Assembly: GCA_040881665.1 (NCBI GenBank)
Contig: JBBECT010000004.1
Span: forward strand, 117,782 to 181,781
From: Actinomycetota bacterium
GTDB lineage: Bacteria > Actinomycetota > UBA4738 > HRBIN12
Reading direction: 5' to 3'
DNA: 64,000 bases
Shown: positions 1-64,000 of the stretch, in pieces
Layout of the letters: the number at the start of each line of letters is the position of its first letter
How positions within the stretch are numbered: the first letter of the stretch is position 1
The notes under the pieces: generated by a model
Database searches by the model: none
Seen by the model: only the letters and a program-made list of their open reading frames with translations
What the model was told of the DNA's origin: nothing
Translations under genes and position numbers: made by a program

Positions 1-88
1 TCGCGGATCAGACCTCGTGTCTGGCGGGGCGGGTAAAGATCTCTGCCTCGATTCTCAGGACGGCGTCGCCGGTAACGACAGCATTCGC

Positions 89-124
89 GGCGGGTCCGGT
101 CGGGATGGGTTCTCCGCGGACCCG
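89..124 (-). terminator. GC-rich hairpin (GCGGGTCCG...CGGACCCGC, 9-bp stem with 18-nt loop) about 36 nt downstream of the metF stop, possible end of the long minus-strand chain
   Basis: Inverted repeat read from the sequence. No U-tract, as is common for actinobacterial terminators. Confidence 0.25.
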
Positions 125-159
125 CGAGACAGCGTGAAGGATGCGGAACTGACCGGTTG

Positions 160-1038
160 TTAGCGTGCCTGGATCGACAGCTCCTCCAGCATCCGGCGCT
201 GCCAGTCGACGGTGCGCTCGACCTGGTTGAAGGTGAACAGGTGGAGCGCCCGCACGTCGGCGTTCGCGTCGGCCAAGACCGGAGCGAGATCCTCCAGCAG
301 ACCGTCGGGGCGGTAGCCACCTTTCCGAACGAGGCGGCCGACCGCCCGACGGTTCTTGGACAGGTACCGGGCCGAGCCTCCGACGCCGATCTTCGTCGCG
401 ATCGACAGCAGCTTCGTCAGGTCGGCGACACCGGGCGTCCCCAGGTGCACGGGGAGCGCGATGCCCGAGGCCCGCAACCACTGGACCCACGACGCGATCG
501 CGGTCGGATCCAAACAGAGCTGGGTGGCGATGTAGTCCGCGTGCACCGACTTGTCGCGCAGCGCGGTGCCGAGCACGACCGCATCGATGTCCACGTGCCC
601 CTCGGGATAGCCGGGGATCCCGATCTCGCTCGGTCGCGGACCGGTCTCCTCGATCGCGCGCAGCAGGGCCAGCCCGTCGGGGAACCCGTCGGCGTCGATC
701 GGGTCCCCGCCGACGACGAAGACCGACGTGAGGCCGGCGACCGCGAGTCGCTGCAGCAGCTCGGCCAGATGCGCGCGATCGCGGATCATCCGGGCGGACA
801 GGTGCGGGATCGCGGGGTGGCCGACGGCGGCCATCTTCTCGGCCAGCTCGATCGTGGCCTCGATCCCTTTCGCCGGCGAGGCCGTCACCGTGACCGTGAC
901 GCCCGGGGGAAGGAACGCCGCCTGCTCACCGACGTCGGAGAGCGGGATCAGCTCGAACTTCGGATCCTCGATCAGGCGTCGCAGCGCCACACGTTCGACC
1001 TCGGAGAGCTTCGCGATCCGGGAGCGGCGCAGAGCCAT
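160..1038 (-). CDS. metF: 5,10-methylenetetrahydrofolate reductase (MetF family), 292 aa
   Basis: C-terminal 292 aa of track ORF 160..1944 reads as MTHFR. ATG (CAT on + strand) verified at 1036-1038. The stop abuts the start region of the upstream MttB-family gene, so this is the last gene of the minus-strand chain. Confidence 0.85.
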   Translation of the reverse strand: MALRRSRIAKLSEVERVALRRLIEDPKFELIPLSDVGEQAAFLPPGVTVTVTASPAKGIEATIELAEKMAAVGHPAIPHLSARMIRDRAHLAELLQRLAVAGLTSVFVVGGDPIDADGFPDGLALLRAIEETGPRPSEIGIPGYPEGHVDIDAVVLGTALRDKSVHADYIATQLCLDPTAIASWVQWLRASGIALPVHLGTPGVADLTKLLSIATKIGVGGSARYLSKNRRAVGRLVRKGGYRPDGLLEDLAPVLADANADVRALHLFTFNQVERTVDWQRRMLEELSIQAR

Positions 1039-2579
1039 CAGACGTTCGAGTCCGGGAAGCTCGCCTTCTTCTTCTCGATCCACTCGAGCAGCTCGCCGTC
1101 CTTCGCTTCGTCGATCGGCGGCGGCTCGTACTCGGCAAGCGTCTTCTTCCACAGTGCATTGGCACGCTCGGCGGCGTCCTTGGAGCCCTCGGCCTCCCAC
1201 TGCTCGAAGGAGTTGTTGTCGGCCACCCCCGAGCGGAAGAAAGCCGACTCGAAGTTCGCGAGCGTGTGCGCCGTCCCGAGGAAGTGCTGCCCGGGCCCGT
1301 TCTCGAGGATCGCGTCGATCGCCTGACCGTTCGGCGACAGGTCGACGCCGTTGGCGAACGCCGCCGCCATCCCGCACTGATCGTGGTCGAGCACGAACTT
1401 CTCGTACCCCATCGCGAGCCCGCCCTCGAGCCACCCGGCGGCGTGCAGCACGAAGTTCACCCCGCCGAGCATCGTGGGCTGAAACGTGTTCGCCGACTCG
1501 TAGGCAGCCTGCGCGTCGGGGAGCTTGGAGGCCGTGAGCGACCCTCCGCTGCGGAACGGTACGCCGAGGCGTCGGGCGAGCGCCGCCAGCGAATAGAGCA
1601 CGAGCGCGGGCTCGGGCGTTCCGAACGTCGGCGCGCCCGATTGCATCGACATCGACGACGCGAACGAGCCCATCACGACCGGCGCCCCCGGACGGAGGAG
1701 TTGGACGTAGGTCATCCCGGCCATCGCCTCGGCGAGCGTCTGGGCGACCGCGCCCGCGACGGTCGCGGGACTCATCGCGCCGGCGAGGATGAACGGGGTC
1801 ATGATCAGCGCCTGGTTCGCCTCGGCGTACGCCTTCGCCGCGCCGAGCATCGTCGAGTCCCACACGAGTGGCGAGTTCGCGTTCACCAGGCTCATGACGA
1901 CCGGATGATCCTCGAGGTACGCCGCGCCGAACAGGATCCTGCACATCTCCACGGTGTCCTGCGCGCGAAGGGGGTGGGTCACCGAGCCCATGAACGCCTT
2001 GTCCGAGTAGCGCATGTGCGCGTACACCATGTCGTAGTGGCGCTTGTTGACGGGCAGGTCCACGGGCTCGCAGACCGTCCCGCCCGAGTGGTGCAGGAAC
2101 GGCGCGGCGTACGCGAGCTTCACGAAGTTGCCGAAGTCCTCGATCGTTCCGTACCGGCGTCCCTGGTCAAGATCGTGCACGAACGGCGAGCCGTAGGCCG
2201 GAGCGAGCACGGTGTGCCTCCCGCCGACCTCCACGTTGTGCTCGGGGTTGCGCGCGTACTGCGTGAAGCTCGACGGTGCCGACGCCCGGATCGTCTCCCG
2301 GCACATCCCGGACGGGAAGCGGACACGTTCCCCGTCGACGTCGGCTCCCGCGCCCTTCAGCAGCTCCAGCGCATCGGGCGACTCACGGAACTCGATCCCC
2401 ACCTGTTCCAGGATCGTGTCGGCGTTGTGCTCCATCAGCTCGAGGCCCTCGGTGTCGAGCACCTCGAGCGGCTTGAGCGTTCGCGTGATGTAGGGGATCC
2501 GCTCGGCGGTGGTCGCCGCCCGCGCCGCTTGCCGTGCCGCCCGTCCTCCGCCGCGCCTTCGTCCGGTCGTCTCGCTCAT
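1038..2579 (-). CDS. MttB-superfamily methyltransferase without in-frame amber codon (non-pyrrolysine; glycine betaine/quaternary amine:corrinoid methyltransferase, MtgB-like), 513 aa
   Basis: C-terminal 513 aa of track ORF 1038..4499. ATG verified at 2577-2579. Uninterrupted reading frame with the TIM-barrel MttB fold. The start overlaps the upstream activase stop by 4 nt (ATGA). Confidence 0.8.
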   Translation of the reverse strand: MSETTGRRRGGGRAARQAARAATTAERIPYITRTLKPLEVLDTEGLELMEHNADTILEQVGIEFRESPDALELLKGAGADVDGERVRFPSGMCRETIRASAPSSFTQYARNPEHNVEVGGRHTVLAPAYGSPFVHDLDQGRRYGTIEDFGNFVKLAYAAPFLHHSGGTVCEPVDLPVNKRHYDMVYAHMRYSDKAFMGSVTHPLRAQDTVEMCRILFGAAYLEDHPVVMSLVNANSPLVWDSTMLGAAKAYAEANQALIMTPFILAGAMSPATVAGAVAQTLAEAMAGMTYVQLLRPGAPVVMGSFASSMSMQSGAPTFGTPEPALVLYSLAALARRLGVPFRSGGSLTASKLPDAQAAYESANTFQPTMLGGVNFVLHAAGWLEGGLAMGYEKFVLDHDQCGMAAAFANGVDLSPNGQAIDAILENGPGQHFLGTAHTLANFESAFFRSGVADNNSFEQWEAEGSKDAAERANALWKKTLAEYEPPPIDEAKDGELLEWIEKKKASFPDSNV

Positions 2580-4615
2580 GCGGTCTCGTCCTTTCCAGAG
2601 GTCGCATCGTCGGAGGCGGCGCGGCGCCGGGAGCGCCCACGTCGACCTCGGTCCGTCGTGGCACCCGTTGCGGTCCGCTCGGGCAAGGACACCGCGGTCC
2701 CCAAGCGCGCGTACGGATCGGTCGCGTGCGGGATGCCCATCGCGTTCACGAAATGCTCCTGGAACCTTGGTTCCACCGCCGTCTCGATCTTCTCGATCCG
2801 GCGGACGACGTCTTCGATCTCGGTCCGCGCCGAGCGGTTGAGCAACGCGATCCGCGCTCCCGTCCCGGCGGCGTTCCCCGCGGCGGTGACCCCGGACGGG
2901 TCGCAATCCGGAACCATCCCGAGGACCAGCGCATGCACCGGATCGATGTGCGCTCCGAACGCGCCCGCCAGCCGGATCCGGTCGACGGTTTCGATCTGCA
3001 GATGATCCATCAGCAGGCGGCACCCGGCCTCGAGCGCGGCCTTCGCGAGCTGGATCGCGCGCACGTCGTTCTGGGTGATCACCAACCGCGGCTCGCCGTC
3101 GTGGAGCACGTAGGAGAACGTCCGTCCGTCCGGGACGATCCGCTCCGAACGCCCGGCGAGCGCGCCGTCGATCGTCCCGTCCGCGGTGAGGATCCGCGCG
3201 AGGAACATCTCGGCCATCACCTCGATGATCCCCGACCCGCACACGCCGGTCACCGACGCGCCCTTGAAGCCCGGCTCGTCCGACCAAGCGTTGCGACCGA
3301 TCACGCGGAACCGCGGCTCGAGCGTCTCGGGATCGATCCGGACCCGCTCGACCGCGCCGGGCGCGGCGCGCTGGCCGCAGCTGATCTGCGCTCCTTCGAA
3401 CGCGGGACCGGTCGGGCTCGATGCGGCGAGCAGTCGGTCGCGGTTGCCGAGCACGATCTCGGCGTTCGTCCCGACGTCGACGAGCAGCTCGACCCCCGCC
3501 CGGAGGTACGGACCTTCGGAGAGCACCATGCCCGCCGTGTCCGCGCCCACGTGCCCGGCGATGCACGGCAGGACGTAGACGCGGGCGCCGGGGTGGACCG
3601 CAAGGTCGAGCTCCTCGGCCCGCAGCCGCACCGCCTCGTCGACGGCGAGCGCGAACGGCGCTCCGCCCAGCTCGGTCGGATCGAGGCCGAGCAGCAGATG
3701 GTGCATGATCGGGTTCCCGACGATCGTGAGCTCCAGGATGTCGGTCCCGTCGATCTCCGCGGTGGCCGCGAGCTCGGCGAGGAGCTGGTTGAGGCACTCC
3801 CGGACGACGGCCGTCAGGTCGGCCTCCGAACCGGGGTTCATCATCACGTACGACACCCGGCTCATCAGATCCTCGCCGAAGCGGATCTGCGGGTTCATCG
3901 ATCCCGCCGATGCGAGCACCTCGCCGGTCGTCAGGTCGCACAGGTGCCCCGCAACCGTCGTCGAACCGACGTCGAACGCGACGCCGACCGCACGGTCGTG
4001 GAAACCCGGCCAGATCCCGGTGATCGTCGCCCCGTCGTGGACGGCGACCGTCACGGCCCACTTCCCCTCGCGCAGCGTGCGTTGGAGGTCGCGGAGCACC
4101 TGGAGATCGGCGGTGAGCCCGGTGAGCGCCCACTCCGTCTCGAGCGCCTCCTCGAGCCGCCGCAGATCGCCGGAGGACTCTCCGAGGTCGGGTTCCCGGA
4201 CCTCGACGTAGTACAGGCGCACGACCGGGTCGATCTCGATCGGGTGCGCGTCCGCCTCCTTGCGCACGACCTGGCGATGGACCTGGCTGTCGGCGGGAAC
4301 GTCGACCACGACGTCGCCGAGCACCTCGCAGGCGCACCCGAGCCGGCGGCCGGACGCGAGCCCCTGCTCCCGCGCGTAGGTCTCCTCGGTCCGCGTGAAC
4401 GCGTTCAAGTGATCGGCGGCGGAGGTGATCTGGTGCTTCGCGTGCTCCCCTTCGCTCACCGTGATCTGGCACCGGCCGCAGATCCCCCGTCCGCCGCACA
4501 CCGAGTCGAGGTCGACCCCGAGCGAACGGGCCGCATCGAGGAGGTTCGTCCCCGCCGGGAACCGGCCCCGCTTGCCCGACGGGGTGAAGACGACGAGCGG
4601 CTCGGCCGTGCTCAC
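2576..4615 (-). CDS. RACE/RamA-type ATP-dependent reductive activase of corrinoid proteins (N-terminal plant-type 2Fe-2S ferredoxin + ASKHA ATPase, COG3894/DUF4445-like), about 680 aa
   Basis: A CGGRGICGRCQ 2Fe-2S motif lies near the N-terminus and a long ASKHA-like ATPase body follows. Proposed start is GTG at 4613-4615 (VSTAEPLVVF...), which overlaps the stop of the upstream pterin-binding gene by 4 nt. The alternative start is the upstream ATG at 4717. Confidence 0.75.
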   Translation of the reverse strand: MSTAEPLVVFTPSGKRGRFPAGTNLLDAARSLGVDLDSVCGGRGICGRCQITVSEGEHAKHQITSAADHLNAFTRTEETYAREQGLASGRRLGCACEVLGDVVVDVPADSQVHRQVVRKEADAHPIEIDPVVRLYYVEVREPDLGESSGDLRRLEEALETEWALTGLTADLQVLRDLQRTLREGKWAVTVAVHDGATITGIWPGFHDRAVGVAFDVGSTTVAGHLCDLTTGEVLASAGSMNPQIRFGEDLMSRVSYVMMNPGSEADLTAVVRECLNQLLAELAATAEIDGTDILELTIVGNPIMHHLLLGLDPTELGGAPFALAVDEAVRLRAEELDLAVHPGARVYVLPCIAGHVGADTAGMVLSEGPYLRAGVELLVDVGTNAEIVLGNRDRLLAASSPTGPAFEGAQISCGQRAAPGAVERVRIDPETLEPRFRVIGRNAWSDEPGFKGASVTGVCGSGIIEVMAEMFLARILTADGTIDGALAGRSERIVPDGRTFSYVLHDGEPRLVITQNDVRAIQLAKAALEAGCRLLMDHLQIETVDRIRLAGAFGAHIDPVHALVLGMVPDCDPSGVTAAGNAAGTGARIALLNRSARTEIEDVVRRIEKIETAVEPRFQEHFVNAMGIPHATDPYARLGTAVSLPERTATGATTDRGRRGRSRRRAASDDATSGKDETA

Positions 4616-5535
4616 GGTGGCGCCGGGTCGGTACCCGCTCCCCGGGCGCGCCGGCGAGCGCCGCGCTCCCGACGACCGCCGCCGTCCGCCGAGGGCTCCC
4701 GGTAGGTGCGGATCCACGCGATGCAGTCGGCGTCGTTGCCCATCATCACGTCGGCGGCCATCACGGCCTGGCGGATCTCTGGATGCAGGGGACTCGTGAT
4801 CGCCGAGGTCAGCCCCGAAGCGATCGCCATCGACAGGAACGCCGCGTTCAGACCACCACGGTTCGGCAGGCCGAAGCTGACGTTCGACGCACCGCAGGTG
4901 GAGTTCACGCCGAGCTCGGTCCGCAACCGCCGGACGAGCTCGAACACCTGCCGGCCCGCGGTGCGCATCGCCCCGATCGGCATCACGAGAGGGTCGACGA
5001 CGATGTCCTCGCGGCCGATGCCGTGATCGGCGGCACGCTCGACGATCCGCTTCGCGACGGCGAATCGCTCGTTCGGGTCCTGGGAGATGCCGGTCTCGTC
5101 GTTCGTGATCGCGACGACGGCCGCCCCGTGTCTCGCCACGAGCGGCAGGACGGCCTCGAGACGCTCTTCCTCGCCCGTCACCGAGTTCACGAGCGCCTTG
5201 CCCTGATAGGCGGACAGGCCGGCCTCGAGCGCAGCGACGATCGACGAGTCGATCGAGAGCGGGACGTCGGTCAGGGACTGCACGAGCTTGATCGTCTCCG
5301 CCAGGATCGCCGGCTCGTCCGCGAGCGGGATCCCCGCGTTGACGTCGAGCATCTGCGCGCCCGCCTCGACCTGGGCGTTCGTGTCGACGATCACGGTGGA
5401 GAAGTCGCCGGCCTTCATCTGCTCGGCGAGCGTCTTGCGGCCGGTCGGGTTGATCCGCTCCCCGATCACCACGAACGGACGGTCGAACCCCAGGACGACC
5501 TCCTTCGTCGCCGAGCTGAGGACGGTCTCGGTCAT
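4612..5535 (-). CDS. pterin-binding methyltransferase (methylcorrinoid:tetrahydrofolate methyltransferase, MtgA/MtrH/AcsE-like), 307 aa
   Basis: Pterin-binding (DHPS-like) domain. ATG verified at 5533-5535, with a GGAGG ribosome-binding site 5-9 nt upstream on the minus strand. Start M is residue 129 of track ORF 4612..5919. Confidence 0.8.
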   Translation of the reverse strand: MTETVLSSATKEVVLGFDRPFVVIGERINPTGRKTLAEQMKAGDFSTVIVDTNAQVEAGAQMLDVNAGIPLADEPAILAETIKLVQSLTDVPLSIDSSIVAALEAGLSAYQGKALVNSVTGEEERLEAVLPLVARHGAAVVAITNDETGISQDPNERFAVAKRIVERAADHGIGREDIVVDPLVMPIGAMRTAGRQVFELVRRLRTELGVNSTCGASNVSFGLPNRGGLNAAFLSMAIASGLTSAITSPLHPEIRQAVMAADVMMGNDADCIAWIRTYREPSADGGGRRERGARRRARGAGTDPAPP

Positions 5536-5843
5536 GCGGGGCCTCCGTCGGCGCGCCGGCCGCCGCTGCGGATCAGGGCGCGCAGCGCCTCGTCGGGATG
5601 CGCGGCCTCGATCCGTTCCGCCTCCGCATGCGCCTCGGCCTCGAGGTCGTCTCCGCACGGGCGGGCGTCGCGCGCCCACTCGGCCAGATACTCGTCGGTG
5701 CCGATCAGTCCGATGCTCGTCGCGGCGGCGTCGATCGCCTCCTGGAACCGGTCGGTCAACTGGACCCGCGCCGACTCCCTCCCCTGCTTTGCCGTGACCT
5801 GCGCGGGGATGTCGCGCCAGCGGATCACCGTGAGCTCGGCCAT
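5532..5843 (-). CDS. hypothetical protein, 103 aa, acidic and soluble, translationally coupled between the corrinoid protein and the pterin methyltransferase
   Basis: Normal amino-acid composition, not Arg/Pro-rich. It starts 5 nt after the corrinoid-protein stop and its stop overlaps the start of the downstream gene by 4 nt. No recognisable motif. Confidence 0.55.
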   Translation of the reverse strand: MAELTVIRWRDIPAQVTAKQGRESARVQLTDRFQEAIDAAATSIGLIGTDEYLAEWARDARPCGDDLEAEAHAEAERIEAAHPDEALRALIRSGGRRADGGPA

Positions 5844-5848
5844 CGCGA

Positions 5849-6547
5849 TCAGGCCCCCGCCGCCGCGCGGCGCGCGAGCACGAGCGCCTGCGCCGTCTCG
5901 GCGGCGATCGCGGCGTCACGGCAGTAGGCGTCGGCGCCCACGGTCTTGCCGAACTCCTCGTTCAGCGGCGCGCCACCCACCAGAACGATGTAGTCCTCGC
6001 GGAGGCCCTTGTCGACGAGCTCGTCGATCACGACCTTCATATACGGCATCGTCGTCGTCAGCAGCGCCGACATCCCGAGGATGTCGGGCTCGTGTTCCTC
6101 GAGCGCCTCGAGGTAGTTCTCCACCGGATTGTTGATGCCGAGATCGACGACCTCGAACCCGGCGCCTTCGAGCATCATCGACACGAGGTTCTTCCCGATG
6201 TCGTGGATGTCGCCCTTGACGGTGCCGATCACGACCTTGCCGACCCGTTCCACACCGGTCTCGGCGAGCAGCGGCCGGAGGATCTCCATCCCGGCCTTCA
6301 TCGCGTTCGCGGCCAGCAGCACCTCCGGGACGAACAGGATGCCGTCGCGGAAGTCGATCCCGACGATCCGCATCCCATCGACCAGGGCGTCGTTCAGCAC
6401 CCGGTCGGCCGCCCATCCGCGACCCAGGAGGATGTTCGTTCCCTCGACGATCTCGTCGGCCATGCCGTCGTAGAGATCGTCGTGCATCTGCTTGGTGAGC
6501 TCGTCGTCGGGGAGGGTCGACAGGTCCAGTTCCTGCTCGTCGCTCAT
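5849..6547 (-). CDS. cobalamin (B12)-binding corrinoid protein (MtgC/MtbC/MtmC-like), 232 aa
   Basis: The B12-binding DxHxxG motif is present as DIHDIGKN, with a Rossmann-like B12-binding domain and an N-terminal cap helix domain. Confidence 0.85.
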   Translation of the reverse strand: MSDEQELDLSTLPDDELTKQMHDDLYDGMADEIVEGTNILLGRGWAADRVLNDALVDGMRIVGIDFRDGILFVPEVLLAANAMKAGMEILRPLLAETGVERVGKVVIGTVKGDIHDIGKNLVSMMLEGAGFEVVDLGINNPVENYLEALEEHEPDILGMSALLTTTMPYMKVVIDELVDKGLREDYIVLVGGAPLNEEFGKTVGADAYCRDAAIAAETAQALVLARRAAAGA

Positions 6548-6556
6548 CGGGCGCTC

Positions 6557-9016
6557 CTAGCTCCTCGGGCGTTCGTTCTTGGGGTCGAACAAGGGATCGG
6601 CCGCGACCGTCGCGGCATACCGCTCGTCGAAGTACTCGATCCGGACGGGGGTTCCCTCGACGGCCAGCTCGACCGGCAGGTACCCGTAGGCGATCCCTCG
6701 ACCGATCGAGTAGCCGTGGTTGGCCGAGGTGACGTAGGAGACCACCGCTCCCTGTGCGTCGCGGATCGGCTCCTTGCCGAGCACGACCGCGGACGGATCG
6801 TCGAGGGTCATACACGCGAGCTTGTGGCTCGAGCCACCTCGGGCGATCCGCTCGAGCGCGTCGCGGCCCTGGAACCCGCCCTTGTCCATCCGCACCGCGA
6901 ACCCGAGGCCGGCCTCGAACGGATCGTGCTCGGTGTGGATGTCCTGACCCCAGAGGCGGTAGCCCTTCTCCAGGCGCAGGGAGTCGAACGCCCCGAGGCC
7001 CGCCGCCACGATCCCGTGCTCACGCCCCGCGTCGAAGAGCAGCTCCCAGGCCCGCGCGCCCATCTCGAACGGGCCGTACACCTCCCATCCGAGCTCACCG
7101 ACGTAGGAGATCCGCTGGGCGAACACGGGCACCTCGCCCAGGTGGATCGGCCGTCCGGTGAGGTACCCGAACGCCTCGTTCGACACGTCGTCGGTCGTCA
7201 CCGCCGACAGCACGTCGCGTGCACGCGGCCCCCAGAGTCCGAAGCAGAACGAGCTCGTCGTGCGATCGACGATCCCGACCCGCTCACCGTCGCGGGCCTG
7301 CGCGCGCAGCCACGCGAGGTCGTGCATCGCCGATCCGCCACCGGTCACGACCTGGAACAGGTCCTCGGCCAGCCGCGTCACGGTCAGGTCGCACCGGATG
7401 CCACCCCGGGGCGTGAGCATCGCCGTGTAGATCACCGACCCGACGGCCCGGTCGATCCGGTTCGCGCAGATCCGCTCCAGGAATGCGAGCGCGCCGGCAC
7501 CACCGACCGCGAACTTTGCGAACGGCGTGATGTCGAACAGCGCGACACGTTCGCGGGTCGCCAGGTGTTCGGCGCCCTCGATCGGCGACCAGTGCTGCGC
7601 TGCCCATCCCGATCGCCGCTCCCACGGGTCGCCACGGAGCAGGTCCCCGTTGGACGCGAACCATTGGGGGCGCTCCCACCCCGCTCCCACCACGAACTCC
7701 GCGTCGAGCGCGGCGTGCGCCTCGTAGGCGGGGGTCAGGCGGAGCCTGCGTGGGCGCTCCATCTGCTGGCGGGGATGGATGATGTCGTAGACCTCGCGGT
7801 AGTTCTGCGCACCGCGTTCGCGGACGTACGGCGGGGTCGTCATGTACGGGTAGAACCGGTTCGCGTCGGCCTCGGCGAGGTCCATGCTCGGCTCGCCGGT
7901 CGCGATCCACTCGGCGACCTGACGGCCCATGCCGCCTCCCTGCGTGACCCAGACCGCTTCGCAGATCCAGAATCCGCGCACGTCGGTCGACTCGCCGACG
8001 ATCGAGCCCATGTCGGGCGTGAACGAGAACATCCCGTTGATCGCGGTGGACAGGTCGATCCGATCCGTCAGGGCCGGCATGATCCGGGTCGATTCGCGTT
8101 CGCACTCGGAGAAGTGCTCCGGCGTGAACGGCATCACCGACGGCATAGGACCGGGCTCGGACGGGTGGCGGATGTCTTCCGGGTCGGTGAGCACGGGTTC
8201 GTGGCGATAGTTGCCCAGCGCGTAGCGGTCCTCGCGCTGGCGGTAGTACAGCGAGACGTCCTGGTGACGCAGGATCGGGTGAGCAATCTCGTCTGTCTGA
8301 CCCGCGAGCTCGGGGAGCGGCTCGGTCCACACGAGCTGGTGTTGCACGGCCGCGAGCGGGATCGGCACCCCCGCCATCGCCCCGAGCCGCGGCCCCCAGA
8401 TCCCCGCGCACACGAGCACCTGCTCGCACTCGACGTCGCCCCGGTCGGTCCGCACACCGTGGACGTGTCCCTCTCGGATGTCGAACCCGGTGACCGTCAC
8501 GCCACCCTCGAACGCGGCGCCCCTGGCCTCCGCCTTCCGCGCGTACGCGGCGGCGAGACGAACGGCCTTCGCAGCTCCGTCGGAGGGGACGAAGAGCGAG
8601 CCGTGGATCGTCGACGGGTCGAGCAGAGGGATCTTCGCGGCGGTCTCGCCGGGGTCCAACAGCTCGGCACCCTCGATCCCGTAGGCGCGGGCGAACCCGA
8701 GACGGCGCTTCAGCTCCTCCATGCGCTCGTGTGTAGTCGCGATCTCGATCCCGCCGACGCCGTACCAGCCCGGCTGCCCGTCGAGAGCGAGCTCGGCGTA
8801 CTGGGCGACCGTGTCCTGCGCGATCCGGCACATCGTCCGGGATCCGTTCGTCTGGAACACCAGTCCCGGGGCGTGTGAGGTCGACCCGCCGGTCTCGAAA
8901 AGCGGTCCCTGATCGAGAACGAGGACATCCGTCACGCCGAGTTCGGCCAGGTGGCGGGCGGCGCTCGTGCCCACGATCCCCGCTCCCACGATCACCAGTT
9001 GGGCCCGATCGCGCAT
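6557..9016 (-). CDS. dimethylglycine oxidase/dehydrogenase (FAD-dependent oxidase domain fused to a GcvT-like folate-binding aminomethyltransferase domain), 820 aa
   Basis: N-terminal dinucleotide-binding motif VIVGAGIVGTSAARHLAELG and a C-terminal GcvT-like domain. ATG verified at 9014-9016. Start M is residue 39 of track ORF 6557..9130. Confidence 0.8.
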   Translation of the reverse strand: MRDRAQLVIVGAGIVGTSAARHLAELGVTDVLVLDQGPLFETGGSTSHAPGLVFQTNGSRTMCRIAQDTVAQYAELALDGQPGWYGVGGIEIATTHERMEELKRRLGFARAYGIEGAELLDPGETAAKIPLLDPSTIHGSLFVPSDGAAKAVRLAAAYARKAEARGAAFEGGVTVTGFDIREGHVHGVRTDRGDVECEQVLVCAGIWGPRLGAMAGVPIPLAAVQHQLVWTEPLPELAGQTDEIAHPILRHQDVSLYYRQREDRYALGNYRHEPVLTDPEDIRHPSEPGPMPSVMPFTPEHFSECERESTRIMPALTDRIDLSTAINGMFSFTPDMGSIVGESTDVRGFWICEAVWVTQGGGMGRQVAEWIATGEPSMDLAEADANRFYPYMTTPPYVRERGAQNYREVYDIIHPRQQMERPRRLRLTPAYEAHAALDAEFVVGAGWERPQWFASNGDLLRGDPWERRSGWAAQHWSPIEGAEHLATRERVALFDITPFAKFAVGGAGALAFLERICANRIDRAVGSVIYTAMLTPRGGIRCDLTVTRLAEDLFQVVTGGGSAMHDLAWLRAQARDGERVGIVDRTTSSFCFGLWGPRARDVLSAVTTDDVSNEAFGYLTGRPIHLGEVPVFAQRISYVGELGWEVYGPFEMGARAWELLFDAGREHGIVAAGLGAFDSLRLEKGYRLWGQDIHTEHDPFEAGLGFAVRMDKGGFQGRDALERIARGGSSHKLACMTLDDPSAVVLGKEPIRDAQGAVVSYVTSANHGYSIGRGIAYGYLPVELAVEGTPVRIEYFDERYAATVAADPLFDPKNERPRS

Positions 9017-9050
9017 CCGGTTCCCCGCGCTCCTTAAGCTTCTCGCCCGT

Positions 9051-9070
9051 GCGACGGCGTACGCCGTCGC
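9051..9070. promoter_or_regulatory. 20-bp perfect palindrome GCGACGGCGTACGCCGTCGC in the ALDH-DMG oxidase intercistronic gap
   Basis: Seen in the sequence. On the minus-strand transcript it would form an 8-9 bp GC stem, but no U-tract follows, so it is more likely an operator or an RNA processing/stability hairpin than an intrinsic terminator. Confidence 0.35.
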
Positions 9071-9131
9071 CGGCACCGATGGTCGGCCCGCGTGGTTGCG
9101 CTGACAACCCACCGGTTGCGACCTCAGCAAC

Positions 9132-10586
9132 TCAGCTCTCGCCGAGGTTGAGCACCACGGTCTTGAGCTCGGTCAGGCGCTCCATCGAGTAGCGCCCTCC
9201 GACACGGCCGATACCGCTCTTGGAGCCCGCGCCGCCGCCGAAGGGAAGGTGGGACTCCCAGTAGTTGGTGCCCTCGTTCACGTTCACCCACCCGGTGCGC
9301 ACCCGCTCGGCAAACCGTAGCCCCCGCGCCAGGTCGGCGGTGAAGATCGCCGACAGCAGCCCGTACTCCGAGTCGTCGACGAGCGCCACCGCCTCGTCCT
9401 CGCTGCGGATCGTCGAGACCGGAACAACCGGACCGAACGTCTCCTCGCGCGCCACCTGCATCCGGTCGGTCACGCCGTCGAGGACCGTCGCCTCGAAGAA
9501 CAGCTCGCTGCCGTGCTCGGGCGCACGACGGCCGCCGGTGACGACGGAGGCACCTGCCTCGACCGCTTCGGCCACGTGCCGCTCGGTCTTGTCGGCGACA
9601 CCGGCGTTGTTCACCGGACCCATCGTGGTCGCGTCGTCCAAGGGATCGCCGAGGTGGATCTTCTCCGCGACGGCGGCGGAAAGCTTGCCGACGTACACGT
9701 CGTGGACGGTTTCGTGGACGAGGATCCGTTCACCCGCCGTGCAGCTCTGTCCGGCGTTCAGGAAGCACGCCGTCAGCGTCGCCTCGACCGCCGCGTCGAT
9801 GTCGCCGTCCTCCATCACGACGAGCGGTCCGTTGCCACCCATCTCCAGCAGCAGATCCTTGCCGGCCGCGCGCTCCGCGACGCGATGACCGGTCGCGATC
9901 GAGCCGATGAACCCGATCGCGCTCGTCCCGGGATTCGCGGCGACCTCGTCGCCGACGACCGCGCCCTCGCCGGTCACCATGTTGAAGACGCCCGCCGGCA
10001 GGTCGGCCTCGACGATGCACTCGGCGAAGCGAACGGCGCACACCGACGTCGAGGGCGCGGGCACCCAGACGATCGCGTTCCCGTAGGCGAGCGCCGGGGC
10101 CAGGATCTCCCCCGGCATGGTGTACGGCCAGTTCCACGGACTGATGATCCCGACGACGCCGCGCGGCACGCGGTAGAGCAGCACGCGCTTGTTCGCATCG
10201 AACGACGGCGGCATGATCCCGTCCATTCGGATCGCGTCGGCCGCGGCCATCTCGAAGTAGCCGAGTAGTTCCTCGACCTCGTCGTTGGCCTCGGCGGCCA
10301 GGGGCTTGCCCTGATCGATCGCGAGCGTGCGCGCGAGCTCGATGCGGTTGGCGTCGATCGCCGCGGCGATCCGTCGCATCCCTGCCGCCCGGTCGAAGGC
10401 CGACATCCCGGCCCACCCACGACGCGCACGCTGGGCAGCGCCGATCGCGCGCTGCACGTCCCCGCGCGTGCCGCTGGGCACGGTTGCGACCACCTCGCCC
10501 GAGCGCGGGCTCGTCGCTTCGAGCGTCGCGCCGTCGGACGCGTCGGCCCACGTTCCGTCGATGTACAGCTTCAGGTTCTCGCTCAT
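9132..10586 (-). CDS. NAD(P)-dependent aldehyde dehydrogenase, candidate betaine-aldehyde dehydrogenase by context, 484 aa
   Basis: ALDH superfamily with catalytic Cys in QSCTAG and an ELGGNGP motif. ATG verified at 10584-10586, with GGGGAG upstream. Confidence 0.85.
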   Translation of the reverse strand: MSENLKLYIDGTWADASDGATLEATSPRSGEVVATVPSGTRGDVQRAIGAAQRARRGWAGMSAFDRAAGMRRIAAAIDANRIELARTLAIDQGKPLAAEANDEVEELLGYFEMAAADAIRMDGIMPPSFDANKRVLLYRVPRGVVGIISPWNWPYTMPGEILAPALAYGNAIVWVPAPSTSVCAVRFAECIVEADLPAGVFNMVTGEGAVVGDEVAANPGTSAIGFIGSIATGHRVAERAAGKDLLLEMGGNGPLVVMEDGDIDAAVEATLTACFLNAGQSCTAGERILVHETVHDVYVGKLSAAVAEKIHLGDPLDDATTMGPVNNAGVADKTERHVAEAVEAGASVVTGGRRAPEHGSELFFEATVLDGVTDRMQVAREETFGPVVPVSTIRSEDEAVALVDDSEYGLLSAIFTADLARGLRFAERVRTGWVNVNEGTNYWESHLPFGGGAGSKSGIGRVGGRYSMERLTELKTVVLNLGES

Positions 10587-10679
10587 CGCTCCCCGTCCCC
10601 GCAACGGCGACGGGGGCGGCCCATGGACCGCCCCCGTCTCACCGCCGTGCTTCCCGTGTTCGGACCGTCCTGTTCGTGC

Positions 10680-11690
10680 TCAGGCCGCCGGCATCCAGGA
10701 GTCGACGACGTCCTGGTTGGCGTCGATCCAGGTCTGCGCGGCCTCCTCGGGATCCGCTCCCTCCTGCAGCTCGAGGGCGACCGAGTTCTGGTCCTCTTCG
10801 GTCCACTGGAAGTTGGAGAGGAACTCGAACGCCGCCGGGTCCTTCTCCGCGAAGTCCACGCTGAACGCCTTGTAGAGCACGTCGTCGGCGTAGTCGCAGT
10901 CATAGCCCGCCGCCTCGTCCGGATCGTCGAGCGCGATCTGCTCGCACTCCTCATCGAACTCCGGCAACTCGACCTCGACGAGGTCGTACTTCGCATTGGC
11001 CCACTGCGGGGTCCACCAGTACATGACGATCGGCTCTTCGTTCTTCACGGCGTTGTCGAGCGCCGACAGCGACGCGGTCTCCGATCCGGAGTACACGACC
11101 TCGAGGTCCAGTCCCAGACTCTCGATGATCGCCTCGTCGAAGATCGAGTACGTCGTGTCCGCACCGAGGAAGCGGCCCTTGTCGCCCGTCTCCGCCGTTG
11201 AGAACGCGTCGGCCTCGGTGAAGCCCTCGTACGTGGCGTACTCGGGGGTATCCTCGACGACGTAGGACGGCACGAACCATCCGATGTTGCCGGTGATGCC
11301 GAGCTCGCCTCCGTCGACGACGGTGCCGGCCTTCTCGATGTACTGCGACCGGTCCTTCGCATGGCCGGAGGGCCAGACCTCGAGCGTCGCGTCGACATCA
11401 CCCGAGGCCATCGCGGGGAACTGCGCGGATTCGTTGATCTCCTGGAGCTCGACCTCGCAACCCATCTCCTCCTGCATCACCTGTTGGACGACGACCGCGT
11501 TCGCCTCGGCCCCGATCCACGGGTTCACGGCGATCACGATCGGGTCGTCGGTGGAGCACTGCGCGACGCTCGCCGTGTCGCCGTCGCCTCCGGTGTCCTC
11601 GGGTGTGTCCTCGACGTCGCTACACGCGGCGCCCACGAGCGCGAGTCCCGCCACGCAGGCGACGAGCGTCAGCCACTTCGAACCCTTCAT
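10680..11690 (-). CDS. glycine betaine/proline betaine ABC transporter substrate-binding lipoprotein (OpuAC/ProX family)
   Basis: Signal peptide with a lipobox (LVGAAC S) followed by an OpuAC-like body. ATG verified at 11688-11690, with a GGAGGGAGG ribosome-binding site. Confidence 0.8.
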   Translation of the reverse strand: MKGSKWLTLVACVAGLALVGAACSDVEDTPEDTGGDGDTASVAQCSTDDPIVIAVNPWIGAEANAVVVQQVMQEEMGCEVELQEINESAQFPAMASGDVDATLEVWPSGHAKDRSQYIEKAGTVVDGGELGITGNIGWFVPSYVVEDTPEYATYEGFTEADAFSTAETGDKGRFLGADTTYSIFDEAIIESLGLDLEVVYSGSETASLSALDNAVKNEEPIVMYWWTPQWANAKYDLVEVELPEFDEECEQIALDDPDEAAGYDCDYADDVLYKAFSVDFAEKDPAAFEFLSNFQWTEEDQNSVALELQEGADPEEAAQTWIDANQDVVDSWMPAA

Positions 11691-11787
11691 GCGTCCTCCC
11701 TCCGTCGGCACGGCCGCTGCCGCTGCCGCTGCCTCACCCCGGCCGTCGCCACCGCTCCGGCCGCTGCTTCCTGGTACGCCATTCGAG

Positions 11788-13878
11788 TCATCTCGAGCTC
11801 TGATCGCCCGATCCGCCCGATCCGCCCGATCCGTTCGCTCCGTTCGCTCCGCCCACGATCGCGCGCAGCTTGGTCCACGGCGCGAACCCCATCTCCCCGA
11901 CCGGCCCGCGCAGGGTGCGCGGCGCCGATCCCATCGCCTGCGTGATGCGATCGAGCACGATCGCCAGCAGCAGGATGCACGTACCGGCGACCACCCCGCG
12001 GCCGATCTGCTGCTTGCCGAGCGCGAACACCACCTCTTGTCCCAGCCCGGCCGCGCCGATCAGCCCGGCGATGATCACGACGGACAGGACCATCATGATC
12101 GTCTGGTTGATCCCGAGCAGGATCGTCGGTCGCGCGAGCGGCAGTTCGACCTTCGCGAGCATCTGCTTCGAGGTCGCACCGTACGAGCGACCGGCCTCGG
12201 TGATCTCGGCCGGAACCTGGCGGATCCCGAGGTTGGTCAGCCGCACGCCCACGGGCAGCGCGTAGATCAGCGACGCGATGATCGCCGGGACGCGTCCGGG
12301 CTCGAAGAGGAGCAGCACCGGCACCAGGTAGACGAATGCGGGCATCGTCTGCATCGCGTCGAGCACGGGCCGTGACCACCGCTCGAACCGGTCGCTGCGC
12401 GCGGCGAGGATGCCGAGCGGGATCGCGAACGCCGCGGTGATCGCGACCGCGACGAGCACCTGGGTAAGGGTCCCCATCGACAGATCCCACATCCCGAGGA
12501 ACCCGAGCGCGGCGATGCACGCGAAGCACCCGATCGCGAGCTTGATCCCGGACACCCGCCACGCGAGCAGGGCGAACGCACCCGCGACCATCCACCACGG
12601 GACGCCGACGAACAGCGCCTCCAGCGGATCGAGGACGTAGATGATGAGGAAGTCGTTGATCGCGCCCGTGACCCCGGCAAGGTTGGTCTGGGACCACTCG
12701 ACGATCGCGTTCGCCGGCGTGGCGACCGAGGTCTCGAGCGCCTCGGGGAACACCTGCTGGCGGAGCACCTCCCGGCCGATCAGCACCGCCGCGACGGTCA
12801 CCACGACCGCTGCCACCACTTGCATCCGCCGGGTCACCACGAGTCCGCCGATCCGCAGGGGGGGCGTCGTGCGGCGATCCCGGTCGCTCCAGGCGGTCGT
12901 CACGCGATCGAGCACGATCGCCATCACGACGATCGCGATCCCGCCGTTGAGCGCCTCCCCGACGTTGAAGTCCTGGAGACCCTCGATCACCGCCTGACCG
13001 AGTCCCCCGGCGCCGATGAACGCGGCGATCACGACGAGGCCGAGCGCCATCATGATCGTCTGGTTCACCCCGAGCATGATCGAGGGCTTGGCCATCGGGA
13101 TCTGCACCGACCGCAGCTTCTGCCGTTCGGTCGCACCGAAGGAATCGGCCACCTCGAGCGAGGTCTCCGGAACGTTGCGGATCCCGAGCGCGGTCAGCCG
13201 GATCGCGGGCGGCAGGGCGAACGCGAGCGTGGCGAGCAACGCCGGCGGGGCCCCGACCCCGAACAGCAGCACGAACGGCAACAGGTAGGAGTAGGCGGGA
13301 ATCGTCTGCATCGCGTCGAGGATCGGCCGGAGGGCCCGCTCGACGCGGGGACGCCGCCCCGCCCAGATCCCCAACGGGATCCCGACCAGTACGGCGAGTG
13401 AGACCGACACGATGATCAGGGCGAGCGTCTCGAGGCTCGCCTCCCACACGCCGAGCAGCCCGAAGCTCGCGACGCCGAGGCCGGCGAGCAGCGCCATCTT
13501 CCAGCCCGCGAGCACCCCCGCGAGCGCTCCCGCCCCGACCACGAGGCCGAGCCAGGTCATCCGCTCCAACGCGGCCACCGTGCTGTCGATCGCCGCCTCG
13601 ACCGCGTCCGAGATCGGCGTCAGGAACAGCGTGAACAACGGGCTGGTGCGGGAGTTCTCCACCGTCCAGTCGCGGAACGCATCCAGTGGAGCGGTGACGT
13701 CGATCACCAACGACTCGGGGAACCCCGCGCGCAGCCATACGAGCCCGATCACCGCGACCACGACGGCGACCACCGCCCAAGCGATGCGACGCGGCCAGGG
13801 GCTCGCCGCTCGATGGAACACCGCCGGCGCGACCTCGCCCACCACGGGGGACGGCGTCCGCGGCGGAGCGATCGCCAT
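11788..13878 (-). CDS. glycine betaine ABC transporter permease, tandem-fused double ProW/OpuAB domain, 696 aa
   Basis: Two consecutive ABC-2 type permease domains each carrying the EAA-like loop. The C-terminal low-complexity tail [17 protein letters not shown] is encoded by tandem 9-nt repeats. Confidence 0.85.
11802..11855 (-). repeat. in-frame degenerate 9-nt tandem repeats (about 6 units: gatcgcccg atccgcccg atccgcccg atccgttcg ctccgttcg ctccgccca) encoding the [15 protein letters not shown] tail of the fused ProW permease
   Basis: Seen in the sequence at the 3' end of CDS 11788-13878. Confidence 0.5.
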
Positions 13879-13881
13879 CCG

Positions 13882-14895
13882 CTAGCGCTCCTCGACCATC
13901 GCGCCGAGCACCCGCGACCGATCCACGATGCCGAGCACCCGCTCGTCCTCGACCACGCGCAGCGTGAGGTCTTCGTCGACGACGAGCGGCAGCAGCTCCT
14001 GCACGACGGTCGTGGGTGCGACATCCGGTCCGTAGCGGCGTCCGTCCGTTGACGGCGGCGCCACCATGATCGAACGGGCCGTGAGCACGTGGGCGCGCGG
14101 AACGTCGCGGACGAAGTCGGCAACGTAGTCGTCGGCGGGAGCGGACACGACCTCCTCGGGGGTTCCGACCTGGACGAACCCGCCGTCTTTCATGATCGCG
14201 ATCCGGTCGCCGAGCTTCAGCGCCTCCATCAGGTCGTGGGTGATGAAGACCATCGTCTTGCGGAGCTCGCGCTGCAGGCGGATCACCTCCTCCTGCATGT
14301 CGCGGCGGATCAGCGGATCCAGGGCACTGAACGGCTCGTCGAACAGCATGATCTCCGGATCGGTCGCGAGCGCTCGGGCGAGCCCGACGCGCTGCTGCAT
14401 CCCACCGGAGAGCTCGTCGGGGTAGGACTCGCCCCAGCCTCCGAGTCCGACCACCTCGAGAACCTCGTTCGCGCGCGCGGTGCGGGCGTCTTTGTCCACC
14501 CCTTGCACCTCGAGGCCGAACGCGGCGTTGTCGACGATCCGCCGGTGCGGGAACAGACCGAAGTGCTGGAACACCATGCTGACCCTCGTCCGGCGGAGCT
14601 CCCGCAGACGATCTGCGCTCAGCTGCAGGATGTCGTCGCCGTCGATCGCCACGCTGCCGGCGGTCGGCTCGATCAGCCGTGAGATGCATCGCACGAGCGT
14701 GGACTTCCCGGAGCCCGACAGCCCCATCACGACGAAGACCTCGCCGGTCCCGACGTCGAACGAGACGTCCCGGACGGCGGCGACACAGCCGGTCTTCTCC
14801 AGCAGTTCGGCGCGGGCGAGGTTCGCGTCCGGCGAGCCGATGATCCGTTCGGCCTTCGGACCGTAGACCTTCCACACGTCACGACACGACAGCAT
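13882..14895 (-). CDS. glycine betaine/proline ABC transporter ATP-binding protein (ProV/OpuAA) with C-terminal CBS domains
   Basis: Walker A motif GLSGSGKST and signature LSGGMQQRV. The N-terminus VWKVYG aligns with ProV LYKIFG when the start is ATG at 14893-14895. The track's alternative start is GTG at 14961. Confidence 0.85.
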
Positions 14896-15036
14896 CAGGT
14901 CGGCAGGGGGATCGGTCCGTTCGTTCCCGCTAGACACCCTGGTCGAAGATACTGGGAGCACCTCCTCCCGTGCGCAAGGCAGGGGTTGCGGTCATCGCAA
15001 CCATCCGCGCACTCGTCAACCGGACGCCGCGGCCAG

Positions 15037-16701
15037 TCACGAGGCCTGCTGATGCCGGTAGAACCCGACCTCCTCCGGGGGAAGGGGTGTGTTGCCGAGC
15101 AGCAGGTCGGCGGCCTTCTCCGCGACCATCATCACGGGGGCGTAGATGTTGCCGTTCGTGACGTAGGGCATCACCGAGGCGTCGACCACCGACAGACCCT
15201 CGGTGCCCCGAACCCGCATCGTCAGCGGATCGACGACGGCGAGCTCGTCGGTTCCCATCTTCGCCGTGCACGAAGGGTGCAACGCCGTCTCGCCCTCCCG
15301 CGCCACCCACTCGAGGATCTGCTCGTCGGTCTCGACCGCCGGCCCCGGCGACAGCTCGCCGCCGTCGAACGGAGCGAACGCCGGGCGGCCCAGGATGTCG
15401 CGCGCGACGTCGATCGCCTCGACCCACTCGCGGCGATCCTGGTCGGTCGACAGGTAGTTGAACCGGAGCGCCGGATGCGTCCACGGATCACGGCTGGTGA
15501 TCTTCACCGTCCCCCGCGCATCGGAGTACATCGGGCCGATGTGCACCTGGTAGCCGTGGTCCCCGGCGGGAGCCGACCCGTCGTAGCGAACCGCGACCGG
15601 GAGGAAGTGGAACATCAGGTTTGGGTAGGCCACCTCGTCGTTGCTCCGTACGAACCCTCCGGCCTCGAAGTGGTTCGTCGCGCCGAGACCCGAGCGGAAC
15701 ACGAGCCACTGGAACCCGATCCACGGGCGGTTGCGCCACTTCAGACCCGGTGCGACCGACACCGGCTGGGTACAGGCGTGCTGGATGTAGACCTCGAGGT
15801 GGTCCTGAAGGTTCTCCCCGACGCCCGGCAGGTCCGCGACCATGTCGACCCCGAGCGCGCCGAGCTCGTCCGCTGCGCCGATCCCCGACAACTGCAGCAG
15901 CTGTGGCGAGTTGATCGCCCCTCCGCACAGCACGACCTCCCCGGCGCGAACCCGCTTCGGCGAGGTCCCCAACCCGTGGACGTATTCGACGCCGACGGCA
16001 CGCGACCCCTCGAACAGGATCCGTGTGACGAACGCACGGGTGCTGACCTCGAGGTTGGGACGATGCCGGACCGGGTGGAGGTAGGCGCGTGCGGCCGAGA
16101 GACGACGGCCATGGTGCACGTTCCGGTCGAAGGGCGCGAACCCCTCCTGGCGGTAGCCGTTGACGTCCTCGGTCAGGGGATACCCCGCCTGCTGCACGGC
16201 CTCGAAGAACGCCCCGAACAGGGGGCTCGTCGCCGGACCGCGCTCGAGCGCGAGCGGGCCCGCGTGGCCGCGGAACGGATCCTCGAGCTCGGCCGCGAGG
16301 CAGGACTCCATCCGCTTGAAGTACGGCAGGCAGTGCGCGTAGTCCCATGTCTCCATCCCCGGATCCGCGGCCCACCGCTGATAGTCCAACGGGTTCCCGC
16401 GCTGGAAGATCATGCCGTTGATGCTGCTCGAGCCGCCGAGAACCTTCCCCCGCGCGTGGTAGATCCGGCGCCCGTTCATGCGTGGCTCGGGCTCGGACTC
16501 GTACTTCCAGTCGTAGAACCGGCTCCCGATCGGGAACGTGAGCGCCGCGGGCATATGGATGAAGACGTCCCAGAGATAGTCGGGCCGGCCCGCTTCGAGC
16601 ACCAACACCCGGTTCGAGGCGTCGGCGCTCAGTCGGTTCCCGAGCGCGCTCCCCGCCGAGCCGCCGCCCACGATCACGAAGTCGTACTGCGTCGCAGTCA
16701 C
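15037..16701 (-). CDS. betA: choline dehydrogenase (GMC oxidoreductase)
   Basis: FAD motif [18 protein letters not shown] and extensive collinear similarity to E. coli BetA along the whole length. GTG start at 16701 with a GGAAGGGG ribosome-binding site 5 nt upstream. Confidence 0.9.
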
Positions 16702-16727
16702 CTGCGCCCCTTCCGGTGATGCATGTC

Positions 16728-16757
16728 TCCGACGCCTCGGAGCGTTCCGACGCCCGG
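16728..16757. promoter_or_regulatory. direct repeat TCCGACGCC(T/C)GG x2 at 18-nt spacing upstream of betA
   Basis: tccgacgcctcgg at 16728-16740 and tccgacgcccgg at 16746-16757, 27-45 nt upstream (minus strand) of the betA GTG start. No regulator gene is visible inside the operon. Confidence 0.3.
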
Positions 16758-16823
16758 CGCCGGAGGCCGAACGCGGGCGATGCTACAGGAGGGCCGGCGA
16801 GCGCGGGACCGGCCGGTTGCGCA

Positions 16824-17765
16824 TCACGCGCCACCGATACCGAGCAGGATGAGCCCGACGACCACGAGCCCGATGCCCGCGTACTGGTTCGGCGCGGGGC
16901 GCTCCCGGAACAGGGTCACGCCGCCGAGGACCGGGATCAATGTGAAGGTTGCCGACACGGCCGCCGTGATCGATACGAGCCCCAGCTCGCTGCCGCGGGC
17001 GTACGCCCAGATGCCGAACACGTCGGCGATCCCGACGGCGATCGCGAGCACCACGTTGCGGCGCGTCGTCCCCGATGGCGCGAGGATCCGCTCCGCGCGC
17101 GATCGATCCCGCCCGGGAGCCTCGGAGGCCAGCATCTCGTCGACCACGCCGTGCTCGACGACGGGGGTCGCCCGGCGCCGCACCGTCAGGACGACCGCGA
17201 TCAGCACGAGCGAGCCGATCCGCGACACGATCGTCGGCGGGAACACGCCGTAGTCCTGCGCGTAGCCGCCCGTCGCGAAGGCGCCGACCCCGAACCCGAT
17301 CATCGCCGCCACGGCGTACGGGATCCCTCGGCGGCTCCCGGCTTCCGCGACGCCGAGACGCCGGATGTCGGTCGAGGTCAGCACGACCCCGACCAACGTG
17401 GCCACGATCCCGGCGATCTCGAGCCCGCCCAGCGACTCTCCGAGGACGGTCACCGCGAGGAGCACCGTGACGACGCCGAAAGCCGAGGCGATCGGCGAGA
17501 CGAGGGCGATCGGCCCCAGCTCCAGCCCGCGGTAGAGGCCGAAATAGGCGACCCCCGCGCACAACCCCGTCCCGAACAACACGAGCGTGCCGCCTGCGGG
17601 GAGGTCCCACGGCGGGGAGAGCACCGCGAAGAGCAGGAGGAACCCGGCGACGCCGGTCAGCTGGGCGATGACGGTGACCGGACGGCTGCCCATCCGGCGC
17701 GAGGCGATCGCGGCAGAGAGGTCGGAGACGCCCCATCCGAGTGCGGCGAGCAGCCCGAAGAACAT
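16824..17765 (-). CDS. EamA/DMT-family membrane transporter
   Basis: About ten predicted transmembrane helices arranged as a duplicated EamA-like domain. Confidence 0.75.
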   Translation of the reverse strand: MFFGLLAALGWGVSDLSAAIASRRMGSRPVTVIAQLTGVAGFLLLFAVLSPPWDLPAGGTLVLFGTGLCAGVAYFGLYRGLELGPIALVSPIASAFGVVTVLLAVTVLGESLGGLEIAGIVATLVGVVLTSTDIRRLGVAEAGSRRGIPYAVAAMIGFGVGAFATGGYAQDYGVFPPTIVSRIGSLVLIAVVLTVRRRATPVVEHGVVDEMLASEAPGRDRSRAERILAPSGTTRRNVVLAIAVGIADVFGIWAYARGSELGLVSITAAVSATFTLIPVLGGVTLFRERPAPNQYAGIGLVVVGLILLGIGGA

Positions 17766-17804
17766 CTGCCGTGGCCGCCTACCGGCCGCCGCACCGTGTC
17801 GGGA

Positions 17805-19907
17805 TCACTCGGGGGCGCGCGCCTCCGCGAGCGCGTCCACCGCCACGGCCCCACGCGCCCCCACCAGGAGCGGGTTCGCCTCGAGGGAGGTCAGCCGGCC
17901 GCGCAGATCGTGGGCGGCACGCGCGATCGCTTCTACGGCCTTCGCGACGGCCTTCAGATCGTGCTCCTCGGCGTCGAGCCCACACCGGGATGCTTGTTCG
18001 TCCACGTAGCGTTGCGCTTGCTTGGGCGAGAGCGGCGCCGGGACGAACACGGCCTCGCCCATCTCGGCCCGCCCCCCGCCGGGACGCATCGTGATGCACG
18101 CACCGAAACGCTCGTCGATCACCGCGCCGACCAGCACCTCGTGGCCACGCACCATCTGCTGCACGATCACCTTCGGAGCCTTGGCGCCCGCGCGTTCCGC
18201 CGCCGTGAGGACCTCCCCGGCCGCCTCCGCCACCTCGGTCGGATCCTTCAGCCCGAGCCGGACGCCACCGAGCTTCGCCTTGTGCGGGATCTCCGGCGCG
18301 AGCGCCTTCACGGCGACCTGGCCCCCGATCGCCCGCGCCGCCTTGGCTGCCTGCTCCGGGGTCGTGACGACGTGCTCCTTCGGCCGCTTCACCCCGTAGA
18401 GCTCGAGCAACGCCGCCCCCTGTTCCTCGTCGAGCGCGCCCTCGAGTCCACGCAGCAGCCGCATCGCCTTCGTCCGCGCCGGGTGCGCCTCGAGATCGGG
18501 CACACGACGCTCCTTCGCCGACTGCAGGTCGACGAGTGCCTTGATCGCACCGGCGGCGGCACGATGTCCCTGCAGGAACGGGATCTGCGCGTCGTCCACG
18601 AAGATCTTCGCGGCCTTCGGGTACGACAGCGGGCTCATCGCCACCGATGCGAACACGGTCTTCGTCTCCTTCTGCAGCTCGCGCACCCGTTGGAGCACCG
18701 GTTCGGCCCAGCTGTCCTCACCCTCGAGCCGGGGAGGGAACGCGTCGAACGCGACGAAGCCGACGTTCGGATCGTTGGCGAGCGCCTCGAGGGCGCCGAC
18801 GAACATGTGGGTCTCGACCGCGGCCTGTCCGGTCACGTCGAGCGGGTTGTTGAGGTTCGCGAACGACGGAAGGGTCGCGCGTAGCTTCTTCGCCGTCGCC
18901 TTCTCGAACTCCGGAAGGTCGAGCCCGGCCGCACCGGCCGCCTCCGCGTAGAGTGTGCAGGCCCCGCCGGACTGCAGCGCAGCCGAGACGCCGGTCGTCG
19001 TGAGCTTGCGGTGGTAGCTGAGCAACAGGGCGGCCTCGAACATCTCGACCGGGTCGGCGACCAGCGTCGCACCAAGCCCGCGGAGCCACGCGTCGCGCAG
19101 GTCCGTATCGCCGGCGAGGGCGCCCGTGTGTGCGACGATCGACCGCCGGGCGGCCTCGCTCTTGCCACCCGGAGCGCACACGAGGATCGGCTTCCTCGCG
19201 TCGGCGAGGGCGCGCAGGCCGCGCTCGATCCCCTCGACGTCGCGCATCGTCTCGATGTAGGTCGTGACAACGCTCGTGTGCGGATCGTCGGCGGCCCACT
19301 CGAACATGTCGCCGAGCCCGAGCACCGCCTCGTTCCCGACGCCGAGGATGATCCGTAGGCCGACCCCGCGGTCCGAGGCGATCTGGTTCATCGTCCACGC
19401 GACCGTTCCCGACTGGGAGAGCACACTGATCGAGCCCGGGATCGGATCGGGTGGCGGCGTCGTGCCGTACGCGGCAACGCGATCGACGTAGTTGATGAAC
19501 CCTTCGACGTTCGGCCCGAGGACCGGCATCTTGTGGTTCGCGGCCACCTCCTGGAGCTGGCGCTGGAGCTCGCGACCTTCGTCCCCCGCCTCGGCGAATC
19601 CAGACGACACCACCATCGCCGAGCGCACGCCTGCTGCACCCGCCTCGTCGACCGCGCGCACCGCGACCTTCGCGGGAACGACGCACACGAGCAGATCCAC
19701 GCCCTTCGGCAGGTCTCCGGCCGAGGCGTAGCAGCGCCGTCCCCACACCTGTTCGTATTTAGGGTTCACCGGGAGGATCTCCCCGGAGAACCCGACGTGC
19801 TGCAGGCTCCGGAAGATCTCCGGCGCCCACGAGTCCGGCGACTCCGAGGCACCGACGATCGCGATCGATCTCGGTGCGAGCAGCGGCTCGAGCTTCGACG
19901 GCTTCAC
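17805..19907 (-). CDS. acetate--CoA ligase (ADP-forming) / NDP-forming acyl-CoA synthetase, fused alpha-beta, 700 aa
   Basis: CoA-binding N-terminal domain, succinyl-CoA synthetase-like ligase domain and ATP-grasp C-terminal domain. The start overlaps the stop of the upstream enoyl-CoA hydratase. Confidence 0.85.
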   Translation of the reverse strand: MKPSKLEPLLAPRSIAIVGASESPDSWAPEIFRSLQHVGFSGEILPVNPKYEQVWGRRCYASAGDLPKGVDLLVCVVPAKVAVRAVDEAGAAGVRSAMVVSSGFAEAGDEGRELQRQLQEVAANHKMPVLGPNVEGFINYVDRVAAYGTTPPPDPIPGSISVLSQSGTVAWTMNQIASDRGVGLRIILGVGNEAVLGLGDMFEWAADDPHTSVVTTYIETMRDVEGIERGLRALADARKPILVCAPGGKSEAARRSIVAHTGALAGDTDLRDAWLRGLGATLVADPVEMFEAALLLSYHRKLTTTGVSAALQSGGACTLYAEAAGAAGLDLPEFEKATAKKLRATLPSFANLNNPLDVTGQAAVETHMFVGALEALANDPNVGFVAFDAFPPRLEGEDSWAEPVLQRVRELQKETKTVFASVAMSPLSYPKAAKIFVDDAQIPFLQGHRAAAGAIKALVDLQSAKERRVPDLEAHPARTKAMRLLRGLEGALDEEQGAALLELYGVKRPKEHVVTTPEQAAKAARAIGGQVAVKALAPEIPHKAKLGGVRLGLKDPTEVAEAAGEVLTAAERAGAKAPKVIVQQMVRGHEVLVGAVIDERFGACITMRPGGGRAEMGEAVFVPAPLSPKQAQRYVDEQASRCGLDAEEHDLKAVAKAVEAIARAAHDLRGRLTSLEANPLLVGARGAVAVDALAEARAPE

Positions 19908-20767
19908 GCGTCACCGCCGCCGTGCTGCTCGCGGAAGCGCGCGTCGCGCCAGGCGATCGCTTCCTTCAGTCCCTTCTCGAGCGTGATCGAGCGGAACTCC
20001 TCGCGCTCGGGGAGGTCCGCCGTCTCGATCAGGGTGTCGAGCGCGACGTTCGCATCGATCGCCTCGCGGAACCCCTGCACCTCCCACATCTTGTTGATCG
20101 CCTTCTTCTGGAGTGAGATCGCGAACGGATCGTTCTTCGCGATCTCGTTCGCGAGTTCGAGTGTCGCGTCGTCGAGGTTCTCGCGCGGCACCACGCGGTT
20201 CACGAGCCCGATCGCCTTCGCCTCCTCCGCCGAGATGCGGTCCTCGCCGGTGAACAGCAGCTCCTTCGACTTGCGGGAACCGATCACCCACGGCATCACC
20301 ATCGTGACGACGCCGGACCCGAACCGGATCTCCGGCTCGCCGAACCGCGCGTCATCCGACGCCACACACAGGTCGCACACCATCATCAGGTCGCAACCGC
20401 CTGCGAGGCAGTAGGAGTGCACCTGGGCGATCACCGGCTTGGGATGGTCGAAGAACGCGAGCATGTCGTCGGCCGAATGCTTCAACTCCTCGTACCAGCC
20501 GGCGGAGTCCTTCGTGCCGGCGTTCGCGTCCTCGTTGAGGTCGTAGCCGGAGCAGAACGCTCGGCCCTCCCCGCGAAGGACCAAGACGCGAACCGTGTCG
20601 TCGTCCGCCGCCGACGCGAGCGCCTGCTGCATCGCGCCGAGCAAGGTGCCATTGAGCGCATTCAACGCTTTCGGTCGGTTCATCGTCAGCCGGCGAACGG
20701 GACCGATGTTCTCGACGAGCAGGACGGGGCCGGTGTTCTCGGGGGTGCTGATGCTCTCACTCCTCAC
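19904..20767 (-). CDS. enoyl-CoA hydratase/isomerase (crotonase family)
   Basis: Crotonase fold; the region around LTMNRPKALNALN matches the family. Proposed GTG start at 20765-20767 has AGGTGGGGA 10 nt upstream. The track ORF extends further upstream, to 21271, but that part is Arg/Gly-rich. Confidence 0.75.
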   Translation of the reverse strand: MRSESISTPENTGPVLLVENIGPVRRLTMNRPKALNALNGTLLGAMQQALASAADDDTVRVLVLRGEGRAFCSGYDLNEDANAGTKDSAGWYEELKHSADDMLAFFDHPKPVIAQVHSYCLAGGCDLMMVCDLCVASDDARFGEPEIRFGSGVVTMVMPWVIGSRKSKELLFTGEDRISAEEAKAIGLVNRVVPRENLDDATLELANEIAKNDPFAISLQKKAINKMWEVQGFREAIDANVALDTLIETADLPEREEFRSITLEKGLKEAIAWRDARFREQHGGGDA

Positions 20768-20935
20768 CGCGTGACGGTCCCCACCTGCGCGCGGGAACCG
20801 GGCCGCCGCATCATACAAGAGCAGGTCAGGGCACCGATCCATGCCCGACGCGGGCTCCTCGCGCCGGCCGATCGACCCGAAGGAGCATCCGCGCGTGCAT
20901 TGCCGAAGGGCGGGACCGTGGCCCAGGATGGACGG

Positions 20936-22228
20936 ATGCCGCCCCGACACGACCGCGCGCGCACCCGCATCGACCGCCGGACGTTCCTGCACGCTTCGCT
21001 GGCGGCGACCGCCGGGATCGCGACAGCCGGTCTGGTCGCCGGCTGCCGCAAGACTGCCGCCTCCGGGCCCGCGGGTCCGACGACCGGCGTGCTGCTCGAT
21101 CCCGGAAGGCCGAGCGTGTGGCCGATCGACGAACGCGCGGCGCCGATCCCCGGCGGGCTCACCCCCGAGCGCGGCGCCACTCTGCGCGTGTACCAGTGGC
21201 GCGACTACCTCTACGACGATGTGCTCGAGTCGTTCGCCCGCCGCCACGCGCGCTACGGCGTCGACGTCCACGTGGAGAGCTTCACCACGATGGAGGAGGC
21301 GATCGCCCGGCTCCGCCGCCCGGGGGCGTCCTTCGACGTATTCTTCCCCACGATCGACGCGCTGCCCGACCTGGTCCTATCGGGGATGCTCCGGCCCCTC
21401 AACCACGCCTACCTGCCGAACGTGGCGAACCTGTGGCCCTGGTTCCGCGGGTCCTCGCGTCCCTTCTACGACGCCGGGCAGCGCTTCACCGTGCCATACA
21501 CGGTGTATTCGAGCGGGATCGCCTACAACCGCGACCTCGTCCGCGACGTCGACGCTCCTCCGACGGCCGGGTTCGACCTGTTGTGGAACGAGCGGTACGC
21601 CGGGGCGACGGCCTTCTACGACCAGTACCGCGAGGCGATCGCCCTGTCGCTGCTGCGCGACGGCCTCGACGATCCGATGCGCGCGAGCGACGTCGAGATC
21701 GAACGGGCAGCGTCCTCGCTCGTCGATGCGGTCGGAGGTCTGGACGCGCGTCTGGCAACCGACGCGGCCTACAGGGACGTTCCGGCGGGGCGCCTCGCCG
21801 CGGCGCAGGCGTGGTCGGGCGACGTGGTCTCGGCCGTTCGCCACGGCCGCGGCGGGCCGCGGGCCGCGGACCGTTTGGGCTACTGGTGGCCGATGACCGG
21901 AGGCGTCGTCGGCATCGATCTCACGGCCGTGCTCATCCAAGGCCGCAACCCCGTCCTCGCGCACGCGTTCCTCGATCACCTGCTCGACGAGCGCGTCGCG
22001 ATCGAGAATTACTCCTGGAACGGATACCAACCGCCCGTCGCCGCGCTCGACCGAGCATCGCTCTCGTCGCCCGGTTCGCCGTGGACCGGGATGCTGCCCG
22101 ATCACCTGCTGCATTGCGGCGTGCTGACCCAGCGCGAGTTGGAGCAGGGACGGTTCCTCGTGCGGCCGGCGCCCTCGGCCGACGGGACGTGGTTGCGAGC
22201 GTGGCAGCGCGTGGTCGCAGCGACCTGA
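20936..22228 (+). CDS. spermidine/putrescine-type ABC transporter substrate-binding protein (PotD/PotF family), TAT-signal lipoprotein
   Basis: RRTFLHASLAATAG TAT motif followed by a Cys lipobox and a PotD-like body. ATG verified at 20936. Confidence 0.75.
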   Translation: MPPRHDRARTRIDRRTFLHASLAATAGIATAGLVAGCRKTAASGPAGPTTGVLLDPGRPSVWPIDERAAPIPGGLTPERGATLRVYQWRDYLYDDVLESFARRHARYGVDVHVESFTTMEEAIARLRRPGASFDVFFPTIDALPDLVLSGMLRPLNHAYLPNVANLWPWFRGSSRPFYDAGQRFTVPYTVYSSGIAYNRDLVRDVDAPPTAGFDLLWNERYAGATAFYDQYREAIALSLLRDGLDDPMRASDVEIERAASSLVDAVGGLDARLATDAAYRDVPAGRLAAAQAWSGDVVSAVRHGRGGPRAADRLGYWWPMTGGVVGIDLTAVLIQGRNPVLAHAFLDHLLDERVAIENYSWNGYQPPVAALDRASLSSPGSPWTGMLPDHLLHCGVLTQRELEQGRFLVRPAPSADGTWLRAWQRVVAAT

Positions 22229-22238
22229 CCCGCCGCGG

Positions 22239-22742
22239 TCAGATCGTCGATCCGGCCCGGGCGAGCGCGAAGGTCACGTCCGGGTCGTAGCCGCGGGTGC
22301 GCAGCACGCTGTCGCCTGTCGTCGCGTCGATCATCTCGAACCACAGGTTCCGGTCGTCGCAGATGCCCTGGCGGTTCGGGTGGCGGCTCGCCTGAACCAG
22401 CTCGCCCTTGAAATCGGAGATACAGATCCCCCGGGTAAGGACCACCCACGCCGTGGCATCCGTCCCCTCGAACCGGTCGTGGACCGTGGCCAGCGACAGC
22501 ACCGCGGTGCGACGTGCGCGGTCGCCGTAGGTGCCCTGGGTCCGAGCGGCCTCGGGATCGATCGCAGGCACGAATCCGTCCGGCGGGGGGCGGAGCTCGA
22601 AGCCGAGGGACCCCGGCAGCTCCTGGACGCCCGTCTGTCGCAGGGTCGCGTAGGCGTCCGGTCCCCCACGGAACGCGAGGAGCGCGGCAACCGCCGCACC
22701 GACCGCCGCGAGGCCGGCCACTCCGATCATCCACTTGCGCAC
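22239..22742 (-). CDS. hypothetical exported/membrane-anchored protein, 167 aa
   Basis: N-terminal hydrophobic segment and ordinary composition; no recognisable domain. Confidence 0.4.
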   Translation of the reverse strand: MRKWMIGVAGLAAVGAAVAALLAFRGGPDAYATLRQTGVQELPGSLGFELRPPPDGFVPAIDPEAARTQGTYGDRARRTAVLSLATVHDRFEGTDATAWVVLTRGICISDFKGELVQASRHPNRQGICDDRNLWFEMIDATTGDSVLRTRGYDPDVTFALARAGSTI

Positions 22743-22808
22743 CGTTCGAGGACCTCCCTACCCGGAAGGTCCACGCTACCCGCGTGAACCAACGAACCGC
22801 CAGGCAGC

Positions 22809-24062
22809 TCAGACCAGCAGCTCGATGAGCAGCTGCGCGGCGTGACGACCGGAGCGCAGCGCCCCCTCCATCGTTCCCACATGATCTGGGTCGGCGACAT
22901 GCTCCCCGGCGAACGCGACCGATCCCCATCGCTCCTGCAGCAGGGGCAACCGATCCCGTCCCGGAGCGTCGAGGGCCGAGTACGCGCCGCGAGCGAAGGG
23001 CTCGTCGGCCCACACCTGCAGCCGCGCGCGGCCCTCGAGCGCAACGTCGGGAACCAGTTCGCGCAGGCGCTCGAGCCACACGGTCGGATCACCCCCCGCG
23101 ACCTTCAGGGCCCGCACCGCCGCGGGGGAGCCGCAGAACGAGGTCAGCGTCGGCCGGGTTCGGCCGTCGGCACCCGCGGCGATCCAGCACCACATCGGGA
23201 TCCGCGCGCTCTGGACGGACCGGGGACGCGCTCCCGGTTCGATCGCCACCGCGAGCTTGGCGGCGACCCCCATCGGACGCTCGCGCAGCGCCGCCGAGAC
23301 TCCGACGGGCAGGGGTGGTTCGAACGCGATCTCCGGGACGATCGTGACCGGCACCGCGATCACGGCCGCCGTCCCGGACACCGTCACCTCCCGGCCGTCG
23401 GCCCGCTCGGCGAACACCCGCACCGAGCCCTCCTCCTGCCGGACCCGCGTGACGCGGTGGCGCAGGCGCACATCGGCCAAGGAATCGGCGATCGCGACGG
23501 CGACGGACTGGTTGCCCTCCTCGCAGCGGAGGTACTCGGCACGATCGAGCGAGAGGTCGCCCGGTTCGAGGCTCGCGAGCGGGACCCGCGCCAGGTCCAC
23601 CGCGCAGGTTCCCTGCAGCCGCATGCGCAGCGTCGCGACCGCGCCGGGATCCGTATCGATCCCGTCGAGGAAGTCGGCGATCGAAGCCGCGTCCACCGTG
23701 CCCACATCCAGCGTCGCGAGACGGGTCGCGGCGGAGGCGACGGCGGACTCGAACGCCGCGAGGGACGGCGCCCCAGGCCCGGCGGGCGTCCGTCGCCGGT
23801 AGTCCGTTCGGGTGGGCGCCAAGGCGAGACCGAACCGATCGCACAGGGTCCGGATCTCGGCGTCGCCGGGCATGATCCACTCGCCCCCGAGCTCGATCAC
23901 CGACCCGTTCGGCAGGCGGGACGATCGAACCCTGCCCCCCGGCTCGAATCGCGCGTCCAGCACGGTCGTCGCGACTCCCCGGTCCTGCAGAGCACGCGCG
24001 GCCGAGAGCCCGGCGAAACCGGCCCCAACCACGACGACCCTCGGCGACGTATCTCTCAACAT
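22809..24062 (-). CDS. flavin-containing amine oxidase (polyamine/monoamine oxidase family)
   Basis: N-terminal VVVVGAGFAGLSAARAL dinucleotide-binding motif and an amine-oxidase-like body. Confidence 0.8.
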   Translation of the reverse strand: MLRDTSPRVVVVGAGFAGLSAARALQDRGVATTVLDARFEPGGRVRSSRLPNGSVIELGGEWIMPGDAEIRTLCDRFGLALAPTRTDYRRRTPAGPGAPSLAAFESAVASAATRLATLDVGTVDAASIADFLDGIDTDPGAVATLRMRLQGTCAVDLARVPLASLEPGDLSLDRAEYLRCEEGNQSVAVAIADSLADVRLRHRVTRVRQEEGSVRVFAERADGREVTVSGTAAVIAVPVTIVPEIAFEPPLPVGVSAALRERPMGVAAKLAVAIEPGARPRSVQSARIPMWCWIAAGADGRTRPTLTSFCGSPAAVRALKVAGGDPTVWLERLRELVPDVALEGRARLQVWADEPFARGAYSALDAPGRDRLPLLQERWGSVAFAGEHVADPDHVGTMEGALRSGRHAAQLLIELLV

Positions 24063-24097
24063 ACGGTCACGCCCGGTCGACGCGGTGGAAGGCTTGC

Positions 24098-24113
24098 GTA
24101 GTCCGGTCGGACT
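24098..24113. promoter_or_regulatory. 16-bp perfect palindrome TAGTCCGGTCGGACTA in the divergent amine oxidase / polyamine binding-protein intergenic region, candidate operator
   Basis: Seen in the sequence between the minus-strand amine oxidase start (24062) and the + strand binding-protein start (24195). Confidence 0.4.
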
Positions 24114-24194
24114 ATGGTACTCACCCGCCTGAACCGCGAGTCAGACCCCGGGGCGGTCCCGGAGGTGGCTCGCCTGGCATCGCAAGGAGGGCCG

Positions 24195-25481
24195 ATGCTG
24201 CGTCACCCACGAGACCGATCGAGCTCCATCAGCCGTCGCGAGTTCCTTCGGCGCGCCGCGGCTGCCGGCATCGCGCTCCCCAGTGCCGCGGCGATCCTCG
24301 CCGCCTGCCAGGGCGGCGACGACACCACGACCACCTCGGACACCGGCGTCGGCTTCAACCTCACGCCGTCACCGGACGACCCCGTCACGATGCCGATCTA
24401 CGACGACAACCCGGCGATCGCCTCGAACCTGGAGCCGGAGACCGACACGGTCTTCAAGGTCTTCAACTGGACCGACTACTACTGGAAGAAGAAGCTCGAG
24501 GAGTTCGGTGCGATGTACGACGTCGAGGTCGAGTACACGAACTTCTACAACATGGAGCAGGCCGTCGAGCGGCTGCGCACCGGTGACCTGGACGCCGATG
24601 TGTTCTTCCCGACGATCGATCAGCTCGGGCGTCTCGTGGCCGGCAAGCTGCTGCAGCCCATCAATCATGACTACGTCGGCACCTTCGACAACGTCTGGGC
24701 CGAACTCCAGAGCCCCTTCTACGACCAGGAATCGCGCTACTCGGTCCCGTACGTGATCTATACGACGGGGGTCGGGTTCCTGCGTACCGCGATCGACCCG
24801 GACGAGGTCTTCGCGATGGAGAACCCGTACGAGATCCTCTGGGACGAGAGGTTCGCCGGGAAGGTCGGTGTCTACGACGACTTCCGCGAGGCGATCGCGA
24901 TGTCGCTGCTGAAGAACGGCATCGCCGATGTCAACACGGAGGATCCCGCCGACATCGACGTGGCGAAGAATGATCTGATCGAGATGGTGAACACCGTCGA
25001 CGCGCGGTTCTCGATCAACGGCGCCTACGCGAAGCTGCCGCAGGGTGTGTTCGACGTCCACCAGGCGTGGTCGGGAGATATGATCGGTGCCCAGTACTAC
25101 ACGGGCAACGACGTCACCGCGGAAGACCTCGCCTTCTGGTTCCCGGAGGAAGGTGGCGGGGTGATCGGCAACGACCTCATGGCGATCCCCGCCACGGCGA
25201 ACAACCCGGTCCTCGCCCACCTGTTCCTCGATTTCAGCCTCGATGCGAAGCACGGGCTCGAGAACTTCAGCTGGGTCGGCTACCAGCCGCCGCTGAAGTC
25301 GATGGAGGCCGACACGCTGGTCGCCGATGGGTACGTGCACGAGAGCGTGGCCAATGCCGTGGTCGGGCAGGGACAGTTCAAGGACAACGTCCGATACCTG
25401 GCCCTCTCGGCCGAGGGCGAACAGCTCTGGCTCGAGGCATGGGAGGAGATCAGCTCGGGCGCCTCGCAGGGCGACAGTTGA
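24195..25481 (+). CDS. spermidine/putrescine-type ABC transporter substrate-binding protein (PotD/PotF family), TAT-signal lipoprotein
   Basis: RREFLRRAAAAGIALPSAAAILAAC TAT-lipobox signal. ATG verified at 24195 with an AAGGAGG ribosome-binding site. Paralogous to the binding protein at 20936-22228. Confidence 0.8.
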   Translation: MLRHPRDRSSSISRREFLRRAAAAGIALPSAAAILAACQGGDDTTTTSDTGVGFNLTPSPDDPVTMPIYDDNPAIASNLEPETDTVFKVFNWTDYYWKKKLEEFGAMYDVEVEYTNFYNMEQAVERLRTGDLDADVFFPTIDQLGRLVAGKLLQPINHDYVGTFDNVWAELQSPFYDQESRYSVPYVIYTTGVGFLRTAIDPDEVFAMENPYEILWDERFAGKVGVYDDFREAIAMSLLKNGIADVNTEDPADIDVAKNDLIEMVNTVDARFSINGAYAKLPQGVFDVHQAWSGDMIGAQYYTGNDVTAEDLAFWFPEEGGGVIGNDLMAIPATANNPVLAHLFLDFSLDAKHGLENFSWVGYQPPLKSMEADTLVADGYVHESVANAVVGQGQFKDNVRYLALSAEGEQLWLEAWEEISSGASQGDS

Positions 25482-25552
25482 TCGACCCGGCGCGGGCCAC
25501 CCCCTCCATCGGTACGATGCCGATGGAGGGGCACCGAGTGGGAGGCAGCTAG

Positions 25553-26581
25553 GTGGGTCGATCGACCACCGACACCGCACGCACCGCAACGGCGCTCGAC
25601 CGACTGCCCGGGGGCGGAGACGGCGCACCGGAGCCGGACGGGTCGAAGCGTCGGCGGAGGGGCCGGACGAGGGTCGTAGCACGAGGCGTCGGCCTGCCCA
25701 CCTGGTTCTGGAAGGCGTTCTCCGCTCCCGGTCTCCTCTGGCTGGTCGTCCTGTTCCTCGTACCCTTCTACACGGTGTTCGCCGTAGCGCTCGGGGGCCG
25801 GGATCCGATCTTCCTGAGCCCGGTCCCGGTCTACAACCCGATCGCGTGGAACCCGACCGAGTTCCAGAGCGTGGCGAGCCAGATCTTCGGCGGGGGTCCG
25901 CTCCAGGTCGTCCTGCTGCGTACCTTCGGGTATGTCGCGGTGGCCGCGGCGCTGTGTCTGATGATCGGCTACCCGGTCGCGTACTACATCTCGCGTCACG
26001 CGCGGAGAACCAAGGCTTTGCTGCTGGTCGCGCTGATCGCGCCCTTCTGGATCAGCTACCTGATGCGCATGCTGGCGTGGGTGAACCTGCTCGAAGAGAA
26101 CGGGATCGTGAACAGGTTCCTGCAACAGATGGGCCTGATCGGGCAGCCGATCAACTTTCTGAACGGGAGGCCGTCGACCGTCATCCTCGGGCTGGTGTAC
26201 GGCTACATCCCGTTCTTCATCCTGCCGCTGTACGCCTCGCTCGACCGGATCGGTCCGAGCATGCTCGAAGCGTCCCGTGACCTCGGCGCGAGTCCGCGGC
26301 GGACGTTCTTCCGGGTGACCTTGCCCCTGTCGCGACAGGGGATCCTCGCCGCGGGCGTGATCATCCTGCTCCCGATGTTCGGCGACTACTACACGAACAC
26401 CCTGCTGTCGGGGAACCCGAAGACGAACATGTTCGCGAACCTGATCGACCAGCAGCTGCACTCACGCACAGGACACGCCCGCGGAGCGTCGATGGTGATC
26501 ATCCTGTCGGCGCTGCTCCTCGTGTTCATGGGCTACTACCTCTGGAGCACCACCCGCGCGGCGAAGGAATACGAAGCATGA
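25553..26581 (+). CDS. polyamine ABC transporter permease (PotB/PotH-like)
   Basis: Six-helix ABC permease with an EAA loop. GTG verified at 25553 with a GGGAGG ribosome-binding site 7 nt upstream and an in-frame TAG just before it. Confidence 0.85.
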   Translation: MGRSTTDTARTATALDRLPGGGDGAPEPDGSKRRRRGRTRVVARGVGLPTWFWKAFSAPGLLWLVVLFLVPFYTVFAVALGGRDPIFLSPVPVYNPIAWNPTEFQSVASQIFGGGPLQVVLLRTFGYVAVAAALCLMIGYPVAYYISRHARRTKALLLVALIAPFWISYLMRMLAWVNLLEENGIVNRFLQQMGLIGQPINFLNGRPSTVILGLVYGYIPFFILPLYASLDRIGPSMLEASRDLGASPRRTFFRVTLPLSRQGILAAGVIILLPMFGDYYTNTLLSGNPKTNMFANLIDQQLHSRTGHARGASMVIILSALLLVFMGYYLWSTTRAAKEYEA

Positions 26582-27516
26582 GCGCGGCCGCACCCCCCCT
26601 CGACCAGCACGGACGGATCCGGACCTGGTTCGCGAACCCGTGGGGCAAACCGCGGTTCTTGGCCGTCCTGACCTGGGGATTCGTGCTCTGGTCGATCGTG
26701 CCGGTCGTCATCGCGGTGCTGATCTCGTTCAACTCGAACCGCTCGACATCCACGTTCACGGGACCGTCGTTGTTGTGGTGGACCGGCGGCGAGCTCGGCA
26801 CCACCGGTGAGGAGGTCCTCGGTGTCTTCACGGACCCCGACCTGCGCGGCGCCGTGGCACAGACCCTGAAGCTCGCGTTCGCCGACATGCTGATCGCGAC
26901 ACCGATCGGCGTCGCGTTGGCGCTCGGTCTGGCGCGTTGGCGCGGGCGCGGATCGGGGAGTGCGAACTTCCTGATGCTGTTCCCGCTCGTGACGCCGGAA
27001 CTGGTCATGGGAACCGCGCTGTTCCTGGTCTTCATCAACCTGTACGACTTCGTGAGCATGGGAACGCCCGCCCAGATCCTCGGACACGTGACGTTCTCCA
27101 TCTCCTACGTCGTGATCGTGGTGCGCGGGCGGCTGTTCACGATCGGTCGGGAGCAAGAGGAAGCCGCGATGGACCTCGGCGCCTCGCCCTTCGGCGCCCT
27201 GCGCCGCGTTCTGCTCCCGCTGCTGGCGCCCGCGATCTTCGCTTCGGCCATGATCGTGTTCGCGATCTCGATCGACGACTTCGTGATCACGAGCTACCTG
27301 CTCGGCGGACAAGACTCGACGACCGTGCCGGTGTTGATTTATCAAACGGCCCGAGCCGGCCCTACGCCGGCCTTGAACGGCGTCGCAACGCTGATGCTCG
27401 TGGGTTCTCTGGTCGCGATCACCTTGGGCGTGCTCGTCCAGCGTCGCGTGAACAGGCGGCGCGAGGGCGATCGGCGTGGGTCGGCGGTCGAGGATTTCGC
27501 GCGCTTCGAGCTGTAG
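26578..27516 (+). CDS. polyamine ABC transporter permease (PotC/PotI-like)
   Basis: ABC permease. ATG at 26578 overlaps the PotB stop (ATGA). Confidence 0.85.
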   Translation: MSAAAPPLDQHGRIRTWFANPWGKPRFLAVLTWGFVLWSIVPVVIAVLISFNSNRSTSTFTGPSLLWWTGGELGTTGEEVLGVFTDPDLRGAVAQTLKLAFADMLIATPIGVALALGLARWRGRGSGSANFLMLFPLVTPELVMGTALFLVFINLYDFVSMGTPAQILGHVTFSISYVVIVVRGRLFTIGREQEEAAMDLGASPFGALRRVLLPLLAPAIFASAMIVFAISIDDFVITSYLLGGQDSTTVPVLIYQTARAGPTPALNGVATLMLVGSLVAITLGVLVQRRVNRRREGDRRGSAVEDFARFEL

Positions 27517-27568
27517 CGATCCCGAGAAGTCGCAAGGGGGGCCTCCCCCAGGAGATGCGGCGGTCGGG

Positions 27569-28693
27569 TCAGGCGGTGCGCGCTTGCAGATCCGCTTGCA
27601 GCTCGGACTCCGGAGTGGCGTCCTGCAGCACGCGGAGCGCTTCGGGCGGGAAGTGCACCGACACGGGAGTCCCCGCCTCGTACGGGAAGGCCTCCGAGCC
27701 GTCGTTGGTGACCCATGCCTGCAGCTTCTGCCCGTCGGCGAGCGTCACGAGCCCGTGGATCACCGAACCGACGTAGACCTTGCGCTCGACCAGACCCGGC
27801 AGGCGGTTCTCACCGGCCGCCCCCTGAGGTTCGACGTCGACCCGCTCGGGACGGATGCACAGCTTGACCGCCCCGGTCGCGTCGATGTCGCCCTGGCCCG
27901 CCTCGACGGTGACGTCCCCGAGCTTGACGCGGCAGCGCTGACCCGTGGTGCCCTCGGCGGAGCCGTCCATCAGGTTCGAAACGCCGAGGAAGTCTGCGAC
28001 GTAGGCGGTCGCCGGCTGCTCGTAGATCTCCGCCGGGGGGCCGATCTGCTCGACCCGGCCGTTCGACATGACCGCGATGCGGTCCGACATCGTCAGTGCC
28101 TCTTCCTGGTCGTGGGTCACGTAGATGAACGTGATCCCGACCTCTTCCTGGAGGGCCTTCAGCTCGACCTGCAAGGCCTTGCGCAGCTTGGCGTCGAGCG
28201 CCCCGAGCGGCTCGTCGAGCAACAGGACCGACGGGTTGAGGATCAACGCGCGAGCGAGCGCGACGCGCTGCTGCTGGCCGCCCGAGAGCTGCGTCGGCCG
28301 GCGCTCGCCGAAACCGGCGAGCTGCACGAGCTCGAGAGCCTCCCCGACCCGCCGGTTGGTCTCCTCCTTCGAGGCGTCCTGGTACTTCAACCCGAACGCC
28401 ACGTTCTGCTCGACCGTGAGGTGGGGGAACAGCGCGTAGTTCTGGAAGACCGTGTTCACGTTCCGCTTGTGCGGTGGGATCTGCCCCACGTCCACGCCGT
28501 CGAGCAGGATCTGCCCCTCGGTCGGTCGCTCGAAGCCCGCGATCATCCGGAGCGTCGTGGTCTTGCCGCATCCGGAGGGGCCGAGCATCGAGAAGAACTC
28601 CCCGGTCGGCATCCGAAGGTTGACGCCGTCGACGGCGACGACGTCGCCGAAGCGCTTCACCAGGTCGACGAGTTGGACCTCTCCCCCAGCCAT
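27569..28693 (-). CDS. polyamine ABC transporter ATP-binding protein (PotA/PotG-like) with a C-terminal TOBE domain
   Basis: Walker [19 protein letters not shown] signature and Walker B LLLDEP. It is convergent with the permease genes. Confidence 0.85.
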
Positions 28694-28763
28694 GACTGGC
28701 GGAGTCTATACCATTCCCTTCGGCGGTCGGTACCCCCGACCGGCATGGCATGCTGTCGCGTCC

Positions 28764-29987
28764 ATGGACGAGTTGGGACCCCAACACAGCCCCGGCGGAT
28801 CGGTCACCCCGAGCTCGCTGGCGAACCGTCGTGGTCCCTCGGGCGTGCTCGTGCTGCTGGCGGGTTACGCAGCGTTCGGGATGTACTGGGGCGTCTGGGT
28901 GGTCATCCAGCTCGATTTCCTCCGCGAGAACCACATGAGCGAGGGCGCCCTCGGGTTGCTGTTCTCGGGATTGTCCGTCGTCTCGATCGCGACGATGACG
29001 CTGCTGACCCCTCGGATCCAGCAGCGACCGCTCGCGATGACCATCGCGATCGGACTCATAACGATGGCAGGGGGTGGCGCCCTGATCGCGATCGGCGCGG
29101 GTCCGATCCTCCTGGCCGGCTTCGTGGTCCTCGGCGTGGGCAACGGTCTGATCGACGTGTTCTCGAACATCGCCGCCCAGGGGGTCGAGGCCCGCGAGCG
29201 CCGGCCGGTCCTCCAATGGTTGCACGCCTCGTACAGCGTGGGCGGCATCGTGGGGGCGATCGGAGCCGGAGCGGCGATCGAAGCAGGCGTGTCGTTCACG
29301 ACGGTCATGCTCGTGGAGATGCTGGCACTCGTCGCGGCGGCGACGTGGACGATCACCTCACCGCGGCTCCGCCGGCTCCCGCGCCCGGCCGCGGCGCAGA
29401 GCGGGTTCTCGCTCGGCGTCCTGCGCCGCGCTCCGAGGTTGCTGCTCCCCGCCCTCGTGATCATGTTCGCCTTCTTCGTCGAAGGCTCGATGGACGTGTG
29501 GTCGGGCACCTACGTGCGCAAGACCCTGGGATCGACGGCGTTCGTCGCCGGGGCCGCCTTCGCCGCCTTCAGCCTCGCGATCGCCGTGGGCAGGCTCACC
29601 GCGGGCAAGCTGCTCTTCGGACTCGGCTACGACCGCACGATCCTCGTGTCCGGCGCCGGCGCCTTCGTCGGAGGCGTGATCGCGACCCTCACCTCGAGCC
29701 CGCTCGTGGCGGCGATCGGGTTCCTGATCCTCGGGTTCTTCATCTCCGCCGCGGCGCCGGCCGCGTTCGGACTCGCGGACCGGACCGACCAGGATCCGGC
29801 GAGCGCCGTGGCTGGCATGAGCACCGTCGGCTACACGGGGTTCGTGATCGGACCGCCGATCATGGGCCTGCTCGCCGAGAGCAGCGGTCTGCGCCTGACG
29901 ATGGGCGTGATCGCGATGAGCACGCTCGGGGTCGCCGCCTGCGGCATCCTGGATCGCCTCCGTCACGGCGCCTCGGTCCGCACGTGA
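28764..29987 (+). CDS. MFS transporter, 407 aa
   Basis: Twelve-helix hydrophobic profile. The in-frame ATG at 28764 lies after the convergent ATPase start region; the track ORF begins earlier, at 28452, but that stretch overlaps the ATPase. Confidence 0.7.
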   Translation: MDELGPQHSPGGSVTPSSLANRRGPSGVLVLLAGYAAFGMYWGVWVVIQLDFLRENHMSEGALGLLFSGLSVVSIATMTLLTPRIQQRPLAMTIAIGLITMAGGGALIAIGAGPILLAGFVVLGVGNGLIDVFSNIAAQGVEARERRPVLQWLHASYSVGGIVGAIGAGAAIEAGVSFTTVMLVEMLALVAAATWTITSPRLRRLPRPAAAQSGFSLGVLRRAPRLLLPALVIMFAFFVEGSMDVWSGTYVRKTLGSTAFVAGAAFAAFSLAIAVGRLTAGKLLFGLGYDRTILVSGAGAFVGGVIATLTSSPLVAAIGFLILGFFISAAAPAAFGLADRTDQDPASAVAGMSTVGYTGFVIGPPIMGLLAESSGLRLTMGVIAMSTLGVAACGILDRLRHGASVRT

Positions 29988-30042
29988 ACGGGGCCGGCCG
30001 CCCCTTCCCAGGTCCCCGGCGGCCGGTGTATCCTGCACGAAC

Positions 30043-30060
30043 TTAGAATGACTGTTCTAA
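30043..30060. promoter_or_regulatory. AT-rich perfect inverted repeat TTAGAA-tgactg-TTCTAA, candidate operator upstream of the Rieske oxygenase gene
   Basis: 6-6-6 palindrome in a locally AT-rich patch of a 70% GC genome, 100 nt upstream of ATG 30159. Confidence 0.45.
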
Positions 30061-30080
30061 TCTTGCCGAGCGCGTTCTCG

Positions 30081-30116
30081 CACGCACCGTCGCACGCACC
30101 GTCGTGCGCACCGTCG
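30081..30116. repeat. 3 x 12-nt perfect/near-perfect tandem direct repeat (cacgcaccgtcg cacgcaccgtcg tgcgcaccgtcg) in the promoter region of the Rieske oxygenase gene
   Basis: Read directly from the sequence: two identical copies and a third differing at two of its first three positions. It lies 43 nt upstream of the oxygenase ATG and is followed by a 5-codon mini-ORF (ATG AAG CAG GCA AGC TGA). Confidence 0.6.
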
Positions 30117-30158
30117 TGAGATGAAGCAGGCAAGCTGAACGGACGAGGAGGCACCCGG

Positions 30159-31307
30159 ATGTTGGACCAGCATGACGACCGGATCCGCTACGACGAGGAC
30201 GACTGGACCCCCCGTCCCACGCTCGGCGCCGAGGACTACCGGAGCGAGGACATCTGGCAGGCCGAGCGCGAGAAGATCTGGTGGGGTGACTGGGTCTGCT
30301 TCGGCCGCAGCGAGGAGGTCGCCAACCCCGGCGACTACCTCGTCCGCGACCTCGCCGGCGAGTCGATCTTTATCGCCCGCAACCGCGAGGGAGTCCTGCA
30401 CGGCTTCTACAACGTGTGCAGCCACCGAGGGACGAAGTTCCTCGACGAGGGGTGCGGCGCGGTCAAGAAGGCCTTCAAGTGCCCCTACCACGCGTGGACC
30501 TACGATCTCGACGGGAACCTGATCGGCACGCCGAACGTGCAGGAGGACGAATCCTTCGACCGGTCGCGCTACCCGCTGCACGGCTTCGCGGTCGAGGAGT
30601 ACGCGGGGTTCCTGTGGGTCAGCCTCGCGGAGCAGCCGCGCCCGCTGATGGACGCGCTCACCCACGGCGCCGAATCGATCACCGCGTTCGAGCGCTTCAA
30701 GATGGAGGAGTTGCGGATCGGCGCGCGGATCGTTTACGAGGTCGCAGCGAACTGGAAGATCGTCGTCGAGAACTACAACGAGTGCCTCCACTGTCCCACC
30801 GTTCACCCCGAGCTCGTGCAGGTGGTTCCCCTGTTCCGCTTCGGCGAAGTGTGGGATGGCGAGACCCGCGACGATGGCAACTGGATGATGGAGGGCGCGA
30901 CCAGCTTCACCGCGACGGGCGAGAGCGCGTTGCCCAAGCTGCCGGACCTGCTCGAGGACGACTACAAGATGTACTACGGCTCCTACGAGTTCCCGAACCT
31001 GATGCTGAACCTGCACCCGGACTGCGTGATGTACTACATCGGCTATCCGACCGGACCCAACCACACGACGGTCGTGTCCGAGTTCCTGTTCCGCCCCGAG
31101 ACGATCGCCGACCCGAACTTCACGCCCGAGCCGGTCGTCGAGTTCTGGGACCTGATCTCCAAGCAGGACTGGGGCATCGTCGAGCGCGCACAGACCGGCG
31201 TCGGTTCGCGGGCGTTCAAGCAGGGCGTCTACCCGCGCCAGGACCGCTTCCTCTACAACTTCAACGAGGAGTGGCGCCAGGTGATGGGCCGGCAGCTCGG
31301 CGGCTAG
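30159..31307 (+). CDS. Rieske [2Fe-2S] non-heme iron oxygenase alpha subunit (GbcA/Stc2/CntA-like quaternary-amine demethylase/oxygenase family)
   Basis: Rieske motif CSHRGTKF...CPYHAW and a mononuclear-iron catalytic domain. GAGGAGG ribosome-binding site 8 nt upstream of ATG 30159. Confidence 0.85.
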   Translation: MLDQHDDRIRYDEDDWTPRPTLGAEDYRSEDIWQAEREKIWWGDWVCFGRSEEVANPGDYLVRDLAGESIFIARNREGVLHGFYNVCSHRGTKFLDEGCGAVKKAFKCPYHAWTYDLDGNLIGTPNVQEDESFDRSRYPLHGFAVEEYAGFLWVSLAEQPRPLMDALTHGAESITAFERFKMEELRIGARIVYEVAANWKIVVENYNECLHCPTVHPELVQVVPLFRFGEVWDGETRDDGNWMMEGATSFTATGESALPKLPDLLEDDYKMYYGSYEFPNLMLNLHPDCVMYYIGYPTGPNHTTVVSEFLFRPETIADPNFTPEPVVEFWDLISKQDWGIVERAQTGVGSRAFKQGVYPRQDRFLYNFNEEWRQVMGRQLGG

Positions 31308-31918
31308 GTTCCGGCGGCGCCGGGAGCCACGCCCAGCCGTTCCGAGGCGGCGCGCAAGCATACCGACACCGCGTGCGCCCGTGGGTAGCCGGGCATCCCC
31401 GCCGTGATCTGCACGGCGTAGCCGGTCACGAGCATCGAGACCCACTCGACGAAACCCTCGACGTCGACCTCGCGGAACGCGCCGACCCCGATCCCTTCCC
31501 GGACGATCGTCGCGAGCGCGGCGTTCCAGTGGGCGTCGCGCTCCTCGAGACGCGCGACGATCGACGGATCGTGGACCGCCCGCGCCCAGAGCTCTAGCCA
31601 CAGGGTCCATTGCTCGTCACCCGCCCCCACGGGCATCGAGAGCTCCAGGAACCGGGCCAACCGCGCGGGGGGGTCGGACGAGCGGTCGAGCTCGGCGGCC
31701 AGGGTCGCGTAGAACTGCGAGTCCTCGCTCCACCGAAGCGCCTCGAGGAGCAGCTCCTCCTTCGAGGAGAAGTAGTACATCACGTGCCCGGGGCTCATCC
31801 CGGCGCGGTCGGCGATGTCGGCGATCCGCGTCTCGGCGAAGCCTCGCTCAGCCATCGCGGCCGCAGCAGCGCGCAACACGCGCTCGCGCCGCTCCGGGTT
31901 GGTACCCCGGCTCTCCAC
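31304..31918 (-). CDS. TetR-family transcriptional regulator
   Basis: HTH region RERVLRAAAAAMAERGFAETRIADIADRAGMSPGHVMYYF. GTG start proposed at 31916-31918, 8 nt after the upstream ALDH stop. The track ORF's 5' extension to 32086 is Arg/Ser-rich and overlaps the ALDH. Confidence 0.7.
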   Translation of the reverse strand: MESRGTNPERRERVLRAAAAAMAERGFAETRIADIADRAGMSPGHVMYYFSSKEELLLEALRWSEDSQFYATLAAELDRSSDPPARLARFLELSMPVGAGDEQWTLWLELWARAVHDPSIVARLEERDAHWNAALATIVREGIGVGAFREVDVEGFVEWVSMLVTGYAVQITAGMPGYPRAHAVSVCLRAASERLGVAPGAAGT

Positions 31919-31925
31919 CCGTCCC

Positions 31926-33383
31926 TTAGGCGTCCTCGGCGAGGTTGAAGTAGATGTGCTTCTCCTCCATGTAGTCCGAGACGCCCTCCTTGCCCAGCTC
32001 GCGGCCGATCCCCGACTGCTTGTAGCCGCCCCACGGAGCTTCCGTCGGGGCCGGCTGCGTGTCGTTGATCCACACGATGCCGGCACGGAGCGAGCGCGCG
32101 GTGTTGATCGCCTTCTTCACGTCGGAGGTCCACACGGCGGCGGCGAGCCCGTACGGGTTGTCGTTCGACAGCTCGATCACCTGCTGGGTCGTCTCGAACG
32201 GGATCACCGTCATCACCGGACCGAAGATCTCCTCTTGCGCGATCGTCGCGGAGTTCTCGACGTCGGCGAAGATCGTCGGCGGAACGAAGTACCCCGCCGC
32301 GAGCTTTCCGTCGCCGGGCACGGTTCCCTGGGCGGCGAGCTTCGCCTCCTTCTGTCCGATGTCGATGAAGTGCTGCACCCGCTCCTGCTGCTCCTTCGAT
32401 ACGAGCGGACCCATCGTCGTGTCGGGATCGGCCCCGTCACCGACCTTCACCGCGTTCGCCCTGTCCACGAGCGCGCTGAGGGCGTCGTCGTAGATCTCCT
32501 TCTGGATGAAAACGCGCGAGCCCGCCGAGCAGATCTCGCCCTGGTTCCAGAAGATCCCGTTCGCCGATCCCTCGATCGCCGCGTCGAAGTCGGCGTCGGC
32601 GAACACGATGTTGGGCGACTTGCCCCCGAGCTCGAGCGTGACGCGCTTCAGCGTGTCCGCACCGGAACGCATGATGATCTTGCCGACATCGCGCGAGCCC
32701 GTGAACCCGACCTTGTCGACGCGCGGATCGGTGACCAACGGGGCGCCTGCCGTCTCCCCGAATCCGGTGATCACCTGCAGCACGCCGGGCGGCAGCCCGG
32801 CCTCCTCGAGGATCTTCGGGATCTCGAGGGCGGTCAGCGGCGTCTGCTCGGCGGGTTTGAGGATGAACACGCACCCGGCGGCGATCGCCGGAGCGATCTT
32901 CTGCACCGCCATCGGCATAGGGTAGTTCCACGGGGTGATCCCGACCGCGACACCGGTCGGCTCCTTCACGACGAGCGAGAGGGCATCGGGACCGACCGGC
33001 GGGATGTAGCCGTCGATCTTCGTCGCCCAGCCCCCGTAGTACTCGAACATGAAGGCAACCTCTTCGAGGTCGTCGCGCGCCTCGCCGATCGGCTTGCCGC
33101 AATCGATCGTCTCGAGCTCGGCGAGTCGCTCGAGCTCCCGGCGCATGATCTCGGCGGCGCGCAGGAGGATCCGCCCGCGGTCGCGCTCGGAGGTCCGGGG
33201 CCACCACGCTCCGTCGTCGAACACCGAGCGCGCGAACCCGACGGCTCGGTCCACGTCGGCCGGCTGGGCGTCGGGGACGGTAGCGACGACCTCGCCGGTC
33301 GCGGGGTTGAACACGTCGAACCGCTTGCCGTCGAGCGCATCGGTCCACTCGCCGGCGATCGACATCTTCAGCTCCTCGGCCAT
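31926..33383 (-). CDS. NAD-dependent aldehyde dehydrogenase (betaine-aldehyde/aminobutyraldehyde dehydrogenase-like), 485 aa
   Basis: ELGGKSP and EICSAGSR catalytic motifs. ATG verified at 33381-33383 with a GAGGAGG ribosome-binding site 7 nt upstream. Confidence 0.85.
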   Translation of the reverse strand: MAEELKMSIAGEWTDALDGKRFDVFNPATGEVVATVPDAQPADVDRAVGFARSVFDDGAWWPRTSERDRGRILLRAAEIMRRELERLAELETIDCGKPIGEARDDLEEVAFMFEYYGGWATKIDGYIPPVGPDALSLVVKEPTGVAVGITPWNYPMPMAVQKIAPAIAAGCVFILKPAEQTPLTALEIPKILEEAGLPPGVLQVITGFGETAGAPLVTDPRVDKVGFTGSRDVGKIIMRSGADTLKRVTLELGGKSPNIVFADADFDAAIEGSANGIFWNQGEICSAGSRVFIQKEIYDDALSALVDRANAVKVGDGADPDTTMGPLVSKEQQERVQHFIDIGQKEAKLAAQGTVPGDGKLAAGYFVPPTIFADVENSATIAQEEIFGPVMTVIPFETTQQVIELSNDNPYGLAAAVWTSDVKKAINTARSLRAGIVWINDTQPAPTEAPWGGYKQSGIGRELGKEGVSDYMEEKHIYFNLAEDA

Positions 33384-33444
33384 CGGGGTGCCTCCTCTTG
33401 GTCTGGTTCCCACGGCGTTCTTCCGCACTCCGAGACTCCAAAGC

Positions 33445-34278
33445 CTACCCGTCCGGCACGGGAGGGGAGAAGCCCAGTCCCCACGCGTCGGCGCCGCCGT
33501 CGATCATGACGGTCGTACCGGTGATGTACCCGGCTGCATCGGTCGACAGGAACGCGATCGCGGCCGCGACCTCGTCGACCGAGCCTGCGCGGCCGAGCGG
33601 AACCTGGGACGCCCATTCCTTAACGACCTCCGAACCCCCGTACCCCTCGAGTCCTTCGCTGGCGATCAGCCCGCAGGCGATGCAGATCGCGCGGACCCCG
33701 AAGCGGCTCCACTCCAGGGACAGGCCCGACGCGAGGGTCTCGAGCGCGGACCGTGCCATCGACGAGTGCACCATCTGCGGGATCCCGCGCCGAGGACTGA
33801 ACCCGATCGCGAAGATCACGCCGCGACGCCGAGGGATCATCCATCGGTTCGCGACTTTCGTCGTCACGTCCCAGACGGCGTCCACGTTCAGCCGGTGCAC
33901 CGCGCGCATGCCCTTCGTCGAGGTCTCCTCGGCCGCCGCGGCGAACTGCCCGCCGGCGTTGTTCACCAGGATGTCGACACGACCGAACCGCTCATCGACA
34001 GCATCGAGCAACGCGTCGACCTGTTCGGATTCCCGGACATCGGTCGCCAGGGCGAGGCAAGCCGTCCCCGCAGCCGTCAGCTCGCGCTCGACCTCCCGGA
34101 TCGGTTCCTCACGACGCCCACAGATCGCGACGGACGCGCCCGCACGCGCGAGCGCACTGGCGGTGGCCCGACCGATCCCCGTTCCGCCACCGGTGACGAT
34201 CGCGATCCGACCGCCGAGAACACCGCTCGCGATCGGATCGGCGAACGGGAGGTCGCGTGGAGCCGCCGGTTCCTCCAT
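33445..34278 (-). CDS. SDR-family short-chain dehydrogenase/reductase
   Basis: TGGGTGIGRATA cofactor motif and an NNAG motif. Confidence 0.8.
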   Translation of the reverse strand: MEEPAAPRDLPFADPIASGVLGGRIAIVTGGGTGIGRATASALARAGASVAICGRREEPIREVERELTAAGTACLALATDVRESEQVDALLDAVDERFGRVDILVNNAGGQFAAAAEETSTKGMRAVHRLNVDAVWDVTTKVANRWMIPRRRGVIFAIGFSPRRGIPQMVHSSMARSALETLASGLSLEWSRFGVRAICIACGLIASEGLEGYGGSEVVKEWASQVPLGRAGSVDEVAAAIAFLSTDAAGYITGTTVMIDGGADAWGLGFSPPVPDG

Positions 34279-34376
34279 GGCGGGGAGTATGCCGCAGGCA
34301 CCCGCGCCGGTCGAAATCGGATACCGCCCGATCCGGGCGCAACCACGGTTCTCACGCTCGGCGGTAGGATCGGTCC

Positions 34377-34652
34377 GTGCTCCTGTTCATCGTCGTGCTG
34401 TTGCTGCTCGCCGCGATCTTCGGCGTGCTCGGAACCGTCCTCAAGGTCGCCTTCGTGCTGGTCCTGGGCGCGGTCCTCGCCGTCGCCACGATCGCGCTGC
34501 TGGGCTACTACTGGTTCCGCTACCGGCTCCGCGAGTATCAGCGCCGGACGCAGCAGGTGGGCCCGGGGGGAAATCCTCACGTGCCGCCGGTCACGCCCTC
34601 GAGCACGATCGACGTGGGTGAGCCGGTCCGCGACGAGCTCACGGACGACTGA
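34377..34652 (+). CDS. small hydrophobic membrane protein, 91 aa
   Basis: GTG at 34377 with a GGTAGGA ribosome-binding site 7 nt upstream. Two predicted transmembrane helices then a polar tail. Its 3' end overlaps the convergent oxidoreductase stop by 14 nt. Confidence 0.45.
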   Translation: MLLFIVVLLLLAAIFGVLGTVLKVAFVLVLGAVLAVATIALLGYYWFRYRLREYQRRTQQVGPGGNPHVPPVTPSSTIDVGEPVRDELTDD

Positions 34653-36108
34653 CCCGATCCCGCCCGCGTCGCCGCCGGGCGATCAGGGCCTCGCGGTAGG
34701 CCAGCGGTGCAACCTGGAGCGCCCGGGCGACCGGCCCGCGCCCCCGCCCGCGCTCGTCCGCCCGATCGCCGGACTCCATCCCCCAGACGGCCAGCCGGAC
34801 GAGCGGCCAACGCAGTGGTTCGGGCGGTGCCGTCCCGATCGGCGCACCGACGACGGGCATCGTCGACCACCGGTCCTGCGAACCGAGGACGAGCGAGGCG
34901 AGGATCCGCCCGCCGAGCTTGGTCTGGGCGAGCCCGTGACCGGAGAACCCGAGCCCCGCGTGCACGTTGCCGGATGCGCGCGTATGGAAGAACGGAACGA
35001 ACGTGGGCGTCATGTCGATCGGTCCACCCCACGCGTGCGTGCAGCGAACGCCCTCCAACTGCGGGAACAACCACACGAGACCCCGTGCCGCCTGCTGGGC
35101 GACGCGACGATCGTGGGTCGCCCGGCGGCCGATCGAACCGCCCCACACGACCCCCGTGGATCCGCCACCGATCGCGAGCCGTCCATCGTCGGTCCGCCGC
35201 AGGTAGTAGAGGAGATCCCGGCCGTCGGCGAGACCCGTCCAGCTGGTCCAGCCCAGGTCGTCCCGGATCCGATCGGGGATCGGTTCGGTGACGACCATGT
35301 AGTCGGCGATGTTGCCGAACGCGGTCCGATACCCGGGCCAGGCAGCCGCCCAGGCTCCGATCGTCAGCACGACGTGATCGGCACGCACCGCTCCGCGCTC
35401 GGCGCGAACGATCGTCGGCGTGCCCTCCTCGAGCGAGATCGCGCGCGTTCCCTCGAAGATCGCGACGCCACGCTCGAGCAGCACACGACGGAGTCCGCGC
35501 GCGAGCCGTGCCGGCTGGCAGATCGCATTCGCGGGAGTGAACGTCGCGCTCGTGATCCTCGGGGAATCGGCGATCGCTCGCGCCTGCGGGAGGGTCAGAG
35601 GCCGGATCGCGTCCGGCCGGCCGTTGCGAACGGCGAACGCGGCCGGACCCTGGTCCGGGTCGCCCTCCTGCCACGAGCCGGTGCGGACGGCCATGACGCC
35701 CTCCGCGTGGAACCACGCATCGATCCCGTGCCGGTCGAGCCATCTCCCGACCTCGTCCACCTCTTCCGCGAGCGCCGTCGCGTACCGCCTGCCCTCCTCC
35801 AGCCCGAACAGGCCGCACAGTTCCGGGAACTCATGCCATGACGAGGAGAAGAACCCCCCGTTGCGTCCGCTGGCTCCCCCACCGCAGATGTCCTGCTCGA
35901 GCAGAACGATACGCAGCCCGGGCTCCCGCTCGGTCAGCTCGTAGGCCGCCCACATGCCGGCGAAACCACCGCCGAGGACACAGACGTCCGCGCCGATCCG
36001 CCTCTCGAGGGGGGGACACGGCGCACCACGATCGGCGGCGAGCGCCTCCTCGAGCCAGAAGCTGCGCCGATCCCCGGGGGGCGGCGCCTCGATCCAAGAG
36101 GTCGTCAT
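34639..36108 (-). CDS. FAD-dependent oxidoreductase (DAO family; gamma-glutamylputrescine oxidase/PuuB-like)
   Basis: VCVLGGGFAGMWAAYEL dinucleotide motif. ATG verified at 36106-36108. Confidence 0.75.
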   Translation of the reverse strand: MTTSWIEAPPPGDRRSFWLEEALAADRGAPCPPLERRIGADVCVLGGGFAGMWAAYELTEREPGLRIVLLEQDICGGGASGRNGGFFSSSWHEFPELCGLFGLEEGRRYATALAEEVDEVGRWLDRHGIDAWFHAEGVMAVRTGSWQEGDPDQGPAAFAVRNGRPDAIRPLTLPQARAIADSPRITSATFTPANAICQPARLARGLRRVLLERGVAIFEGTRAISLEEGTPTIVRAERGAVRADHVVLTIGAWAAAWPGYRTAFGNIADYMVVTEPIPDRIRDDLGWTSWTGLADGRDLLYYLRRTDDGRLAIGGGSTGVVWGGSIGRRATHDRRVAQQAARGLVWLFPQLEGVRCTHAWGGPIDMTPTFVPFFHTRASGNVHAGLGFSGHGLAQTKLGGRILASLVLGSQDRWSTMPVVGAPIGTAPPEPLRWPLVRLAVWGMESGDRADERGRGRGPVARALQVAPLAYREALIARRRRGRDRVSRP

Positions 36109-36117
36109 GGAACGGAC

Positions 36118-36549
36118 CTACGCGGCCCCGGCCGAGTCCGAGCGACGGCGCGGACGCCGGACCCCTGGGATCGCAGCCAGCAGGCGCCATCCCATGAGGA
36201 GCACGCCCGTCATCGCGAGGGTCACGGCGAGGAAGACCACGAGGTCGGTGCCCGAGGGATGTCCGAGCACCAGCGTGCGGACCGCAACCGCGACCGGCAC
36301 GCTCACCGCCCACGTCAACACGAGCGTGCGCCTCCCGGGCTGCCGGTAGGTTCCGGCGACGAGGGCGATCGCGAACCATGCGCCGACCAGGGGGACCGCC
36401 GTACGGGCAACGGCGGCGGCCGTCGAGCTGGCGTCGTGGCTGCGCAGTCCCAGCAGGACGAACGCGATCAGTGCCAGAGCATCGCCCACGGCGAGCACCG
36501 GGACCTTCACGGCGGGACGATCGAGCGGACCGCGTGCCATGAGGAGCAT
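36118..36549 (-). CDS. small integral membrane protein (DUF3054-like), about 140 aa
   Basis: Four hydrophobic segments. Sits immediately downstream of the FAD oxidoreductase on the same strand. Confidence 0.5.
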   Translation of the reverse strand: MLLMARGPLDRPAVKVPVLAVGDALALIAFVLLGLRSHDASSTAAAVARTAVPLVGAWFAIALVAGTYRQPGRRTLVLTWAVSVPVAVAVRTLVLGHPSGTDLVVFLAVTLAMTGVLLMGWRLLAAIPGVRRPRRRSDSAGAA

Positions 36550-36619
36550 GGTCCCATACGGGCCCGATCACACGGCCGCCGGAGGGAACCGGCGGCGGGT
36601 GGTTGACGTCTCGGGGAAG

Positions 36620-37714
36620 ATGGACCGGCACCCTCCCATGGCCATGGCCGACACGAAGACACCTCGTCGAGCGTTGCTCGTCGGCGTGCCGCTGCTCGCG
36701 CTCGCGATCGCGGCCGTCGTCGCCTTCGTCGTATTCCGTGGGCCGCCCCCGGTCCCGATCCGGGTCGACGGGCAGCAGATGCTCGTCGACGAGGGAACGA
36801 CGTTCGGCTCGCTGCTCGCGAGCGAACACCTCGAGGCACGGAACGGGCGGCTGCTCGACGTCGATGGCGGGATCCTGCAGCGACGGCACGACCCGGGACG
36901 GATCCTCCTGAACGGGCTCGAACCGCCCTCGCGTGGGGTCCTGCTCGCCGACGGTGATCGGATCGACGTCCTCGACGGCAAGGACGAGACCGAACCCACG
37001 GTCCGCACGACCCGCCGTCTCGGAACGCTCCAGGCACCCAACCCCGCCCGCACACTCGGTCGCGGACCGTCCGACATCACCACCGTTCGCGGGCAGCTCT
37101 CGAACCTGCTCGTTCGCTCGACGATCCGGCGGGTCGGCCCGATCGAGCAACCGAACGCGGTCGCGCTCACCTTCGACGACGGACCGTGGCCGAACCACAC
37201 CGCGAAGATCCTCTCGATCCTCGAGCGCATGAAGGTGAAGGCGACCTTCTTCGTCGTCGGTTCCTGGGCCGAGCGCTACCCGATGCTCGTCCGCCGTGCG
37301 CGGGCGATGGGCATGCAGATCGGCAGCCATTCCTGGTCGCATCCCTACGATCCCCCGTTCGACTCCCTGCCGACCCAGAAGGTGGAACGCGAGATCGCCG
37401 ACACCGATGCACTCCTGGACCGGCTCGGGATCCACACGGGCCTGTTCCGGCCACCGGGCGGAAGCTGGGACGCCGAGGTTCGCGACATCGCCCGGTCGTA
37501 CGGGATGCGCCTGGTCCTGTGGGACGTCGATCCGCACGACTGGATGGCGAAGACCTCCCCGAAGGAGCTGGTGAAGACCGTGCTCGCCCGGGTGCGGCCG
37601 GGATCGGTGATCCTGCTGCACGACGGCGGTGGAGATGCAGCCACCACGATCGAGGCGCTCCCCGAGATCATCGCGGGCATCCGCAAGAAGGGACTGGGGT
37701 TCACAACCCTGTAG
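36620..37714 (+). CDS. polysaccharide deacetylase (NodB-homology domain) with an N-terminal transmembrane anchor
   Basis: NodB motifs TFDDGP and HSWSHP. In-frame ATG at 36620; alternative starts at 36539 or 36638. Confidence 0.7.
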   Translation: MDRHPPMAMADTKTPRRALLVGVPLLALAIAAVVAFVVFRGPPPVPIRVDGQQMLVDEGTTFGSLLASEHLEARNGRLLDVDGGILQRRHDPGRILLNGLEPPSRGVLLADGDRIDVLDGKDETEPTVRTTRRLGTLQAPNPARTLGRGPSDITTVRGQLSNLLVRSTIRRVGPIEQPNAVALTFDDGPWPNHTAKILSILERMKVKATFFVVGSWAERYPMLVRRARAMGMQIGSHSWSHPYDPPFDSLPTQKVEREIADTDALLDRLGIHTGLFRPPGGSWDAEVRDIARSYGMRLVLWDVDPHDWMAKTSPKELVKTVLARVRPGSVILLHDGGGDAATTIEALPEIIAGIRKKGLGFTTL

Positions 37715-37771
37715 CCGGTCCCGCTGCACGTGCGGGCGTCGGGTTCTTTCGCGGACGGTAGCATCGCCACC

Positions 37772-38203
37772 ATGGGAACCGAGCGCGCGGACGCGGAGAG
37801 ACCCGAACGGCTGGTCATGCTCTACGACGAGGACTGCGGGCTCTGCCGGTGGATCACCGATCGCGTCCTCGACTGGGATCGTCGCGGGCGCGTCCGGGCC
37901 GCGCCGATCCAAGGGGCCGAAGGGGATCGGCTGCTGGCTGCGATCCCGCCGGAGCGACGCATCGGATCGATGCATGCGGTGAGGACCGACGGGACGCTGA
38001 CCTCGGCCGGACGCGCGGTCGCCTCGGTGCTCCACGAGGTTCCCCTCGGCGAGCCGTTCGCGTGGCTCGCCGATCGCGCGCCGTCGCTCACCGAACGGCT
38101 CTACCGTCTCGCAGCCGACCACCGCACGTGTCTCGGCGGCGTCGTCGGTGCCGAGGCGTGCGCCGTCGATCCTCAGCGCCGCCGCACCCCACCCCCCGCA
38201 TAG
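37772..38203 (+). CDS. thiol-disulfide oxidoreductase, DCC family (DUF393)
   Basis: YDEDCGLCRW motif. ATG at 37772; the track ORF starts at 37730. Confidence 0.6.
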   Translation: MGTERADAERPERLVMLYDEDCGLCRWITDRVLDWDRRGRVRAAPIQGAEGDRLLAAIPPERRIGSMHAVRTDGTLTSAGRAVASVLHEVPLGEPFAWLADRAPSLTERLYRLAADHRTCLGGVVGAEACAVDPQRRRTPPPA

Positions 38204-38221
38204 CTGCGCGACGAAGCGCGC

Positions 38222-39157
38222 TCATCGGAGCGCGGCGAACACCTCCGCGAGGACGTCGAGCCGCACCGTCGCACCGTCCTCGTCCTCGATCACCTGCACG
38301 CAGACGTGATCGGCACCCGCGTCCAGATGGGCTCGGACGCGCTCGACGATCGCGTCGACCCCACCCCACGCCATCGTCGCTTCCAGGAGTCGGTCACTCC
38401 CCGGGGAACGCACGTCGTCGTCGCTGAAGCCGAGCCGTCGCAGGTTGTCGGCGTAGTTCGGCAACTCCAAGTAGTGGCGCGCCCACGATCGGGCGACCTC
38501 CAGCGCTCGATCCCCGTCCGCCAGCGGGATCACCGTCTGCTCGACCGCCAGGAACGGATCGGGGCCCAGCGCCCGACGAGCGACCTCTGTGTGCGCGACG
38601 GGAACGAAGTAGGAATGCGCTCCCGCGGTCTGTGCAGCCGCCAGCCCGAGCATGCGGGGACCGAGCGCGGCGAGCAGCAGGGGGACGGGCGGCTCGGGTT
38701 GCGGACCCCCGTAGGGTGCCTCGGCGATCGCCTCAACGTACCCGGCCATGCGGGTGAAGGGCCGCTCCCAGGTGGAACCACGCGGCGCCGCGGAGTAACC
38801 GTGACCGGCGCCGACCCCGAGGATGAAGCGGCCCGGGTAGGCCTCGCCCAGGGTGCGCGCACCGCTCGCCGCCGCCTGGGGATCGCGGGCCCACATGTTC
38901 GCGATCCCCGTCGCGACGACCAGCCGGTCGGTCGAACTGAGCAGGTGGCCGGCGTGTGCGAGCGCCTCCTTGCTCCCAGAGCCCTCGGGGATCCACAGCA
39001 CGGGGAACCCCTGGTCTTCGATCGCCCGTGCCGTCGCCGCCTCGTCATCCGCGGACATCACGTCGAACGCGAAGCTCCACACGCCGATCGGACCGATCGT
39101 CCGCCGCAGACGACCGCGGGCCGCCTCGAGTTCCGGGTCGGAGAGCACCTGCCCCAT
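38222..39157 (-). CDS. LLM-class F420-dependent oxidoreductase (luciferase-like monooxygenase family)
   Basis: TIM-barrel LLM signature regions. Start M is residue 9 of track ORF 38222..39181. Confidence 0.75.
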   Translation of the reverse strand: MGQVLSDPELEAARGRLRRTIGPIGVWSFAFDVMSADDEAATARAIEDQGFPVLWIPEGSGSKEALAHAGHLLSSTDRLVVATGIANMWARDPQAAASGARTLGEAYPGRFILGVGAGHGYSAAPRGSTWERPFTRMAGYVEAIAEAPYGGPQPEPPVPLLLAALGPRMLGLAAAQTAGAHSYFVPVAHTEVARRALGPDPFLAVEQTVIPLADGDRALEVARSWARHYLELPNYADNLRRLGFSDDDVRSPGSDRLLEATMAWGGVDAIVERVRAHLDAGADHVCVQVIEDEDGATVRLDVLAEVFAALR

Positions 39158-39208
39158 CGGCCCCGACCCTATCGTCCTCACGATCGCGGCGCGTGAACCG
39201 CGCGCCCC

Positions 39209-41548
39209 CTAGACCCGGTCGTCGGTCTTCACGGCCCGTTCCGCCTGACCGTTGCCGGCCCGATCCGGCCCCCCACCGGTGACGGTGGGGGGCAGGGTGG
39301 GCTCGTGGCCCTCGACGCTCACCGTGGGGATCCACTCGAGCCAGCGCGGGAAGTACCAGTTGCGGTCCCCGAGGAGCTTCATGCTCGCCGGCACGAGGAC
39401 CGATCGAACGATCGTCGCATCCATGAAGACCGCGACCGCGAGCCCGAACCCCATCTGCTGGAGCGGTACGAGCCGGCCCGCCGCGAACGCGGTGAACACC
39501 ACGACCATGATCAGCGCGGCTCCGGTGATGATGCCGGCCGTCGTCCGCAAACCGTAGGCGACCGCCTCGTCGTTGTCGCCGGTCTTGTCGTACTCCTCCC
39601 GGATCCGGCTCAGCAGGAACACGTGATAGTCCATCGACAGACCGAACAGGATCGAGAACAGCAGCAGCGGGATCCAGGCCTCGATCGCCTCGACCTGCTG
39701 GAACTGGAACCCGATCGCGTTGAACGCGCCGATACCGAATCCGTGCTGGAACACGAGCACGATCGCGCCGTAGGCTGCACCGACCGACAGCAGGTTCATG
39801 ATGACGGCCTTGATCGGCACGACGATCGAGCGGAACACGACCATCAGCAACAGGAAAGACATCCCGAGGACGAACGCGAGCACGATCGGTTGATAGGAGT
39901 CGGCCACCGAGAGGAAGTCCGCGAAGAACGCCGGGGTTCCGCCGACGAGCACGAGCGTTCCCGTATCGCCGAACGCCGCCGGCACGGCACGATCGCGGAG
40001 GTCCGACACGGCCTCGAACGTCTCGAGCGCGAAGGCGTCCCCGGCCGGGATCGCCTGGACGACCGCCGCCTGCCCGTCGTCGGCGGGAACGACCTCGCTG
40101 CCCTCGGCGAAAGCATCGATGCCGGCGATCTCCTCCTGGAGGGCGGCGATCGACTCCGCGATCGCAGGGTCCTGCACATCGCCCTCGACGTAGATCTGCA
40201 CGGGGTCGGTCCGGCCGCCCGCGGAGAACTCCTGCGAGAGAACCTGGAACGCGCGCTTGGATTCGACGTCGTCCGGCAACGACGCGGCGCTCTGCGTCGT
40301 TCCCTCGTCGATCGTGAAGTAGATCGCTCCGAGACCGCCGAGGATCGCGACCGAGACCACGAGGCTGAGGACCGGCGCGCGCATCACCCCGCGGGTGAAG
40401 CGGTCCCAGAAGCCACCCTGGGGATCGGGGTCACCGAGCTGGCGCGATCGCCGGGTCAGGCGCGGCCAGTTGATCCGGTCCTTGAGCAGGGACAACATCG
40501 CCGGGAGCAGCGTCAGCGACGCGAGCATCGAAGCGAGGACGACGAGGATCGCACCGGCCGCCATGCTGCGGAAGATCGTGGTCGGGATCAGGAACATGCC
40601 GAGCAGCGCGAACACGACCGTGAGTCCGCTGAAGAAGACCGCGCGGCTCGCGGTTGCCCCCGTCGCGCCGATCGCACCCATCGGATCGAACCCCTTGCGA
40701 CGCTCCTCGCGATAGCGCGCGACGATGAACAGGGAATAGTCGATCCCGACCGCCAGACCGATCATCGTCGCCATGTTCTGCGTGAAGATGTTGAACTCGA
40801 ACAGTTGCCCGATCAGTGCGACGGCACCGAGGGCCATCGGGATCGAGACGAACGCGATCGAGATCGGGAGCAGCGCGGCGAGCAGGGCGCCGAAGACCAC
40901 GATCAGCACGAGCAGGGCGAACAGCAGCCCGATGCCCTCTCCCTTGCGCAGGTCCTCCTCCGCGATCTCGGTCGTGTCGGCGTTCAGGGTCGCGGGGCCC
41001 GCGAGCAGCAGTTCGAACCCCGCCTGCTCGTGCTCCTCGATCACGCCCTTGAGCGCGTCGACGACCTCCGCCGTGTTGTCGGCGATCGGCACGAGGATCA
41101 GCGTTCCGTCCCCACCGGTCGAGACCAGGCTCGCCGCACGTTGCTCGAGCGCCTGCGCCTCTTGCGGTGTCGCAGCCTGTTGGGCGGCACCCTGCAGGTC
41201 GTAGACCGTCACGACGTCGCCGCCGACAACCTCGTCGCCGAGGGCGCCGATCGAGGTCTGCACGTCGGACACGTACGAGGTGAACGTGGGGTCATCGACC
41301 GGGGTGCCGTTGCCGAGGACGACGAAGAACTCGGTGTCCTGTTCCTCCCCGGTCACGTTGGCTTCGATCAGCTCGCCCGCGCGAACCGACTCGGGGTCGT
41401 TCGTGAACTCGATGTCCGGCGTGAGCACGTCGCCGAGCAGGGCGGAGGACGCAGTGCCGAATGCAACGACCGCGACCACCCAGATCGTGATCGTTCGCCA
41501 GGGGTGTCGCGCGCTCGCGCGCGCCATCGTCTCGGGGTTCAGGCGCAT
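39209..41548 (-). CDS. MMPL-family RND-superfamily transporter, about 770 aa
   Basis: Two transmembrane bundles (2 x 6 helices) separated by soluble domains. Divergent from a TetR regulator. Confidence 0.85.
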   Translation of the reverse strand: MRLNPETMARASARHPWRTITIWVVAVVAFGTASSALLGDVLTPDIEFTNDPESVRAGELIEANVTGEEQDTEFFVVLGNGTPVDDPTFTSYVSDVQTSIGALGDEVVGGDVVTVYDLQGAAQQAATPQEAQALEQRAASLVSTGGDGTLILVPIADNTAEVVDALKGVIEEHEQAGFELLLAGPATLNADTTEIAEEDLRKGEGIGLLFALLVLIVVFGALLAALLPISIAFVSIPMALGAVALIGQLFEFNIFTQNMATMIGLAVGIDYSLFIVARYREERRKGFDPMGAIGATGATASRAVFFSGLTVVFALLGMFLIPTTIFRSMAAGAILVVLASMLASLTLLPAMLSLLKDRINWPRLTRRSRQLGDPDPQGGFWDRFTRGVMRAPVLSLVVSVAILGGLGAIYFTIDEGTTQSAASLPDDVESKRAFQVLSQEFSAGGRTDPVQIYVEGDVQDPAIAESIAALQEEIAGIDAFAEGSEVVPADDGQAAVVQAIPAGDAFALETFEAVSDLRDRAVPAAFGDTGTLVLVGGTPAFFADFLSVADSYQPIVLAFVLGMSFLLLMVVFRSIVVPIKAVIMNLLSVGAAYGAIVLVFQHGFGIGAFNAIGFQFQQVEAIEAWIPLLLFSILFGLSMDYHVFLLSRIREEYDKTGDNDEAVAYGLRTTAGIITGAALIMVVVFTAFAAGRLVPLQQMGFGLAVAVFMDATIVRSVLVPASMKLLGDRNWYFPRWLEWIPTVSVEGHEPTLPPTVTGGGPDRAGNGQAERAVKTDDRV

Positions 41549-41591
41549 CCGGTTCCTCTCCTTCGGTGATCGACGTGCAGGAACGTACGCG

Positions 41592-41601
41592 GTAAGCTTA
41601 C
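41592..41601. promoter_or_regulatory. palindrome GTAAGCTTAC (with a second cgtaagct half-copy 26 nt downstream) in the MMPL/TetR divergent intergenic region, candidate TetR operator
   Basis: Perfect 10-bp palindrome at 41592-41601 and a repeated CGTAAGCT at about 41626-41633. This is the classic position for a TetR autoregulatory operator. Confidence 0.4.
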
Positions 41602-41615
41602 GGTGTCAGTCAGTA

Positions 41616-41621
41616 TAGGCT
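41616..41621 (+). promoter_or_regulatory. candidate -10 element TAGGCT (GTATAGGCTGAC) upstream of the TetR gene at 41660/41681
   Basis: Recurring motif, embedded in the palindromic operator region. Confidence 0.3.
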
Positions 41622-41680
41622 GACGACGTAAGCTGTCAAACACGCTGCAGCACTGGCTGTTGGGAACGAGAGGCGACCCC

Positions 41681-42373
41681 GTGACCGACCGACCCGCGAC
41701 GATCGCTGAAGAAGCGGCCCCGAGGGCACCGCTGACCCGGGAGCGGATCGTGATCGCCGGACTCTACGTCATGAACACCGAAGGACTCGAGGCGGTAACG
41801 ATGCGCCGGCTCGGACGCCGGCTCAGCGTCGAGGCGATGTCCCTGTACCACCATGTGCAGGACAAGGACGATCTGCTCACCGCGATGAGCGAGCAGATCC
41901 TCCGCGAGATGGACGTTCCACAGGATCCGGGCGGAGATCCCCTCGAGCAGCTGCGCGTCCTCTCCCAGAGCTTTCGGCGGGTCCTGCTCGCCTACCCGGA
42001 GGGAGTCAAGCTGTTCACGGCCAGCCGCGCCCCGTTCCGGAGTCCCGAGGCGCTGCGGCCGATTGACCGGACGCTGGCCGTGCTCCAACGTACGGGACTG
42101 TCGGATCAGGACGTGGTCAACGCCTACTGCCTGTTCGTGGGCTACACGCTGGGCTTCGTGACCAACGAGGTCAGCGGATTCCTGTCGAGCGAAGCACAGA
42201 CGCGGAAGGCCGCCACGACCGAAGACGTGCTCGCTGCGATGTCCGAGGCGTTCCCCTCGCTCGCGAGGTTCCTTCCCTCGATGGCCGATCGTGACCCCGA
42301 GGCGAACTTCGCGTTCGGGCTCGAGGTGATCCTCGGCGGGATCGCCGAGCGTGTGGCCCGTTCCGACGGATGA
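41681..42373 (+). CDS. TetR-family transcriptional regulator
   Basis: HTH region RERIVIAGLYVMNTEGLEAVTMRRLGRRLSV. GTG at 41681 with a GAGAGG ribosome-binding site 7 nt upstream; the alternative start is TTG at 41660. Confidence 0.7.
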   Translation: MTDRPATIAEEAAPRAPLTRERIVIAGLYVMNTEGLEAVTMRRLGRRLSVEAMSLYHHVQDKDDLLTAMSEQILREMDVPQDPGGDPLEQLRVLSQSFRRVLLAYPEGVKLFTASRAPFRSPEALRPIDRTLAVLQRTGLSDQDVVNAYCLFVGYTLGFVTNEVSGFLSSEAQTRKAATTEDVLAAMSEAFPSLARFLPSMADRDPEANFAFGLEVILGGIAERVARSDG

Positions 42374-42422
42374 GCGCCAGGTGACGGGAACCGGGTCGGG
42401 TCCCCGTCTCGTCCAACGACCC

Positions 42423-43280
42423 ATGCGCCCGACCATACGCATCCTCCCGGTCCTGATCGCCGGTGCGCTCGTGCTGGCCGCCTGTGGTTCCGTCCCGACC
42501 GGGGACGGTGGCACGGAGACGATCGACCATCCGACGGGCGCCGGCGACCTCGTGCTCCGGGTGAGCACCGAGGGCGGGTTCGTCCCTGTGGACTACGCGC
42601 TCTCGGCGGTGCCGGGTTTCTCCTTGATGGGCGACGGAACGATGATCGTCACCGGTCCGCAGATCGAGATCTACCCCCCACCGGCGATGACGCCTCTCGT
42701 GCAGCGATCGATCGACGAGGCGGGGGTGCAGGCGATCCTGCAGCGAGCCGAGGCGGCCGGACTGCTCGGACAGGATCGCTCGTACACCTCGATGCAGGTG
42801 ACCGACGCCCCCACCACGACCTTCACCGTCGTCGCCGGTGGAAAGGCCCACGTCGTCTCGGTCTACGCGCTCGGCATCGGCGACGACGCATCGGGCATGT
42901 CCGAGAGCGAGCGGCGGGACCGGCGTGCCCTCGGCGACCTCCAGAACGACCTGTTCGACCTGCAGCGTTGGTTGCCCGACGGCTCGATCGGTCCCGAGGT
43001 CCCCTTCACGCCGGCGGCCGTCCGCCTGTTCGTCGGGCGCTACCGGGGCGACGCCCAGGTCCCACAAGAATCGGTGCCCTGGCCCCTCGACGAGCCGCTG
43101 TCGGAGATCGCGGTCACCCCCGTTCCCGGCGGGTTCTCCTGCGGGGTCGTCGAGGGCGCGAACCTCGAAGCCGTTCTGCCCGAGCTCGACCGGGCGACGA
43201 CGCTCACCCCCTGGGTCAGTGACGGAAGGCGCTCCGCGCTGATCCCACGGCCGATGCTTCCCGACGAGCGCGGCTGCTAG
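42423..43280 (+). CDS. hypothetical lipoprotein, 285 aa
   Basis: LVLAAC lipobox after a hydrophobic signal. ATG at 42423. Confidence 0.55.
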   Translation: MRPTIRILPVLIAGALVLAACGSVPTGDGGTETIDHPTGAGDLVLRVSTEGGFVPVDYALSAVPGFSLMGDGTMIVTGPQIEIYPPPAMTPLVQRSIDEAGVQAILQRAEAAGLLGQDRSYTSMQVTDAPTTTFTVVAGGKAHVVSVYALGIGDDASGMSESERRDRRALGDLQNDLFDLQRWLPDGSIGPEVPFTPAAVRLFVGRYRGDAQVPQESVPWPLDEPLSEIAVTPVPGGFSCGVVEGANLEAVLPELDRATTLTPWVSDGRRSALIPRPMLPDERGC

Positions 43281-43530
43281 TCCCGCGCGGACGCGTTCGC
43301 GCAGGTCACGTCCGTTGCTTCGGCCGGGGGTCCCGCGGGCAGGAGAGGTGCGCAGGTCGAACGGTCTCCCCCGGCTCCGCCCGAACCGCTAGGCCGCCTC
43401 ACCTGCACAAACCCCCCGCTCACCCCTGAACGGCCCGTCAAGGCGGGCTCGGAGGGGGCCGATACGAATCACAGCACGCACGAGGCGTCGTGTGCGCTGC
43501 GACGTACCGGAAGAGGGAAAAGGCGACTGC

Positions 43531-45789
43531 ATGGCGGCGGAGATGCCCGAACCCGGCGCAGCCGGAGATCCACAGATCGACATCGTGTCGCTCCCGATCG
43601 GGGGGCCGGCGCTGGAGCCCGTGAGTGCGGAGACCTCGCCGCAGGAGCTCACCGACCTCGTCGCCACGCTCCAGCAGCGCTACCGAGCACTGGCTGAGCG
43701 CCTGCCCGCGATCGTCTACGTCGACGAGATCAACGACATCTCCTCGAACCTCTACACGAGTCCTCAGACACTCGAGGTGCTCGGGATCACCCAGCACGAG
43801 TGGATGTCGGACCCCGACCTGTGGTTGAACATGCTCCACGACGACGATCGCCCCCGGGTGATCGTTGAGCACGAGCGTTCGAACGCGACGGGCGAGGACT
43901 TCGCTATCGAGTACCGGCTCCGGGCACGCGACGGCCATTGGGTCTGGATCCGCGATCACGCGGTGCAGATCCGAGACACCACGGGCCGGGCGAAGTACTG
44001 GCAGGGCGTGATGCTCGACGTGACCGACCTGAAGGAGGCGCAGCGCCAGCTCGCCGAGACTCAGAAGAAGTACAAGGCGATCGTGGAGGACATCCCCGCG
44101 ATCGTCTACATCGACGAGATCGACGATGCGATGACGACCTCGTTCGTGAGTCCCCAGATCGAGGAGCTGCTGGGGGTGACGCCCCGGGAGTACACCGACG
44201 ATCCGGAGCTCTGGTTCCGGATGCTGCATCCCGACGACCGTGACGAGACGTTGGCGCGCTACGTGGCGGGTCGTGACTCGGGCGAGAGCTTCGAGTTCGA
44301 GTACCGGCTGATCGGCCGCGAGGGACAGATCGTGTGGTTCCGCGACTCCGCGGTCGTGATCCGCGACGAGAACGGAGCTCCCGCGCAGGTCCAGGGCGTG
44401 ATGCTGGACATGACCGAGCGCAAGGAGGCCGAGGACAAGGCCGCCTTCCTCGCCTACCACGACAAGCTCACGGGCCTGCCGAACCGGGTCATGTTCGAGG
44501 AGCTCCTCGAGCTCGCGATCGCCCGTGCCCGCCGGCACGAGGCTGCGGTCGCCGTGGTGACGACCGACCTGGACGACTTCAAGCTCGTGAACGACTCACT
44601 GGGCCACGAGGCGGGCGACGAGCTGCTCCGCCAGCTCGCGGATCGTCTGCGTGAGGCCACCCGCGAGACCGACCTCGTCGCCCGTCAGGGTGGAGACGAA
44701 TTCCTCCTGCTCCTGTCCGACCTCGACCGGACGCCCGATGGGGTCGCGGAGATCGGCGACAGCGCCACGATCGTCGCAGAATCGGTCGCTGCGCGCGTGC
44801 AGCAAGCCTTGGACGACCCGTTCCTGCTCGACGGCACGGAGGTCTACGTCTCGGCGAGCGTGGGGGTGAGCCTGTTCCCGGCAGATGCCCAGGACGCAGG
44901 GACCCTGCTGAAGCACGCCGACCAAGCGATGCACCAAAGCAAGCGCATCGGCCCGGGCGGGATGTCGTTCCACACCGAGGACGAGGGCGACGCGATGACC
45001 CGCCTGTCGCTGACCACGCGTCTGCGCAAGGCCGTCGAGCAACAGGACTGGGAGCTGCATTATCAGCCGATCGTCGATCTGGACCGAGCGGAGATGGTCG
45101 GCGTCGAGGCCCTGATCCGCTGGCCCGATCCGAACGGCGGCCTGATCCCGCCCGGCGAGTTCATCCCGCTCGCCGAGGAGATGGGTCTGATCGAGGCGAT
45201 CGGTGACTGGGTCGTCGAGGAGGTGGCGCGCCAGGACACGATCTGGCGCGACCACGACCTTCGGCTCGAGCTCGGATTCAACCTCTCGCCGCGGCAGATG
45301 TGGCAGCCCGACCTCGCCGAGAAGATCATGAACCGCCTCGAGGCCACCGGTGTCGAGCCCGGCAACGTGGTCGTGGAGATCACCGAGTCGACGGCGATGA
45401 TCGACCCGGACCGGACGCAGCGGATCCTCAACGAGTTGCACGACCGCGGGCTACGCCTCGCGATCGACGACTTCGGTACGGGCTACTCGTCCCTGTCACG
45501 GCTGAAGCACCTGCCGGTCGACATCCTGAAGATCGACCGCGCGTTCGTGCGGGACGTCGACAAGGATCGCAACGCGGGGAGCATGGTCTCGGCGATGATC
45601 GCGCTGGCCGGCTCCCTGGGGATGACCCCGCTCGCCGAGGGCATCGAGACCGAGGAGGAATGGAAGTTCCTGCTCGACCACGGCTGCCTGCTCGGACAGG
45701 GCTTCTACTTCTCCAAGCCCGTCCCGGCCGAGGACATCACCGCTCGCCACCGGCGCCAGGGGATGCGCGTCGTCGACGCGACCGCCTGA
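43531..45789 (+). CDS. PAS-PAS-GGDEF-EAL signalling protein (diguanylate cyclase/phosphodiesterase)
   Basis: Two PAS/PAC units, an intact GGDEF motif (RQGGDEFLLL) and an EAL motif (EALIRWP). ATG at 43531 with AAGAGGGAAAAGG upstream. Confidence 0.85.
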   Translation: MAAEMPEPGAAGDPQIDIVSLPIGGPALEPVSAETSPQELTDLVATLQQRYRALAERLPAIVYVDEINDISSNLYTSPQTLEVLGITQHEWMSDPDLWLNMLHDDDRPRVIVEHERSNATGEDFAIEYRLRARDGHWVWIRDHAVQIRDTTGRAKYWQGVMLDVTDLKEAQRQLAETQKKYKAIVEDIPAIVYIDEIDDAMTTSFVSPQIEELLGVTPREYTDDPELWFRMLHPDDRDETLARYVAGRDSGESFEFEYRLIGREGQIVWFRDSAVVIRDENGAPAQVQGVMLDMTERKEAEDKAAFLAYHDKLTGLPNRVMFEELLELAIARARRHEAAVAVVTTDLDDFKLVNDSLGHEAGDELLRQLADRLREATRETDLVARQGGDEFLLLLSDLDRTPDGVAEIGDSATIVAESVAARVQQALDDPFLLDGTEVYVSASVGVSLFPADAQDAGTLLKHADQAMHQSKRIGPGGMSFHTEDEGDAMTRLSLTTRLRKAVEQQDWELHYQPIVDLDRAEMVGVEALIRWPDPNGGLIPPGEFIPLAEEMGLIEAIGDWVVEEVARQDTIWRDHDLRLELGFNLSPRQMWQPDLAEKIMNRLEATGVEPGNVVVEITESTAMIDPDRTQRILNELHDRGLRLAIDDFGTGYSSLSRLKHLPVDILKIDRAFVRDVDKDRNAGSMVSAMIALAGSLGMTPLAEGIETEEEWKFLLDHGCLLGQGFYFSKPVPAEDITARHRRQGMRVVDATA

Positions 45790-45840
45790 GGTCGTTCCCG
45801 ACCTACCGGACCCGACCGCCTCCCGCGTACGCTACGGGGC

Positions 45841-47139
45841 ATGCCGATCGCCTACGAACAGATCGAGGCGGAGAACCGGATCCTGCACCGTGTGATCGAG
45901 ACGATCTCGTCCAGCCTCGACCTCGATATCGTGCTCGACGAGACGATCGACCTCGTGATGGCCGCCACGCGCGGCGACGCCTGCTTCCTCCATCTCTACG
46001 ACGAGCAGCGGCAGGTGCTCACGCTGCGCGCCGCCTCGGAAGGCTTCCGGGGTGCGGTCGACCAGGTCGTGCTCGGGATCGGCGAAGGCGTCGCGGGCTG
46101 GGTCGCCGAGCACCGCGAGGTCGTGATCATCCCGGAGAACAAGTTCTCCGACCCGCGCTACAAATACATCCCCGAGTTGCGGGGTGAGCAGTTCACCTCC
46201 CTGTTGTCGGTGCCGCTCGTCTCCCGCAGCGGCTCGCTCGTCGGCGCGTTCAACGTCCATGCACGGGAGCGTCGCGACTTCTCCGACCGGGACGTCGAGT
46301 TCCTCCGTTCGACCTCCTCGCTCGTCGCCGCCGCGATCGAGCACGCGAACGTGTTCCGAGCTCTCGAGGAGAAGGAGGGAGCACTCGCAGACCTCGTCCG
46401 GCGAACGATCGAAACGCAGGAAGAGGAGCGGCGGCGGCTCGCCAGCGAGATCCACGACGGCGTGACCCAGCAGCTCGTTTCCGCCTGGTACCGGCTCCAG
46501 GCGCTTCGCCGCCACATGGGCGACCCCGAACGCGCCGAGACCGAGCTCGCACGAGCCCAGGAGATGGTCGACGCGGCGCTCGAGGAGGCGCGGTGGGCGA
46601 TCCAGGACCTGCGTCCGACCACGCTGGACGACCTCGGCCTCGGGCCGGCGCTCAAGGCACTCGTCGCGCGCTCGCTCGAGGACGAGACCGCGTTCGAGCT
46701 CGACGTCGACGACGCGATCACGCTCCCGAACCACCACGAGGTCGCCGTCTATCGGATCTGCCAGGAGGCGCTGAACAACGTGTGGAAGCACGCGGACGCC
46801 TCGCACGTCGCGGTCACCCTGACGGTCGAGAACGAACAGGTGCTGCTGCGCGTGACCGACGACGGAACGGGATTCGACGTTCGCGACTATCGGTCGAGGC
46901 GCCCCGAGACGTCGTTCGGTCTGCTCGGCATGTCCGAACGCGCCGACCTGATCGGCGGACGCATCGACGTCCGCAGCCGCCCGGGGGACGGAACCATCCT
47001 CGAGCTCCGCGTCCCGCAGCCACCGCCTGCCGATCCGCCGCCGGCATCCGGGCGACGGTCCCCCGCCGAGCACCCACAGCGACCCGGCCGGTCGCGCGAG
47101 GACGGGCGGAGCGAAGTGCAGGGGTGGAACGCGACATGA
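45841..47139 (+). CDS. GAF-domain sensor histidine kinase (HisKA_3/NarX-family)
   Basis: GAF domain, then the H-box EIHDGVTQ, then the HATPase_c domain (GFDVRDYRSRRPETSFGLLGMSERADLIGG). Confidence 0.85.
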   Translation: MPIAYEQIEAENRILHRVIETISSSLDLDIVLDETIDLVMAATRGDACFLHLYDEQRQVLTLRAASEGFRGAVDQVVLGIGEGVAGWVAEHREVVIIPENKFSDPRYKYIPELRGEQFTSLLSVPLVSRSGSLVGAFNVHARERRDFSDRDVEFLRSTSSLVAAAIEHANVFRALEEKEGALADLVRRTIETQEEERRRLASEIHDGVTQQLVSAWYRLQALRRHMGDPERAETELARAQEMVDAALEEARWAIQDLRPTTLDDLGLGPALKALVARSLEDETAFELDVDDAITLPNHHEVAVYRICQEALNNVWKHADASHVAVTLTVENEQVLLRVTDDGTGFDVRDYRSRRPETSFGLLGMSERADLIGGRIDVRSRPGDGTILELRVPQPPPADPPPASGRRSPAEHPQRPGRSREDGRSEVQGWNAT

Positions 47140-47792
47140 GCGACGACCCGATCTCGCTCGTGATCGTCGACGACCACCGGGTCGTGCGCGAAGGCCTGCG
47201 CGCGATGCTGGACGGGATCGAGGAGGTGCGCATCGTCGGCGAGGCCGAGGACGGAGCGGGCGCATTCGCCGAGATCGAACGGGAGCAGCCCCAGGTCGTC
47301 CTTCTCGACCTCCGGCTCCAGAAGGAGAGCGGGCTCGACATCTGCCGTGCGATCGGAGAGCGGTTCCCCGACGTGCACGTCGTGTTCCTCACGGTCTACG
47401 AGGACGAGCAGTACGTGTTCGAAGCGCTCCGTGCCGGCGCCCGCGGCTACATGCTGAAGAAAGCGAGTCCGGAGGACCTCGTTCGGATCCTCGGCAGCGT
47501 CCAGGCGGGTGAGGTCGTGATCGATCCCTCCCTCGGCGGGCAGATCGCGCTCCGCGCCGCATCGATGCGCACGGGCGACTCGTGGCCTGGCGTGCACGAA
47601 GGACTCACCCGCCGAGAGGGCGACGTGCTCGAGCAGCTCGTGAAGGGGTTGAACAACCGCGAGATCGCCGGGGCACTGTTCATCAGCGAGGACACCGTGA
47701 AGACGCACGTGCGGGGGGTGCTTCGCAAGCTCGGGGTGAAAGACCGCGCGCAGGCGGTCAGCTACGCGCTCCGCAACGGCCTGGCTACCTGA
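47136..47792 (+). CDS. NarL/LuxR-family response regulator
   Basis: Receiver domain (LVIVDDH..., VVLLDLRL) plus a LuxR HTH. ATG at 47136 overlaps the kinase stop (ATGA). Confidence 0.9.
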   Translation: MSDDPISLVIVDDHRVVREGLRAMLDGIEEVRIVGEAEDGAGAFAEIEREQPQVVLLDLRLQKESGLDICRAIGERFPDVHVVFLTVYEDEQYVFEALRAGARGYMLKKASPEDLVRILGSVQAGEVVIDPSLGGQIALRAASMRTGDSWPGVHEGLTRREGDVLEQLVKGLNNREIAGALFISEDTVKTHVRGVLRKLGVKDRAQAVSYALRNGLAT

Positions 47793-47793
47793 C

Positions 47794-47809
47794 GAGCGGC
47801 CGGGCTCGC
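47794..47809. terminator. short GC hairpin (CGAGC-ggccgg-GCTCG) between the convergent response-regulator and helicase stops, possible bidirectional terminator
   Basis: 5-bp stem only, no U-tract, 18-nt gap between convergent stop codons. Confidence 0.2.
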
Positions 47810-47810
47810 G

Positions 47811-49016
47811 TCAGAACTTGCGGCGGGTCGGCTTGCGCAGGCCCGAACGGCGACCGCGGGTGCTGCCGGAGAACACGACACGCGGAGGAGCGACCTTCAT
47901 GCCTTCCTCCTCGAACTCGCTGTGGAGGTCGAGGCGTGCCGCGACACGGCTGACGTCGCCCTGCTGCTCCGGTGTCACAAGGGTGATGCCGCTGCCCGAA
48001 CGTCCCGCTCGCGCCGTGCGACCGACGCGGTGGACATAGCCCTTGTCGTCTTCGGGCGGGTCGAAGTTGATCACGTGTGAGATGTCGTCGAGGTCGAGAC
48101 CGCGAGCGGCGACGTCGGTCGCGATCAGGACGTCGATCTTGCCGGCCTCGAACTGCTGCAGCGTGCGTTCGCGCACCGGCTGGCTCAGATCGCCATGCAG
48201 TGCAGCGACCTTGAGCCCTTTCGCCTTGAGCTTGCCGACGAGCCGGTCGGCCCCGCGCTTGGTTCGGACGAACACGAGCGCGAGCTTGCGGTCGTCTCCG
48301 GACAAGACCTCGAGCAGCGCGTCGACCTTGTCGTGGGTGCCGACGGGGATGAAGCGGTGATCGGCGGCCTCGACCGTCTGCTTCGGCGCCTCGATCTCGT
48401 GCAGACGCGCGTCGCGTGTGTAGGCGCTCGCCATGCGCCCGACCGCACCGTCGAGCGTCGCGGAGAAGAACATCGTCTGACGCCTCTTCGGGAGCTGCCG
48501 AACGATCCGATCGACCTGCGGTTGGAACCCCATGTCGAGCATCCGGTCGGCCTCGTCGAGGACGAGGGTCGAGATGCTGTCCAGCTTGATGAACCTGCGC
48601 TCGGCGAGGTCGAGCAACCGGCCGGGGGTGGCGATCACGATCTGCGAGGAACCGGCGCGCTTGCCCTGGTCGTTCACGCGGGTTCCGCCGTAGGCCAGCG
48701 CGACCTGGAGTCCGCGCGCGCCGGCGATCCCCTCGAATTCCTCCGCGACCTGGACGGCCAGCTCACGGGTCGGGACGAGCACGAGCGCGGACGGCGTCGG
48801 CGAGTCGGGCGTCAACCGCTGCACGATCGGGATCGCGAACCCGAGCGTCTTGCCCGAGCCGGTCTGCGACTTCGCGAGCACGTCGTAGCCGGCCGTGGCG
48901 TCCGGAAGGACCTCGGCTTGGATCGGGAAGGGTGCGACGGCACCGCGCTGGGCGAGGGCCTCGATCACGGCGTCGTCCACGTCGAATTCGCGGAACGAAG
49001 GTGTGGTGGTGGTCAT
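47811..49016 (-). CDS. DEAD-box ATP-dependent RNA helicase
   Basis: Q motif, Walker A SQTGSGKT, DEAD box (VLDEADRM), SAT and HRVGRTAR motifs. ATG verified at 49014-49016 with an AGGAGAA ribosome-binding site. Confidence 0.9.
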   Translation of the reverse strand: MTTTTPSFREFDVDDAVIEALAQRGAVAPFPIQAEVLPDATAGYDVLAKSQTGSGKTLGFAIPIVQRLTPDSPTPSALVLVPTRELAVQVAEEFEGIAGARGLQVALAYGGTRVNDQGKRAGSSQIVIATPGRLLDLAERRFIKLDSISTLVLDEADRMLDMGFQPQVDRIVRQLPKRRQTMFFSATLDGAVGRMASAYTRDARLHEIEAPKQTVEAADHRFIPVGTHDKVDALLEVLSGDDRKLALVFVRTKRGADRLVGKLKAKGLKVAALHGDLSQPVRERTLQQFEAGKIDVLIATDVAARGLDLDDISHVINFDPPEDDKGYVHRVGRTARAGRSGSGITLVTPEQQGDVSRVAARLDLHSEFEEEGMKVAPPRVVFSGSTRGRRSGLRKPTRRKF

Positions 49017-49179
49017 CCGGTTCTCCTGCTCTGGGGGCTGCGTGGCCGCGATCATCGACGTCACGGCGGGTCCGAAGTCCGACCCTTCGCGCACAGGAGC
49101 ACCGGAGAGGCGAACTTCACAGGAACGGCGCTCGCCGGTCCTTGTCAACGAGTCTACCAGGCACGACGGAGCGGCCGGG

Positions 49180-49185
49180 TAGGCT
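49180..49185 (+). promoter_or_regulatory. candidate -10 element TAGGCT (context GGGTAGGCTGGG) 7 nt upstream of the adenine deaminase ATG, implying a leaderless transcript
   Basis: Fits the actinobacterial -10 consensus TAnnnT. The same GGTAGGCTG core recurs at 54484, 58956 and (as TATAGGCT) 41616, each time upstream of a + strand gene. Confidence 0.3.
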
Positions 49186-49192
49186 GGGAGAG

Positions 49193-50959
49193 ATGCTCCC
49201 GGGACCGACGCACGAGCCGGGCACCCGCCGTGCTCGCACCGAAGAGCTGTCGCGACGGCTCGCGGTGGCGCGGGGCGAGGAGGCCGCGGACCTGGTCCTG
49301 ACCGGAGGCCGCGTCTTCTCCGTCTTCACGAACGAGTTCCTCGAGGTCGACGTCGCGATCTCGGGAGGACACGTCGCGGGCCTCGGGCGGTACGAGGGAA
49401 CCGAAACCGTGGATGTCGAGGGCGGGATCCTCGTGCCCGGTTTCATCGACGGACACCTGCACGTCGAGTCCACCAAGCTCGTGCCGGATCAGTTCGCGCG
49501 CGCCGTCCTGCCCCACGGGACGACGACAGCGGTCATCGATCCGCACGAGATCGCGAACGTCCTCGGCCTGGCCGGGGTCCGGGAACTCCTCCGGCGGATC
49601 GATGACGTACCGATCGACGTCTTCGTGATGGTCTCCAGCTGCGTGCCGGCGAGCCGATTCGAGTCCAGTGGGGCAACCGTCACCCCCGAGGAGATCGCCG
49701 CCTTCCTCCGTGAGGAGCCGCGAGCGCTCGGTGTTGCCGAGATGATGGACTTCCCCGGGGTGGCTCGGGGCGACCCGGTCGCCCTCGCGAAGATCGAGGC
49801 GGCCTACGACGCAGGAGACCGGCACATCGACGGTCACGCGCCGGGGCTGTCGGGCCCCGCCCTGAACGCCTACGTGGCGGCGGGCCCGGCGAGCGACCAC
49901 GAGTGCACGACGCAGGAGGAGGCGCTCGAGAAGCGTCGTCTCGGGATGTGGATCATGCTCCGAGAGGGATCCGCTGCCCGCAACCTCGAGGCGCTCCTGC
50001 CGCTCGTCCGCGATCACGGCCCTCGGAACTGCCTGCTGTGCACCGATGATCGAGAACCCAACGACCTCCGCGACGAGGGACACATGGACGCGGTGCTGCG
50101 ACGAGCCGTCGCCCTCGGCTGCCCCGCGGAGGACGCCCTCGTGATGGCCACGCTGCACGCCGCCCGGTACCACCGCCTGCATCGCTACGGTGCGATCGCT
50201 CCGGGCTCGCTCGCCGACATCGTGTTGCTCGATGACCTCCAGCGGTTCGCGCCCGCGCGTGTCTGGAAGCGCGGCCTGCTGGTCGCGGAGGACGGACGGG
50301 CGCTCGAGATCGGGTCACCTCCCCCGATGCCGGACTGGATGCGAGGTACCGTGCACGTGCCTGAGCTCACGACCGAGGACTTCGCGGTTCCCGCCGCGGA
50401 TCGCGTTCGCGTGATCGGCGTCCGCCCGGGTCAGATCGTGACGGATGCGCTCGAGGACGACGCGCTGGTACGCGGCGGGCGCAGCGTCGCCGACCCGGAT
50501 CGCGATCTCGCCAAGCTCGCGGTCGTCGAACGGCACGCGAAGACGGGGAGGATCGGTGTCGGGTTCGCACGGGGGTTCGGGATCCGGCGCGGCGCGCTCG
50601 CCTCGACGCACGCACACGACGCGCACAACATCGTGGCGCTCGGCGTCGACGACGAGGACATGGCCGTGGCCGTCCGACGGCTCGCGGAGATCGGTGGAGG
50701 ACAGGTCGCCGTCGCGCACGGCGACGTGCTCGCGGAACTCCCGTGCCCGATCGGCGGCTTGCTCACGGAGCTGGTCTTCGAGGAGGTTGCCGACCGGTTC
50801 GACCTGCTCGAGTCCTCGGCGCGCGAGCTGGGCGTCACGCTGCGAGCCCCGTTCATGGCGATGTCGTTCCTCGCGCTGTCGGTGATCGGTGATCTGAAGC
50901 TGACCGATCACGGCCTGCTCGACACGGTTCGGTTCGAACTCGTTCCGGTCGTGCTCTGA
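49193..50959 (+). CDS. adenine deaminase (amidohydrolase superfamily)
   Basis: VPGFIDGHLHVES metal-binding motif and the overall Ade architecture. ATG at 49193 lies only about 7 nt downstream of a TAGGCT hexamer. Confidence 0.85.
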   Translation: MLPGPTHEPGTRRARTEELSRRLAVARGEEAADLVLTGGRVFSVFTNEFLEVDVAISGGHVAGLGRYEGTETVDVEGGILVPGFIDGHLHVESTKLVPDQFARAVLPHGTTTAVIDPHEIANVLGLAGVRELLRRIDDVPIDVFVMVSSCVPASRFESSGATVTPEEIAAFLREEPRALGVAEMMDFPGVARGDPVALAKIEAAYDAGDRHIDGHAPGLSGPALNAYVAAGPASDHECTTQEEALEKRRLGMWIMLREGSAARNLEALLPLVRDHGPRNCLLCTDDREPNDLRDEGHMDAVLRRAVALGCPAEDALVMATLHAARYHRLHRYGAIAPGSLADIVLLDDLQRFAPARVWKRGLLVAEDGRALEIGSPPPMPDWMRGTVHVPELTTEDFAVPAADRVRVIGVRPGQIVTDALEDDALVRGGRSVADPDRDLAKLAVVERHAKTGRIGVGFARGFGIRRGALASTHAHDAHNIVALGVDDEDMAVAVRRLAEIGGGQVAVAHGDVLAELPCPIGGLLTELVFEEVADRFDLLESSARELGVTLRAPFMAMSFLALSVIGDLKLTDHGLLDTVRFELVPVVL

Positions 50960-50972
50960 CGCCGCCCGATCC

Positions 50973-52145
50973 TCAGTCTCGACGCAGACCGTGGCGTTCG
51001 GGCCCCGCATGCTCCACATCGGGATGAGCCTCGAGCCATGTGCGCAGCGACGCCCGCCACAGCGCCCGCTCGTGGAACTCCCCCGCTCGCCGAAGGCCTC
51101 CGACACCACCCCGCTGGAACAACGTGCGCAGCAGAGGAGCGAGCTGATCTCCGTAGAGCTGCATGCAGTCCTGCGGATGGACACCCGGCCAGGAGTAGCA
51201 GGACACGACCCAGCGACGGATCGCGTGCGGGATCTCGTCGGGCACCTCCTCCCACGCGGGATCGTCGGGAGCGAGCTTCCAACCGTCGAGATCTCCTTGG
51301 GGGATGCCCTCGATGCTCCGCACGGTCGGCGGATCGGCCTCGATCAGGTACGGATCGACGTTGCAGTCGCACACGACGGCGTGCTCGGGAAGCCACGCGA
51401 GCTGGTCGTTCGTGATGACGGGAAGGCTCGGATCGGAGCGCTGCGTGGTATCGACGAGGACGTCGGTCGCCGCCAGCCGGTTGCGCAGATAGTCCGCGTC
51501 GGCGGTCATGTTCCGCCCGAGCGTCACGACCTCCACTCCGCGCAGCCCTGCCAGTCGCTCCGCCCTGGTCGGGTCACCGTACTTCGTCGCCGCCTCGACG
51601 GCGTGCTTGCCGATCGCGCCGGCGCCGAGCACCGTGACGCGGACGGGGCCGCGCTCCGGGTCGCGGAGCCGCGGCCAATGGTCCTCCAACACCTCGAACG
51701 CGGCTTCGAGTCCGTTCCAGGCCACGGCGCGGCTGTTCACGACCAGGCGACGGCCCCGATCGTCGGCGATCGAATCGATCGAGATCGCTTCGAGCCCGAG
51801 TCGCTCGAGCCGTGCGACGCGGCGTGGCCGGGTCGGGTAGTGCAGCATCGAGATCAGTGTGGCACCGGGCTTCAACAGGTCGTACCGATCGTCGGGTGAT
51901 CGCAGCACGAGCACGACGTCCTGTGCGGCCGCCTCCTCGTTCGACCCGGGGCGTACGCCCGGTCCGACGGCCATGTAATCGGCATCGGTCAGCCCCATCC
52001 CCGAACCGATCCCCGTCTCGACGACGATCTCGACCCCGAGATCGGAGACCGCCTCGACGAGATCCGGGAGGAAGTCGCGGAGCTCGCCACGCTCCTTGTG
52101 CATGCGGGGCAGACCGAGCGAACGGGCGCGTCCTGCCTCGCTCAT
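50973..52145 (-). CDS. AlaDH/PNT-family NAD(P)-dependent dehydrogenase (saccharopine/opine dehydrogenase- or carboxyethylornithine synthase-like), 390 aa
   Basis: Rossmann VLGAGAIGKHAV around residue 172 and a conserved N-terminal LGLPRMHKERGE block. ATG verified at 52143-52145. The track ORF 5' extension to 53033 is Arg-rich artefact. Confidence 0.7.
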   Translation of the reverse strand: MSEAGRARSLGLPRMHKERGELRDFLPDLVEAVSDLGVEIVVETGIGSGMGLTDADYMAVGPGVRPGSNEEAAAQDVVLVLRSPDDRYDLLKPGATLISMLHYPTRPRRVARLERLGLEAISIDSIADDRGRRLVVNSRAVAWNGLEAAFEVLEDHWPRLRDPERGPVRVTVLGAGAIGKHAVEAATKYGDPTRAERLAGLRGVEVVTLGRNMTADADYLRNRLAATDVLVDTTQRSDPSLPVITNDQLAWLPEHAVVCDCNVDPYLIEADPPTVRSIEGIPQGDLDGWKLAPDDPAWEEVPDEIPHAIRRWVVSCYSWPGVHPQDCMQLYGDQLAPLLRTLFQRGGVGGLRRAGEFHERALWRASLRTWLEAHPDVEHAGPERHGLRRD

Positions 52146-53305
52146 CCGTGACGCTCCAGCCATCCATGCAGTTCCGCCCGCGCGACGGCCCGCTCCCAGA
52201 AGCTCACACCGTCCTCGCTCCACTGGTCCACCGGCCGATGCAGGATGAAGCGGAGGACCGGCTCGAGCTGCTCGCCGTACACGTCCATGCACCGGCGCGG
52301 CGACAGGCCCGGCCAGGCGGAGCACGAGAGAGTCCGGCGCCGGTTCGTCCGGTCGATCCGCGGGTCGAGGTCGTCGAACGCGGGGTCGTCGGGTTCGAAT
52401 ACCCACCGATCGAGATCTCCGTGCGGGATCCCCTCGATCCCCTTGATCAGCGGTGGATCGTGGGCCAGGTCGTATGGATCCACGGAGAGATCCAGCACGA
52501 GCGCATCCGCCGGCAACCGTGCGAGCCACCGGTTCGGTATCACGGCGCGCGTCGGATCGGGCCGCTGGGTCGCATCGACGAGCAGGTCGGTCTTCGCGAG
52601 CCGGTCGAGCATGTACTGCTCGTGCGAGGTGAGGTCGTAGTCGACGACGGTCACCTCGACGCCGGGAACCCCGCCGGCCGCCAGCCGGTCGCGCACCCCG
52701 GTATCGCCGTACCGCGTCGCGGCGTGGATCGCGTGGCTCGCCACGTGGCCCGACCCGAGCACGGTCACGCGAACGGAACCCCGCGCCGGATCGTCGAACC
52801 CTTCCTGCCGGCGCTCGAGCTGCTCGAAGGCGGCGCGCACGCCGTTCCATCCCACGGATTCGAGGTTCTCGATCAACCGCCTCCCCAGATCGTCGGCGAT
52901 CGAGTCGAGCGAGACCGCTCCGAGCCCCTGGGCGGCGATCATCGCTGTGCGGTTGGGGCGCGTCGGGTAGTGGAGCATCGACACGAGCAGGGCACCCGGA
53001 CGCATCCTCCCGATCGCCTCGTCGTCGGGGCACCGGATAACGACGACCACGTCCTGTCGCAACGCGTCCTCGTACGAGGAGAACCGGACCTCCGGGGCGA
53101 ACGCCCGATAATCCTCCTCGGACGCGTCGATCCCCGATCCGTACCCCTCTTCGAGCACGATGTCCGAGCAGGAGGGCTCCGCCGCGAGCGATGCGACGAG
53201 ATCGGGGAGGAAGTCGCGGCGCTCGCCGGCCTCCTTGTGCATCCGAGGGAACCCCAGCGTCAACCGCCGATCCGGAGGTGCAGGAGGTATCGCTCTTCCG
53301 ATCAC
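52142..53305 (-). CDS. AlaDH/PNT-family NAD(P)-dependent dehydrogenase, tandem paralog of the downstream gene
   Basis: Collinear similarity to the gene at 50973-52145 throughout (PRMHKEAGERRDFLPDLV..., VLGSGHVASHAI). Its stop overlaps the downstream start by 4 nt. Track start at 53305; the codon was not verified. Confidence 0.7.
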   Translation of the reverse strand: MIGRAIPPAPPDRRLTLGFPRMHKEAGERRDFLPDLVASLAAEPSCSDIVLEEGYGSGIDASEEDYRAFAPEVRFSSYEDALRQDVVVVIRCPDDEAIGRMRPGALLVSMLHYPTRPNRTAMIAAQGLGAVSLDSIADDLGRRLIENLESVGWNGVRAAFEQLERRQEGFDDPARGSVRVTVLGSGHVASHAIHAATRYGDTGVRDRLAAGGVPGVEVTVVDYDLTSHEQYMLDRLAKTDLLVDATQRPDPTRAVIPNRWLARLPADALVLDLSVDPYDLAHDPPLIKGIEGIPHGDLDRWVFEPDDPAFDDLDPRIDRTNRRRTLSCSAWPGLSPRRCMDVYGEQLEPVLRFILHRPVDQWSEDGVSFWERAVARAELHGWLERHG

Positions 53306-53371
53306 GCCCGGGACGCTAGCGCGAGCGGCGCCATGCGACCAGCGTCACCGTCGCCCGATCGCGGGACCGGT

Positions 53372-54355
53372 TCAGAGGTCGAGCGCGCCGCGCAGGGAGC
53401 CGCTGAGGTGGGCCACGATCAGCAACTGGGTAAGCGCCAGCGCCTCGCTCCTGCGCCGGTCGCCGCTCGGATGCTCGTAGCGCCCGATGTTCGTCCGGTG
53501 CAGCCCCGGTCTGCCCAGTCGCGTCCAGATCGCCTGTTCGATCGCGGCGCCGGCCACGGCGGGGCAGTCCCCGTCGATCTCGACGACCTGCACCGGCGTG
53601 CCGAGCGAGCGGTCGCGGGCCAGTCGCACCGGTTCTCGCCGACCCCCACCCGGGATCCCCCGCACGACGTTCGCGAGCTCGGAGCTCAGCAGCGAGGGAC
53701 GCAACGCGATCCGCGCACCGAGGTTCGCGTACGCGTCGGGGTTCGTGCGCCGGAGGAACGAGACGACGACGTCGGCGTGCTCTGCCTGTGGACGGACATA
53801 CAGGGCCGAGTCTCGTTCCCGCCGGCGGAGGTCGGCGACGACCTGGGCGATCTCGTACCCGCGCTCCTCGCAGTCGCGGGCGATCTTCCATCGGTGTCGC
53901 AGCTCCTCCTCGGGCTCGAGGTAGACGGACACATCGAAGCAGTCGCGGAGGCCCCGCGTTCCGAGCGCGAGCAGTCCCTCGACGATCACGACCTCCTTCG
54001 GCTCAACCATGACGGGGTCGGTGTGTCTGCCGGTCGCGTGGTCGTACACGGGCTTGTCCACCGCATCGCCTCGGGCGAGCGCGCGGAGGTGGCGCTCGAT
54101 CGCCGGCAGATCGTTCGCCTCGGGATGCAGCGGCGTGATGCCGAGGCGCTCGCGTTCCGACCGGTCATGCCGGTGGTAGTCGTCGACACAGATCCGCGTC
54201 ACCCGGTGTTCGCCCAGGAGCGCCCGGATCCCCTCGGCGAGCGTCGTCTTGCCAGATGCGCTGTCGCCGGCGACCGCGAGCATCACCGGTCGCGGCCCGG
54301 CGTGGGCGGCCCCGGCCACCCGGAGATCGATCACGCGCTCTGCGGTTTGCACCAT
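53372..54355 (-). CDS. phosphoribulokinase/uridine kinase-family protein
   Basis: Walker A GDSASGKTT and PRK-like body. Start region ATG 54353-54355 or GTG 54350-54352, with AGGAG just upstream. Confidence 0.7.
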   Translation of the reverse strand: MVQTAERVIDLRVAGAAHAGPRPVMLAVAGDSASGKTTLAEGIRALLGEHRVTRICVDDYHRHDRSERERLGITPLHPEANDLPAIERHLRALARGDAVDKPVYDHATGRHTDPVMVEPKEVVIVEGLLALGTRGLRDCFDVSVYLEPEEELRHRWKIARDCEERGYEIAQVVADLRRRERDSALYVRPQAEHADVVVSFLRRTNPDAYANLGARIALRPSLLSSELANVVRGIPGGGRREPVRLARDRSLGTPVQVVEIDGDCPAVAGAAIEQAIWTRLGRPGLHRTNIGRYEHPSGDRRRSEALALTQLLIVAHLSGSLRGALDL

Positions 54356-54483
54356 GCTCCTGATGGTAAGAAGCGGCAGGTCAGACCCACAGCCCCCTGG
54401 GGGTGGAGCCGGGGGTGAACCCGCCCTCACCCGCCGGGGTGAGCCGCTCCGGTTCCGCGGCCCTCGCGCGCACGACGCGGCGG

Positions 54484-54489
54484 TAGGCT
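54484..54489 (+). promoter_or_regulatory. candidate -10 element TAGGCT (CGGTAGGCTGG) 44 nt upstream of the transketolase ATG
   Basis: Recurring motif. A leader with a GGAGGGG ribosome-binding site follows. Confidence 0.3.
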
Positions 54490-54533
54490 GGCGGCCCCGC
54501 GGCAACGCGGCCGGAAGGCGGAGGGGTGAGGGC

Positions 54534-56366
54534 ATGGAGAAGGTCCAGGAGTGGAACGAGCTGGCGGCCCAGCTCGCGATCGACAGCATCCGGTGCTCGA
54601 CGGCCGCCGGATCGGGCCACCCGACCTCGTCGATGTCCGCCGCGCACCTGCTCGCCGTCCTGTATTCCGACCACCTGCGCTACGACGTCGCCGAGCCGCG
54701 ACACCCGGGAGGCGACCGATTCGTGCTCTCCAAGGGGCACGCCTCGCCACTGATGTTCTCCACGCTGAAGGCGATCGGCGCGATCACCGACGAACAGCTG
54801 CTGACGTTCCGGACCTTCGGCAGCCCGGTCGAGGGGCATCCGGTGCCGCTTCCCGACATGCCGTGGATCGACGTGGCGACGGGCTCCCTCGGACAGGGCC
54901 TGCCGATCGGTCTGGGTATGGCGCTCGGTCTGCGGATCCTCGAACGTCCCGGCCGAGTGTGGGTCTTGATGGGGGACTCGGAGGTCACCGAGGGTTCAGT
55001 CTGGGAAGCGATGGAGAACGCGAGCTACCACGGCCTCGACAACCTGATCGGGATCCTCGACATGAATCGGCTCGGACAGCGCGGTCCGACGATGCTCCAG
55101 TGGGACGGCGAGGCCTACGCCCGGCGCGCCGAGGCCTTCGGCTGGCACGCGCGGGTGATCGACGGGCACGACGTCGCCGCGATCACCGACGCCTACCGGG
55201 AGGCCGAGGAGACGGTGGGTCCGAGTCTGATCGTGGCGAAGACCGAGAAGGGACACGGTGTCTCGTTCCTCGCGAACAAGGAAGGCTGGCACGGGAAGGT
55301 GCTGAGCGCCGAGCAGGCCACGCAGGCGATCGAGGAGCTGGGTGGCGAGCGGGCGATCGCGATCACCCCCGCGAAGCCCGAGCAGATCGACTCCCCCGAG
55401 CCGGCGCGCCGCACCCTCGAACTGCCCGTGTTCGACGATGCGATCGCGACCCGGAGGGCGTTCGGCGACACCCTCGCCGCGCTCGCGTCGGCACGCGGAG
55501 ACGTGGTCGCGCTCGACGCGGAGGTCGGCAACTCCACGTACACCGAGGAGGTCGAACAGGCCGAACCCGCCCGGTTCGCACAGATGTTCATCGCGGAGCA
55601 GGCGATGCTCGGGGCGTCGGTGGGACTCCAAGCGGTCGGACTCACTCCGTTCGCCGCGACCTTCGGGGCGTTCCTCTCGCGTGCGTACGATTTCGCGCGC
55701 ATGGCGGCGATCAGCCGCGCGCACATCCGGTTGTGCGGCTCGCACGCCGGGGTGTCGATCGGCGAGGACGGTCCGTCTCAGATGGCTCTGGAGGACCTGG
55801 CCTCGTTCCGCGCGATCAACGGGTCGACGGTGATCTACCCGGCGGACGGAACCTCCACCGCCGCACTCGTCGCGACGATGGCCGACTGGGACGGCGTGGC
55901 GTTCATGCGGACGACCCGGGAGGCGACGCCGAAGCTGTACGCCGACGGTGAGGCGTTCCCGATCGGCGGCAGCAAGGTGCACGACGCGTCCGCCGACGAC
56001 CACGCGACGATCGTCGGCGCCGGGATCACCCTCGTCGAAGGCCTGGCGGCCGCCGAGTTGCTCCGGGCCGAAGGAACGCCCGTGCGCGTTATCGATGTCT
56101 ACTCGGTCAAGCCGATCGACGGCGCCACCCTTCGGCAGGCGATGGAGGAGACCGGCCTGCTCGTCGTCGTCGAGGACCACCGGACCGAGGGCGGGATCGG
56201 TGAGGCGGTGCTGGAGGCACTGGCCGAAGACGGGCGCGCGCTGTCGGGGAAGGTCGTGAAGCTCGCCGTGACGAAGATGCCGATGTCCGGATCGCCCACC
56301 GAGCTCCGCGACTGGGCGGGGATAAGCGCGTCGAAGATCGCAGACGCGGTGCGGGCGAAGCTCTAG
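54534..56366 (+). CDS. tkt: transketolase (single-chain; TPP-binding N-terminal, pyrimidine-binding middle and C-terminal domains), 610 aa
   Basis: TPP-binding region GDRFVLSKGHASP...GSLGQGL...LMGDSEVTEGSVWEA and a C-terminal transketolase domain. GGAGGGG ribosome-binding site 7 nt before ATG 54534. Confidence 0.8.
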   Translation: MEKVQEWNELAAQLAIDSIRCSTAAGSGHPTSSMSAAHLLAVLYSDHLRYDVAEPRHPGGDRFVLSKGHASPLMFSTLKAIGAITDEQLLTFRTFGSPVEGHPVPLPDMPWIDVATGSLGQGLPIGLGMALGLRILERPGRVWVLMGDSEVTEGSVWEAMENASYHGLDNLIGILDMNRLGQRGPTMLQWDGEAYARRAEAFGWHARVIDGHDVAAITDAYREAEETVGPSLIVAKTEKGHGVSFLANKEGWHGKVLSAEQATQAIEELGGERAIAITPAKPEQIDSPEPARRTLELPVFDDAIATRRAFGDTLAALASARGDVVALDAEVGNSTYTEEVEQAEPARFAQMFIAEQAMLGASVGLQAVGLTPFAATFGAFLSRAYDFARMAAISRAHIRLCGSHAGVSIGEDGPSQMALEDLASFRAINGSTVIYPADGTSTAALVATMADWDGVAFMRTTREATPKLYADGEAFPIGGSKVHDASADDHATIVGAGITLVEGLAAAELLRAEGTPVRVIDVYSVKPIDGATLRQAMEETGLLVVVEDHRTEGGIGEAVLEALAEDGRALSGKVVKLAVTKMPMSGSPTELRDWAGISASKIADAVRAKL

Positions 56367-58873
56367 GCGATCGAGATCGTCTCGCCCGGCGCCGCGCCGT
56401 CGACGACCAGTTCCCCAGCCCGGATCTTCTCGGTGAGTTCGTCCGCGGGGATCGGACGCGAGAAGTAGTAACCCTGGCCGAGCTGGCAGCCCTGCCCCGC
56501 GAGGTACTGCCACTCATTCTCGGTCTCGATGCCTTCGGCGAGGGTTTTCATCCCCAGGCCCCGGCCGAGCTCGATCACGGCGGTCACGATGCTCGCCGCC
56601 TCTTGATCGCGGTGCACCGCGCTGACGAACGCGCGGTCGATCTTCAGCACGTCGATCGGCAGGAACCGGAGCCGCGACAACGAGGAGTATCCGGTTCCGA
56701 AGTCGTCCAGTGCCAGCGTGAGTCCGCGTGAATGCAACTCGCTGAGCACATAGAGCCAGCGGTCGAAGTCCTTGACCGCCGAGGACTCCGTGATCTCCAC
56801 GACGATCCGGCTCGGGTCCACCCCGCCCGCGTCGAGGCGGTCGAGGATGCGCGAGGAGATGTCGGGCTGCCACAACTGCCGAGGCGAGAGATTGAAGCCG
56901 ATCTCGAGCGGGATCTCAGCCTGCCGCCACACCGCGTCCTGCCGGGCGATCTCCTCGACGACCCAATCGCCGATCGTCTCGATCAGGCCGAGCTCTTCGG
57001 ACAGCGTGATGAAGTCGTTGGGGGGAACGAGGTTCCCGTCAGGCTCGCGCCAGCGCAGCAGCGCTTCGACCCCGATCATGCCGCCGCTGCCCAAGTCGAC
57101 CACCGGCTGGTAATGCAGTTCCCACTGCTCGTGCTCGACGGCCTTGCGCAGCCGCGTGACGAAGGAGAGCTTCGCGATCGAGTCGACACCCACGGACGAG
57201 GCGAGCACGTAGCCTCCGACGCCGCCCTTCTTCGCCTCGGCCATGGCCGCCTCCGCCCCGAGGAGGAGGTCCTTGCGCGTCGCCGCGTGCTGGGGGAACA
57301 AAGAGATCCCGAGGCTCGCCGAGAGGTAGAGCTCGGTGCCGGCGACGGTGAACGGCTCCCGGAGGGAGTCGTGGATCCGTCCCGCCACACCCTCGGCGGT
57401 GACGATGGCCGCATCGAGCTCGCCCATCTCCTCGGTCTCGAGGTCGGCGAGCAGCAGGAGGAACTGGTCCCCACTCATGCGTGCGACGAGATCGGTCTCC
57501 CGGGTCGCCTCCCGCAGACGTTCCGCCAGCTGCCCCAACACCTCGTCCCCCGCCTCGTGGCCGAGGGAATCGTTCACGAGCTTGAAGTCGTCGATGTCGA
57601 GGACGAGCACCGCGACCGAACCGTCGTGGCGCCCCGCCCGCGCCATCGCCAGATCGAGGAACTCGTCGAACATCGCACGGTTCGGCAGGCCGGTTCGCTC
57701 GTCGTGGTAGGCGAGGAAGGCCGCCTCCTCCTCCGCGTGCTTCTGTGCGGTGATGTCCTGCATGAAGCCCTGGGAGATCACCGGCGTGCCCCACTCGTCA
57801 TGGACGATCTTCGCGACGTCGCGAACCCAGACGACGCTGCCGTCCTTGTGGATCATCCGGTACTCGACGTCGAACACCTCACCCGTCGTGTTGTGACGGC
57901 TGTTCTCCGCGACGGCGCGATCGCGGTCGTCCGGGTGCAACACCTCGATCCACACGTCGTCGCTCGCGGTGAACTCTTCGACGGTGTAGCCGAGGAGCTC
58001 TTCGATCTGCGGGCTGATGTAGGCGGTCGTTGCCTCATCGTTGAGCTCGTCGGCGTAGGTGACCGCGGGGATGTTCTCCACGAGCGCCCGGTAGCGCGCC
58101 TCGGCGCTGCGCCGAGCGTCGTCGGCGACCTGGCGGCCGATCGCGGTGCCGAGGTGGGACGCCATCACGCGGAGCATGTCGAGTTCGACCTCGTCCCAGA
58201 CGCGTTCCCGGACGCAGTCGTCGAATCCCATGAAACCCCACCAGCGCTCGCCGGCGAAGATCGGAACGAAGCAGTAGGAGTGGATCCCCTCGCTGACCAT
58301 GTCCTCGCGCTCGTTGCCCGACACGCTCGACCGCCCTCGTTGGATGATCTCGCCGGCAGGCATCCGCTCGAGCCAGTCCGCGTAGCCGTCCTCGTAGGGC
58401 CAGTCGTGGTTGTCGGGGAGCGGCAGCGTGGCCGGGACCTGGTCCGCGCACCACTCGAAGCGCTGATCCATCAGGACGCGACCGTCGCCGTCGGTCCCGT
58501 TCTCGAACACGTAGGCGCGGCTGGCCTCCGCCGCGGTCCCGAGCTCGGCGAGCACGACTTCGATCGACCGCTCCCACGAGCCGCTGCGCAGGAAATGCTC
58601 CGTCGCGAACGAGACCGATTGCAGGATCGTCTCGCGGCGCTGCAGGACGCGCTGCTGCTCTCCGACGCGCCGTGCCATCACCAAGAGGTAGCCGAGGAAC
58701 AGCCCGGCCATCCCGAGCAGGGACGCCCGCAGGATCAGGGCCGCTGTGCTCGCCGCGGGCACGACGAGGAAGGCCGCCGCGACCGCGGCAGCGAACAGCG
58801 CGATGGCGACGGCCTCGGTCAAGCGCCGTGCGCCCGCGCGGGAACCCGCAGGATCTCGTTGTGCTCTCCCCAT
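56363..58873 (-). CDS. membrane-anchored GAF-PAS-GGDEF(degenerate)-EAL signalling protein, about 836 aa
   Basis: Two N-terminal transmembrane helices, then a GAF-like region, a PAS domain, a degenerate GGDEF-family domain (RMSGDQFLLL) and an intact EAL (EALLRWR). ATG at 58871-58873; the track ORF 5' extension to 59752 overlaps a + strand gene and is Arg/Gly-rich. Confidence 0.75.
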   Translation of the reverse strand: MGRAQRDPAGSRAGARRLTEAVAIALFAAAVAAAFLVVPAASTAALILRASLLGMAGLFLGYLLVMARRVGEQQRVLQRRETILQSVSFATEHFLRSGSWERSIEVVLAELGTAAEASRAYVFENGTDGDGRVLMDQRFEWCADQVPATLPLPDNHDWPYEDGYADWLERMPAGEIIQRGRSSVSGNEREDMVSEGIHSYCFVPIFAGERWWGFMGFDDCVRERVWDEVELDMLRVMASHLGTAIGRQVADDARRSAEARYRALVENIPAVTYADELNDEATTAYISPQIEELLGYTVEEFTASDDVWIEVLHPDDRDRAVAENSRHNTTGEVFDVEYRMIHKDGSVVWVRDVAKIVHDEWGTPVISQGFMQDITAQKHAEEEAAFLAYHDERTGLPNRAMFDEFLDLAMARAGRHDGSVAVLVLDIDDFKLVNDSLGHEAGDEVLGQLAERLREATRETDLVARMSGDQFLLLLADLETEEMGELDAAIVTAEGVAGRIHDSLREPFTVAGTELYLSASLGISLFPQHAATRKDLLLGAEAAMAEAKKGGVGGYVLASSVGVDSIAKLSFVTRLRKAVEHEQWELHYQPVVDLGSGGMIGVEALLRWREPDGNLVPPNDFITLSEELGLIETIGDWVVEEIARQDAVWRQAEIPLEIGFNLSPRQLWQPDISSRILDRLDAGGVDPSRIVVEITESSAVKDFDRWLYVLSELHSRGLTLALDDFGTGYSSLSRLRFLPIDVLKIDRAFVSAVHRDQEAASIVTAVIELGRGLGMKTLAEGIETENEWQYLAGQGCQLGQGYYFSRPIPADELTEKIRAGELVVDGAAPGETISIA

Positions 58874-58955
58874 ACCCTGGAGGGGGTATCGGGTGGTCGC
58901 GAGACCGACTGTAGGGGAGCGGCCGTGCCCACGTGGGTGGCGGATCGGCCGCTGG

Positions 58956-58961
58956 TAGGCT
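58956..58961 (+). promoter_or_regulatory. candidate -10 element TAGGCT (CTGGTAGGCTGAGG) 8 nt upstream of the ATG of the RGG-tail hypothetical gene, implying a leaderless transcript
   Basis: Recurring motif. Confidence 0.3.
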
Positions 58962-58969
58962 GAGGCGCC

Positions 58970-59428
58970 ATGGCCGACTATCGCCAAGTGATCCACGAGC
59001 GTCTGTACGTCAGGACACCGGGATCCGACAAGCTCCGCAAGACTGCCGAGGGGCGCCTCAAGCGCCTGGCCACCGACGGCTGGCGCGAGCTCGAGCGCTG
59101 GCAACGAGCCGACCACATCGAGGTCAAGCTCGAGCGGACCGGCGTGGTGCCGATGACGGCCCGACGGCCCCGCCCTGCCCCGGAGCAGAAGTTCGAGCGC
59201 AGGCGGGGTGGATTCGGTCGTGGCGGGTTCGGCGGCGGCGGTCGTGGCGGTGGAGGCGGTCGTGGCGGCGGGAACCGCGGGGGCGGACGAGGCGCCCCGC
59301 GCCAGACCGCACCTTCCCAGCAGGCGGCGCAGGCACCCGCGGCCACGCCCGAGACTCCGGCTCCCGCGGCCCCTGCTCCCGCTTCTCCCGCCGCGCCGGC
59401 TCCCGCGCCGGAACAGACCCCTTCCTGA
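58970..59428 (+). CDS. hypothetical protein with an Arg/Gly-rich (RGG-like) and Ala/Pro-rich disordered C-terminus, 152 aa
   Basis: ATG at 58970 lies 8 nt after a TAGGCT hexamer. The N-terminal 80 aa are globular-looking and the C-terminal GRGG repeats are low complexity. Confidence 0.5.
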   Translation: MADYRQVIHERLYVRTPGSDKLRKTAEGRLKRLATDGWRELERWQRADHIEVKLERTGVVPMTARRPRPAPEQKFERRRGGFGRGGFGGGGRGGGGGRGGGNRGGGRGAPRQTAPSQQAAQAPAATPETPAPAAPAPASPAAPAPAPEQTPS

Positions 59429-59654
59429 CCCGCGGCCACGACGGCCGCTCGATCCAGTCTCTTTAGCTCTCGTCGACCCGTTGACCCGGGGTTCGAGGAG
59501 CCGAACATCCTTCGGTCTGACGGGTTTCCGCACCAGATTCTTCCGGGTATCATGGGCTTTCCCGAACGTATCGACGATGTGCGGCCTGAACGACGAGTGA
59601 ACGCGGGGACCCAGCCGACCGAACGGCGATCGAGACCGGCGAGGAGGTCGAGTG

Positions 59655-61070
59655 ATGACCGAGCAGAGCCAGCACGACGCGACGACGGCGCGCCCCGGCC
59701 ATCGTGAGGCACGCGCCCATGCCGCGGAGCAACCCTTCGAGTACCCGCTCAAGCGTGCATACGTGGAGCCGGACTGGACCCGTCTCCCGGGCTACGCGGG
59801 CGTCACGAAGCAGCAATGGGAGGACGCCCAGTGGCAGCGCGCCCACACCGTGAAGAACCTCAAGCAGTTCAAGGACGCGCTCGGTGATCTGATCTCCGAC
59901 GACCTCATGGCCGATATCGAGCGTGACCAGGCCGAGCGCGCGACGATGTCGATGCTGATCCCGCCTCAGATGCTGAACACGATGGACACCGAGGACCTCT
60001 GGCGCGACCCGATCCGCCTGTACATGGCTCCGGCGCTCTCCGACCGCGACCAGGAATGGCCGAGCCACCCGATGTCCTCACGCGACTCGCTCCACGAAGC
60101 CGAGATGTGGGCGGTCGAGGGGCTCACGCACCGCTACCCCACGAAGGTGCTCGCGGAGCTGATCCCCACCTGTCCGCAGTACTGCGGACACTGCACCCGG
60201 ATGGATCTGGTCGGCAACGACACCCTCCAGGTGCTCAAGTACAAGTTCGAGATCAAGCAGAACGACCGTTGGGAGATGATGCTCGACTACCTGCGTAAGA
60301 CTCCCGTGGTCCGCGACGTCGTGGTGTCCGGCGGCGACATGGCGAACGTCCCGATCAAGCGGCTCGAGGATTTCGTGATGCAGCTGCTCGAGATCGAGAA
60401 CATCCGGGACATCCGCCTGGCCACGAAGGGCCTGATGGGGATCCCGCAGCACTTCCTCCAGGACGACGTGAAGGCGTCGGCCGAGCGGATGGCGACGCGG
60501 GCACGTGAGCGGGGCGTCGACATCGCCGTGCACACGCACGTGAACAATGCCCAGCAGGTGACACCGCTCGTCGGCGACGCGGCGAAGGTGTTCCTCAACG
60601 CCGGGTTCCGCGACGTGCGGAACCAGGGTGTGCTGCTCCGCGGTGTGAACACGACTCCCCAGCAGCTGCTCGAGCTGTGCTTCATGCTGCTGGATCACGC
60701 GAAGATCATGCCCTACTACTTCTACACCTGCGACATGATCCCCAACTCCGAGCACTGGCGAACCGCCGTCTGGGAGACGCAGGAGCTGCAGTTCGCGTTG
60801 CTCGGCTACCTGCCCGGGTTCGCGACGCCGCGCATGATCGTCGACGTCCCGTTCGTCGGGAAGCGCTGGACGCACATGCTCACCAACTACGACCGGACGA
60901 AGGGCATCTCGTACTGGAAGAAGAACTACCGCACGGGGATCGAGTACGACGACCCCGAGGCGCTCGAGCGCGAGTACCCCTACTACGACCCGGTCAACAC
61001 GCTGCCCGAGGAGGGAAAGCGATGGTGGCGTGAGCAGTCCGCGAGCGCTACCGAGCTGCAGCCCGTCTGA
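59655..61070 (+). CDS. lysine 2,3-aminomutase (KamA-family radical SAM enzyme)
   Basis: Radical SAM CxxxCxxC present as CPQYCGHCTR. Full KamA length (471 aa) rather than the shorter EpmB. GAGGAGG ribosome-binding site 7 nt upstream of ATG 59655. Confidence 0.85.
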   Translation: MTEQSQHDATTARPGHREARAHAAEQPFEYPLKRAYVEPDWTRLPGYAGVTKQQWEDAQWQRAHTVKNLKQFKDALGDLISDDLMADIERDQAERATMSMLIPPQMLNTMDTEDLWRDPIRLYMAPALSDRDQEWPSHPMSSRDSLHEAEMWAVEGLTHRYPTKVLAELIPTCPQYCGHCTRMDLVGNDTLQVLKYKFEIKQNDRWEMMLDYLRKTPVVRDVVVSGGDMANVPIKRLEDFVMQLLEIENIRDIRLATKGLMGIPQHFLQDDVKASAERMATRARERGVDIAVHTHVNNAQQVTPLVGDAAKVFLNAGFRDVRNQGVLLRGVNTTPQQLLELCFMLLDHAKIMPYYFYTCDMIPNSEHWRTAVWETQELQFALLGYLPGFATPRMIVDVPFVGKRWTHMLTNYDRTKGISYWKKNYRTGIEYDDPEALEREYPYYDPVNTLPEEGKRWWREQSASATELQPV

Positions 61071-61082
61071 GATCGAGCCGCG

Positions 61083-62315
61083 TCAGGACTGCACCACGTC
61101 CAAGAACAGCTCGTTGTAGGCGTCGAATTCGTCACCCTCCAAAGCCTTGTAGGTGTGGAGGTTCGCCGAGGCCAGGTCGGCCGGAGGGAACAGCAGCGGG
61201 CTGTCCGCGAGCGTTTCGTAGTACCGGCGATCGGCGCCGGACGCGTCCTTCGCCTTCTCGCGCATCAGGGCTTGCACCCCATCGACCGGCGTCATGTACA
61301 GGACCCAGTCCGTGACCATCGCGGCGATCTCCGGGCGGTAGTAGAAGTCCATGAACGCGTGCGCGTCTGCCGGGTGTTCCGCGAGCGCGGGGATCTCCAG
61401 CGGGGTCGTCCACAACAGGCCGCCTTCGTCGGGGACGATGAACTCGAGCCCGTCGGCGCCGCCCAGGTACTTGTAGTAGAAGATGTCGCCGGACCAGGCC
61501 ATCGAGGCCCACGTGTTCTGGTTCACGAGGTCGTCGATATAGCCCTGTCCGACGTACTGACGGACGATGCCGGCGTCGCGCTGTTCCTGGAGACGCTCCG
61601 CCGCGCGAGCCGCGTCGTCCAGCGTCGCCCGTTGCGGATCGACACCGAGCGAGAGCAGGGTAAGGCTCATCGTGTCGACCATCTCGGTCATCATCCCGAC
61701 GTGCCCGGCGAGCCGCTCGTCCCAGAGATCGGAGAACGCGGCGATCTGACCCCCGGGCACGAGCTCGGGCCAGTACGCGATCCCCGTCACGCCCCCCTGC
61801 CAGGGAACGCTGTGCGCGTTCTGGGGGTCGTAGGCGGGATCGCGGAAGGCCGGCAACATGTTGGCCTCGACGGTCGGAAGCGCCGTCCAGTCCAACTGCT
61901 CGATCCACCCCTGGCCGCGCATCAGGTTGACGACCCAGTCCGAGAGTGCGATCAGGTCGTATCCCGTAGCTTGTCCGCTCTCGAACATCGGTGTGAGCTT
62001 CGCGAAGAACGCCTGATTGTCGGTGATCGCTTCGTCGTAGGTGACATCGATGCCCGTTTCGGCCATGAACGCCTCCAGGGACGGACGCTCGCCTTTCGCT
62101 CGATCGATGTAGAGAGGCCACTGGGCGACCGAGAGCTCACCGGCCGGTGCTGGAAGCCCTCCGGGTGTCGAAGTCGCACGGGGGGCGGCATCGTCGCCCC
62201 CGCACGCGGCCAGGAACGCGAGGGCCGTCGCGCCGACACCCGCCGCGCCCGCGCTGCGCAGGAACTCCCTCCGGGACCATTCCCGCCGCCGTTCGTCGCC
62301 CCCCGCGTTCCGCAT
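61083..62315 (-). CDS. spermidine/putrescine-type ABC transporter substrate-binding protein (PotD/PotF family), TAT-signal lipoprotein, orphan
   Basis: RREFLRSAGAAGVGATALAFLAAC TAT-lipobox. ATG verified at 62313-62315 with an AAGGAGAG ribosome-binding site. Confidence 0.8.
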   Translation of the reverse strand: MRNAGGDERRREWSRREFLRSAGAAGVGATALAFLAACGGDDAAPRATSTPGGLPAPAGELSVAQWPLYIDRAKGERPSLEAFMAETGIDVTYDEAITDNQAFFAKLTPMFESGQATGYDLIALSDWVVNLMRGQGWIEQLDWTALPTVEANMLPAFRDPAYDPQNAHSVPWQGGVTGIAYWPELVPGGQIAAFSDLWDERLAGHVGMMTEMVDTMSLTLLSLGVDPQRATLDDAARAAERLQEQRDAGIVRQYVGQGYIDDLVNQNTWASMAWSGDIFYYKYLGGADGLEFIVPDEGGLLWTTPLEIPALAEHPADAHAFMDFYYRPEIAAMVTDWVLYMTPVDGVQALMREKAKDASGADRRYYETLADSPLLFPPADLASANLHTYKALEGDEFDAYNELFLDVVQS

Positions 62316-62439
62316 CGGTCTCTCCTTCGGTCGCCCGCCGACGGCCCGGCTCCTCACGACCGCCGACCCTCGATCGGCAGGATGATGTCACTGACCGAGC
62401 GCTTGGTCAACATCCGGGCCGCGTGCTAGCGTCGCCCGC

Positions 62440-63303
62440 GTGAGCCGCCCGGTAACCTTCGCGAGCCTCCAGCTCCGACCCATACCGTTCGACGTCGAAG
62501 CGACCGTCGACAAGCTGGAGCGCGAGGCGCGGCGGCTCGTGGCCTCGTTCCCCCAGATCGATCTGCTGCTGTTCCCGGAGCTGTACCCGACAGGGGAGGA
62601 CCCGTTCGGCCCGGGGGAACCTCCGGGGTTCACCGAGCGGGTCGCCGAGCCGGTTCCGGGGCCCCTGAGCGAGCGTCTGGGCCGGCTTGCCGCCGGCATC
62701 GGCCGCTATCTGGTCCCCGGGTCGGTCCTCGAGCGGGGAACGAGCGGAGCGATCCACAACACCGCGATCGTCCTGGGACCCGACGGCCGGCTCCTGACCT
62801 CGTACCGGAAGCTGTTCCCGTGGCGCCCCCACGAACGAACGGTACCCGGCGACGGAACCGGGCGCGTGATCGACCTTCCCGGGCTCGGCCGTGTCGGCCT
62901 GCTGATCTGCTACGACGGGTGGTTCCCGGAGGTCGCGCGCGGACTCGCGCTCGACGGAGCGGAGGTGCTCCTGCAGCCCACGCTCACGACGACGGCAGAT
63001 CGTGAGGAGGAGATCGTGCTCGCGCGGGCGAACGCGATCGTGAACCAGTGCTACGTGGTGAACGTCAACGCCCTGGGCTCGCGCGGAGGGGGGCGCAGCG
63101 TCACCGTCGATCCGGACGGGCACGTGCTGACCGAGCTCGGCACGCAGGAGACGTTCTCGATCGACGTCGTGGACCTCGATCGGGTCGCGCAGGTACGGGA
63201 ACGCGGACTCCGCGGGGTCTCGCGACCCTGGCGACAGCTGCTGGACGAAGCTCCGGCGGCCGCCTTCGAGCCCTATCGCCGGTTCCTGTCCTCCGCGCCC
63301 TGA
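62440..63303 (+). CDS. carbon-nitrogen hydrolase (nitrilase/amidase superfamily)
   Basis: E-K-C triad context with catalytic Cys in LLICYDGWFPE. Start codon at the track start, possibly GTG one base off. Confidence 0.8.
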   Translation: MSRPVTFASLQLRPIPFDVEATVDKLEREARRLVASFPQIDLLLFPELYPTGEDPFGPGEPPGFTERVAEPVPGPLSERLGRLAAGIGRYLVPGSVLERGTSGAIHNTAIVLGPDGRLLTSYRKLFPWRPHERTVPGDGTGRVIDLPGLGRVGLLICYDGWFPEVARGLALDGAEVLLQPTLTTTADREEEIVLARANAIVNQCYVVNVNALGSRGGGRSVTVDPDGHVLTELGTQETFSIDVVDLDRVAQVRERGLRGVSRPWRQLLDEAPAAAFEPYRRFLSSAP

Positions 63304-63935
63304 CCTCCCTCGCCCGGGACGAGCCGATCGTAGAGCGCGGTGAGGATCCTGTCGGTGGGGAGCTCGGGATCGAACACCTGCTGCTGCACGAGCCCGTCGG
63401 CGGCGGTCGCGAACGCGTCCCCGAGCGCGTGGGCGTCGAACGTCTGCGCTCGCTCGTCGCCGAGCTGACGGAACAGGACCGTGAACGGGGCGCGCCACCG
63501 CGCGTACTCGGCGGCGACCCGCTCGCGGATCCGGTCGTCGTCCAGCGCAGAGACGTAGAGGCCCAGGTGCACCCGCAGGGTGTCCCGGGTCGCGGGCTGG
63601 GCGATCCAATCGATCACCGCACGCATCCGCTCGTCGGCGGTTCCCGGACCGTCGACGAGCTCCTCCAGTGGCTCGACCCAGTCGCGCCGCGCGTGGACGA
63701 CGAGGGCGAGGATCAGGTCGCGTTTGTCGTGGAAGTGGTAGTGCACCATCCCGTGGGAGACCTCGGCGATCCCGGCGACCCGTCGTGTCGTGAACCCGGC
63801 GATGCCCTGCTCCGCGAGCACTCGGCGCGCGGCGTCGAGGATCCGCCCGCGGGTTCGCGACGCGCGAGCGGCACGTGCCGTGGTCGTCTCCGATCCGGGG
63901 TCGGGAGCGGGTCGTTCCGTTCGTTCACGCGCCAT
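63273..63935 (-). CDS. TetR-family transcriptional regulator
   Basis: HTH region RGRILDAARRVLAEQGIAGFTTRRVAGIAEVSHGMVHYHF. Its stop region overlaps the convergent hydrolase 3' end by about 30 nt. Confidence 0.75.
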   Translation of the reverse strand: MARERTERPAPDPGSETTTARAARASRTRGRILDAARRVLAEQGIAGFTTRRVAGIAEVSHGMVHYHFHDKRDLILALVVHARRDWVEPLEELVDGPGTADERMRAVIDWIAQPATRDTLRVHLGLYVSALDDDRIRERVAAEYARWRAPFTVLFRQLGDERAQTFDAHALGDAFATAADGLVQQQVFDPELPTDRILTALYDRLVPGEGGQGAEDRNRR

Positions 63936-64000
63936 GTGGAGACATCATGCCGGAAACGACGAGCGGACCGCCGGAATGGACCGCCCCGCTACACTTCCTC

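Follow-up and report, generated by a model that had tools for sequence, protein, structure and literature searches.

A putative aerobic-type MtgBCD glycine betaine demethylase encoded within a choline/betaine catabolic gene chain of an uncultured actinobacterium

Genetic proof of glycine betaine demethylation by an MttB-family methyltransferase and a corrinoid protein (MtgBCD) in the aerobic bacterium Ruegeria pomeroyi was provided by Mausz et al. (PNAS 2025; PMC12478193), who found that mtgC and mtgD knockouts failed to grow on glycine betaine and that the MetF2, RamA and MttB homologues were induced by this compound. Operons joining the demethylation module with genes for the reactivation of cobalamin, for C1 oxidation and for the subsequent demethylations have also been described, with genes for RamA, MetF2 and dimethylglycine (DMG)/sarcosine conversion co-located in other Proteobacteria, and a cluster of Sinorhizobium meliloti has been named as an mtgBCDE locus (PMC12478193). 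In R. pomeroyi, Phaeobacter inhibens and S. meliloti, this aerobic MtgBCD(E) system is described as a glycine betaine methyltransferase or a split methionine synthase (PMC12478193; Price et al. 2018, PMC5764234). The MtgABC system of Desulfitobacterium hafniense performs anaerobic methyl transfer from glycine betaine to tetrahydrofolate (THF) in a Wood–Ljungdahl context; the active site was described by Picking et al. (2026, PMC13080624). Further examples of aerobic methyl transfer to THF, followed by oxidation of methyl-THF by a dedicated methylene-THF reductase (MTHFR) paralogue, come from Methylobacterium sp. CM4, which has the chloromethane (cmu) pathway, and from Sphingobium SYK-6, which has a type-4 MTHFR (Yu et al. 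2025, PMC11868366). The reference list of that paper includes an aerobic corrinoid chloromethane pathway published in 1999.

The locus described here lies in the first part of a 64,000-nucleotide stretch of actinobacterial DNA (hereafter the window) and, judged by homology and gene context, likely represents a copy, in an actinobacterium, of the MtgBCD demethylase of the aerobic type, set within a choline/betaine catabolic chain. Like the aerobic MtgBCD(E) loci, it encodes an MttB-family member together with a free-standing corrinoid protein, a methyltransferase of the pterin type, an activase resembling RamA/RACo and a paralogue of MTHFR, and it shares a PF13769 gene with the S. meliloti cluster. 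It differs from them in its host phylum (Actinomycetota), in having no DUF1638, Bmt/MtgE or ferredoxin gene nearby, and in forming a single co-directional chain that also includes betA, a transporter, an aldehyde dehydrogenase (ALDH) and a DMG oxidase; its MTHFR belongs to a clade different from that of the S. meliloti MTHFR plus MTHFR_C pair. The predicted three-component chemistry would be that of D. hafniense MtgABC, whereas the genomic context is oxidase-rich. The cmu and SYK-6 systems use other methyl donors and other methyltransferases.

All coding signal over positions 1–20000 was carried by the minus strand according to GC3 phase, and positions 160–16701 are filled by 12 co-directional minus-strand genes, as the initial annotation had proposed. 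Gene starts were chosen from ribosome-binding sites and GC3 and agree with the NCBI gene calls for the source contig. All 12 assignments are backed by Pfam, including the one gene for which the initial annotation, correct in its count, had named no function. The GC content of the region (0.68–0.72) is the same as that of the remaining window.

The chain begins with betA (16701–15037), encoding an FAD-dependent GMC choline dehydrogenase with GMC_oxred_N/C domains. Its product passes the NCBIfam betA equivalog TIGR01810 (822 bits versus a cut-off of 732), and its best solved relative is the oxygen-dependent choline dehydrogenase 9lq0 (614 bits, against 257 bits for choline oxidase). It is followed by an ABC_tran ATPase of the betaine/proline/choline family (14895–13882, or from 14961), which passes the proV subfamily model TIGR01186 (369 versus 327); the start is likely the ATG at 14895, giving 337 aa, and homologues in the actinomycete metagenome-assembled genomes (MAGs) L084 and L086 are 340–345 aa long. 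The permease (13878–11788; 696 aa) is a fusion of two ProW/ChoW-like modules with two BPD_transp_1 stretches, above the cut-offs of both ChoW TIGR03416 (472 versus 363) and ProW NF008196 (460 versus 439), and fused permeases of 687–700 aa occupy the equivalent position in L084 and L086. The OpuAC-type substrate-binding lipoprotein (11690–10680; lipobox LVGAAC) matches PF04069 with 157 bits and the ChoX and ProX models with only 53–55 bits, so that its ligand may be choline or betaine. An NAD(P)-dependent ALDH (10586–9132; Aldedh 472 bits) completes this part of the chain. It had been annotated as catalyzing the betaine-aldehyde step, but it reaches no NCBIfam betaine-aldehyde dehydrogenase (BADH) equivalog cut-off (TIGR01804, 371 versus 669), and succinate-semialdehyde dehydrogenases (327 bits) rank above BADH (295 bits) among its solved relatives. 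An ALDH gene is also found at this position in L014 and L084, while L086 has an HpcH aldolase gene there; a BADH function is presumed from context only.

The MttB-family gene (2579–1038) has no in-frame stop, and its product scores 258 against the cut-off of 525 for the Pyl-type model TIGR02369, indicating a non-pyrrolysine member of the superfamily. Membership in the superfamily, on which the initial annotation had staked its reading, is borne out by a 744-bit match to PF06253 spanning the whole 500-position profile. Among solved structures its best match is 4yyc, the protein of the S. meliloti cluster (711 bits), which places it much nearer to the aerobic clade of Proteobacteria than to D. 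hafniense MtgB (399 bits) or Pyl-MttB (110 bits). Of the four glycine betaine contacts defined by experiment in MtgB, three are kept, with Y97, R312 and H348 of MtgB corresponding to Y129, R343 and H379, whereas the second aromatic contact, F356 (in HTAGILQYF), aligns with G387 (in HAAGWLEGG); as a guess, the Trp located four residues past the conserved His may replace this aromatic contact. Together with the known substrate diversity of the superfamily, the presence of up to seven MttB paralogues in marine bacteria, whose substrates are presumed to differ (PMC12478193), and a binding protein that allows no assignment to choline or betaine, the Gly at this position would be consistent with a genuine corrinoid system acting on another methylated amine (choline, proline betaine, carnitine, gamma-butyrobetaine or other), with a looser link to betA and the DMG oxidase. 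We consider this unlikely. A gap of 9 nt separates the DMG oxidase gene from the corrinoid gene that follows it, and dimethylglycine as a product requires glycine betaine as the substrate; only one MttB paralogue occurs within 85 kb; D. hafniense MtgB matches with 399 bits; and the clade is tied to the glycine betaine cluster of S. meliloti and to betA/betB in Azoarcus KH32C, where the closest cultured homologue lies beside folD, a choline-binding protein gene, betA and betB. An MtgB-like function as glycine betaine:corrinoid methyltransferase is presumed, with the substrate specificity assigned mainly from context.

The remaining components of the module are encoded between the DMG oxidase and MttB-family genes. 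The corrinoid (B12) carrier (6547–5849; B12-binding_2 and B12-binding) is of the MtgC type and carries the motifs D113-x-H-x-x-G, S160-x-L and G191-G; among NCBIfam models it matches MtgC_2 best (205 bits, under the cut-off of 370). A 103-aa PF13769 ("Virulence_fact") protein (5843–5532), the member left unnamed previously, is a conserved part of the cassette. The predicted methylcorrinoid:THF methyltransferase of the MtgD/MtgA type (5535–4612; Pterin_bind) passes NF005719 (352 versus 259) and is 62% identical to an S. meliloti "methyltetrahydrofolate cobalamin methyltransferase". The RACo/RamA-like ATP-dependent reductive activase of corrinoid proteins (4615–2576) combines Fer2 with RACo_linker, Raco_middle and RACo_C_ter domains, contains Cys40-x5-Cys46-x2-Cys49 plus Cys94/96, has AcsV as its best NCBIfam match (398 bits, below cut-off) and is 58% identical to an S. 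meliloti ASKHA protein. Identities of the other products to the S. meliloti cluster are 81% for MtgC, 64% for the MttB-family protein and 55% for the PF13769 protein. The corrinoid and pterin genes are intact and free-standing with complete motifs, and an origin as MetH fragments was rejected (metH TIGR02082, about 150 bits versus a cut-off of 1011), in line with the initial annotation. The window contains neither genes for the synthesis or uptake of cobalamin nor a B12 riboswitch. DUF1638, reported to be necessary together with a RamA-like protein in Phaeobacter, is present in most related cassettes but absent from the window and locus L001.

The corrinoid, pterin and activase proteins might instead act chiefly as a split methionine synthase that depends on cobalamin, with the MttB-family protein feeding betaine methyl groups to methionine in an anabolic or dual-purpose role. 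Mutation of mtgC or mtgD makes R. pomeroyi auxotrophic for methionine, MtgD has been proposed to be bidirectional (PMC12478193), the Phaeobacter enzyme has the same domain set plus a RamA-like activase, and the constraint on MtgC (75–93% identity across phyla) is consistent with several protein partners. As the principal role this seems unlikely, considering that the homocysteine-binding module (Bmt/MtgE) was not found in the window or L001, that bmt lies nearby in just one locus among the Actinomycetota and Chloroflexota cassettes, and that the module is placed amid catabolic genes and followed by an MTHFR-like gene nearest to a methyl-THF oxidiser. A methionine synthase role is in any case compatible with the glycine betaine demethylase reading.

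The predicted DMG oxidase (9016–6557) consists of an FAD domain and a folate-binding GcvT-like domain (DAO, FAO_M, GCV_T and GCV_T_C) and matches the Arthrobacter globiformis DMG oxidase 1PJ5 over its full length (752 bits), sharing its four-domain layout and the His at position 48 (within STSHAPG), with no difference evident at the sequence level. The last gene (1038–160) encodes a protein with an MTHFR fold (PF02219, 39 bits), as implied by its earlier annotation as MetF, but it is divergent rather than a canonical MetF (TIGR00676, 47 versus 294). Its best solved relative is S6MTHFR (7xg9, 130 bits, versus 36 bits for canonical MTHFRs), a methyl-THF oxidiser that partners with demethylases (Yu et al. 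2025, PMC11868366). In the window protein Glu, Asp and Gln, the catalytic residues, are conserved, and it is presumed to be a methyl-THF to methylene-THF oxidoreductase; since the type-4 signature is retained at P49 and F269 only, either direction and various electron acceptors would be possible. The earlier proposal that all three betaine methyl groups are covered gains support from soxBDAG, located on the same contig just past the window edge and thus invisible when the proposal was made. Three other statements need revision: the module is no longer established for strict anaerobes only, given the Ruegeria work (PMC12478193); the Rieske protein at 30120–31307 does not qualify as GbcA (184 bits versus 670) and has the carnitine monooxygenase CntA as its closest solved relative; and independence from BHMT and GbcAB, checkable over about 85 kb only, was overstated.

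All junctions are shorter than 150 nt, as previously claimed, the largest being 141 nt between betA and the ATPase gene (75 nt with the alternative GTG start). The statement that most of them are translationally coupled was too strong. Overlaps occur at four of 11 junctions, namely PF13769/pterin methyltransferase (−4, ATGA), pterin methyltransferase/RACo (−4, GTGA), RACo/MttB (−4, ATGA) and MttB/MTHFR-like (−1, TGATG); three more are no longer than 9 nt (ATPase/permease, 3 nt; DMG oxidase/corrinoid, 9 nt; corrinoid/PF13769, 5 nt); and the other four span 93–141 nt (besides betA/ATPase, permease/OpuAC with 97 nt, OpuAC/ALDH with 93 nt and ALDH/DMG oxidase with 115 nt). The seven downstream genes, from the DMG oxidase to the MTHFR-like gene, probably form one translationally coupled unit, whereas the five upstream genes may have their own promoters, for which the wider gaps could be roomy enough, so that more than one transcript would be possible.

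Comparison with related loci bears on the same question. The cassette recurs in genomes of soil Actinomycetota, Chloroflexota and Proteobacteria, its six-gene core being collinear in most related loci across these three phyla, and genes for the corrinoid protein, the pterin methyltransferase and RACo occur in eight to nine of nine Actinomycetota and all 19 Chloroflexota loci. The full transporter-to-MetF layout is found in L084 and L086 as well. With the core collinear across three phyla and the extended layout recurring in actinomycete MAGs, the arrangement exceeds chance. The upstream part is more variable: L084 has one reverse gene, L085 has CRISPR-Cas instead, and in L086 the GMC gene is divergent and the HpcH aldolase replaces the ALDH. 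This variability, the four wide junctions and two more co-directional genes upstream of the chain, which make co-orientation by itself weak evidence, leave a reasonable though not favoured possibility that several transcription units (betA; transporter; ALDH; DMG oxidase to MetF) merely share a strand and that the term "supraoperon" is overstated. The functions are nevertheless highly coherent, the transporter–ALDH–DMG oxidase–cassette order is repeated in L014 and L084, and no intrinsic terminator was detected in any junction gap, in promoter and terminator scans that were uninformative. Division into several units would touch regulation only, leaving the pathway unaffected.

The five-step logic of the initial annotation is backed by homology, and the route drawn here from homology and context concerns the MAG of an uncultured soil actinobacterium, for which "aerobic-type" is an inferred trait. 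The ProV/ProW/OpuAC transporter would bring in choline and/or glycine betaine, and choline would be converted to glycine betaine by BetA, probably with the adjacent ALDH. The MttB-family protein would then demethylate glycine betaine to dimethylglycine, loading one methyl group onto the Co(I) form of the corrinoid protein, from which the pterin methyltransferase would pass it to THF; Co(II) corrinoid would be re-reduced by the RACo activase at the expense of ATP through its [2Fe-2S] cluster, an event likely to be frequent in an oxygen-exposed cell. Methyl-THF would be converted to methylene-THF by the MTHFR-like enzyme, the oxidising direction being favoured because its closest relative oxidises methyl-THF. 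The DMG oxidase would remove the second methyl group as methylene-THF, yielding sarcosine, and soxBDAG may remove the third. Glycine betaine is favoured as the substrate of this route because enzymes for making it, BetA among them, and a DMG oxidase that consumes dimethylglycine flank the module. Since B12-dependent demethylases of this type were first shown in oxygen-breathing bacteria in 2025, the locus would be a new example of a known principle, in which a single run of 12 genes appears to hold everything for the import of choline/betaine and the removal of its first two methyl groups.

Twelve genes, each with a Pfam match and all on the minus strand, form a continuous chain between positions 16701 and 160. 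In order of transcription they encode a GMC oxidoreductase (betA, 16701–15037, 554 aa), an ABC ATPase (14895 or 14961–13882, 337 or 359 aa), a fused double permease (13878–11788, 696 aa), an OpuAC-fold lipoprotein (11690–10680, 336 aa), an aldehyde dehydrogenase (10586–9132, 484 aa), a four-domain dimethylglycine (DMG) oxidase (9016–6557, 819 aa), a B12-binding corrinoid protein (6547–5849, 232 aa), a PF13769 protein (5843–5532, 103 aa), a pterin-binding methyltransferase (5535–4612, 307 aa), a RACo-type activase (4615–2576, 679 aa), an MttB-family protein (2579–1038, 513 aa), and an MTHFR-like protein (1038–160, 292 aa). The window has a GC content of 66–72% throughout, and GC3 phase analysis places all of the coding signal over 1–20000 on the minus strand. 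Gene starts were picked from ribosome-binding sites and frame signal and match the gene calls of the public source record; judged by these starts and the junction lengths, the initial annotation was correct in its coordinates and in stating that all junctions are shorter than 150 nt. It also counted the twelve genes correctly but gave functions for only eleven, the unnamed one being the gene of the PF13769 protein. From betA to the MTHFR-like gene, the junctions measure 141 (or 75), 3, 97, 93, 115, 9, 5, −4, −4, −4, and −1 nt. The tight coupling proposed for the chain applies to the seven downstream genes and not to the upstream junctions, where four gaps of 93–141 nt occur.

For a single operon the evidence is indirect: four gaps reach 93–141 nt, but none of the gaps in the chain contains a terminator. 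The scan returned three terminator-like sites versus 4.0 expected, all inside coding sequence, and the sigma-70 scan returned no promoters, such scans being uninformative for a high-GC actinobacterium. Rfam searches at gathering thresholds gave no match anywhere in the window, and hence no cobalamin, glycine, or THF riboswitch. Genes for cobalamin synthesis or uptake are likewise absent from the window, and no regulator is encoded inside the 12-gene chain. A TetR regulator with a BetI-type C-terminal domain (63273–63944, minus strand; 49 bits to BetI, below the cut-off) is located 47 kb from the gene chain. Two genes directly upstream of betA run in the same direction (16824–19907, minus strand; gaps of 122 and 39 nt), one for an EamA-family transporter and the other for an ADP-forming acyl-CoA synthetase-like protein, so that the same-strand run comprises at least 14 genes.

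The product of 1038–2579 matches the MTTB profile (PF06253/COG5598) over its full length (744.5 bits, positions 1–500 of 500), which bears out its earlier placement in the MttB superfamily. A pyrrolysine-type trimethylamine enzyme was considered and rejected: the gene has no in-frame stop, the protein scores 258 against a cut-off of 525 with TIGR02369, and pyrrolysine MttB (7xcl) gives only 110 bits. Among solved proteins it scores highest with 4YYC (711 bits), the MttB-family protein of the Sinorhizobium meliloti cluster itself, and next with MtgB of Desulfitobacterium hafniense (399 bits).

The other proteins of the corrinoid module are encoded alongside it. The corrinoid protein contains a B12 cap (PF02607) and a PF02310 domain with a complete set of DxHxxG, SxL, and GG motifs (DIHDIG at 113, SAL at 160, GG at 191), as is characteristic of cobalamin-binding proteins; its best specific model is MtgC_2, below the cut-off. 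The pterin-binding protein passes the methyl-THF:corrinoid methyltransferase model (352 vs. 259). The activase has the domain series Fer2, RACo_linker, Raco_middle, and RACo_C_ter and a Cys-x5-Cys-x2-Cys [2Fe-2S] motif, which places it among RACo/RamA proteins, although it falls below the equivalog cut-offs for AcsV (398 vs. 800) and RamA (114 vs. 500). In the window and L001, the locus of the source contig that runs past the window's left edge, the MttB, corrinoid, pterin, and RACo genes are each single-copy. Throughout these approximately 85 kb (window plus L001) there is no homologue of the homocysteine module Bmt/MtgE, and no ferredoxin gene lies nearby. Across the related loci compared (L002–L086), the MtgC-type corrinoid protein is the most conserved component, with 75–93% identity across phyla and 81% to S. 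meliloti, while the MttB protein (66–83%) and the activase (58–79%) both range lower.

The initial annotation treated this module as established knowledge for strict anaerobes, a view that is now outdated. In the aerobic bacterium Ruegeria pomeroyi, growth on glycine betaine requires both MtgC and MtgD (Mausz et al., PNAS 2025, PMC12478193), and this substrate induces two MttB-family proteins (SPO2108 and SPO2134), a RamA-like activase, a DUF1638 protein, and the MetF paralogue MetF2; MtgC and MtgD also double there as a split methionine synthase (PMC12478193). The same study describes these genes in other bacteria as "frequently colocated ... and even found in operons" with genes for cobalamin reactivation, C1 oxidation, and later demethylation steps; S. 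meliloti has a co-localized mtgBCDE cluster, and 5% of ocean mtgC reads derive from Actinomycetota (PMC12478193). The S. meliloti locus is annotated with an ASKHA activase, a methyl-THF:cobalamin methyltransferase, an MTHFR and an MTHFR C-terminal-domain protein, a "virulence factor," DUF1638, a cobalamin-binding protein, an MttB-family protein, a ferredoxin, and bmt. Separate orthologues of its MtgB, MtgC, and MtgD are encoded in the window (64, 81, and 62% identity, respectively), as are those of its activase (58%) and its virulence factor, a PF13769 protein (55%). This 55–81% identity indicates that the window carries an orthologue of the described aerobic system. The reactivation pair of RamA-like activase and DUF1638 protein is only half represented, since a RACo protein is present but neither the window nor L001 encodes DUF1638. 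An aerobic corrinoid-dependent pathway, that for chloromethane in Methylobacterium, is cited from 1999 in PMC11868366. A literature search for an actinobacterial MttB/MtgB system returned nothing specific. The principle has been published since 2025, and the window is a further example that leaves it unchanged.

The MTHFR-like protein departs from the MetF label it had been given. Canonical models match it weakly (39 bits with Pfam; 47 vs. 294 with TIGR00676), and its best solved relative (7XG9, 130 bits) is the "type 4" MTHFR of Sphingobium SYK-6 (S6MTHFR), an enzyme that prefers methyl-THF oxidation and partners with THF-dependent demethylases (PMC11868366). Membership in type 4 was examined residue by residue against the signature L48-P49, R78, F215, C219, and P268-F-G-G-L and was rejected: the window protein has S-P, M, I, I, and T-F-N-Q-V at these sites and keeps only P49 and F269. 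The catalytic Glu, Asp, and Gln are retained. The weak canonical scores together with the mostly absent type-4 signature make it a divergent MTHFR-fold enzyme, for which operation in the catabolic direction is plausible.

On the choline side, BetA passes the NCBIfam equivalog TIGR01810 (822 vs. a cut-off of 732), and among solved proteins it scores higher with 9lq0, an "oxygen-dependent choline dehydrogenase" (614 bits), than with choline oxidase (257 bits). The ATPase and the permease pass betaine/proline/choline family models (TIGR01186, 369 vs. 327; TIGR03416, 472 vs. 363), and the binding protein has the OpuAC fold (PF04069, 157 bits) but is too divergent for ligand assignment; with a ProV-type ATPase, a ProW/ChoW permease, and an OpuAC-fold binding protein, the three qualify as a betaine/proline/choline ABC importer. 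The aldehyde dehydrogenase is not a betaine aldehyde dehydrogenase (BADH) equivalog (TIGR01804, 371 vs. a cut-off of 669; NF009725, 342 vs. a cut-off of 593), and its nearest solved relatives are succinate-semialdehyde dehydrogenases. It is a generic family member, and we infer its role in the pathway from gene position alone. The DMG oxidase aligns over its whole length (residues 5–818, 752 bits) with the Arthrobacter enzyme 1PJ5 and comprises four Pfam domains for FAD and folate. It has a His at position 48 within STSHAPG; in the Arthrobacter enzyme, His48 is the covalent FAD attachment site. Past the window's left edge (L001, 12712–21542), an ATPase_2/DUF234 gene downstream of the MTHFR-like gene is followed on the opposite strand by soxG-soxA-soxD-soxB, and an IclR-type regulator and a PALP enzyme are encoded beyond these on the same contig. 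With this heterotetrameric sarcosine oxidase (soxBDAG), the third demethylation is encoded nearby and the route to glycine is complete.

As for the substrate of the MttB-family protein, mutagenesis and a bound structure have identified Y97, R312, H348, and F356 as the glycine betaine contacts of D. hafniense MtgB (Picking et al. 2026, PMC13080624). Three of these are conserved in the window protein (Y129, R343, and H379), while the position of F356 is occupied by Gly387, and a tryptophan (Trp383) lies four residues past the conserved His (HAAGWLEGG, vs. HTAGILQYF in MtgB). The contact pattern of the window protein recurs in approximately 63 of 82 aligned relatives, including proteobacterial ones, a count that is approximate because some open reading frames were mis-extracted and nine rows have gaps at key columns. 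The residue pattern is indecisive, and the argument for glycine betaine is contextual: a glycine betaine-forming BetA is encoded upstream, the DMG oxidase gene ends 9 nt before the corrinoid gene, the MttB paralogue is the only one in 85 kb, and members of the same MttB clade are associated with betA and betB in Azoarcus KH32C and with the S. meliloti betaine cluster. Judged from sequence and gene context, the cassette probably demethylates glycine betaine catabolically. The initially proposed five-step route, from choline or betaine import through choline oxidation, corrinoid-dependent betaine demethylation, and methyl-THF oxidation to DMG oxidation, is the best-supported explanation of the cassette; its logic as a pathway holds, whereas the single-gene labels BADH, MetF, and GbcA-like proved weaker than assumed, being below cut-offs or divergent.

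The last of these labels belongs to a gene at 30120–31307 whose product has Rieske and ring-hydroxylating alpha-subunit domains. Identity with GbcA was rejected (NF058607, 184 bits vs. a cut-off of 670); the closest solved relatives are the carnitine monooxygenase CntA (6y8j, 179 bits) and then Stc2 (3vca, 114 bits). The protein belongs to a broad group of Rieske oxygenases acting on quaternary or N-methyl amines and is not a GbcA orthologue. The suggestion that two chemistries of betaine demethylation coexist in the window is therefore unsupported. The CntA-like oxygenase gene (plus strand) lies at 28440–33503 together with an MFS transporter (plus strand) and a second aldehyde dehydrogenase (minus strand, 571 bits to Aldedh), and the three genes possibly form a separate unit for quaternary-amine or carnitine-like oxidation. 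At 22809–28705, a flavin amine oxidase adjoins a polyamine-type ABC transporter (SBP_bac_8 binding protein, permease, and TOBE-domain ATPase), which suggests that the region is a broader amine-catabolism island. Two further open reading frames, at 59601–61070 (plus strand, 489 aa) and 22239–22757 (minus strand, 172 aa), have a strong coding signal and no Pfam match.

In a scan of one genome per species, the MttB protein had more than 591 relatives. The best 80 of them derive from Actinomycetota MAGs (mostly about 78–83% identity), Thermoleophilia/Gaiellales, Chloroflexota (about 71–78%), and Proteobacteria (66–71%), with Steroidobacteraceae, Comamonadaceae, Halomonas, Halioglobus, and SAR324 in the last range. 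Accompanying genes were counted only in loci with enough flanking sequence. In Chloroflexota, corrinoid, pterin, and RACo genes accompany MttB in all 19 loci and the PF13769 gene in 16 of 19; in Actinomycetota, the corresponding counts are 9/9, 8/9, 8/9, and 7/9, and in Thermoleophilia/Gaiellales 3/3, 2/3, 3/3, and 3/3. Proteobacterial and other loci have these genes less regularly (6, 8, 11, and 6 of 16, respectively). The type of MTHFR tracks phylogeny: among the loci compared, the single-subunit MetF of the window occurs only in Actinomycetota (10/13), Chloroflexota (20/23), and Thermoleophilia/Gaiellales (4/4), and in none of the 16 proteobacterial and other loci, while the S. meliloti-type pair of MTHFR and MTHFR_C is found almost only in proteobacterial loci (e.g., L082, 5443–7118). 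An upstream DMG oxidase gene was identified in five of nine Actinomycetota loci and in no Chloroflexota (0/19), Thermoleophilia/Gaiellales (0/3), or proteobacterial and other (0/16) locus.

The extended layout is known from Pfam-annotated neighborhoods of close PF13769 homologues (L084–L086). In L084 the order is ATPase, fused permease, OpuAC, aldehyde dehydrogenase, DMG oxidase, corrinoid protein, DUF1638, PF13769, pterin protein, RACo, MttB, and MTHFR, with sox genes on the strand opposite to the cassette. L086 is nearly identical, with a divergent GMC gene and an aldolase in place of the aldehyde dehydrogenase, and L085 (1–8370) has the core cassette only, adjoining a type I CRISPR-Cas locus. 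The putative supraoperon thus recurs in a group of soil actinomycete MAGs, with variation in its upstream half. Gene calling in L084 (12136–14844) gives one 902-aa product for the activase and MttB together; this may be a true fusion, or it may result from a frameshift or an assembly error.

In most relatives, a DUF1638 gene is located between the corrinoid and PF13769 genes (89 bits with Pfam in the related locus L003; also by tblastn). It is present in L003 (5980–6651), L012, L048, L084 (9541–10011), L085, L086 (9355–10011), and most Chloroflexota and proteobacterial loci; the counterpart in the window is the junction at 5843–5849. Besides the window and L001, six close actinomycete loci (L008, L009, L010, L013, L014, and L016) lack DUF1638, and in these six the corrinoid and PF13769 genes abut. 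In Phaeobacter and Ruegeria, DUF1638 has been associated with the reactivation of cobalamin.

The PF13769 protein has 2021 homologues at E ≤ 1e-5. In an alignment of 39 sequences, 27 positions are invariant, among them a WR-IPAQV stretch and one cysteine, and a confident AlphaFold model (pLDDT 92, pTM 0.79) has a four-stranded sheet packed against helices. In the literature search the accession PF13769 was found in no paper, and the phrase "virulence factor" is absent from the main text of Mausz et al. (PMC12478193). Given its constant place between the corrinoid/DUF1638 and MTHFR/pterin genes, this protein is the least understood part of the system. It is conceivable, although we would not favor it, that the cassette defines a variant of the aerobic corrinoid demethylase particular to Gram-positives and Chloroflexota, one that cannot work without accessory proteins of its own, namely the PF13769 protein and MTHFR-fold methyl-THF oxidoreductases of a new clade. 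DUF1638 would then be dispensable in the sub-lineage of the window, and the PF13769 protein would be an unrecognized functional subunit that might, for example, couple the corrinoid and pterin proteins or protect them. If this were true, thousands of genomes would encode such a subunit, misleadingly named "virulence factor."

The MttB-family protein is encoded identically on an NCBI assembly (GCA_040904315.1, contig JBBDTR010000005.1), and an identical PF13769 protein is annotated as "MAG: ... [Actinomycetota bacterium]," which indicates that the host is uncultured. We infer an aerobic lifestyle from the oxygen-using enzymes encoded nearby: DMG oxidase, sarcosine oxidase, Rieske oxygenase, amine oxidase, and a luciferase-like monooxygenase. 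With the cassette, the B12-dependent route of glycine betaine demethylation recently demonstrated in marine aerobes among the Proteobacteria extends to Actinomycetota and Chloroflexota of soil. Of the loci studied here, this one is the most self-contained, with import, choline oxidation, and the first two demethylations in one chain and sarcosine oxidase nearby. Worth following up are the divergent MTHFR, the conserved PF13769 protein, and the variant that lacks DUF1638; the cassette also offers a compact gene set for heterologous reconstitution. More broadly, the finding suggests that osmolyte turnover in soils creates a demand for cobalamin.

Follow-up and report, generated by a model that had tools for sequence, protein, structure and literature searches.

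Gene Content and Organization of the Locus

The window, i.e., the whole 64,000-nucleotide stretch that was analyzed, carries on its minus strand an operon with the gene order DMG oxidase, mtgC, PF13769, mtgD, RACo activase, mtgB and metF, upstream of which betA, an aldehyde dehydrogenase gene and the genes of an OpuA-type importer are located (Table 1). The genes from PF13769 to metF are joined by overlaps of 1–4 nt, with the stop of the activase gene overlapping the start of mtgB (ATGA) and the stop of mtgB overlapping the start of metF (TGATG), and gaps of 5–9 nt were found at mtgC and the DMG oxidase gene. The cofactor motifs of the operon genes were all found to be intact. The genes soxBDAG lie directly past the window edge, as seen on contig JBBDTR010000005.1 (GCA_040904315.1), which is 100% identical to positions 1–12,579 of the window.

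Table 1. Features of the mtgB locus and the evidence for each (positions within the window).
Feature	Position	Strand	Evidence
metF2-like short methylenetetrahydrofolate reductase, 292 aa	160..1038	-	PF02219; PDB 7XG9, 130 bits
mtgB, non-Pyl MttB superfamily, 513 aa; predicted glycine betaine:corrinoid protein Co-methyltransferase	1038..2579	-	PF06253; 4YYC match
Trp383...Gly387 (WLEGG), clade-wide pocket variant	1419..1433	-	Gly387 at F356 position, Trp383 at I352 position
His379 codon CAC, equivalent to DhMtgB H348 (carboxylate hydrogen bond)	1443..1445	-	Alignment; PMC13080624
Leu348 codon CTC, position of pyrrolysine in M. barkeri MttB	1536..1538	-	Alignment to 7XCL (Pyl printed X)
Arg343 codon CGC, equivalent to DhMtgB R312 (carboxylate salt bridge)	1551..1553	-	Alignment; PMC13080624
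Tyr129 codon TAC, equivalent to DhMtgB Y97 (cation-pi to betaine nitrogen)	2193..2195	-	Alignment to 9YCE; role, PMC13080624
RACo/RamA-type ATP-dependent reductive activase, 679 aa	2576..4615	-	Fer2 + RACo_linker + Raco_middle + RACo_C_ter; AcsV, 398 bits
mtgD, methyl-corrinoid:tetrahydrofolate methyltransferase (pterin-binding), 307 aa	4612..5535	-	PF00809; NF005719, 350 bits (cut-off 259)
Small PF13769 ('Virulence_fact') protein, 103 aa	5532..5843	-	PF13769, 79.7 bits; overlaps mtgD by 4 nt
mtgC, cobalamin-binding corrinoid protein, 232 aa	5849..6547	-	B12-binding_2 + B12-binding; DIHDIG, SALL and GG motifs
N,N-dimethylglycine oxidase, 819 aa	6557..9016	-	PDB 1PJ5, 752 bits, full length; DAO + FAO_M + GCV_T + GCV_T_C
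Aldehyde dehydrogenase, 484 aa, candidate betaine-aldehyde dehydrogenase	9132..10586	-	PF00171
OpuA-type ABC betaine/choline importer	10680..14961	-	PF04069; PF00528 (two stretches); PF00005
betA, choline dehydrogenase, 554 aa	15037..16701	-	TIGR01810 equivalog, 822 bits (cut-off 732)

The mtgB frame runs from an ATG at 2579–2577 to a TGA at 1040–1038 with no internal TAG, TGA or TAA, and a Shine-Dalgarno sequence, GGAAAGGA, lies 5' of the ATG. The initial annotation had reported this uninterrupted 513-codon frame and its lack of an in-frame TAG correctly, giving no strand. The GC contents at codon positions 1, 2 and 3 (0.66, 0.48 and 0.92, respectively) form a coding signature for a 70% GC genome, and the public gene call on JBBDTR010000005.1 places the 513-aa gene at identical boundaries. 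The plus-strand reading of the same positions was rejected as an Arg-rich antisense artefact. The protein matched the Pfam MTTB family (PF06253) with 744.5 bits (E = 4e-224), residues 9–509 covering profile positions 1–500 of 500, and public records label it as 'trimethylamine methyltransferase family'.

The corrinoid protein, BetA, OpuA and DMG oxidase that had been named as context were confirmed as real genes by profile or PDB matches. The DMG oxidase is matched over its full length by the Arthrobacter enzyme (1PJ5), and the activase carries an N-terminal [2Fe-2S] ferredoxin domain with a Cx5Cx2C...C motif. With the NCBIfam equivalog model MtgC_2, MtgC scored 205, below the cut-off of 370. 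The aldehyde dehydrogenase reached 370 bits with the betaine-aldehyde dehydrogenase model TIGR01804, under the cut-off of 668, so that its assignment was made from context only. The importer consists of an OpuAC binding protein (10680–11690), a fused permease (11788–13878) and an ATPase (13882–14961). A PDB search with the PF13769 protein returned no homologue, and an Rfam scan at gathering thresholds detected neither a cobalamin riboswitch nor any other RNA in the window. No GbcA equivalog was detected in the window; a Rieske oxygenase present there was considered as a GbcA-type betaine monooxygenase, which would provide a B12-independent route, and was rejected, as it scored 184 against a cut-off of 670 and was closest to the carnitine monooxygenase CntA.

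Family Membership and Relatives of MtgB

The protein was confirmed as a member of the MttB superfamily (PF06253/COG5598) of the non-pyrrolysine kind, with full-length PF06253 and a leucine (Leu348) at the pyrrolysine position. Its closest structurally determined relative was found to be the Sinorhizobium meliloti protein 4YYC (63.8% identity, 711 bits, end-to-end alignment), followed by Desulfitobacterium hafniense MtgB (DhMtgB; 42.5% identity, 399 bits, full-length alignment), whereas Methanosarcina barkeri MttB matched over the C-terminal half only (32% identity, 110 bits). A 100% identical protein has been deposited from an Actinomycetota MAG; other Actinomycetes orthologues are 81–83% identical, those of Thermoleophilia and Chloroflexota 73–78% and those of Proteobacteria 66–72%. 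At 66–83% identity, orthologues occur in Actinomycetota, Chloroflexota, Methylomirabilota, Verrucomicrobiota and Beta-, Gamma- and Deltaproteobacteria. When a Paracoccus orthologue was used as bait, only Paracoccus and Rhizobiales proteins were among the matches listed.

These values do not agree with the earlier view of the sequence as clearly divergent, nor with the suggestion that it may define a distinct actinobacterial clade, since the actinobacterial sequences cluster as a shallow subgroup inside one tight orthologous family; a long branch separates the clade of MtgB and 4YYC from that of DhMtgB. The Ala/Gly richness that had been noted is present and only mild (23.2% of residues, against 21.5% in 4YYC). 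On these comparisons, the protein is most likely an ordinary, highly conserved member of the aerobic MtgBCD system described in 2025.

An AlphaFold2 model built from a 28-sequence alignment (pTM 0.76, mean pLDDT 70) was used for fold ranking and not for pocket geometry, residues 346–388 of the pocket region having pLDDT values below 50. Foldseek TM values followed the same rank order as the sequence scores, i.e., 0.77–0.82 for 4YYC, 0.73–0.80 for DhMtgB and 0.71–0.77 for MttB. Despite the moderate model, the TIM-barrel fold is considered safe because of the 63.8% identity to 4YYC.

The Putative Betaine Pocket

DhMtgB is the glycine betaine:corrinoid methyltransferase that has been defined by both biochemistry and structure, with validated betaine contacts at Y97, R312, H348 and F356 (PMC13080624). 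Alignment of the active-site residues, which had been proposed as a check, gave a mixed outcome: Tyr129, Arg343 and His379 match three of the four contacts, and the place of F356 is taken by Gly387. Since the aromatic residue expected at that position is missing, the protein was kept out of the DhMtgB-type subfamily and is classed only as probably working like DhMtgB. The 4YYC protein has the same pocket residues (Y/R/L/H/W/G) and the same HAAGWLEGG motif as the window protein; in its SEQRES numbering, Tyr129, Arg343, His379 and Trp383 correspond to Tyr141, Arg355, His391 and Trp395, respectively.

The six pocket positions were invariant in 79 of 80 orthologues; Tyr129 was invariant in all 80 of the alignment, as were Trp383 and Gly387, which are also shared by 4YYC. 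In 74 superfamily sequences, aromatic residues at positions 383 and 387 were mutually exclusive (both in 0, 383 only in 35, 387 only in 25 and neither in 14), and this covariation, counted without correction for phylogeny, suggests that Trp383 may stand in for F356 as the second cation-pi wall. The paralogues of the Trp383 class carry G, A, Q, S or T at position 129. The replacement F356L in DhMtgB raised the Km about 800-fold, and the same enzyme rejects proline betaine, so that determinants of specificity exist outside the four-residue motif (PMC13080624). The clade-wide exchange of F356 for glycine, with a tryptophan one turn earlier, is a concrete and testable structure-function question for which a crystal structure (4YYC) exists, its bound ligand being labelled 'unknown' in the entry.

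Comparison with Known Systems

The 4YYC protein is identical at 506 of 506 positions to the product of an S. meliloti gene that lies beside genes for a cobalamin-binding protein, DUF1638, PF13769, MTHFR, MtgD, an ASKHA activase and bmt. This cluster has been described as mtgBCDE, an aerobic MtgBCD system (Mausz et al. 2025, PMC12478193), and the window MtgB is, judged by sequence, orthologous to its mtgB. A search of the literature for functional data on the S. meliloti locus tags returned nothing relevant. Both loci have as partners a cobalamin-binding protein, PF13769, a methyl-THF:cobalamin methyltransferase, an ASKHA/RACo activase and MTHFR. The window locus differs in belonging to an Actinomycetota MAG rather than an alphaproteobacterium, in forming one overlapping operon that is fused to the DMG oxidase gene and adjoins sox, betA and opuA, and in encoding a short MetF of 292 aa instead of an MTHFR plus MTHFR_C pair. 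DUF1638, the second reactivation protein, is absent between mtgC and PF13769 in the window and in the nearest relatives and may be encoded at another place in the genome, and the homocysteine-binding MtgE/bmt gene of the S. meliloti cluster was not found within the window. The window locus shares with the aerobic MtgBCD system (PMC12478193) the co-location of mtgB, here in one overlapping operon, with a B12-binding mtgC and a pterin-binding mtgD, together with a RamA/RACo-type activase and a MetF2 paralogue.

DhMtgB (2QNE/9YCE) resembles the window protein in its fold, in the leucine at the Pyl position, in the equivalence of Y97/R312/H348 with Y129/R343/H379 and in its partners (corrinoid protein, methyl-THF methyltransferase and reductive activase). 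It is unlike it in the two pocket replacements (F356 to Gly387 and I352 to Trp383), in coming from an anaerobe where the pathway serves energy metabolism and in having a cognate corrinoid protein of a different type. M. barkeri MttB (7XCL) belongs to the same superfamily, has a TIM-barrel and methylates a corrinoid protein, whereas it carries Pyl in place of Leu348 and tyrosines in place of Arg343 and His379, and the window gene has no UAG codon. The Eubacterium limosum enzymes MtpB, MtcB, MtyB and MthB, with proline betaine, carnitine, gamma-butyrobetaine and choline/phosphocholine as respective substrates, were compared by description; they are non-Pyl and keep the arginine equivalent to R312 but do not conserve the aromatic pair (PMC13080624), whereas Tyr129 is invariant here.

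Synteny was evaluated over 44 related loci. MtgC, MtgD and RACo were found within 10 kb in 31 of these, and a DMG oxidase, Sox or BetA gene within that distance in 18, the loci coming from several phyla. The PF13769 protein was kept in 29 loci as well as in the S. meliloti cluster, metF followed mtgB in 25 and DUF1638 was present in 25, whereas MtgE/bmt lay within 10 kb in only 3. In related loci, MtgC and MtgD are 70–94% and 75–85% identical, respectively.

Proposed Pathway and Alternative Readings

The gene most likely encodes MtgB, the substrate-specific methyltransferase of an aerobic-type cobalamin-dependent glycine betaine demethylation. OpuA would import choline or betaine, and BetA with the aldehyde dehydrogenase would convert choline to glycine betaine. 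The TIM-barrel pocket of MtgB would take up betaine, Arg343 and His379 holding the carboxylate and Tyr129 and Trp383 acting as cation-pi walls, and one N-methyl group would be moved to the Co(I) corrinoid of MtgC with release of dimethylglycine. Methyl-Co(III)-MtgC would then be demethylated by MtgD, with tetrahydrofolate as the acceptor, and the resulting methyl-THF would be oxidized to methylene-THF by the MetF-like reductase. MtgC accidentally oxidized to Co(II), a likely hazard in an aerobe, would be re-reduced by the RACo activase with ATP and [2Fe-2S], and the DMG oxidase with the adjacent SoxBDAG would convert dimethylglycine to sarcosine and glycine. Both betaine as the substrate and the direction of C1 flow are inferred.

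The conversion of glycine betaine to dimethylglycine is the sole step with no other candidate enzyme at the locus. The initial annotation had taken the BetA/OpuA/DMG-oxidase context as pointing to glycine betaine, and that context proved stronger than stated, given the overlapping operon with mtgC, mtgD, RACo and MTHFR genes and soxBDAG beyond the window. Its description of the specificity as unknown went too far, as a paper of 2025 had already presented the betaine pathway of the aerobic MtgBCD system (PMC12478193); the caution stands insofar as betaine specificity for this exact clade is a predicted one. In Ruegeria pomeroyi, mtgC and mtgD knockouts lost growth on betaine (PMC12478193), and an mtgB1 gbcAB double mutant of Phaeobacter inhibens did not grow on betaine (bioRxiv 10.64898/2025.12.19.695462). 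Genetic or proteomic support thus exists for P. inhibens MtgB1 (PGA1_RS07270) and R. pomeroyi MtgB1/2 (SPO2108 and SPO2134).

Many genomes hold several MttB paralogues with different substrates, and it is conceivable, albeit unlikely, that this protein demethylates a quaternary amine other than glycine betaine, be it proline betaine, carnitine, gamma-butyrobetaine, choline/phosphocholine or some further betaine, or that it accepts a wider range of them, with betaine handled by another enzyme elsewhere in the genome. OpuA/ProU-family transporters carry proline betaine and choline too. The CntA-like Rieske oxygenase elsewhere in the window implies that the organism handles other quaternary amines, F356 of the validated motif is missing, substrates vary widely among the non-Pyl members known so far (PMC13080624, PMC8604678) and the rejection of proline betaine by DhMtgB places determinants outside that motif. 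However, BetA upstream and the DMG oxidase with soxBDAG downstream fit only betaine as the intermediate, and none of the operon genes encodes an enzyme that would act on N-methylproline, norcarnitine or a comparable product. Tyr129 is invariant in this clade, whereas MtcB, MtpB, MthB and MtyB do not conserve the aromatic pair (PMC13080624), and it is exactly at position 129 that the paralogues of the Trp383 class differ. By a related and similarly improbable proposal, the swapped aromatics Trp383/Gly387 would give this abundant aerobic clade a substrate range different from, or broader than, that of the D. hafniense enzyme. If this were true, blanket labels of 'MtgB = betaine', as given to metagenomes from soil and ocean, would be incorrect in part, and the actinobacterial operon, lacking DUF1638 and MtgE and having a short MetF and a conserved PF13769 protein, would be a distinct, purely catabolic version.

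It is considerably less probable that MtgC, MtgD and RACo serve mainly as a split cobalamin-dependent methionine synthase, with the MttB protein as an accessory methyl-donor input of no catabolic role. In R. pomeroyi and P. inhibens, methionine synthesis also makes use of MtgC and MtgD (PMC12478193), and MtgD is predicted to run in both directions, but the scarcity of MtgE/bmt at this and the related loci and the placement of the module among catabolic genes (DMG oxidase, Sox and BetA), followed by MetF, argue against such a role, which would in any case leave the reaction of MtgB itself unchanged. The idea of an inactive relic, derived by loss of the UAG codon from a Pyl-dependent trimethylamine methyltransferase, for which clustering with Pyl-MttB had been named as the sign, could draw on the MTTB domain and the public family label; it is effectively refuted and has a negligible probability. 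The bit scores (110 for MttB against 711 for 4YYC and 399 for DhMtgB) exclude such clustering, the Pyl-MttB equivalog TIGR02369 gave 258.1 bits, under its cut-off of 525, mtgB overlaps intact partner genes, and the 66–83% identity over several phyla with an invariant pocket shows strong purifying selection.

Significance

Glycine betaine serves both as a major osmolyte and as a source of carbon, nitrogen and energy. It was not until 2025 that its cobalamin-dependent first demethylation in aerobes was recognized, and then in marine Proteobacteria alone. The system at this locus is not itself of a new kind, and MtgB, with its predicted specificity for betaine, adds one more protein to the aerobic MtgBCD system already known, distinguished by a pocket variant that runs through its whole clade. 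Together with dozens of syntenic loci, this locus shows that soil Actinomycetota and Chloroflexota carry the module as well, often as part of an operon that covers the full route from choline to glycine, and the pathway, with its demand for vitamin B12, would thus be extended to abundant soil lineages.

Gene Identity and Relatives

MtgB is encoded by a real gene on the minus strand, running from an ATG at 2579 to a TGA at 1040-1038 with 513 sense codons, no internal stop, GC contents of 0.66/0.48/0.92 at codon positions 1/2/3 and a ribosome-binding site (GGAAAGGA) upstream of the ATG; the plus-strand reading of 1038-2579 gave an Arg-rich antisense and was discarded. Contig JBBDTR010000005.1 (GCA_040904315.1, an Actinomycetota MAG) is 100% identical to window positions 1-12579, and its public gene calls place the same boundaries on all genes of the module. 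The protein was matched end to end by Pfam MTTB (744.5 bits). It is a non-Pyl (pyrrolysine-independent) member of the MttB superfamily, since Leu348 (codon CTC) aligned with the pyrrolysine position of Methanosarcina barkeri MttB (X in 7XCL) and the Pyl-MttB equivalog model scored 258, below its cut-off of 525. Both the 513-codon frame and the non-Pyl assignment of the initial annotation were thereby borne out.

The MttB superfamily is very large; 50%-identity clusters number 8,835 at E <= 1e-3 and 1,470 at E <= 1e-30. More than 8,000 relatives of MtgB were scored, the best 120 of which were all 78–100% identical, and one deposited MAG protein was identical. Among species-representative genomes, orthologues were found in Actinomycetes MAGs (81–83% identity), Thermoleophilia/Gaiella and Chloroflexota (73–78%), single Verrucomicrobiota and Methylomirabilota MAGs (about 75%) and Gamma-, Beta- and Deltaproteobacteria, including Halomonas, Denitromonas, Halioglobus and SAR324 (66–72%). 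The crystallised Sinorhizobium meliloti protein 4YYC was 63.8% identical, followed by Desulfitobacterium hafniense MtgB (DhMtgB, 2QNE/9YCE), the founding non-Pyl member, with 42.5%, and Pyl-MttB with 32% over the C-terminal half only. In a neighbour-joining tree, MtgB grouped with other Actinomycetota; Thermoleophilia stood next to this subgroup, followed by Chloroflexota and after them by Proteobacteria with 4YYC. Branches were short among all of these, and a long one led to DhMtgB. The sequence is therefore not divergent, contrary to what had been supposed, and the "distinct actinobacterial clade" holds only in a trivial, taxonomic sense. The proposed Ala/Gly-rich bias is present, but mild (23.2% Ala+Gly versus 21.5% in 4YYC).

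Gene Organization

Every gene from 16701 down to 160 lies on the minus strand.

Features of the mtgB region and of the second amine-catabolic cluster, the first eleven rows in transcription order
Feature	Coordinates	Strand	Remarks
betA	15037-16701	-	First in transcription order; TIGR01810 822 bits, above 732 cut-off
OpuA ATPase, fused permease and OpuAC binding protein	10680-14961	-
OpuA permease	11788-13878	-	696 aa; two BPD_transp_1 stretches, fused double permease
Aldehyde dehydrogenase	9132-10586	-	BADH-like, below equivalog cut-off
N,N-dimethylglycine oxidase	6557-9016	-	1PJ5 752 bits, full length
MtgC corrinoid protein	5849-6547	-	Motifs DIHDIG, SALL, GG
PF13769 ("Virulence_fact") protein	5532-5843	-	103 aa
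MtgD pterin-binding (methyl-THF) methyltransferase	4612-5535	-	NF005719 350 bits, above 259 cut-off
RACo/RamA-type reductive activase	2576-4615	-	N-terminal [2Fe-2S] domain
MtgB	1038-2579	-
Short MetF-like MTHFR	160-1038	-	292 aa; last in transcription order; weak Pfam MTHFR match (36 bits); best PDB match 7XG9 (130 bits)
soxG-soxA-soxD-soxB, IclR regulator, PLP-dependent (PALP) enzyme	L084 12712-20817		On the contig running past the left edge, immediately left of window position 1
Polyamine-type ABC transporter	24114-25481; 25553-26581; 27569-28693		SBP; permease; ATPase
Rieske oxygenase	30159-31307		Closest to carnitine monooxygenase CntA (6Y8J, 179 bits)
BADH-like aldehyde dehydrogenase	31926-33428		Past the Rieske oxygenase, then an SDR
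DAO-family oxidase	34639-36108		End of the second amine cluster

Overlaps at the junctions PF13769/mtgD (ATGA), mtgD/RACo (GTGA), RACo/mtgB (ATGA) and mtgB/metF (TGATG) hint that the five genes are translationally coupled. The sox genes, located past an ATPase_2/DUF234 gene, encode a heterotetrameric sarcosine oxidase and complete the betaine-to-glycine route. From betA to soxGADB, the gene set therefore encodes the steps from choline through betaine aldehyde to glycine betaine, and from dimethylglycine through sarcosine to glycine, leaving betaine to dimethylglycine as the sole step with no other candidate enzyme in the region. No GbcA-type monooxygenase at cut-off and no second MttB paralogue were found in the window, nor was a riboswitch or other RNA detected with Rfam.

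The genes directly upstream of betA (16824-21271, minus strand) encode a transporter of the EamA family, an acyl-CoA synthetase of the NDP-forming type (CoA_binding, Succ_CoA_lig and ATP-grasp_5 domains) and an enoyl-CoA hydratase. The second cluster (24114-36108), which also carries an MFS transporter, points to the breakdown of another quaternary amine; its Rieske oxygenase was rejected as GbcA (score of 184, cut-off of 670). Neither the two large signalling proteins with PAS-GGDEF-EAL domains nor the phosphoribulokinase/uridine-kinase-family gene adjoining a transketolase (43492-45789, plus strand; 56363-59752, minus strand; 53372-56366) bears any relation to mtgB.

Comparative Gene Context

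When 80 related loci were compared, the order MtgC-(DUF1638)-PF13769-MtgD-RACo-MtgB-MetF was found all through Actinomycetota and Chloroflexota; Proteobacteria, among them Halomonas, Halioglobus and SAR324, have it in rearranged form. When the 44 loci whose context spanned 20 kb or more were counted, MtgC, MtgD and RACo lay together within 10 kb in 31, and a dimethylglycine oxidase, sarcosine oxidase or BetA in 18, including all the closest Actinomycetes relatives as well as Comamonadaceae loci in which the orthologue adjoins soxABDG and a gene resembling MtgE, the homocysteine-binding partner. The S. meliloti gene whose product is identical to 4YYC (506/506) is accompanied by genes for a cobalamin-binding protein, DUF1638, PF13769, MTHFR, an ASKHA (RACo) protein and a methyl-THF:cobalamin methyltransferase, with bmt 6 kb away; it is this arrangement that Mausz et al. 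call the co-localised mtgBCDE of the species (PMC12478193). The same gene set, with a GlxA-family regulator, is found on a Paracoccus methylovorus plasmid.

The proteobacterial system has DUF1638 as a second "reactivation" protein, whereas this gene is absent from the window (mtgC/PF13769 junction at 5843-5849) and from the nearest Actinomycetes relatives (L001, L003, L007, L009, L013 and L015); it occupies that junction in 25 of the 44 loci (compare L002, L011 and L017-L044). Proteobacterial clusters also carry an MTHFR plus MTHFR_C-domain pair in place of the short MetF-like type, and MtgE is absent from the mtgB neighbourhood in the window. The PF13769 gene, overlapping the mtgD start by 4 nt, is kept between mtgC/DUF1638 and mtgD in 29/44 loci (also L081 7111-7413) and is conserved across phyla, S. 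meliloti included. Its product, which has no solved homologue and no mention in PMC12478193, is a candidate component of aerobic MtgBCD clusters.

The Predicted Betaine Pocket

In DhMtgB, mutagenesis together with a structure containing bound betaine delineated the substrate site, where Y97 and F356 make cation-pi contacts and R312 and H348 hold the carboxylate (PMC13080624). The active-site alignment proposed in the initial annotation gave a divided answer: Y97, R312 and H348 are conserved as Tyr129, Arg343 and His379 of MtgB, but F356 is replaced by Gly387, and I352 by Trp383 (HAAGWLEGG versus HTAGILQYF). Tyr129, Arg343, Leu348, His379, Trp383 and Gly387 are invariant in the 80 orthologues and 4YYC, except for one Leu-to-Phe change at 348 in Halomonas.

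Aromatic residues at the two exchanged positions were surveyed in 74 full-length sequences, comprising 70 superfamily representatives and locus paralogues (24–65% identity), MtgB, 4YYC and DhMtgB. No sequence had aromatics at both positions; 35 had one only at 383, 25 only at 387, and 14 lacked one at either (Fisher p ~4e-10 without phylogenetic correction). The DhMtgB-like sequences (38–61% identical to DhMtgB) fall in the 387-aromatic class. Positions 383 and 387, four residues apart, may be two alternative sites at which the second cation-pi wall is built, so that Trp383 would take the part of F356; this reading is kept tentative because the AF2 model has pLDDT <50 in that very segment. Position 129 differs by subfamily within the Trp383 class (Y, G, A, L, S, Q and others), which suggests, at the level of sequence, that it helps to set specificity there, and the clade of MtgB retains the betaine-type Tyr129. 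On one Steroidobacteraceae contig (L049 1132-2574), the orthologue (71% identity), which has Tyr129, occurs together with a paralogue of 56% identity that has Gly129 and the same WLEGG motif, a pairing that hints at this role of residue 129 in substrate choice. More distant MttB paralogues (26–27% identity; L020 1713-3041, L034 16372-17703, L042 18749-20113 and L070 7714-9048) lack every betaine-pocket residue (G/S, S/Q/G, M/L, E/S, M, L/V) and directly adjoin DMGDH-like DAO-GcvT fusion genes, a different MttB-family pairing in the same genomes.

Proposed Function and Significance

Ruegeria pomeroyi is the organism in which the aerobic MtgBCD pathway was worked out: its mtgC and mtgD knockouts lost growth on betaine, and MtgB1/2, MetF2, RamA and DUF1638 were induced (PMC12478193). 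A Phaeobacter inhibens mtgB1 gbcAB double mutant did not grow on betaine (bioRxiv 10.64898/2025.12.19.695462). MtgB probably moves a methyl group from glycine betaine, its predicted substrate, to Co(I)-MtgC, freeing dimethylglycine for the adjacent oxidase; MtgD would pass the methyl group to tetrahydrofolate, MetF would oxidise the methyl-THF and RACo would re-reduce oxidised corrinoid at the expense of ATP. MtgB is accordingly filed in the MttB superfamily and the 4YYC-type aerobic MtgB orthologous group as an enzyme working like DhMtgB, and is kept out of the DhMtgB-type subfamily because one residue of the defining motif is replaced.

A different or broader quaternary-amine specificity is unlikely, as the pathway context of the locus and Tyr129 both speak against it. 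It is more doubtful still that the MtgC/MtgD/RACo module serves mainly as a methionine synthase, a role that fits neither the absence of MtgE from the neighbourhood nor the catabolic neighbour genes. An inactive relic of Pyl-MttB is hardly conceivable, given how the similarities rank and how strongly the protein is conserved across phyla.

The pathway literature searched deals with marine Proteobacteria and mentions Actinomycetota solely as a fraction of metagenomic reads or within Pfam counts. As a kind of system, the aerobic MtgBCD betaine demethylase is already known, and is found here as a compact operon in a soil Actinomycetota MAG; mildly new are the absence of DUF1638 and MtgE from the mtgB neighbourhood, the clade-wide pocket variant and the conserved PF13769 protein in the module.

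Follow-up and report, generated by a model that had tools for sequence, protein, structure and literature searches.

The analysed window, a 64,000-nucleotide (64-kb) stretch of an Actinomycetota metagenome-assembled genome (MAG), carries on its minus strand an open reading frame (ORF) of 713 aa at 2576..4717. As the window has a G+C content of about 70% and all six frames carry long ORFs, the length of this ORF alone is no proof of a gene. The gene is real, with the full-length architecture of RACE/RACo-type proteins: a RACE-type corrinoid reductive activase gene is located at 2576..4615, comprising 679 codons and the stop codon TGA (2576-2578), on the evidence of Pfam, PDB entry 3ZYY, Foldseek and the NCBI annotation, which already holds the identical 679-aa protein (P0001). 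The MAG belongs to a soil-type lineage related to Gaiellaceae and Thermoleophilia MAGs.

Flanked by mtgA and mttB, and with mtgC two genes upstream of it, the activase gene belongs to a tightly coupled operon read on the minus strand in the order betA, opu ABC transporter, aldehyde dehydrogenase, dimethylglycine oxidase-like gene, mtgC, PF13769 gene, mtgA/D, RACE gene, mttB/mtgB and metF-like gene. The upstream part of the cluster (9132..16782) comprises the choline dehydrogenase gene betA (15037-16782), whose product passes the equivalog cut-off (821.7 vs 732.1), and genes for an ABC ATPase (13882-14991), an ABC permease (11788-13878), an OpuAC binding protein (10680-11711) and an aldehyde dehydrogenase (9132-10604). 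The dimethylglycine oxidase/dehydrogenase-like gene (6557..9130) exhibits DAO, FAO_M, GCV_T and GCV_T_C domains, and NCBI gives its product 819 aa with a start near 9016. The corrinoid protein MtgC (5849..6547; Pfam, NCBIfam MtgC-like) consists of a B12-binding_2 cap and a B12-binding domain with the His-on motif DIHDIG. It is followed by a small PF13769 'Virulence_fact' protein of 103 aa (5532..5843; Pfam 2.1e-22), ATGA-coupled to mtgA, and by the methyl-THF:corrinoid methyltransferase MtgA/MtgD of 307 aa (4612..5535; Pterin_bind; PRK07535 at 350 bits vs a cut-off of 259). Downstream of the activase gene are an MttB-superfamily (MtgB-like) methyltransferase gene of 513 codons (1038..2579; PF06253 4.4e-224), ATGA-coupled to the activase stop, and a MTHFR-like (metF2-like) gene of 292 codons (160..1038; PF02219; NCBI gene call), which shares a TGATG 1-nt overlap with mttB. 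The genes from mtgC to the metF-like gene are joined by 4-nt or 1-nt overlaps; the first-pass annotation had described the activase as embedded in the operon.

An SD-like AAGGA for mttB lies in the last codons of the activase gene, which also overlap the start codon ATG of mttB (ATGA). A recurrent '...ERSTx' at the C-termini of homologues was considered as conservation of protein function and set aside; its codons overlap the Shine-Dalgarno (SD) sequence and start of mttB. The synteny is conserved: in 75 of 83 loci, spread over several phyla, the gene directly upstream of the activase gene is mtgA, and 60 of the 83 contain the PF13769 gene. A literature search on PF13769 found no paper. The MttB homologue matches PDB 4YYC (4e-213) and D. 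hafniense MtgB 9YCE (3e-118). With regard to the glycine-betaine-binding residues of D. hafniense MtgB (PMC13080624), Y97, R312 and H348 are conserved, whereas F356 aligns to a glycine, with a tryptophan four positions earlier, opposite Ile352 of the D. hafniense enzyme. As three of the four residues are kept and F356 aligns to Gly, the substrate of this enzyme is assigned mainly from the operon context.

The activase shows matches to four Pfam families that together cover a RACo-type protein, and it aligns with 3ZYY from end to end. The [2Fe-2S] ferredoxin domain (residues ~4-107; 4295..4606) matches Fer2 (2.9e-07, 30.8 bits vs a cut-off of 21) and aligns to residues 2-89 of RACo. The linker (residues 122-207; 3995..4252) and the middle domain (residues 211-366; 3518..3985) match RACo_linker (PF17650; 4.1e-29, 100.7 bits) and Raco_middle (PF17651; 4.6e-49, 166.6 bits), both far above the cut-off. 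The ASKHA ATPase domain (residues 376-632; 2720..3490), for which the lack of an ASKHA/DUF4445 match would have refuted the first-pass annotation, is recognised by RACo_C_ter (PF14574) at 1.1e-87 and 293.8 bits, with a fold match to 3ZYY/4C1N. The N-terminal CX5CX2C motif noted in the first-pass annotation is found a single time, at residues 40-49 in 679-aa numbering (CGGRGICGRC). The cluster motif, whose incompleteness on alignment would likewise have counted as a refutation, is complete: C40, C46 and C49 (4469-4498) and the distal C94 (4334-4336) align to the cysteines of RACo and are invariant in 121 of 121 sequences, i.e. RACo and 120 homologues. The phosphate-1 motif DVGSTT at residue 215 of the middle domain is found in 120/120 homologues; together with DVGTNAE at 380, GVCGSG at 457 and AGAFG at 550 in the ASKHA domain, it aligns to RACo, and the four motifs are kept in 112-120 of the 120. 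The AF2 model has a pLDDT of 77, and Foldseek places 3ZYY/4C1N first (E 6e-50, TM up to 0.82), with generic ASKHA kinases far behind (E ~1e-7).

These comparisons also bear on which kind of activase this is. The best NCBIfam match is AcsV (NF040756, 7.8e-119) and the best PDB match is RACo, which would fit an AcsV/RACo orthologue acting on the corrinoid iron-sulfur protein (CoFeSP) of the Wood-Ljungdahl pathway. This is extremely unlikely: at 397.8 the match scores far short of the 800 required, identity to RACo is only about 31-33%, CODH/ACS and CoFeSP genes were not found among the window ORFs scanned, the CdhD match of the pterin-binding gene is below cut-off, and the conserved neighbours are an MtgC-type corrinoid protein, MttB and MtgA. 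Because the AcsV score is below the NCBIfam cut-off, no curated equivalog names the activase. An archaeal, RamA-type enzyme with [4Fe-4S] clusters is just as hard to credit. TIGR04270 does match at 7.1e-33, but with a score of 113.7 against a cut-off of 500 and only over the middle and ASKHA domains (query 245-661); the activase has no CxxCxxC anywhere, its sole cluster motif being the N-terminal CX5CX2C with C94. The initial assignment to the RACE rather than the RamA type therefore stands.

With regard to the start codon, the first-pass annotation proposed GTG 4615 and noted that the ORF runs on to 4717, where it read an ATG; the codon there is GTG. At the GTGA junction (4612..4615), the start GTG (4615-4613) overlaps the mtgA/D stop TGA (4614-4612), which gives the expected 4-nt overlap and suggests translational coupling. 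The upstream stretch (4616..4717) has indeed 34 codons of Arg/Gly/Ser-rich composition (G7 R7 P5 A4 S4). No convincing SD sequence at normal spacing was found before GTG 4615 or GTG 4717, so the choice between them was made on comparative evidence, and initiation at GTG 4615 rests on coupling. The upstream frames of high-GC relatives are uninformative, some being open for more than 400 codons; of these loci only those with early in-frame stops entered the evidence, together with a synonymous/non-synonymous substitution test.

Homologue N-termini, stops in related loci, NCBI calls and the substitution test agree on GTG 4615. The first cysteine is at position 33-43 in nearly all 120 homologues (37-41 in most); the exceptions are one with it at 49 and two that are N-terminally truncated, and none of the 120 has it near 74, its position with the extension. 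A start of this NTGA form recurs in about 30 of 80 related loci, where it lies 37-54 codons ahead of the first cysteine, and several loci have an in-frame stop only 40-50 codons before that cysteine. Against L083, the closest distinct relative (90%), the codon changes in the disputed 84 nt are 13 synonymous and 3 non-synonymous when read in the frame of mtgA; when read in the extension frame, none is synonymous, 16 are non-synonymous, and L083 has two stops. From its upstream stop to its own GTGA start, L083 offers no start codon in that frame; its tail contains 72 extra nucleotides, and the upstream gene encodes 331 aa vs 307 (24 codons longer). Two NCBI assemblies call the activase at 679 aa.

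A 713-aa product from GTG 4717 with a functional Arg/Gly/Ser-rich extension (VDPHLPGALGG...) is thus very improbable. The frame is open from a legal start codon, and the GC3 of the 102-nt stretch 4616-4717 (0.82, 0.82 and 0.85 in the three frames) does not discriminate between frames at this G+C; but the extension is missing from every homologue, the alignment with RACo begins at residue 38 of the long form (RACo residue 2 opposite residue 4 of the short one), and the stretch codes for the Arg-rich tail of MtgA, whose conservation is seen through the 75 listed loci. What makes the longer ORF seem plausible is that it is the out-of-frame shadow of this tail (4615-4686). GTG 4615 is accordingly the true start, and the 34 codons upstream, non-coding in the activase frame, are not translated in it. 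Translation of the 679-aa activase probably begins by coupling to mtgA/D termination, and the practical outcome is a corrected gene model from GTG 4615.

The activase ends in an Arg-rich tail of 47 residues (633-679, '...TDRGRRGRSRRRAAS...'; 2579..2719), which is disordered, with a pLDDT of ~30 at residues 650-679. A run of three or more arginines (R{3,}) occurs in this tail in 61 of 83 loci, including one of 50% G+C, and, on inspection, C-termini of the 'GRRGGREGRRRR' type are found throughout the 75 listed tails of MtgA. Poly-Arg termini are found on all three partners of MtgC, at the C-terminus of RACE, the C-terminus of MtgA/D and the N-terminus of MttB. The N-terminus of MtgC itself is acidic (6443-6547 in the window), with a net charge of -8 to -17 over 35 residues in 44 of 44 loci. 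Loci from Actinomycetota and from Alpha-, Beta- and Gammaproteobacteria show this pattern, among them some with a G+C content of 43-50%; poly-Arg termini are missing from RACo, D. hafniense MtgB and one clostridial activase.

RACE proteins and their mechanism have been described (PMC7317905, PMC4934906), and by analogy with RACo, O-demethylase activating enzymes and RamQ a reaction sequence can be drawn for the window. The [2Fe-2S] domain, through C40, C46, C49 and C94, would take an electron from a cellular donor, and the middle and ASKHA domains would bind the inactive Co(II) form of MtgC, the presumed substrate. ATP binding or hydrolysis in the ASKHA domain would then drive the uphill electron transfer to cobalt, regenerating the Co(I) supernucleophile on MtgC. 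Co(I)-MtgC would receive the methyl group of glycine betaine through the MttB-family enzyme (1038-2579), methylated MtgC would hand it to tetrahydrofolate through MtgA/D (4612-5535), and the MetF-like enzyme would oxidise the resulting methyl-THF. The operon as a whole would lead from choline via betaine aldehyde and glycine betaine to dimethylglycine and onwards. We thus consider it very probable that the 679-residue protein starting at GTG 4615 is a RACE-type activator that re-reduces the corrinoid carrier of a glycine-betaine demethylation operon.

A housekeeping role is possible but doubtful, in which the activase would chiefly or also serve a split B12-dependent methionine synthase (MtgC, MtgD and the homocysteine-binding MtgE). 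The window genes are homologous to the Phaeobacter/Ruegeria system, in which Ruegeria MtgC and MtgD are needed for both the synthesis of methionine and the demethylation of glycine betaine (PMC12478193) and a Phaeobacter mutant in the ferredoxin+DUF4445 protein is a methionine auxotroph (PMC5764234). Against this, the activase is translationally coupled within a dedicated choline/betaine catabolic operon, and the window ORFs that were scanned included no gene for a homocysteine S-methyltransferase, MtgE or a MetH-type enzyme.

The premise of an aerobic host is reasonable, if indirect. Besides the DMG-oxidase-like protein, a Rieske oxygenase, a luciferase-like monooxygenase and a flavin amine oxidase are encoded in the window. 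Orthologous clusters, with activase identities of 58-67%, are present in cultured Sinorhizobium, Paracoccus, Dongia and Labrys, and identity to the Paracoccus, Azoarcus, Dongia and Labrys orthologues is 61-67%. Sinorhizobium, Paracoccus, Dongia and Labrys are aerobes, and the cultured bacteria bearing the cluster are aerobes or facultative anaerobes. With this window, the cobalamin-dependent demethylation of glycine betaine in oxic habitats, which was recognised recently, gains an example from Actinomycetota, with the whole pathway, including the repair enzyme, within one translationally coupled operon. The activase is very probably an ordinary ATP-driven repair enzyme that leaves the understanding of RACE proteins unchanged, and an aerobic MtgBCD system with a 'RamA-like' ferredoxin+DUF4445 activase has already been published (PMC5764234, PMC12478193). 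The poly-Arg tails, the PF13769 gene and the absence of DUF1638 are more unusual than the activase itself. The charged termini, the conservation of the PF13769 gene and the loss of DUF1638 may explain how aerobes sustain an oxygen-sensitive Co(I) cycle. More specifically, and at present rather unlikely, the disordered poly-Arg termini and the acidic MtgC N-terminus might constitute a hitherto unrecognised electrostatic docking code of the aerobic-type MtgB/MtgC/MtgA/RACE system, which with the PF13769 protein could hold together a metabolon in which Co(I) is turned over and repaired quickly enough for oxic cells.

Among characterised activases, RACo (AcsV) of Carboxydothermus hydrogenoformans (3ZYY/4C1N) exhibits the same four-part architecture, the CX5CX2C with the distal cysteine and the nucleotide-binding motifs, and the alignment with 3ZYY extends over query 38-665 (713-aa numbering) and chain 2-622 (E 9e-92). 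RACo acts on CoFeSP in the Wood-Ljungdahl context, whereas the window activase, in a context of betaine catabolism, probably acts on the Rossmann-type His-on corrinoid protein MtgC, and it has the Arg-rich disordered tail that RACo lacks. The cobalt-ligating Ser398 of RACo (PMC4934906) aligns to Pro401 (679-aa numbering) in 'AASSPTGPAFEGA', a segment invariant in 120/120 homologues in which two serines immediately precede the proline. As Ser398 is replaced, details of partner recognition may differ from RACo. Methanosarcina RamA shares a homologous ASKHA core and the same ATP-dependent Co(II) to Co(I) role, on methylamine corrinoid proteins; it has two [4Fe-4S] clusters instead of the N-terminal [2Fe-2S] domain.

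RamQ of Eubacterium limosum and the O-demethylase activating enzymes of Acetobacterium, likened here by description, are likewise RACE-family proteins and serve MttB-superfamily or other three-component corrinoid methyltransferases with methyl transfer to THF, but come from strict anaerobes. For RamQ, reduction of the corrinoid protein of MttB-family systems has been shown in vitro (PMC8604678), and enzymes of this type were found in vitro to reduce Co(II) corrinoid proteins in a reaction that depends on ATP and Ti(III) (PMC8604678, PMC6739815). A homologue from the anaerobe Acetoanaerobium, with 31% identity, is without the poly-Arg tail.

Counterparts are found in aerobic Alphaproteobacteria, namely the 'RamA-like' proteins PGA1_c15200 of P. 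inhibens, SPO2041 of R. pomeroyi and UIJ93763.1 of S. meliloti, which share the domain composition, the association with mtgC, mtgD (mtgA), mttB, metF-like and PF13769 genes, and the poly-Arg C-terminal tail; PGA1_c15200 and SPO2041 are likened by their published description. This group is linked genetically or proteomically to oxic B12 reactivation (PMC5764234, PMC12478193): aerobically grown Phaeobacter needs the ferredoxin+DUF4445 protein for it (PMC5764234), and SPO2041, the Ruegeria 'RamA', is induced on glycine betaine (PMC12478193). The S. meliloti ASKHA protein (58% identity) belongs to the cluster discussed by Mausz et al. (PMC12478193); a 2026 Rhizobiaceae preprint holds nothing on the activase. 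Across Alphaproteobacteria, the RamA-like protein of the aerobic MtgBCD module is accompanied by DUF1638, and fitness data show the two behaving alike (PMC5764234). The window has the ferredoxin+DUF4445 protein with mtgC and mtgD homologues, but a tblastn search of its 64 kb with two proteins of the DUF1638 family (PF07796) as queries found nothing (best E 0.71). Of the related loci, 47 contain DUF1638, but the operons of L001, L003, L004, L009 and L081-L083, the nearest relatives, lack it. The window system further differs from the alphaproteobacterial ones in its phylum and in its arrangement as one overlapping operon with mttB directly downstream of the RACE gene, a layout seen in Actinomycetota loci only.

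The minus-strand reading frame at 2576-4717, described in the first-pass annotation as a RACE-type corrinoid reductive activase, is present and comprises 713 codons. As the G+C content of the window is approximately 70% and long ORFs are found in all six frames (e.g. 1038-4499 on the minus strand and 2534-4705 on the plus strand), ORF length alone is no proof of a gene. At the level of sequence, it is the domain content that settles the reality of the activase gene, with Pfam matches in the canonical order: Fer2 (2.9e-07), RACo_linker (4.1e-29), Raco_middle (4.6e-49), and RACo_C_ter (1.1e-87), the latter being the former DUF4445 ASKHA domain. In a phmmer search of the PDB, residues 38-665 of the long ORF align with residues 2-622 of RACo (AcsV, PDB code 3ZYY), the activase of Carboxydothermus hydrogenoformans, with an E-value of 9.4e-92. 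The AlphaFold2 model of the 679-residue form (mean pLDDT of 77, pTM of 0.67) has 3ZYY and 4C1N as its top Foldseek matches (E-values of 6e-50 to 1e-42, TM-score up to 0.82), with generic ASKHA sugar kinases ranking behind, at approximately 1e-7.

The CX5CX2C motif occurs once, as CGGRGICGRC, and together with a distal cysteine it provides the four cluster ligands C40, C46, C49, and C94 (numbering of the 679-residue form), all of which are invariant in the 121 aligned sequences, including RACo. Of the 120 homologues, 112-120 contain the ASKHA motifs for phosphate and adenosine (DVGSTT, DVGTNAE, GVCGSG, and AGAFG), each of which lines up with its counterpart in RACo. Judging from the sequence, the activase exhibits every testable defining feature of the RACE family, and its assignment to this type is supported by the order of the domains, the four cysteines, and the fold match to RACo.

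Ahead of the ferredoxin fold, the frame offers only two start codons, at 4717 and at 4615, which delimit a disputed extension of 34 codons (4616-4717) enriched in G, R, P, A, and S. The upstream candidate, at 4717, is a GTG and not the ATG previously reported. A start at the next candidate in frame, V39, would remove the first strand and helix of the ferredoxin domain. The GTG at 4615-4613 overlaps the stop codon TGA of the upstream gene (4614-4612) as GTGA, and the proposal that it is the true start is borne out by six comparative and annotation lines. In the N-terminal alignment, residue 2 of RACo pairs with residue 4 of the short form, and position 2 of the NCBIfam AcsV model aligns with residue 8 of the activase. 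Among 120 homologues (73-100% identity, with gene calls from several pipelines), the first cysteine is located at position 33-43 in nearly all cases, mostly at 37-41; the outliers are one protein with this cysteine at position 49 and two that are truncated at the N-terminus. None of the 120 exhibits it near position 74, as would be expected with the extension. Likewise, a start codon is found 37-54 codons ahead of the first cysteine in 80 related genomic loci, where it overlaps a stop codon as NTGA in approximately 30. In several loci (L050, L060, L045, L053, and L067), an in-frame stop lies only 40-44 codons ahead of this cysteine, which excludes any extension.

The 84 nucleotides upstream of the start were compared with those of L083, which is the closest distinct relative and whose protein is 90% identical. 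The frame of the upstream gene shows 13 synonymous and 3 non-synonymous codon differences, whereas the frame of the extension shows 0 and 16, respectively, and contains two stop codons in L083. In L083, the GTGA start and the in-frame stop ahead of it have no start codon between them. The tail of L083 contains 72 extra nucleotides, and with 331 versus 307 residues its upstream gene exceeds that of the window by 24 codons, consistent with an in-frame insertion in that gene. What the disputed stretch encodes is 'DGGGRRERGARRRARGAGTDPAPP', the C-terminus of the methyltransferase upstream, and 'GRRGGREGRRRR'-type tails are seen again throughout the listed set of 75 related loci. The Arg/Gly/Ser-rich extension was thus rejected as part of the activase: it is the CGN/GGN-rich tail of the methyltransferase, read out of frame. 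GC3 did not discriminate between frames in this stretch, and no good Shine-Dalgarno sequence is found ahead of either GTG. The correct start is already present in the public annotation of this exact protein: the identical 679-residue sequence is annotated as 'ASKHA domain-containing protein', with the 4-nt overlap, in the NCBI assemblies GCA_040904315.1 and GCA_040877085.1. Taken together, the six independent lines favour GTG 4615 over GTG 4717 and resolve the ambiguity at the sequence level, and termination-reinitiation coupling would best explain initiation at GTG 4615.

The activase gene (2576-4615) belongs to a minus-strand operon. Listed from the upstream end, the genes of this region encode a choline dehydrogenase BetA that passes its equivalog cut-off (15037-16782), an ABC ATPase (13882-14991), an ABC permease (11788-13878), an OpuAC binding protein (10680-11711), an aldehyde dehydrogenase (9132-10604), a DAO and GCV_T protein of the dimethylglycine oxidase type (6557-9130), an MtgC-like corrinoid protein with a DIHDIG His-on motif (5849-6547), a 103-residue PF13769 'Virulence_fact' protein (5532-5843) that is ATGA-coupled between mtgC and mtgA, and the pterin-binding methyl-THF:corrinoid methyltransferase MtgA/D (4612-5535; PRK07535, 350 bits versus a cut-off of 259). 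The activase gene is followed by an MttB-superfamily methyltransferase gene (1038-2579; PF06253, 4.4e-224) and by an MTHFR-like gene (160-1038). The junctions read ATGA, GTGA, ATGA, and TGATG, and the NCBI gene calls agree. The actinobacterial homologues (P0003-P0120) nearly all end in '...ERSTx', and the window activase in 'GKDETA' (2579-2600). This ending coincides with translation signals of the downstream mttB, namely an SD-like GGAG/AAGGA and an overlapping ATG, which probably impose its apparent conservation.

A scan of species-representative genomes yielded 80 loci with activases 63-77% identical, in Actinomycetota MAGs (Gaiellaceae, Thermoleophilia, 'Actinomycetes'), Alpha-, Beta-, and Gammaproteobacteria, and Binatia, including cultured strains such as Dongia mobilis, Labrys, Taklimakanibacter, Kiloniella, and Nitrincola. 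An MtgA homologue is found directly upstream of the activase in 75 of 83 loci and MtgC is present in 44 loci. MttB and MTHFR directly downstream constitute the Actinomycetota arrangement. Searching plasmid and replicon records with tblastn revealed orthologues, 58-66% identical and all annotated as 'ASKHA domain-containing protein', in Azoarcus sp. KH32C, Paracoccus aminovorans, and Sinorhizobium meliloti. The S. meliloti locus comprises an MttB-family gene, a cobalamin-binding protein, DUF1638, a 'virulence factor' gene, MTHFR, a methyl-THF cobalamin methyltransferase, and the ASKHA protein. Mausz et al. (PMC12478193) refer to this same cluster.

Enzymes of the RACE type return inactive Co(II) corrinoid proteins to the Co(I) state in an ATP-consuming reaction, for which they rely on an ASKHA ATPase core and on a [2Fe-2S] cluster housed in a ferredoxin domain with a flexible linkage (PMC7317905). 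By homology, we infer that the activase would re-activate Co(II)-MtgC, after which the MttB/MtgB homologue would continue to methylate MtgC from glycine betaine, and MtgA/D would hand the methyl group from MtgC to THF. What the analysis establishes for the activase is its architecture, cluster ligands, motifs, fold, start codon, synteny, and operon coupling, whereas its activity, partner, and substrate are predicted. The MttB homologue matches PDB 4YYC (4e-213) and the MtgB of D. hafniense (9YCE/2QNE, approximately 1e-118). Of the four glycine-betaine-binding residues defined for the latter (PMC13080624), Y97, R312, and H348 are kept and F356 is replaced by a glycine. Four positions before this glycine, the MttB homologue exhibits a tryptophan, which pairs with Ile352; the local motif is 'GWLEGGL', as in 4YYC, versus 'GILQYFM' in D. 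hafniense. In the aerobic clade, the aromatic cage may have a different architecture. Glycine betaine is the likely substrate, mainly on the basis of the operon context, with three of the four binding residues conserved.

An oxic lifestyle of the host is suggested, not proven. The window contains oxygen-linked genes, namely a Rieske oxygenase, a luciferase-like monooxygenase, a flavin amine oxidase, and the dimethylglycine-oxidase-like gene, and orthologous clusters occur in cultured aerobes or facultative anaerobes. The Rieske/ring-hydroxylating oxygenase alpha subunit (30120-31307, plus strand) has as its best NCBIfam match the glycine betaine monooxygenase GbcA, at 183.7 versus a cut-off of 670, and a second betaine-aldehyde-dehydrogenase-like gene is found nearby (31926-33503, minus strand; 545.9 bits versus 668.6). 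These two genes may constitute a second, oxygen-dependent quaternary-amine route in the same region. The two large PAS-GGDEF-EAL proteins and the GAF histidine kinase of the distal window (43393-45789 and 45790-47139 on the plus strand, 56363-59791 on the minus strand) have no relation to the operon.

Beyond the RACo C-terminal domain, the activases carry a tail of 29-58 residues, with a run of at least three arginines in 61 of 83 loci. This tail ends in '...GRRRRRRG' in proteobacterial examples and in 'DRGRRGRSRRRAAS' in the window (2579-2719), is predicted to be disordered (pLDDT of approximately 30), and remains Arg-rich in a locus of 50% G+C; no poly-Arg tail is present in RACo or in the Acetoanaerobium and haloarchaeal homologues. 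The C-terminal tail of MtgA/D (4615-4686) is similar and is kept in a locus of 43% G+C. The N-terminus of MttB (2514-2564) is Arg-rich in 27 of 27 loci and in 4YYC, in contrast to D. hafniense MtgB. Poly-Arg termini are conserved on all three MtgC-docking enzymes across phyla (loci L001-L084). The 35 N-terminal residues of MtgC (6443-6547) have a net charge of -8 to -17 in all 44 loci. This charge pattern may be an electrostatic docking code that tethers all three partners to the acidic MtgC.

PF13769 homologues occur in 60 of the 83 loci, including S. meliloti, and are likely an unrecognised component of the aerobic MtgBCD system; within the literature searched, we found no paper mentioning PF13769. 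DUF1638 (PF07796), which tracks the RamA-like protein in Alphaproteobacteria and was proposed there as a second B12-reactivation factor (PMC5764234), is encoded between mtgC and PF13769 in 47 related loci (e.g. L010, 4097-4807; L028, 2292-2954), Gaiellaceae among them. The window lacks DUF1638 throughout, as do the operons of the closest relatives (L001, L003, L004, L009, and L081-L083). The main value of this analysis is a clean activase gene model, accompanied by three leads that bear on how oxic cells organise their Co(I) chemistry: the charge pattern, PF13769, and the absence of DUF1638.

With regard to known activases, RACo forms a complex selectively with the Co(II) state of its partner, and it is ATP that sets off the uphill transfer of the electron (PMC4934906), while RamQ reduces the corrinoid protein of MttB-superfamily systems from Co(II) to Co(I) in vitro (PMC8604678). 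Assignment as an AcsV equivalog was rejected: the protein scores 397.8 with the NF040756 model versus a cut-off of 800, and the Co-ligating Ser398 of RACo is not kept. No CODH/ACS context was found among the ORFs scanned in the window. Ser398 aligns to Pro401 (3412-3414, numbering of the 679-residue form) of 'AASSPTGPAFEGA', a stretch that all 120 homologues share and that places two serines immediately ahead of this proline; partner recognition may differ from that of the complex of RACo with its corrinoid partner CoFeSP. RamA was likewise rejected (113.7 versus a cut-off of 500, without the CxxCxxC motif), and with its N-terminal CX5CX2C the protein is of the RACE type rather than the RamA type, as initially annotated. 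Its nearest functional relatives are the 'RamA-like' ferredoxin and DUF4445 proteins of aerobic Alphaproteobacteria. The Phaeobacter mutant in such a protein is a methionine auxotroph in aerobic growth (PMC5764234), and in Ruegeria, SPO2041 and MtgBCD are co-induced on glycine betaine (PMC12478193). In the latter study, approximately 5% of marine mtgC transcripts came from Actinomycetota.
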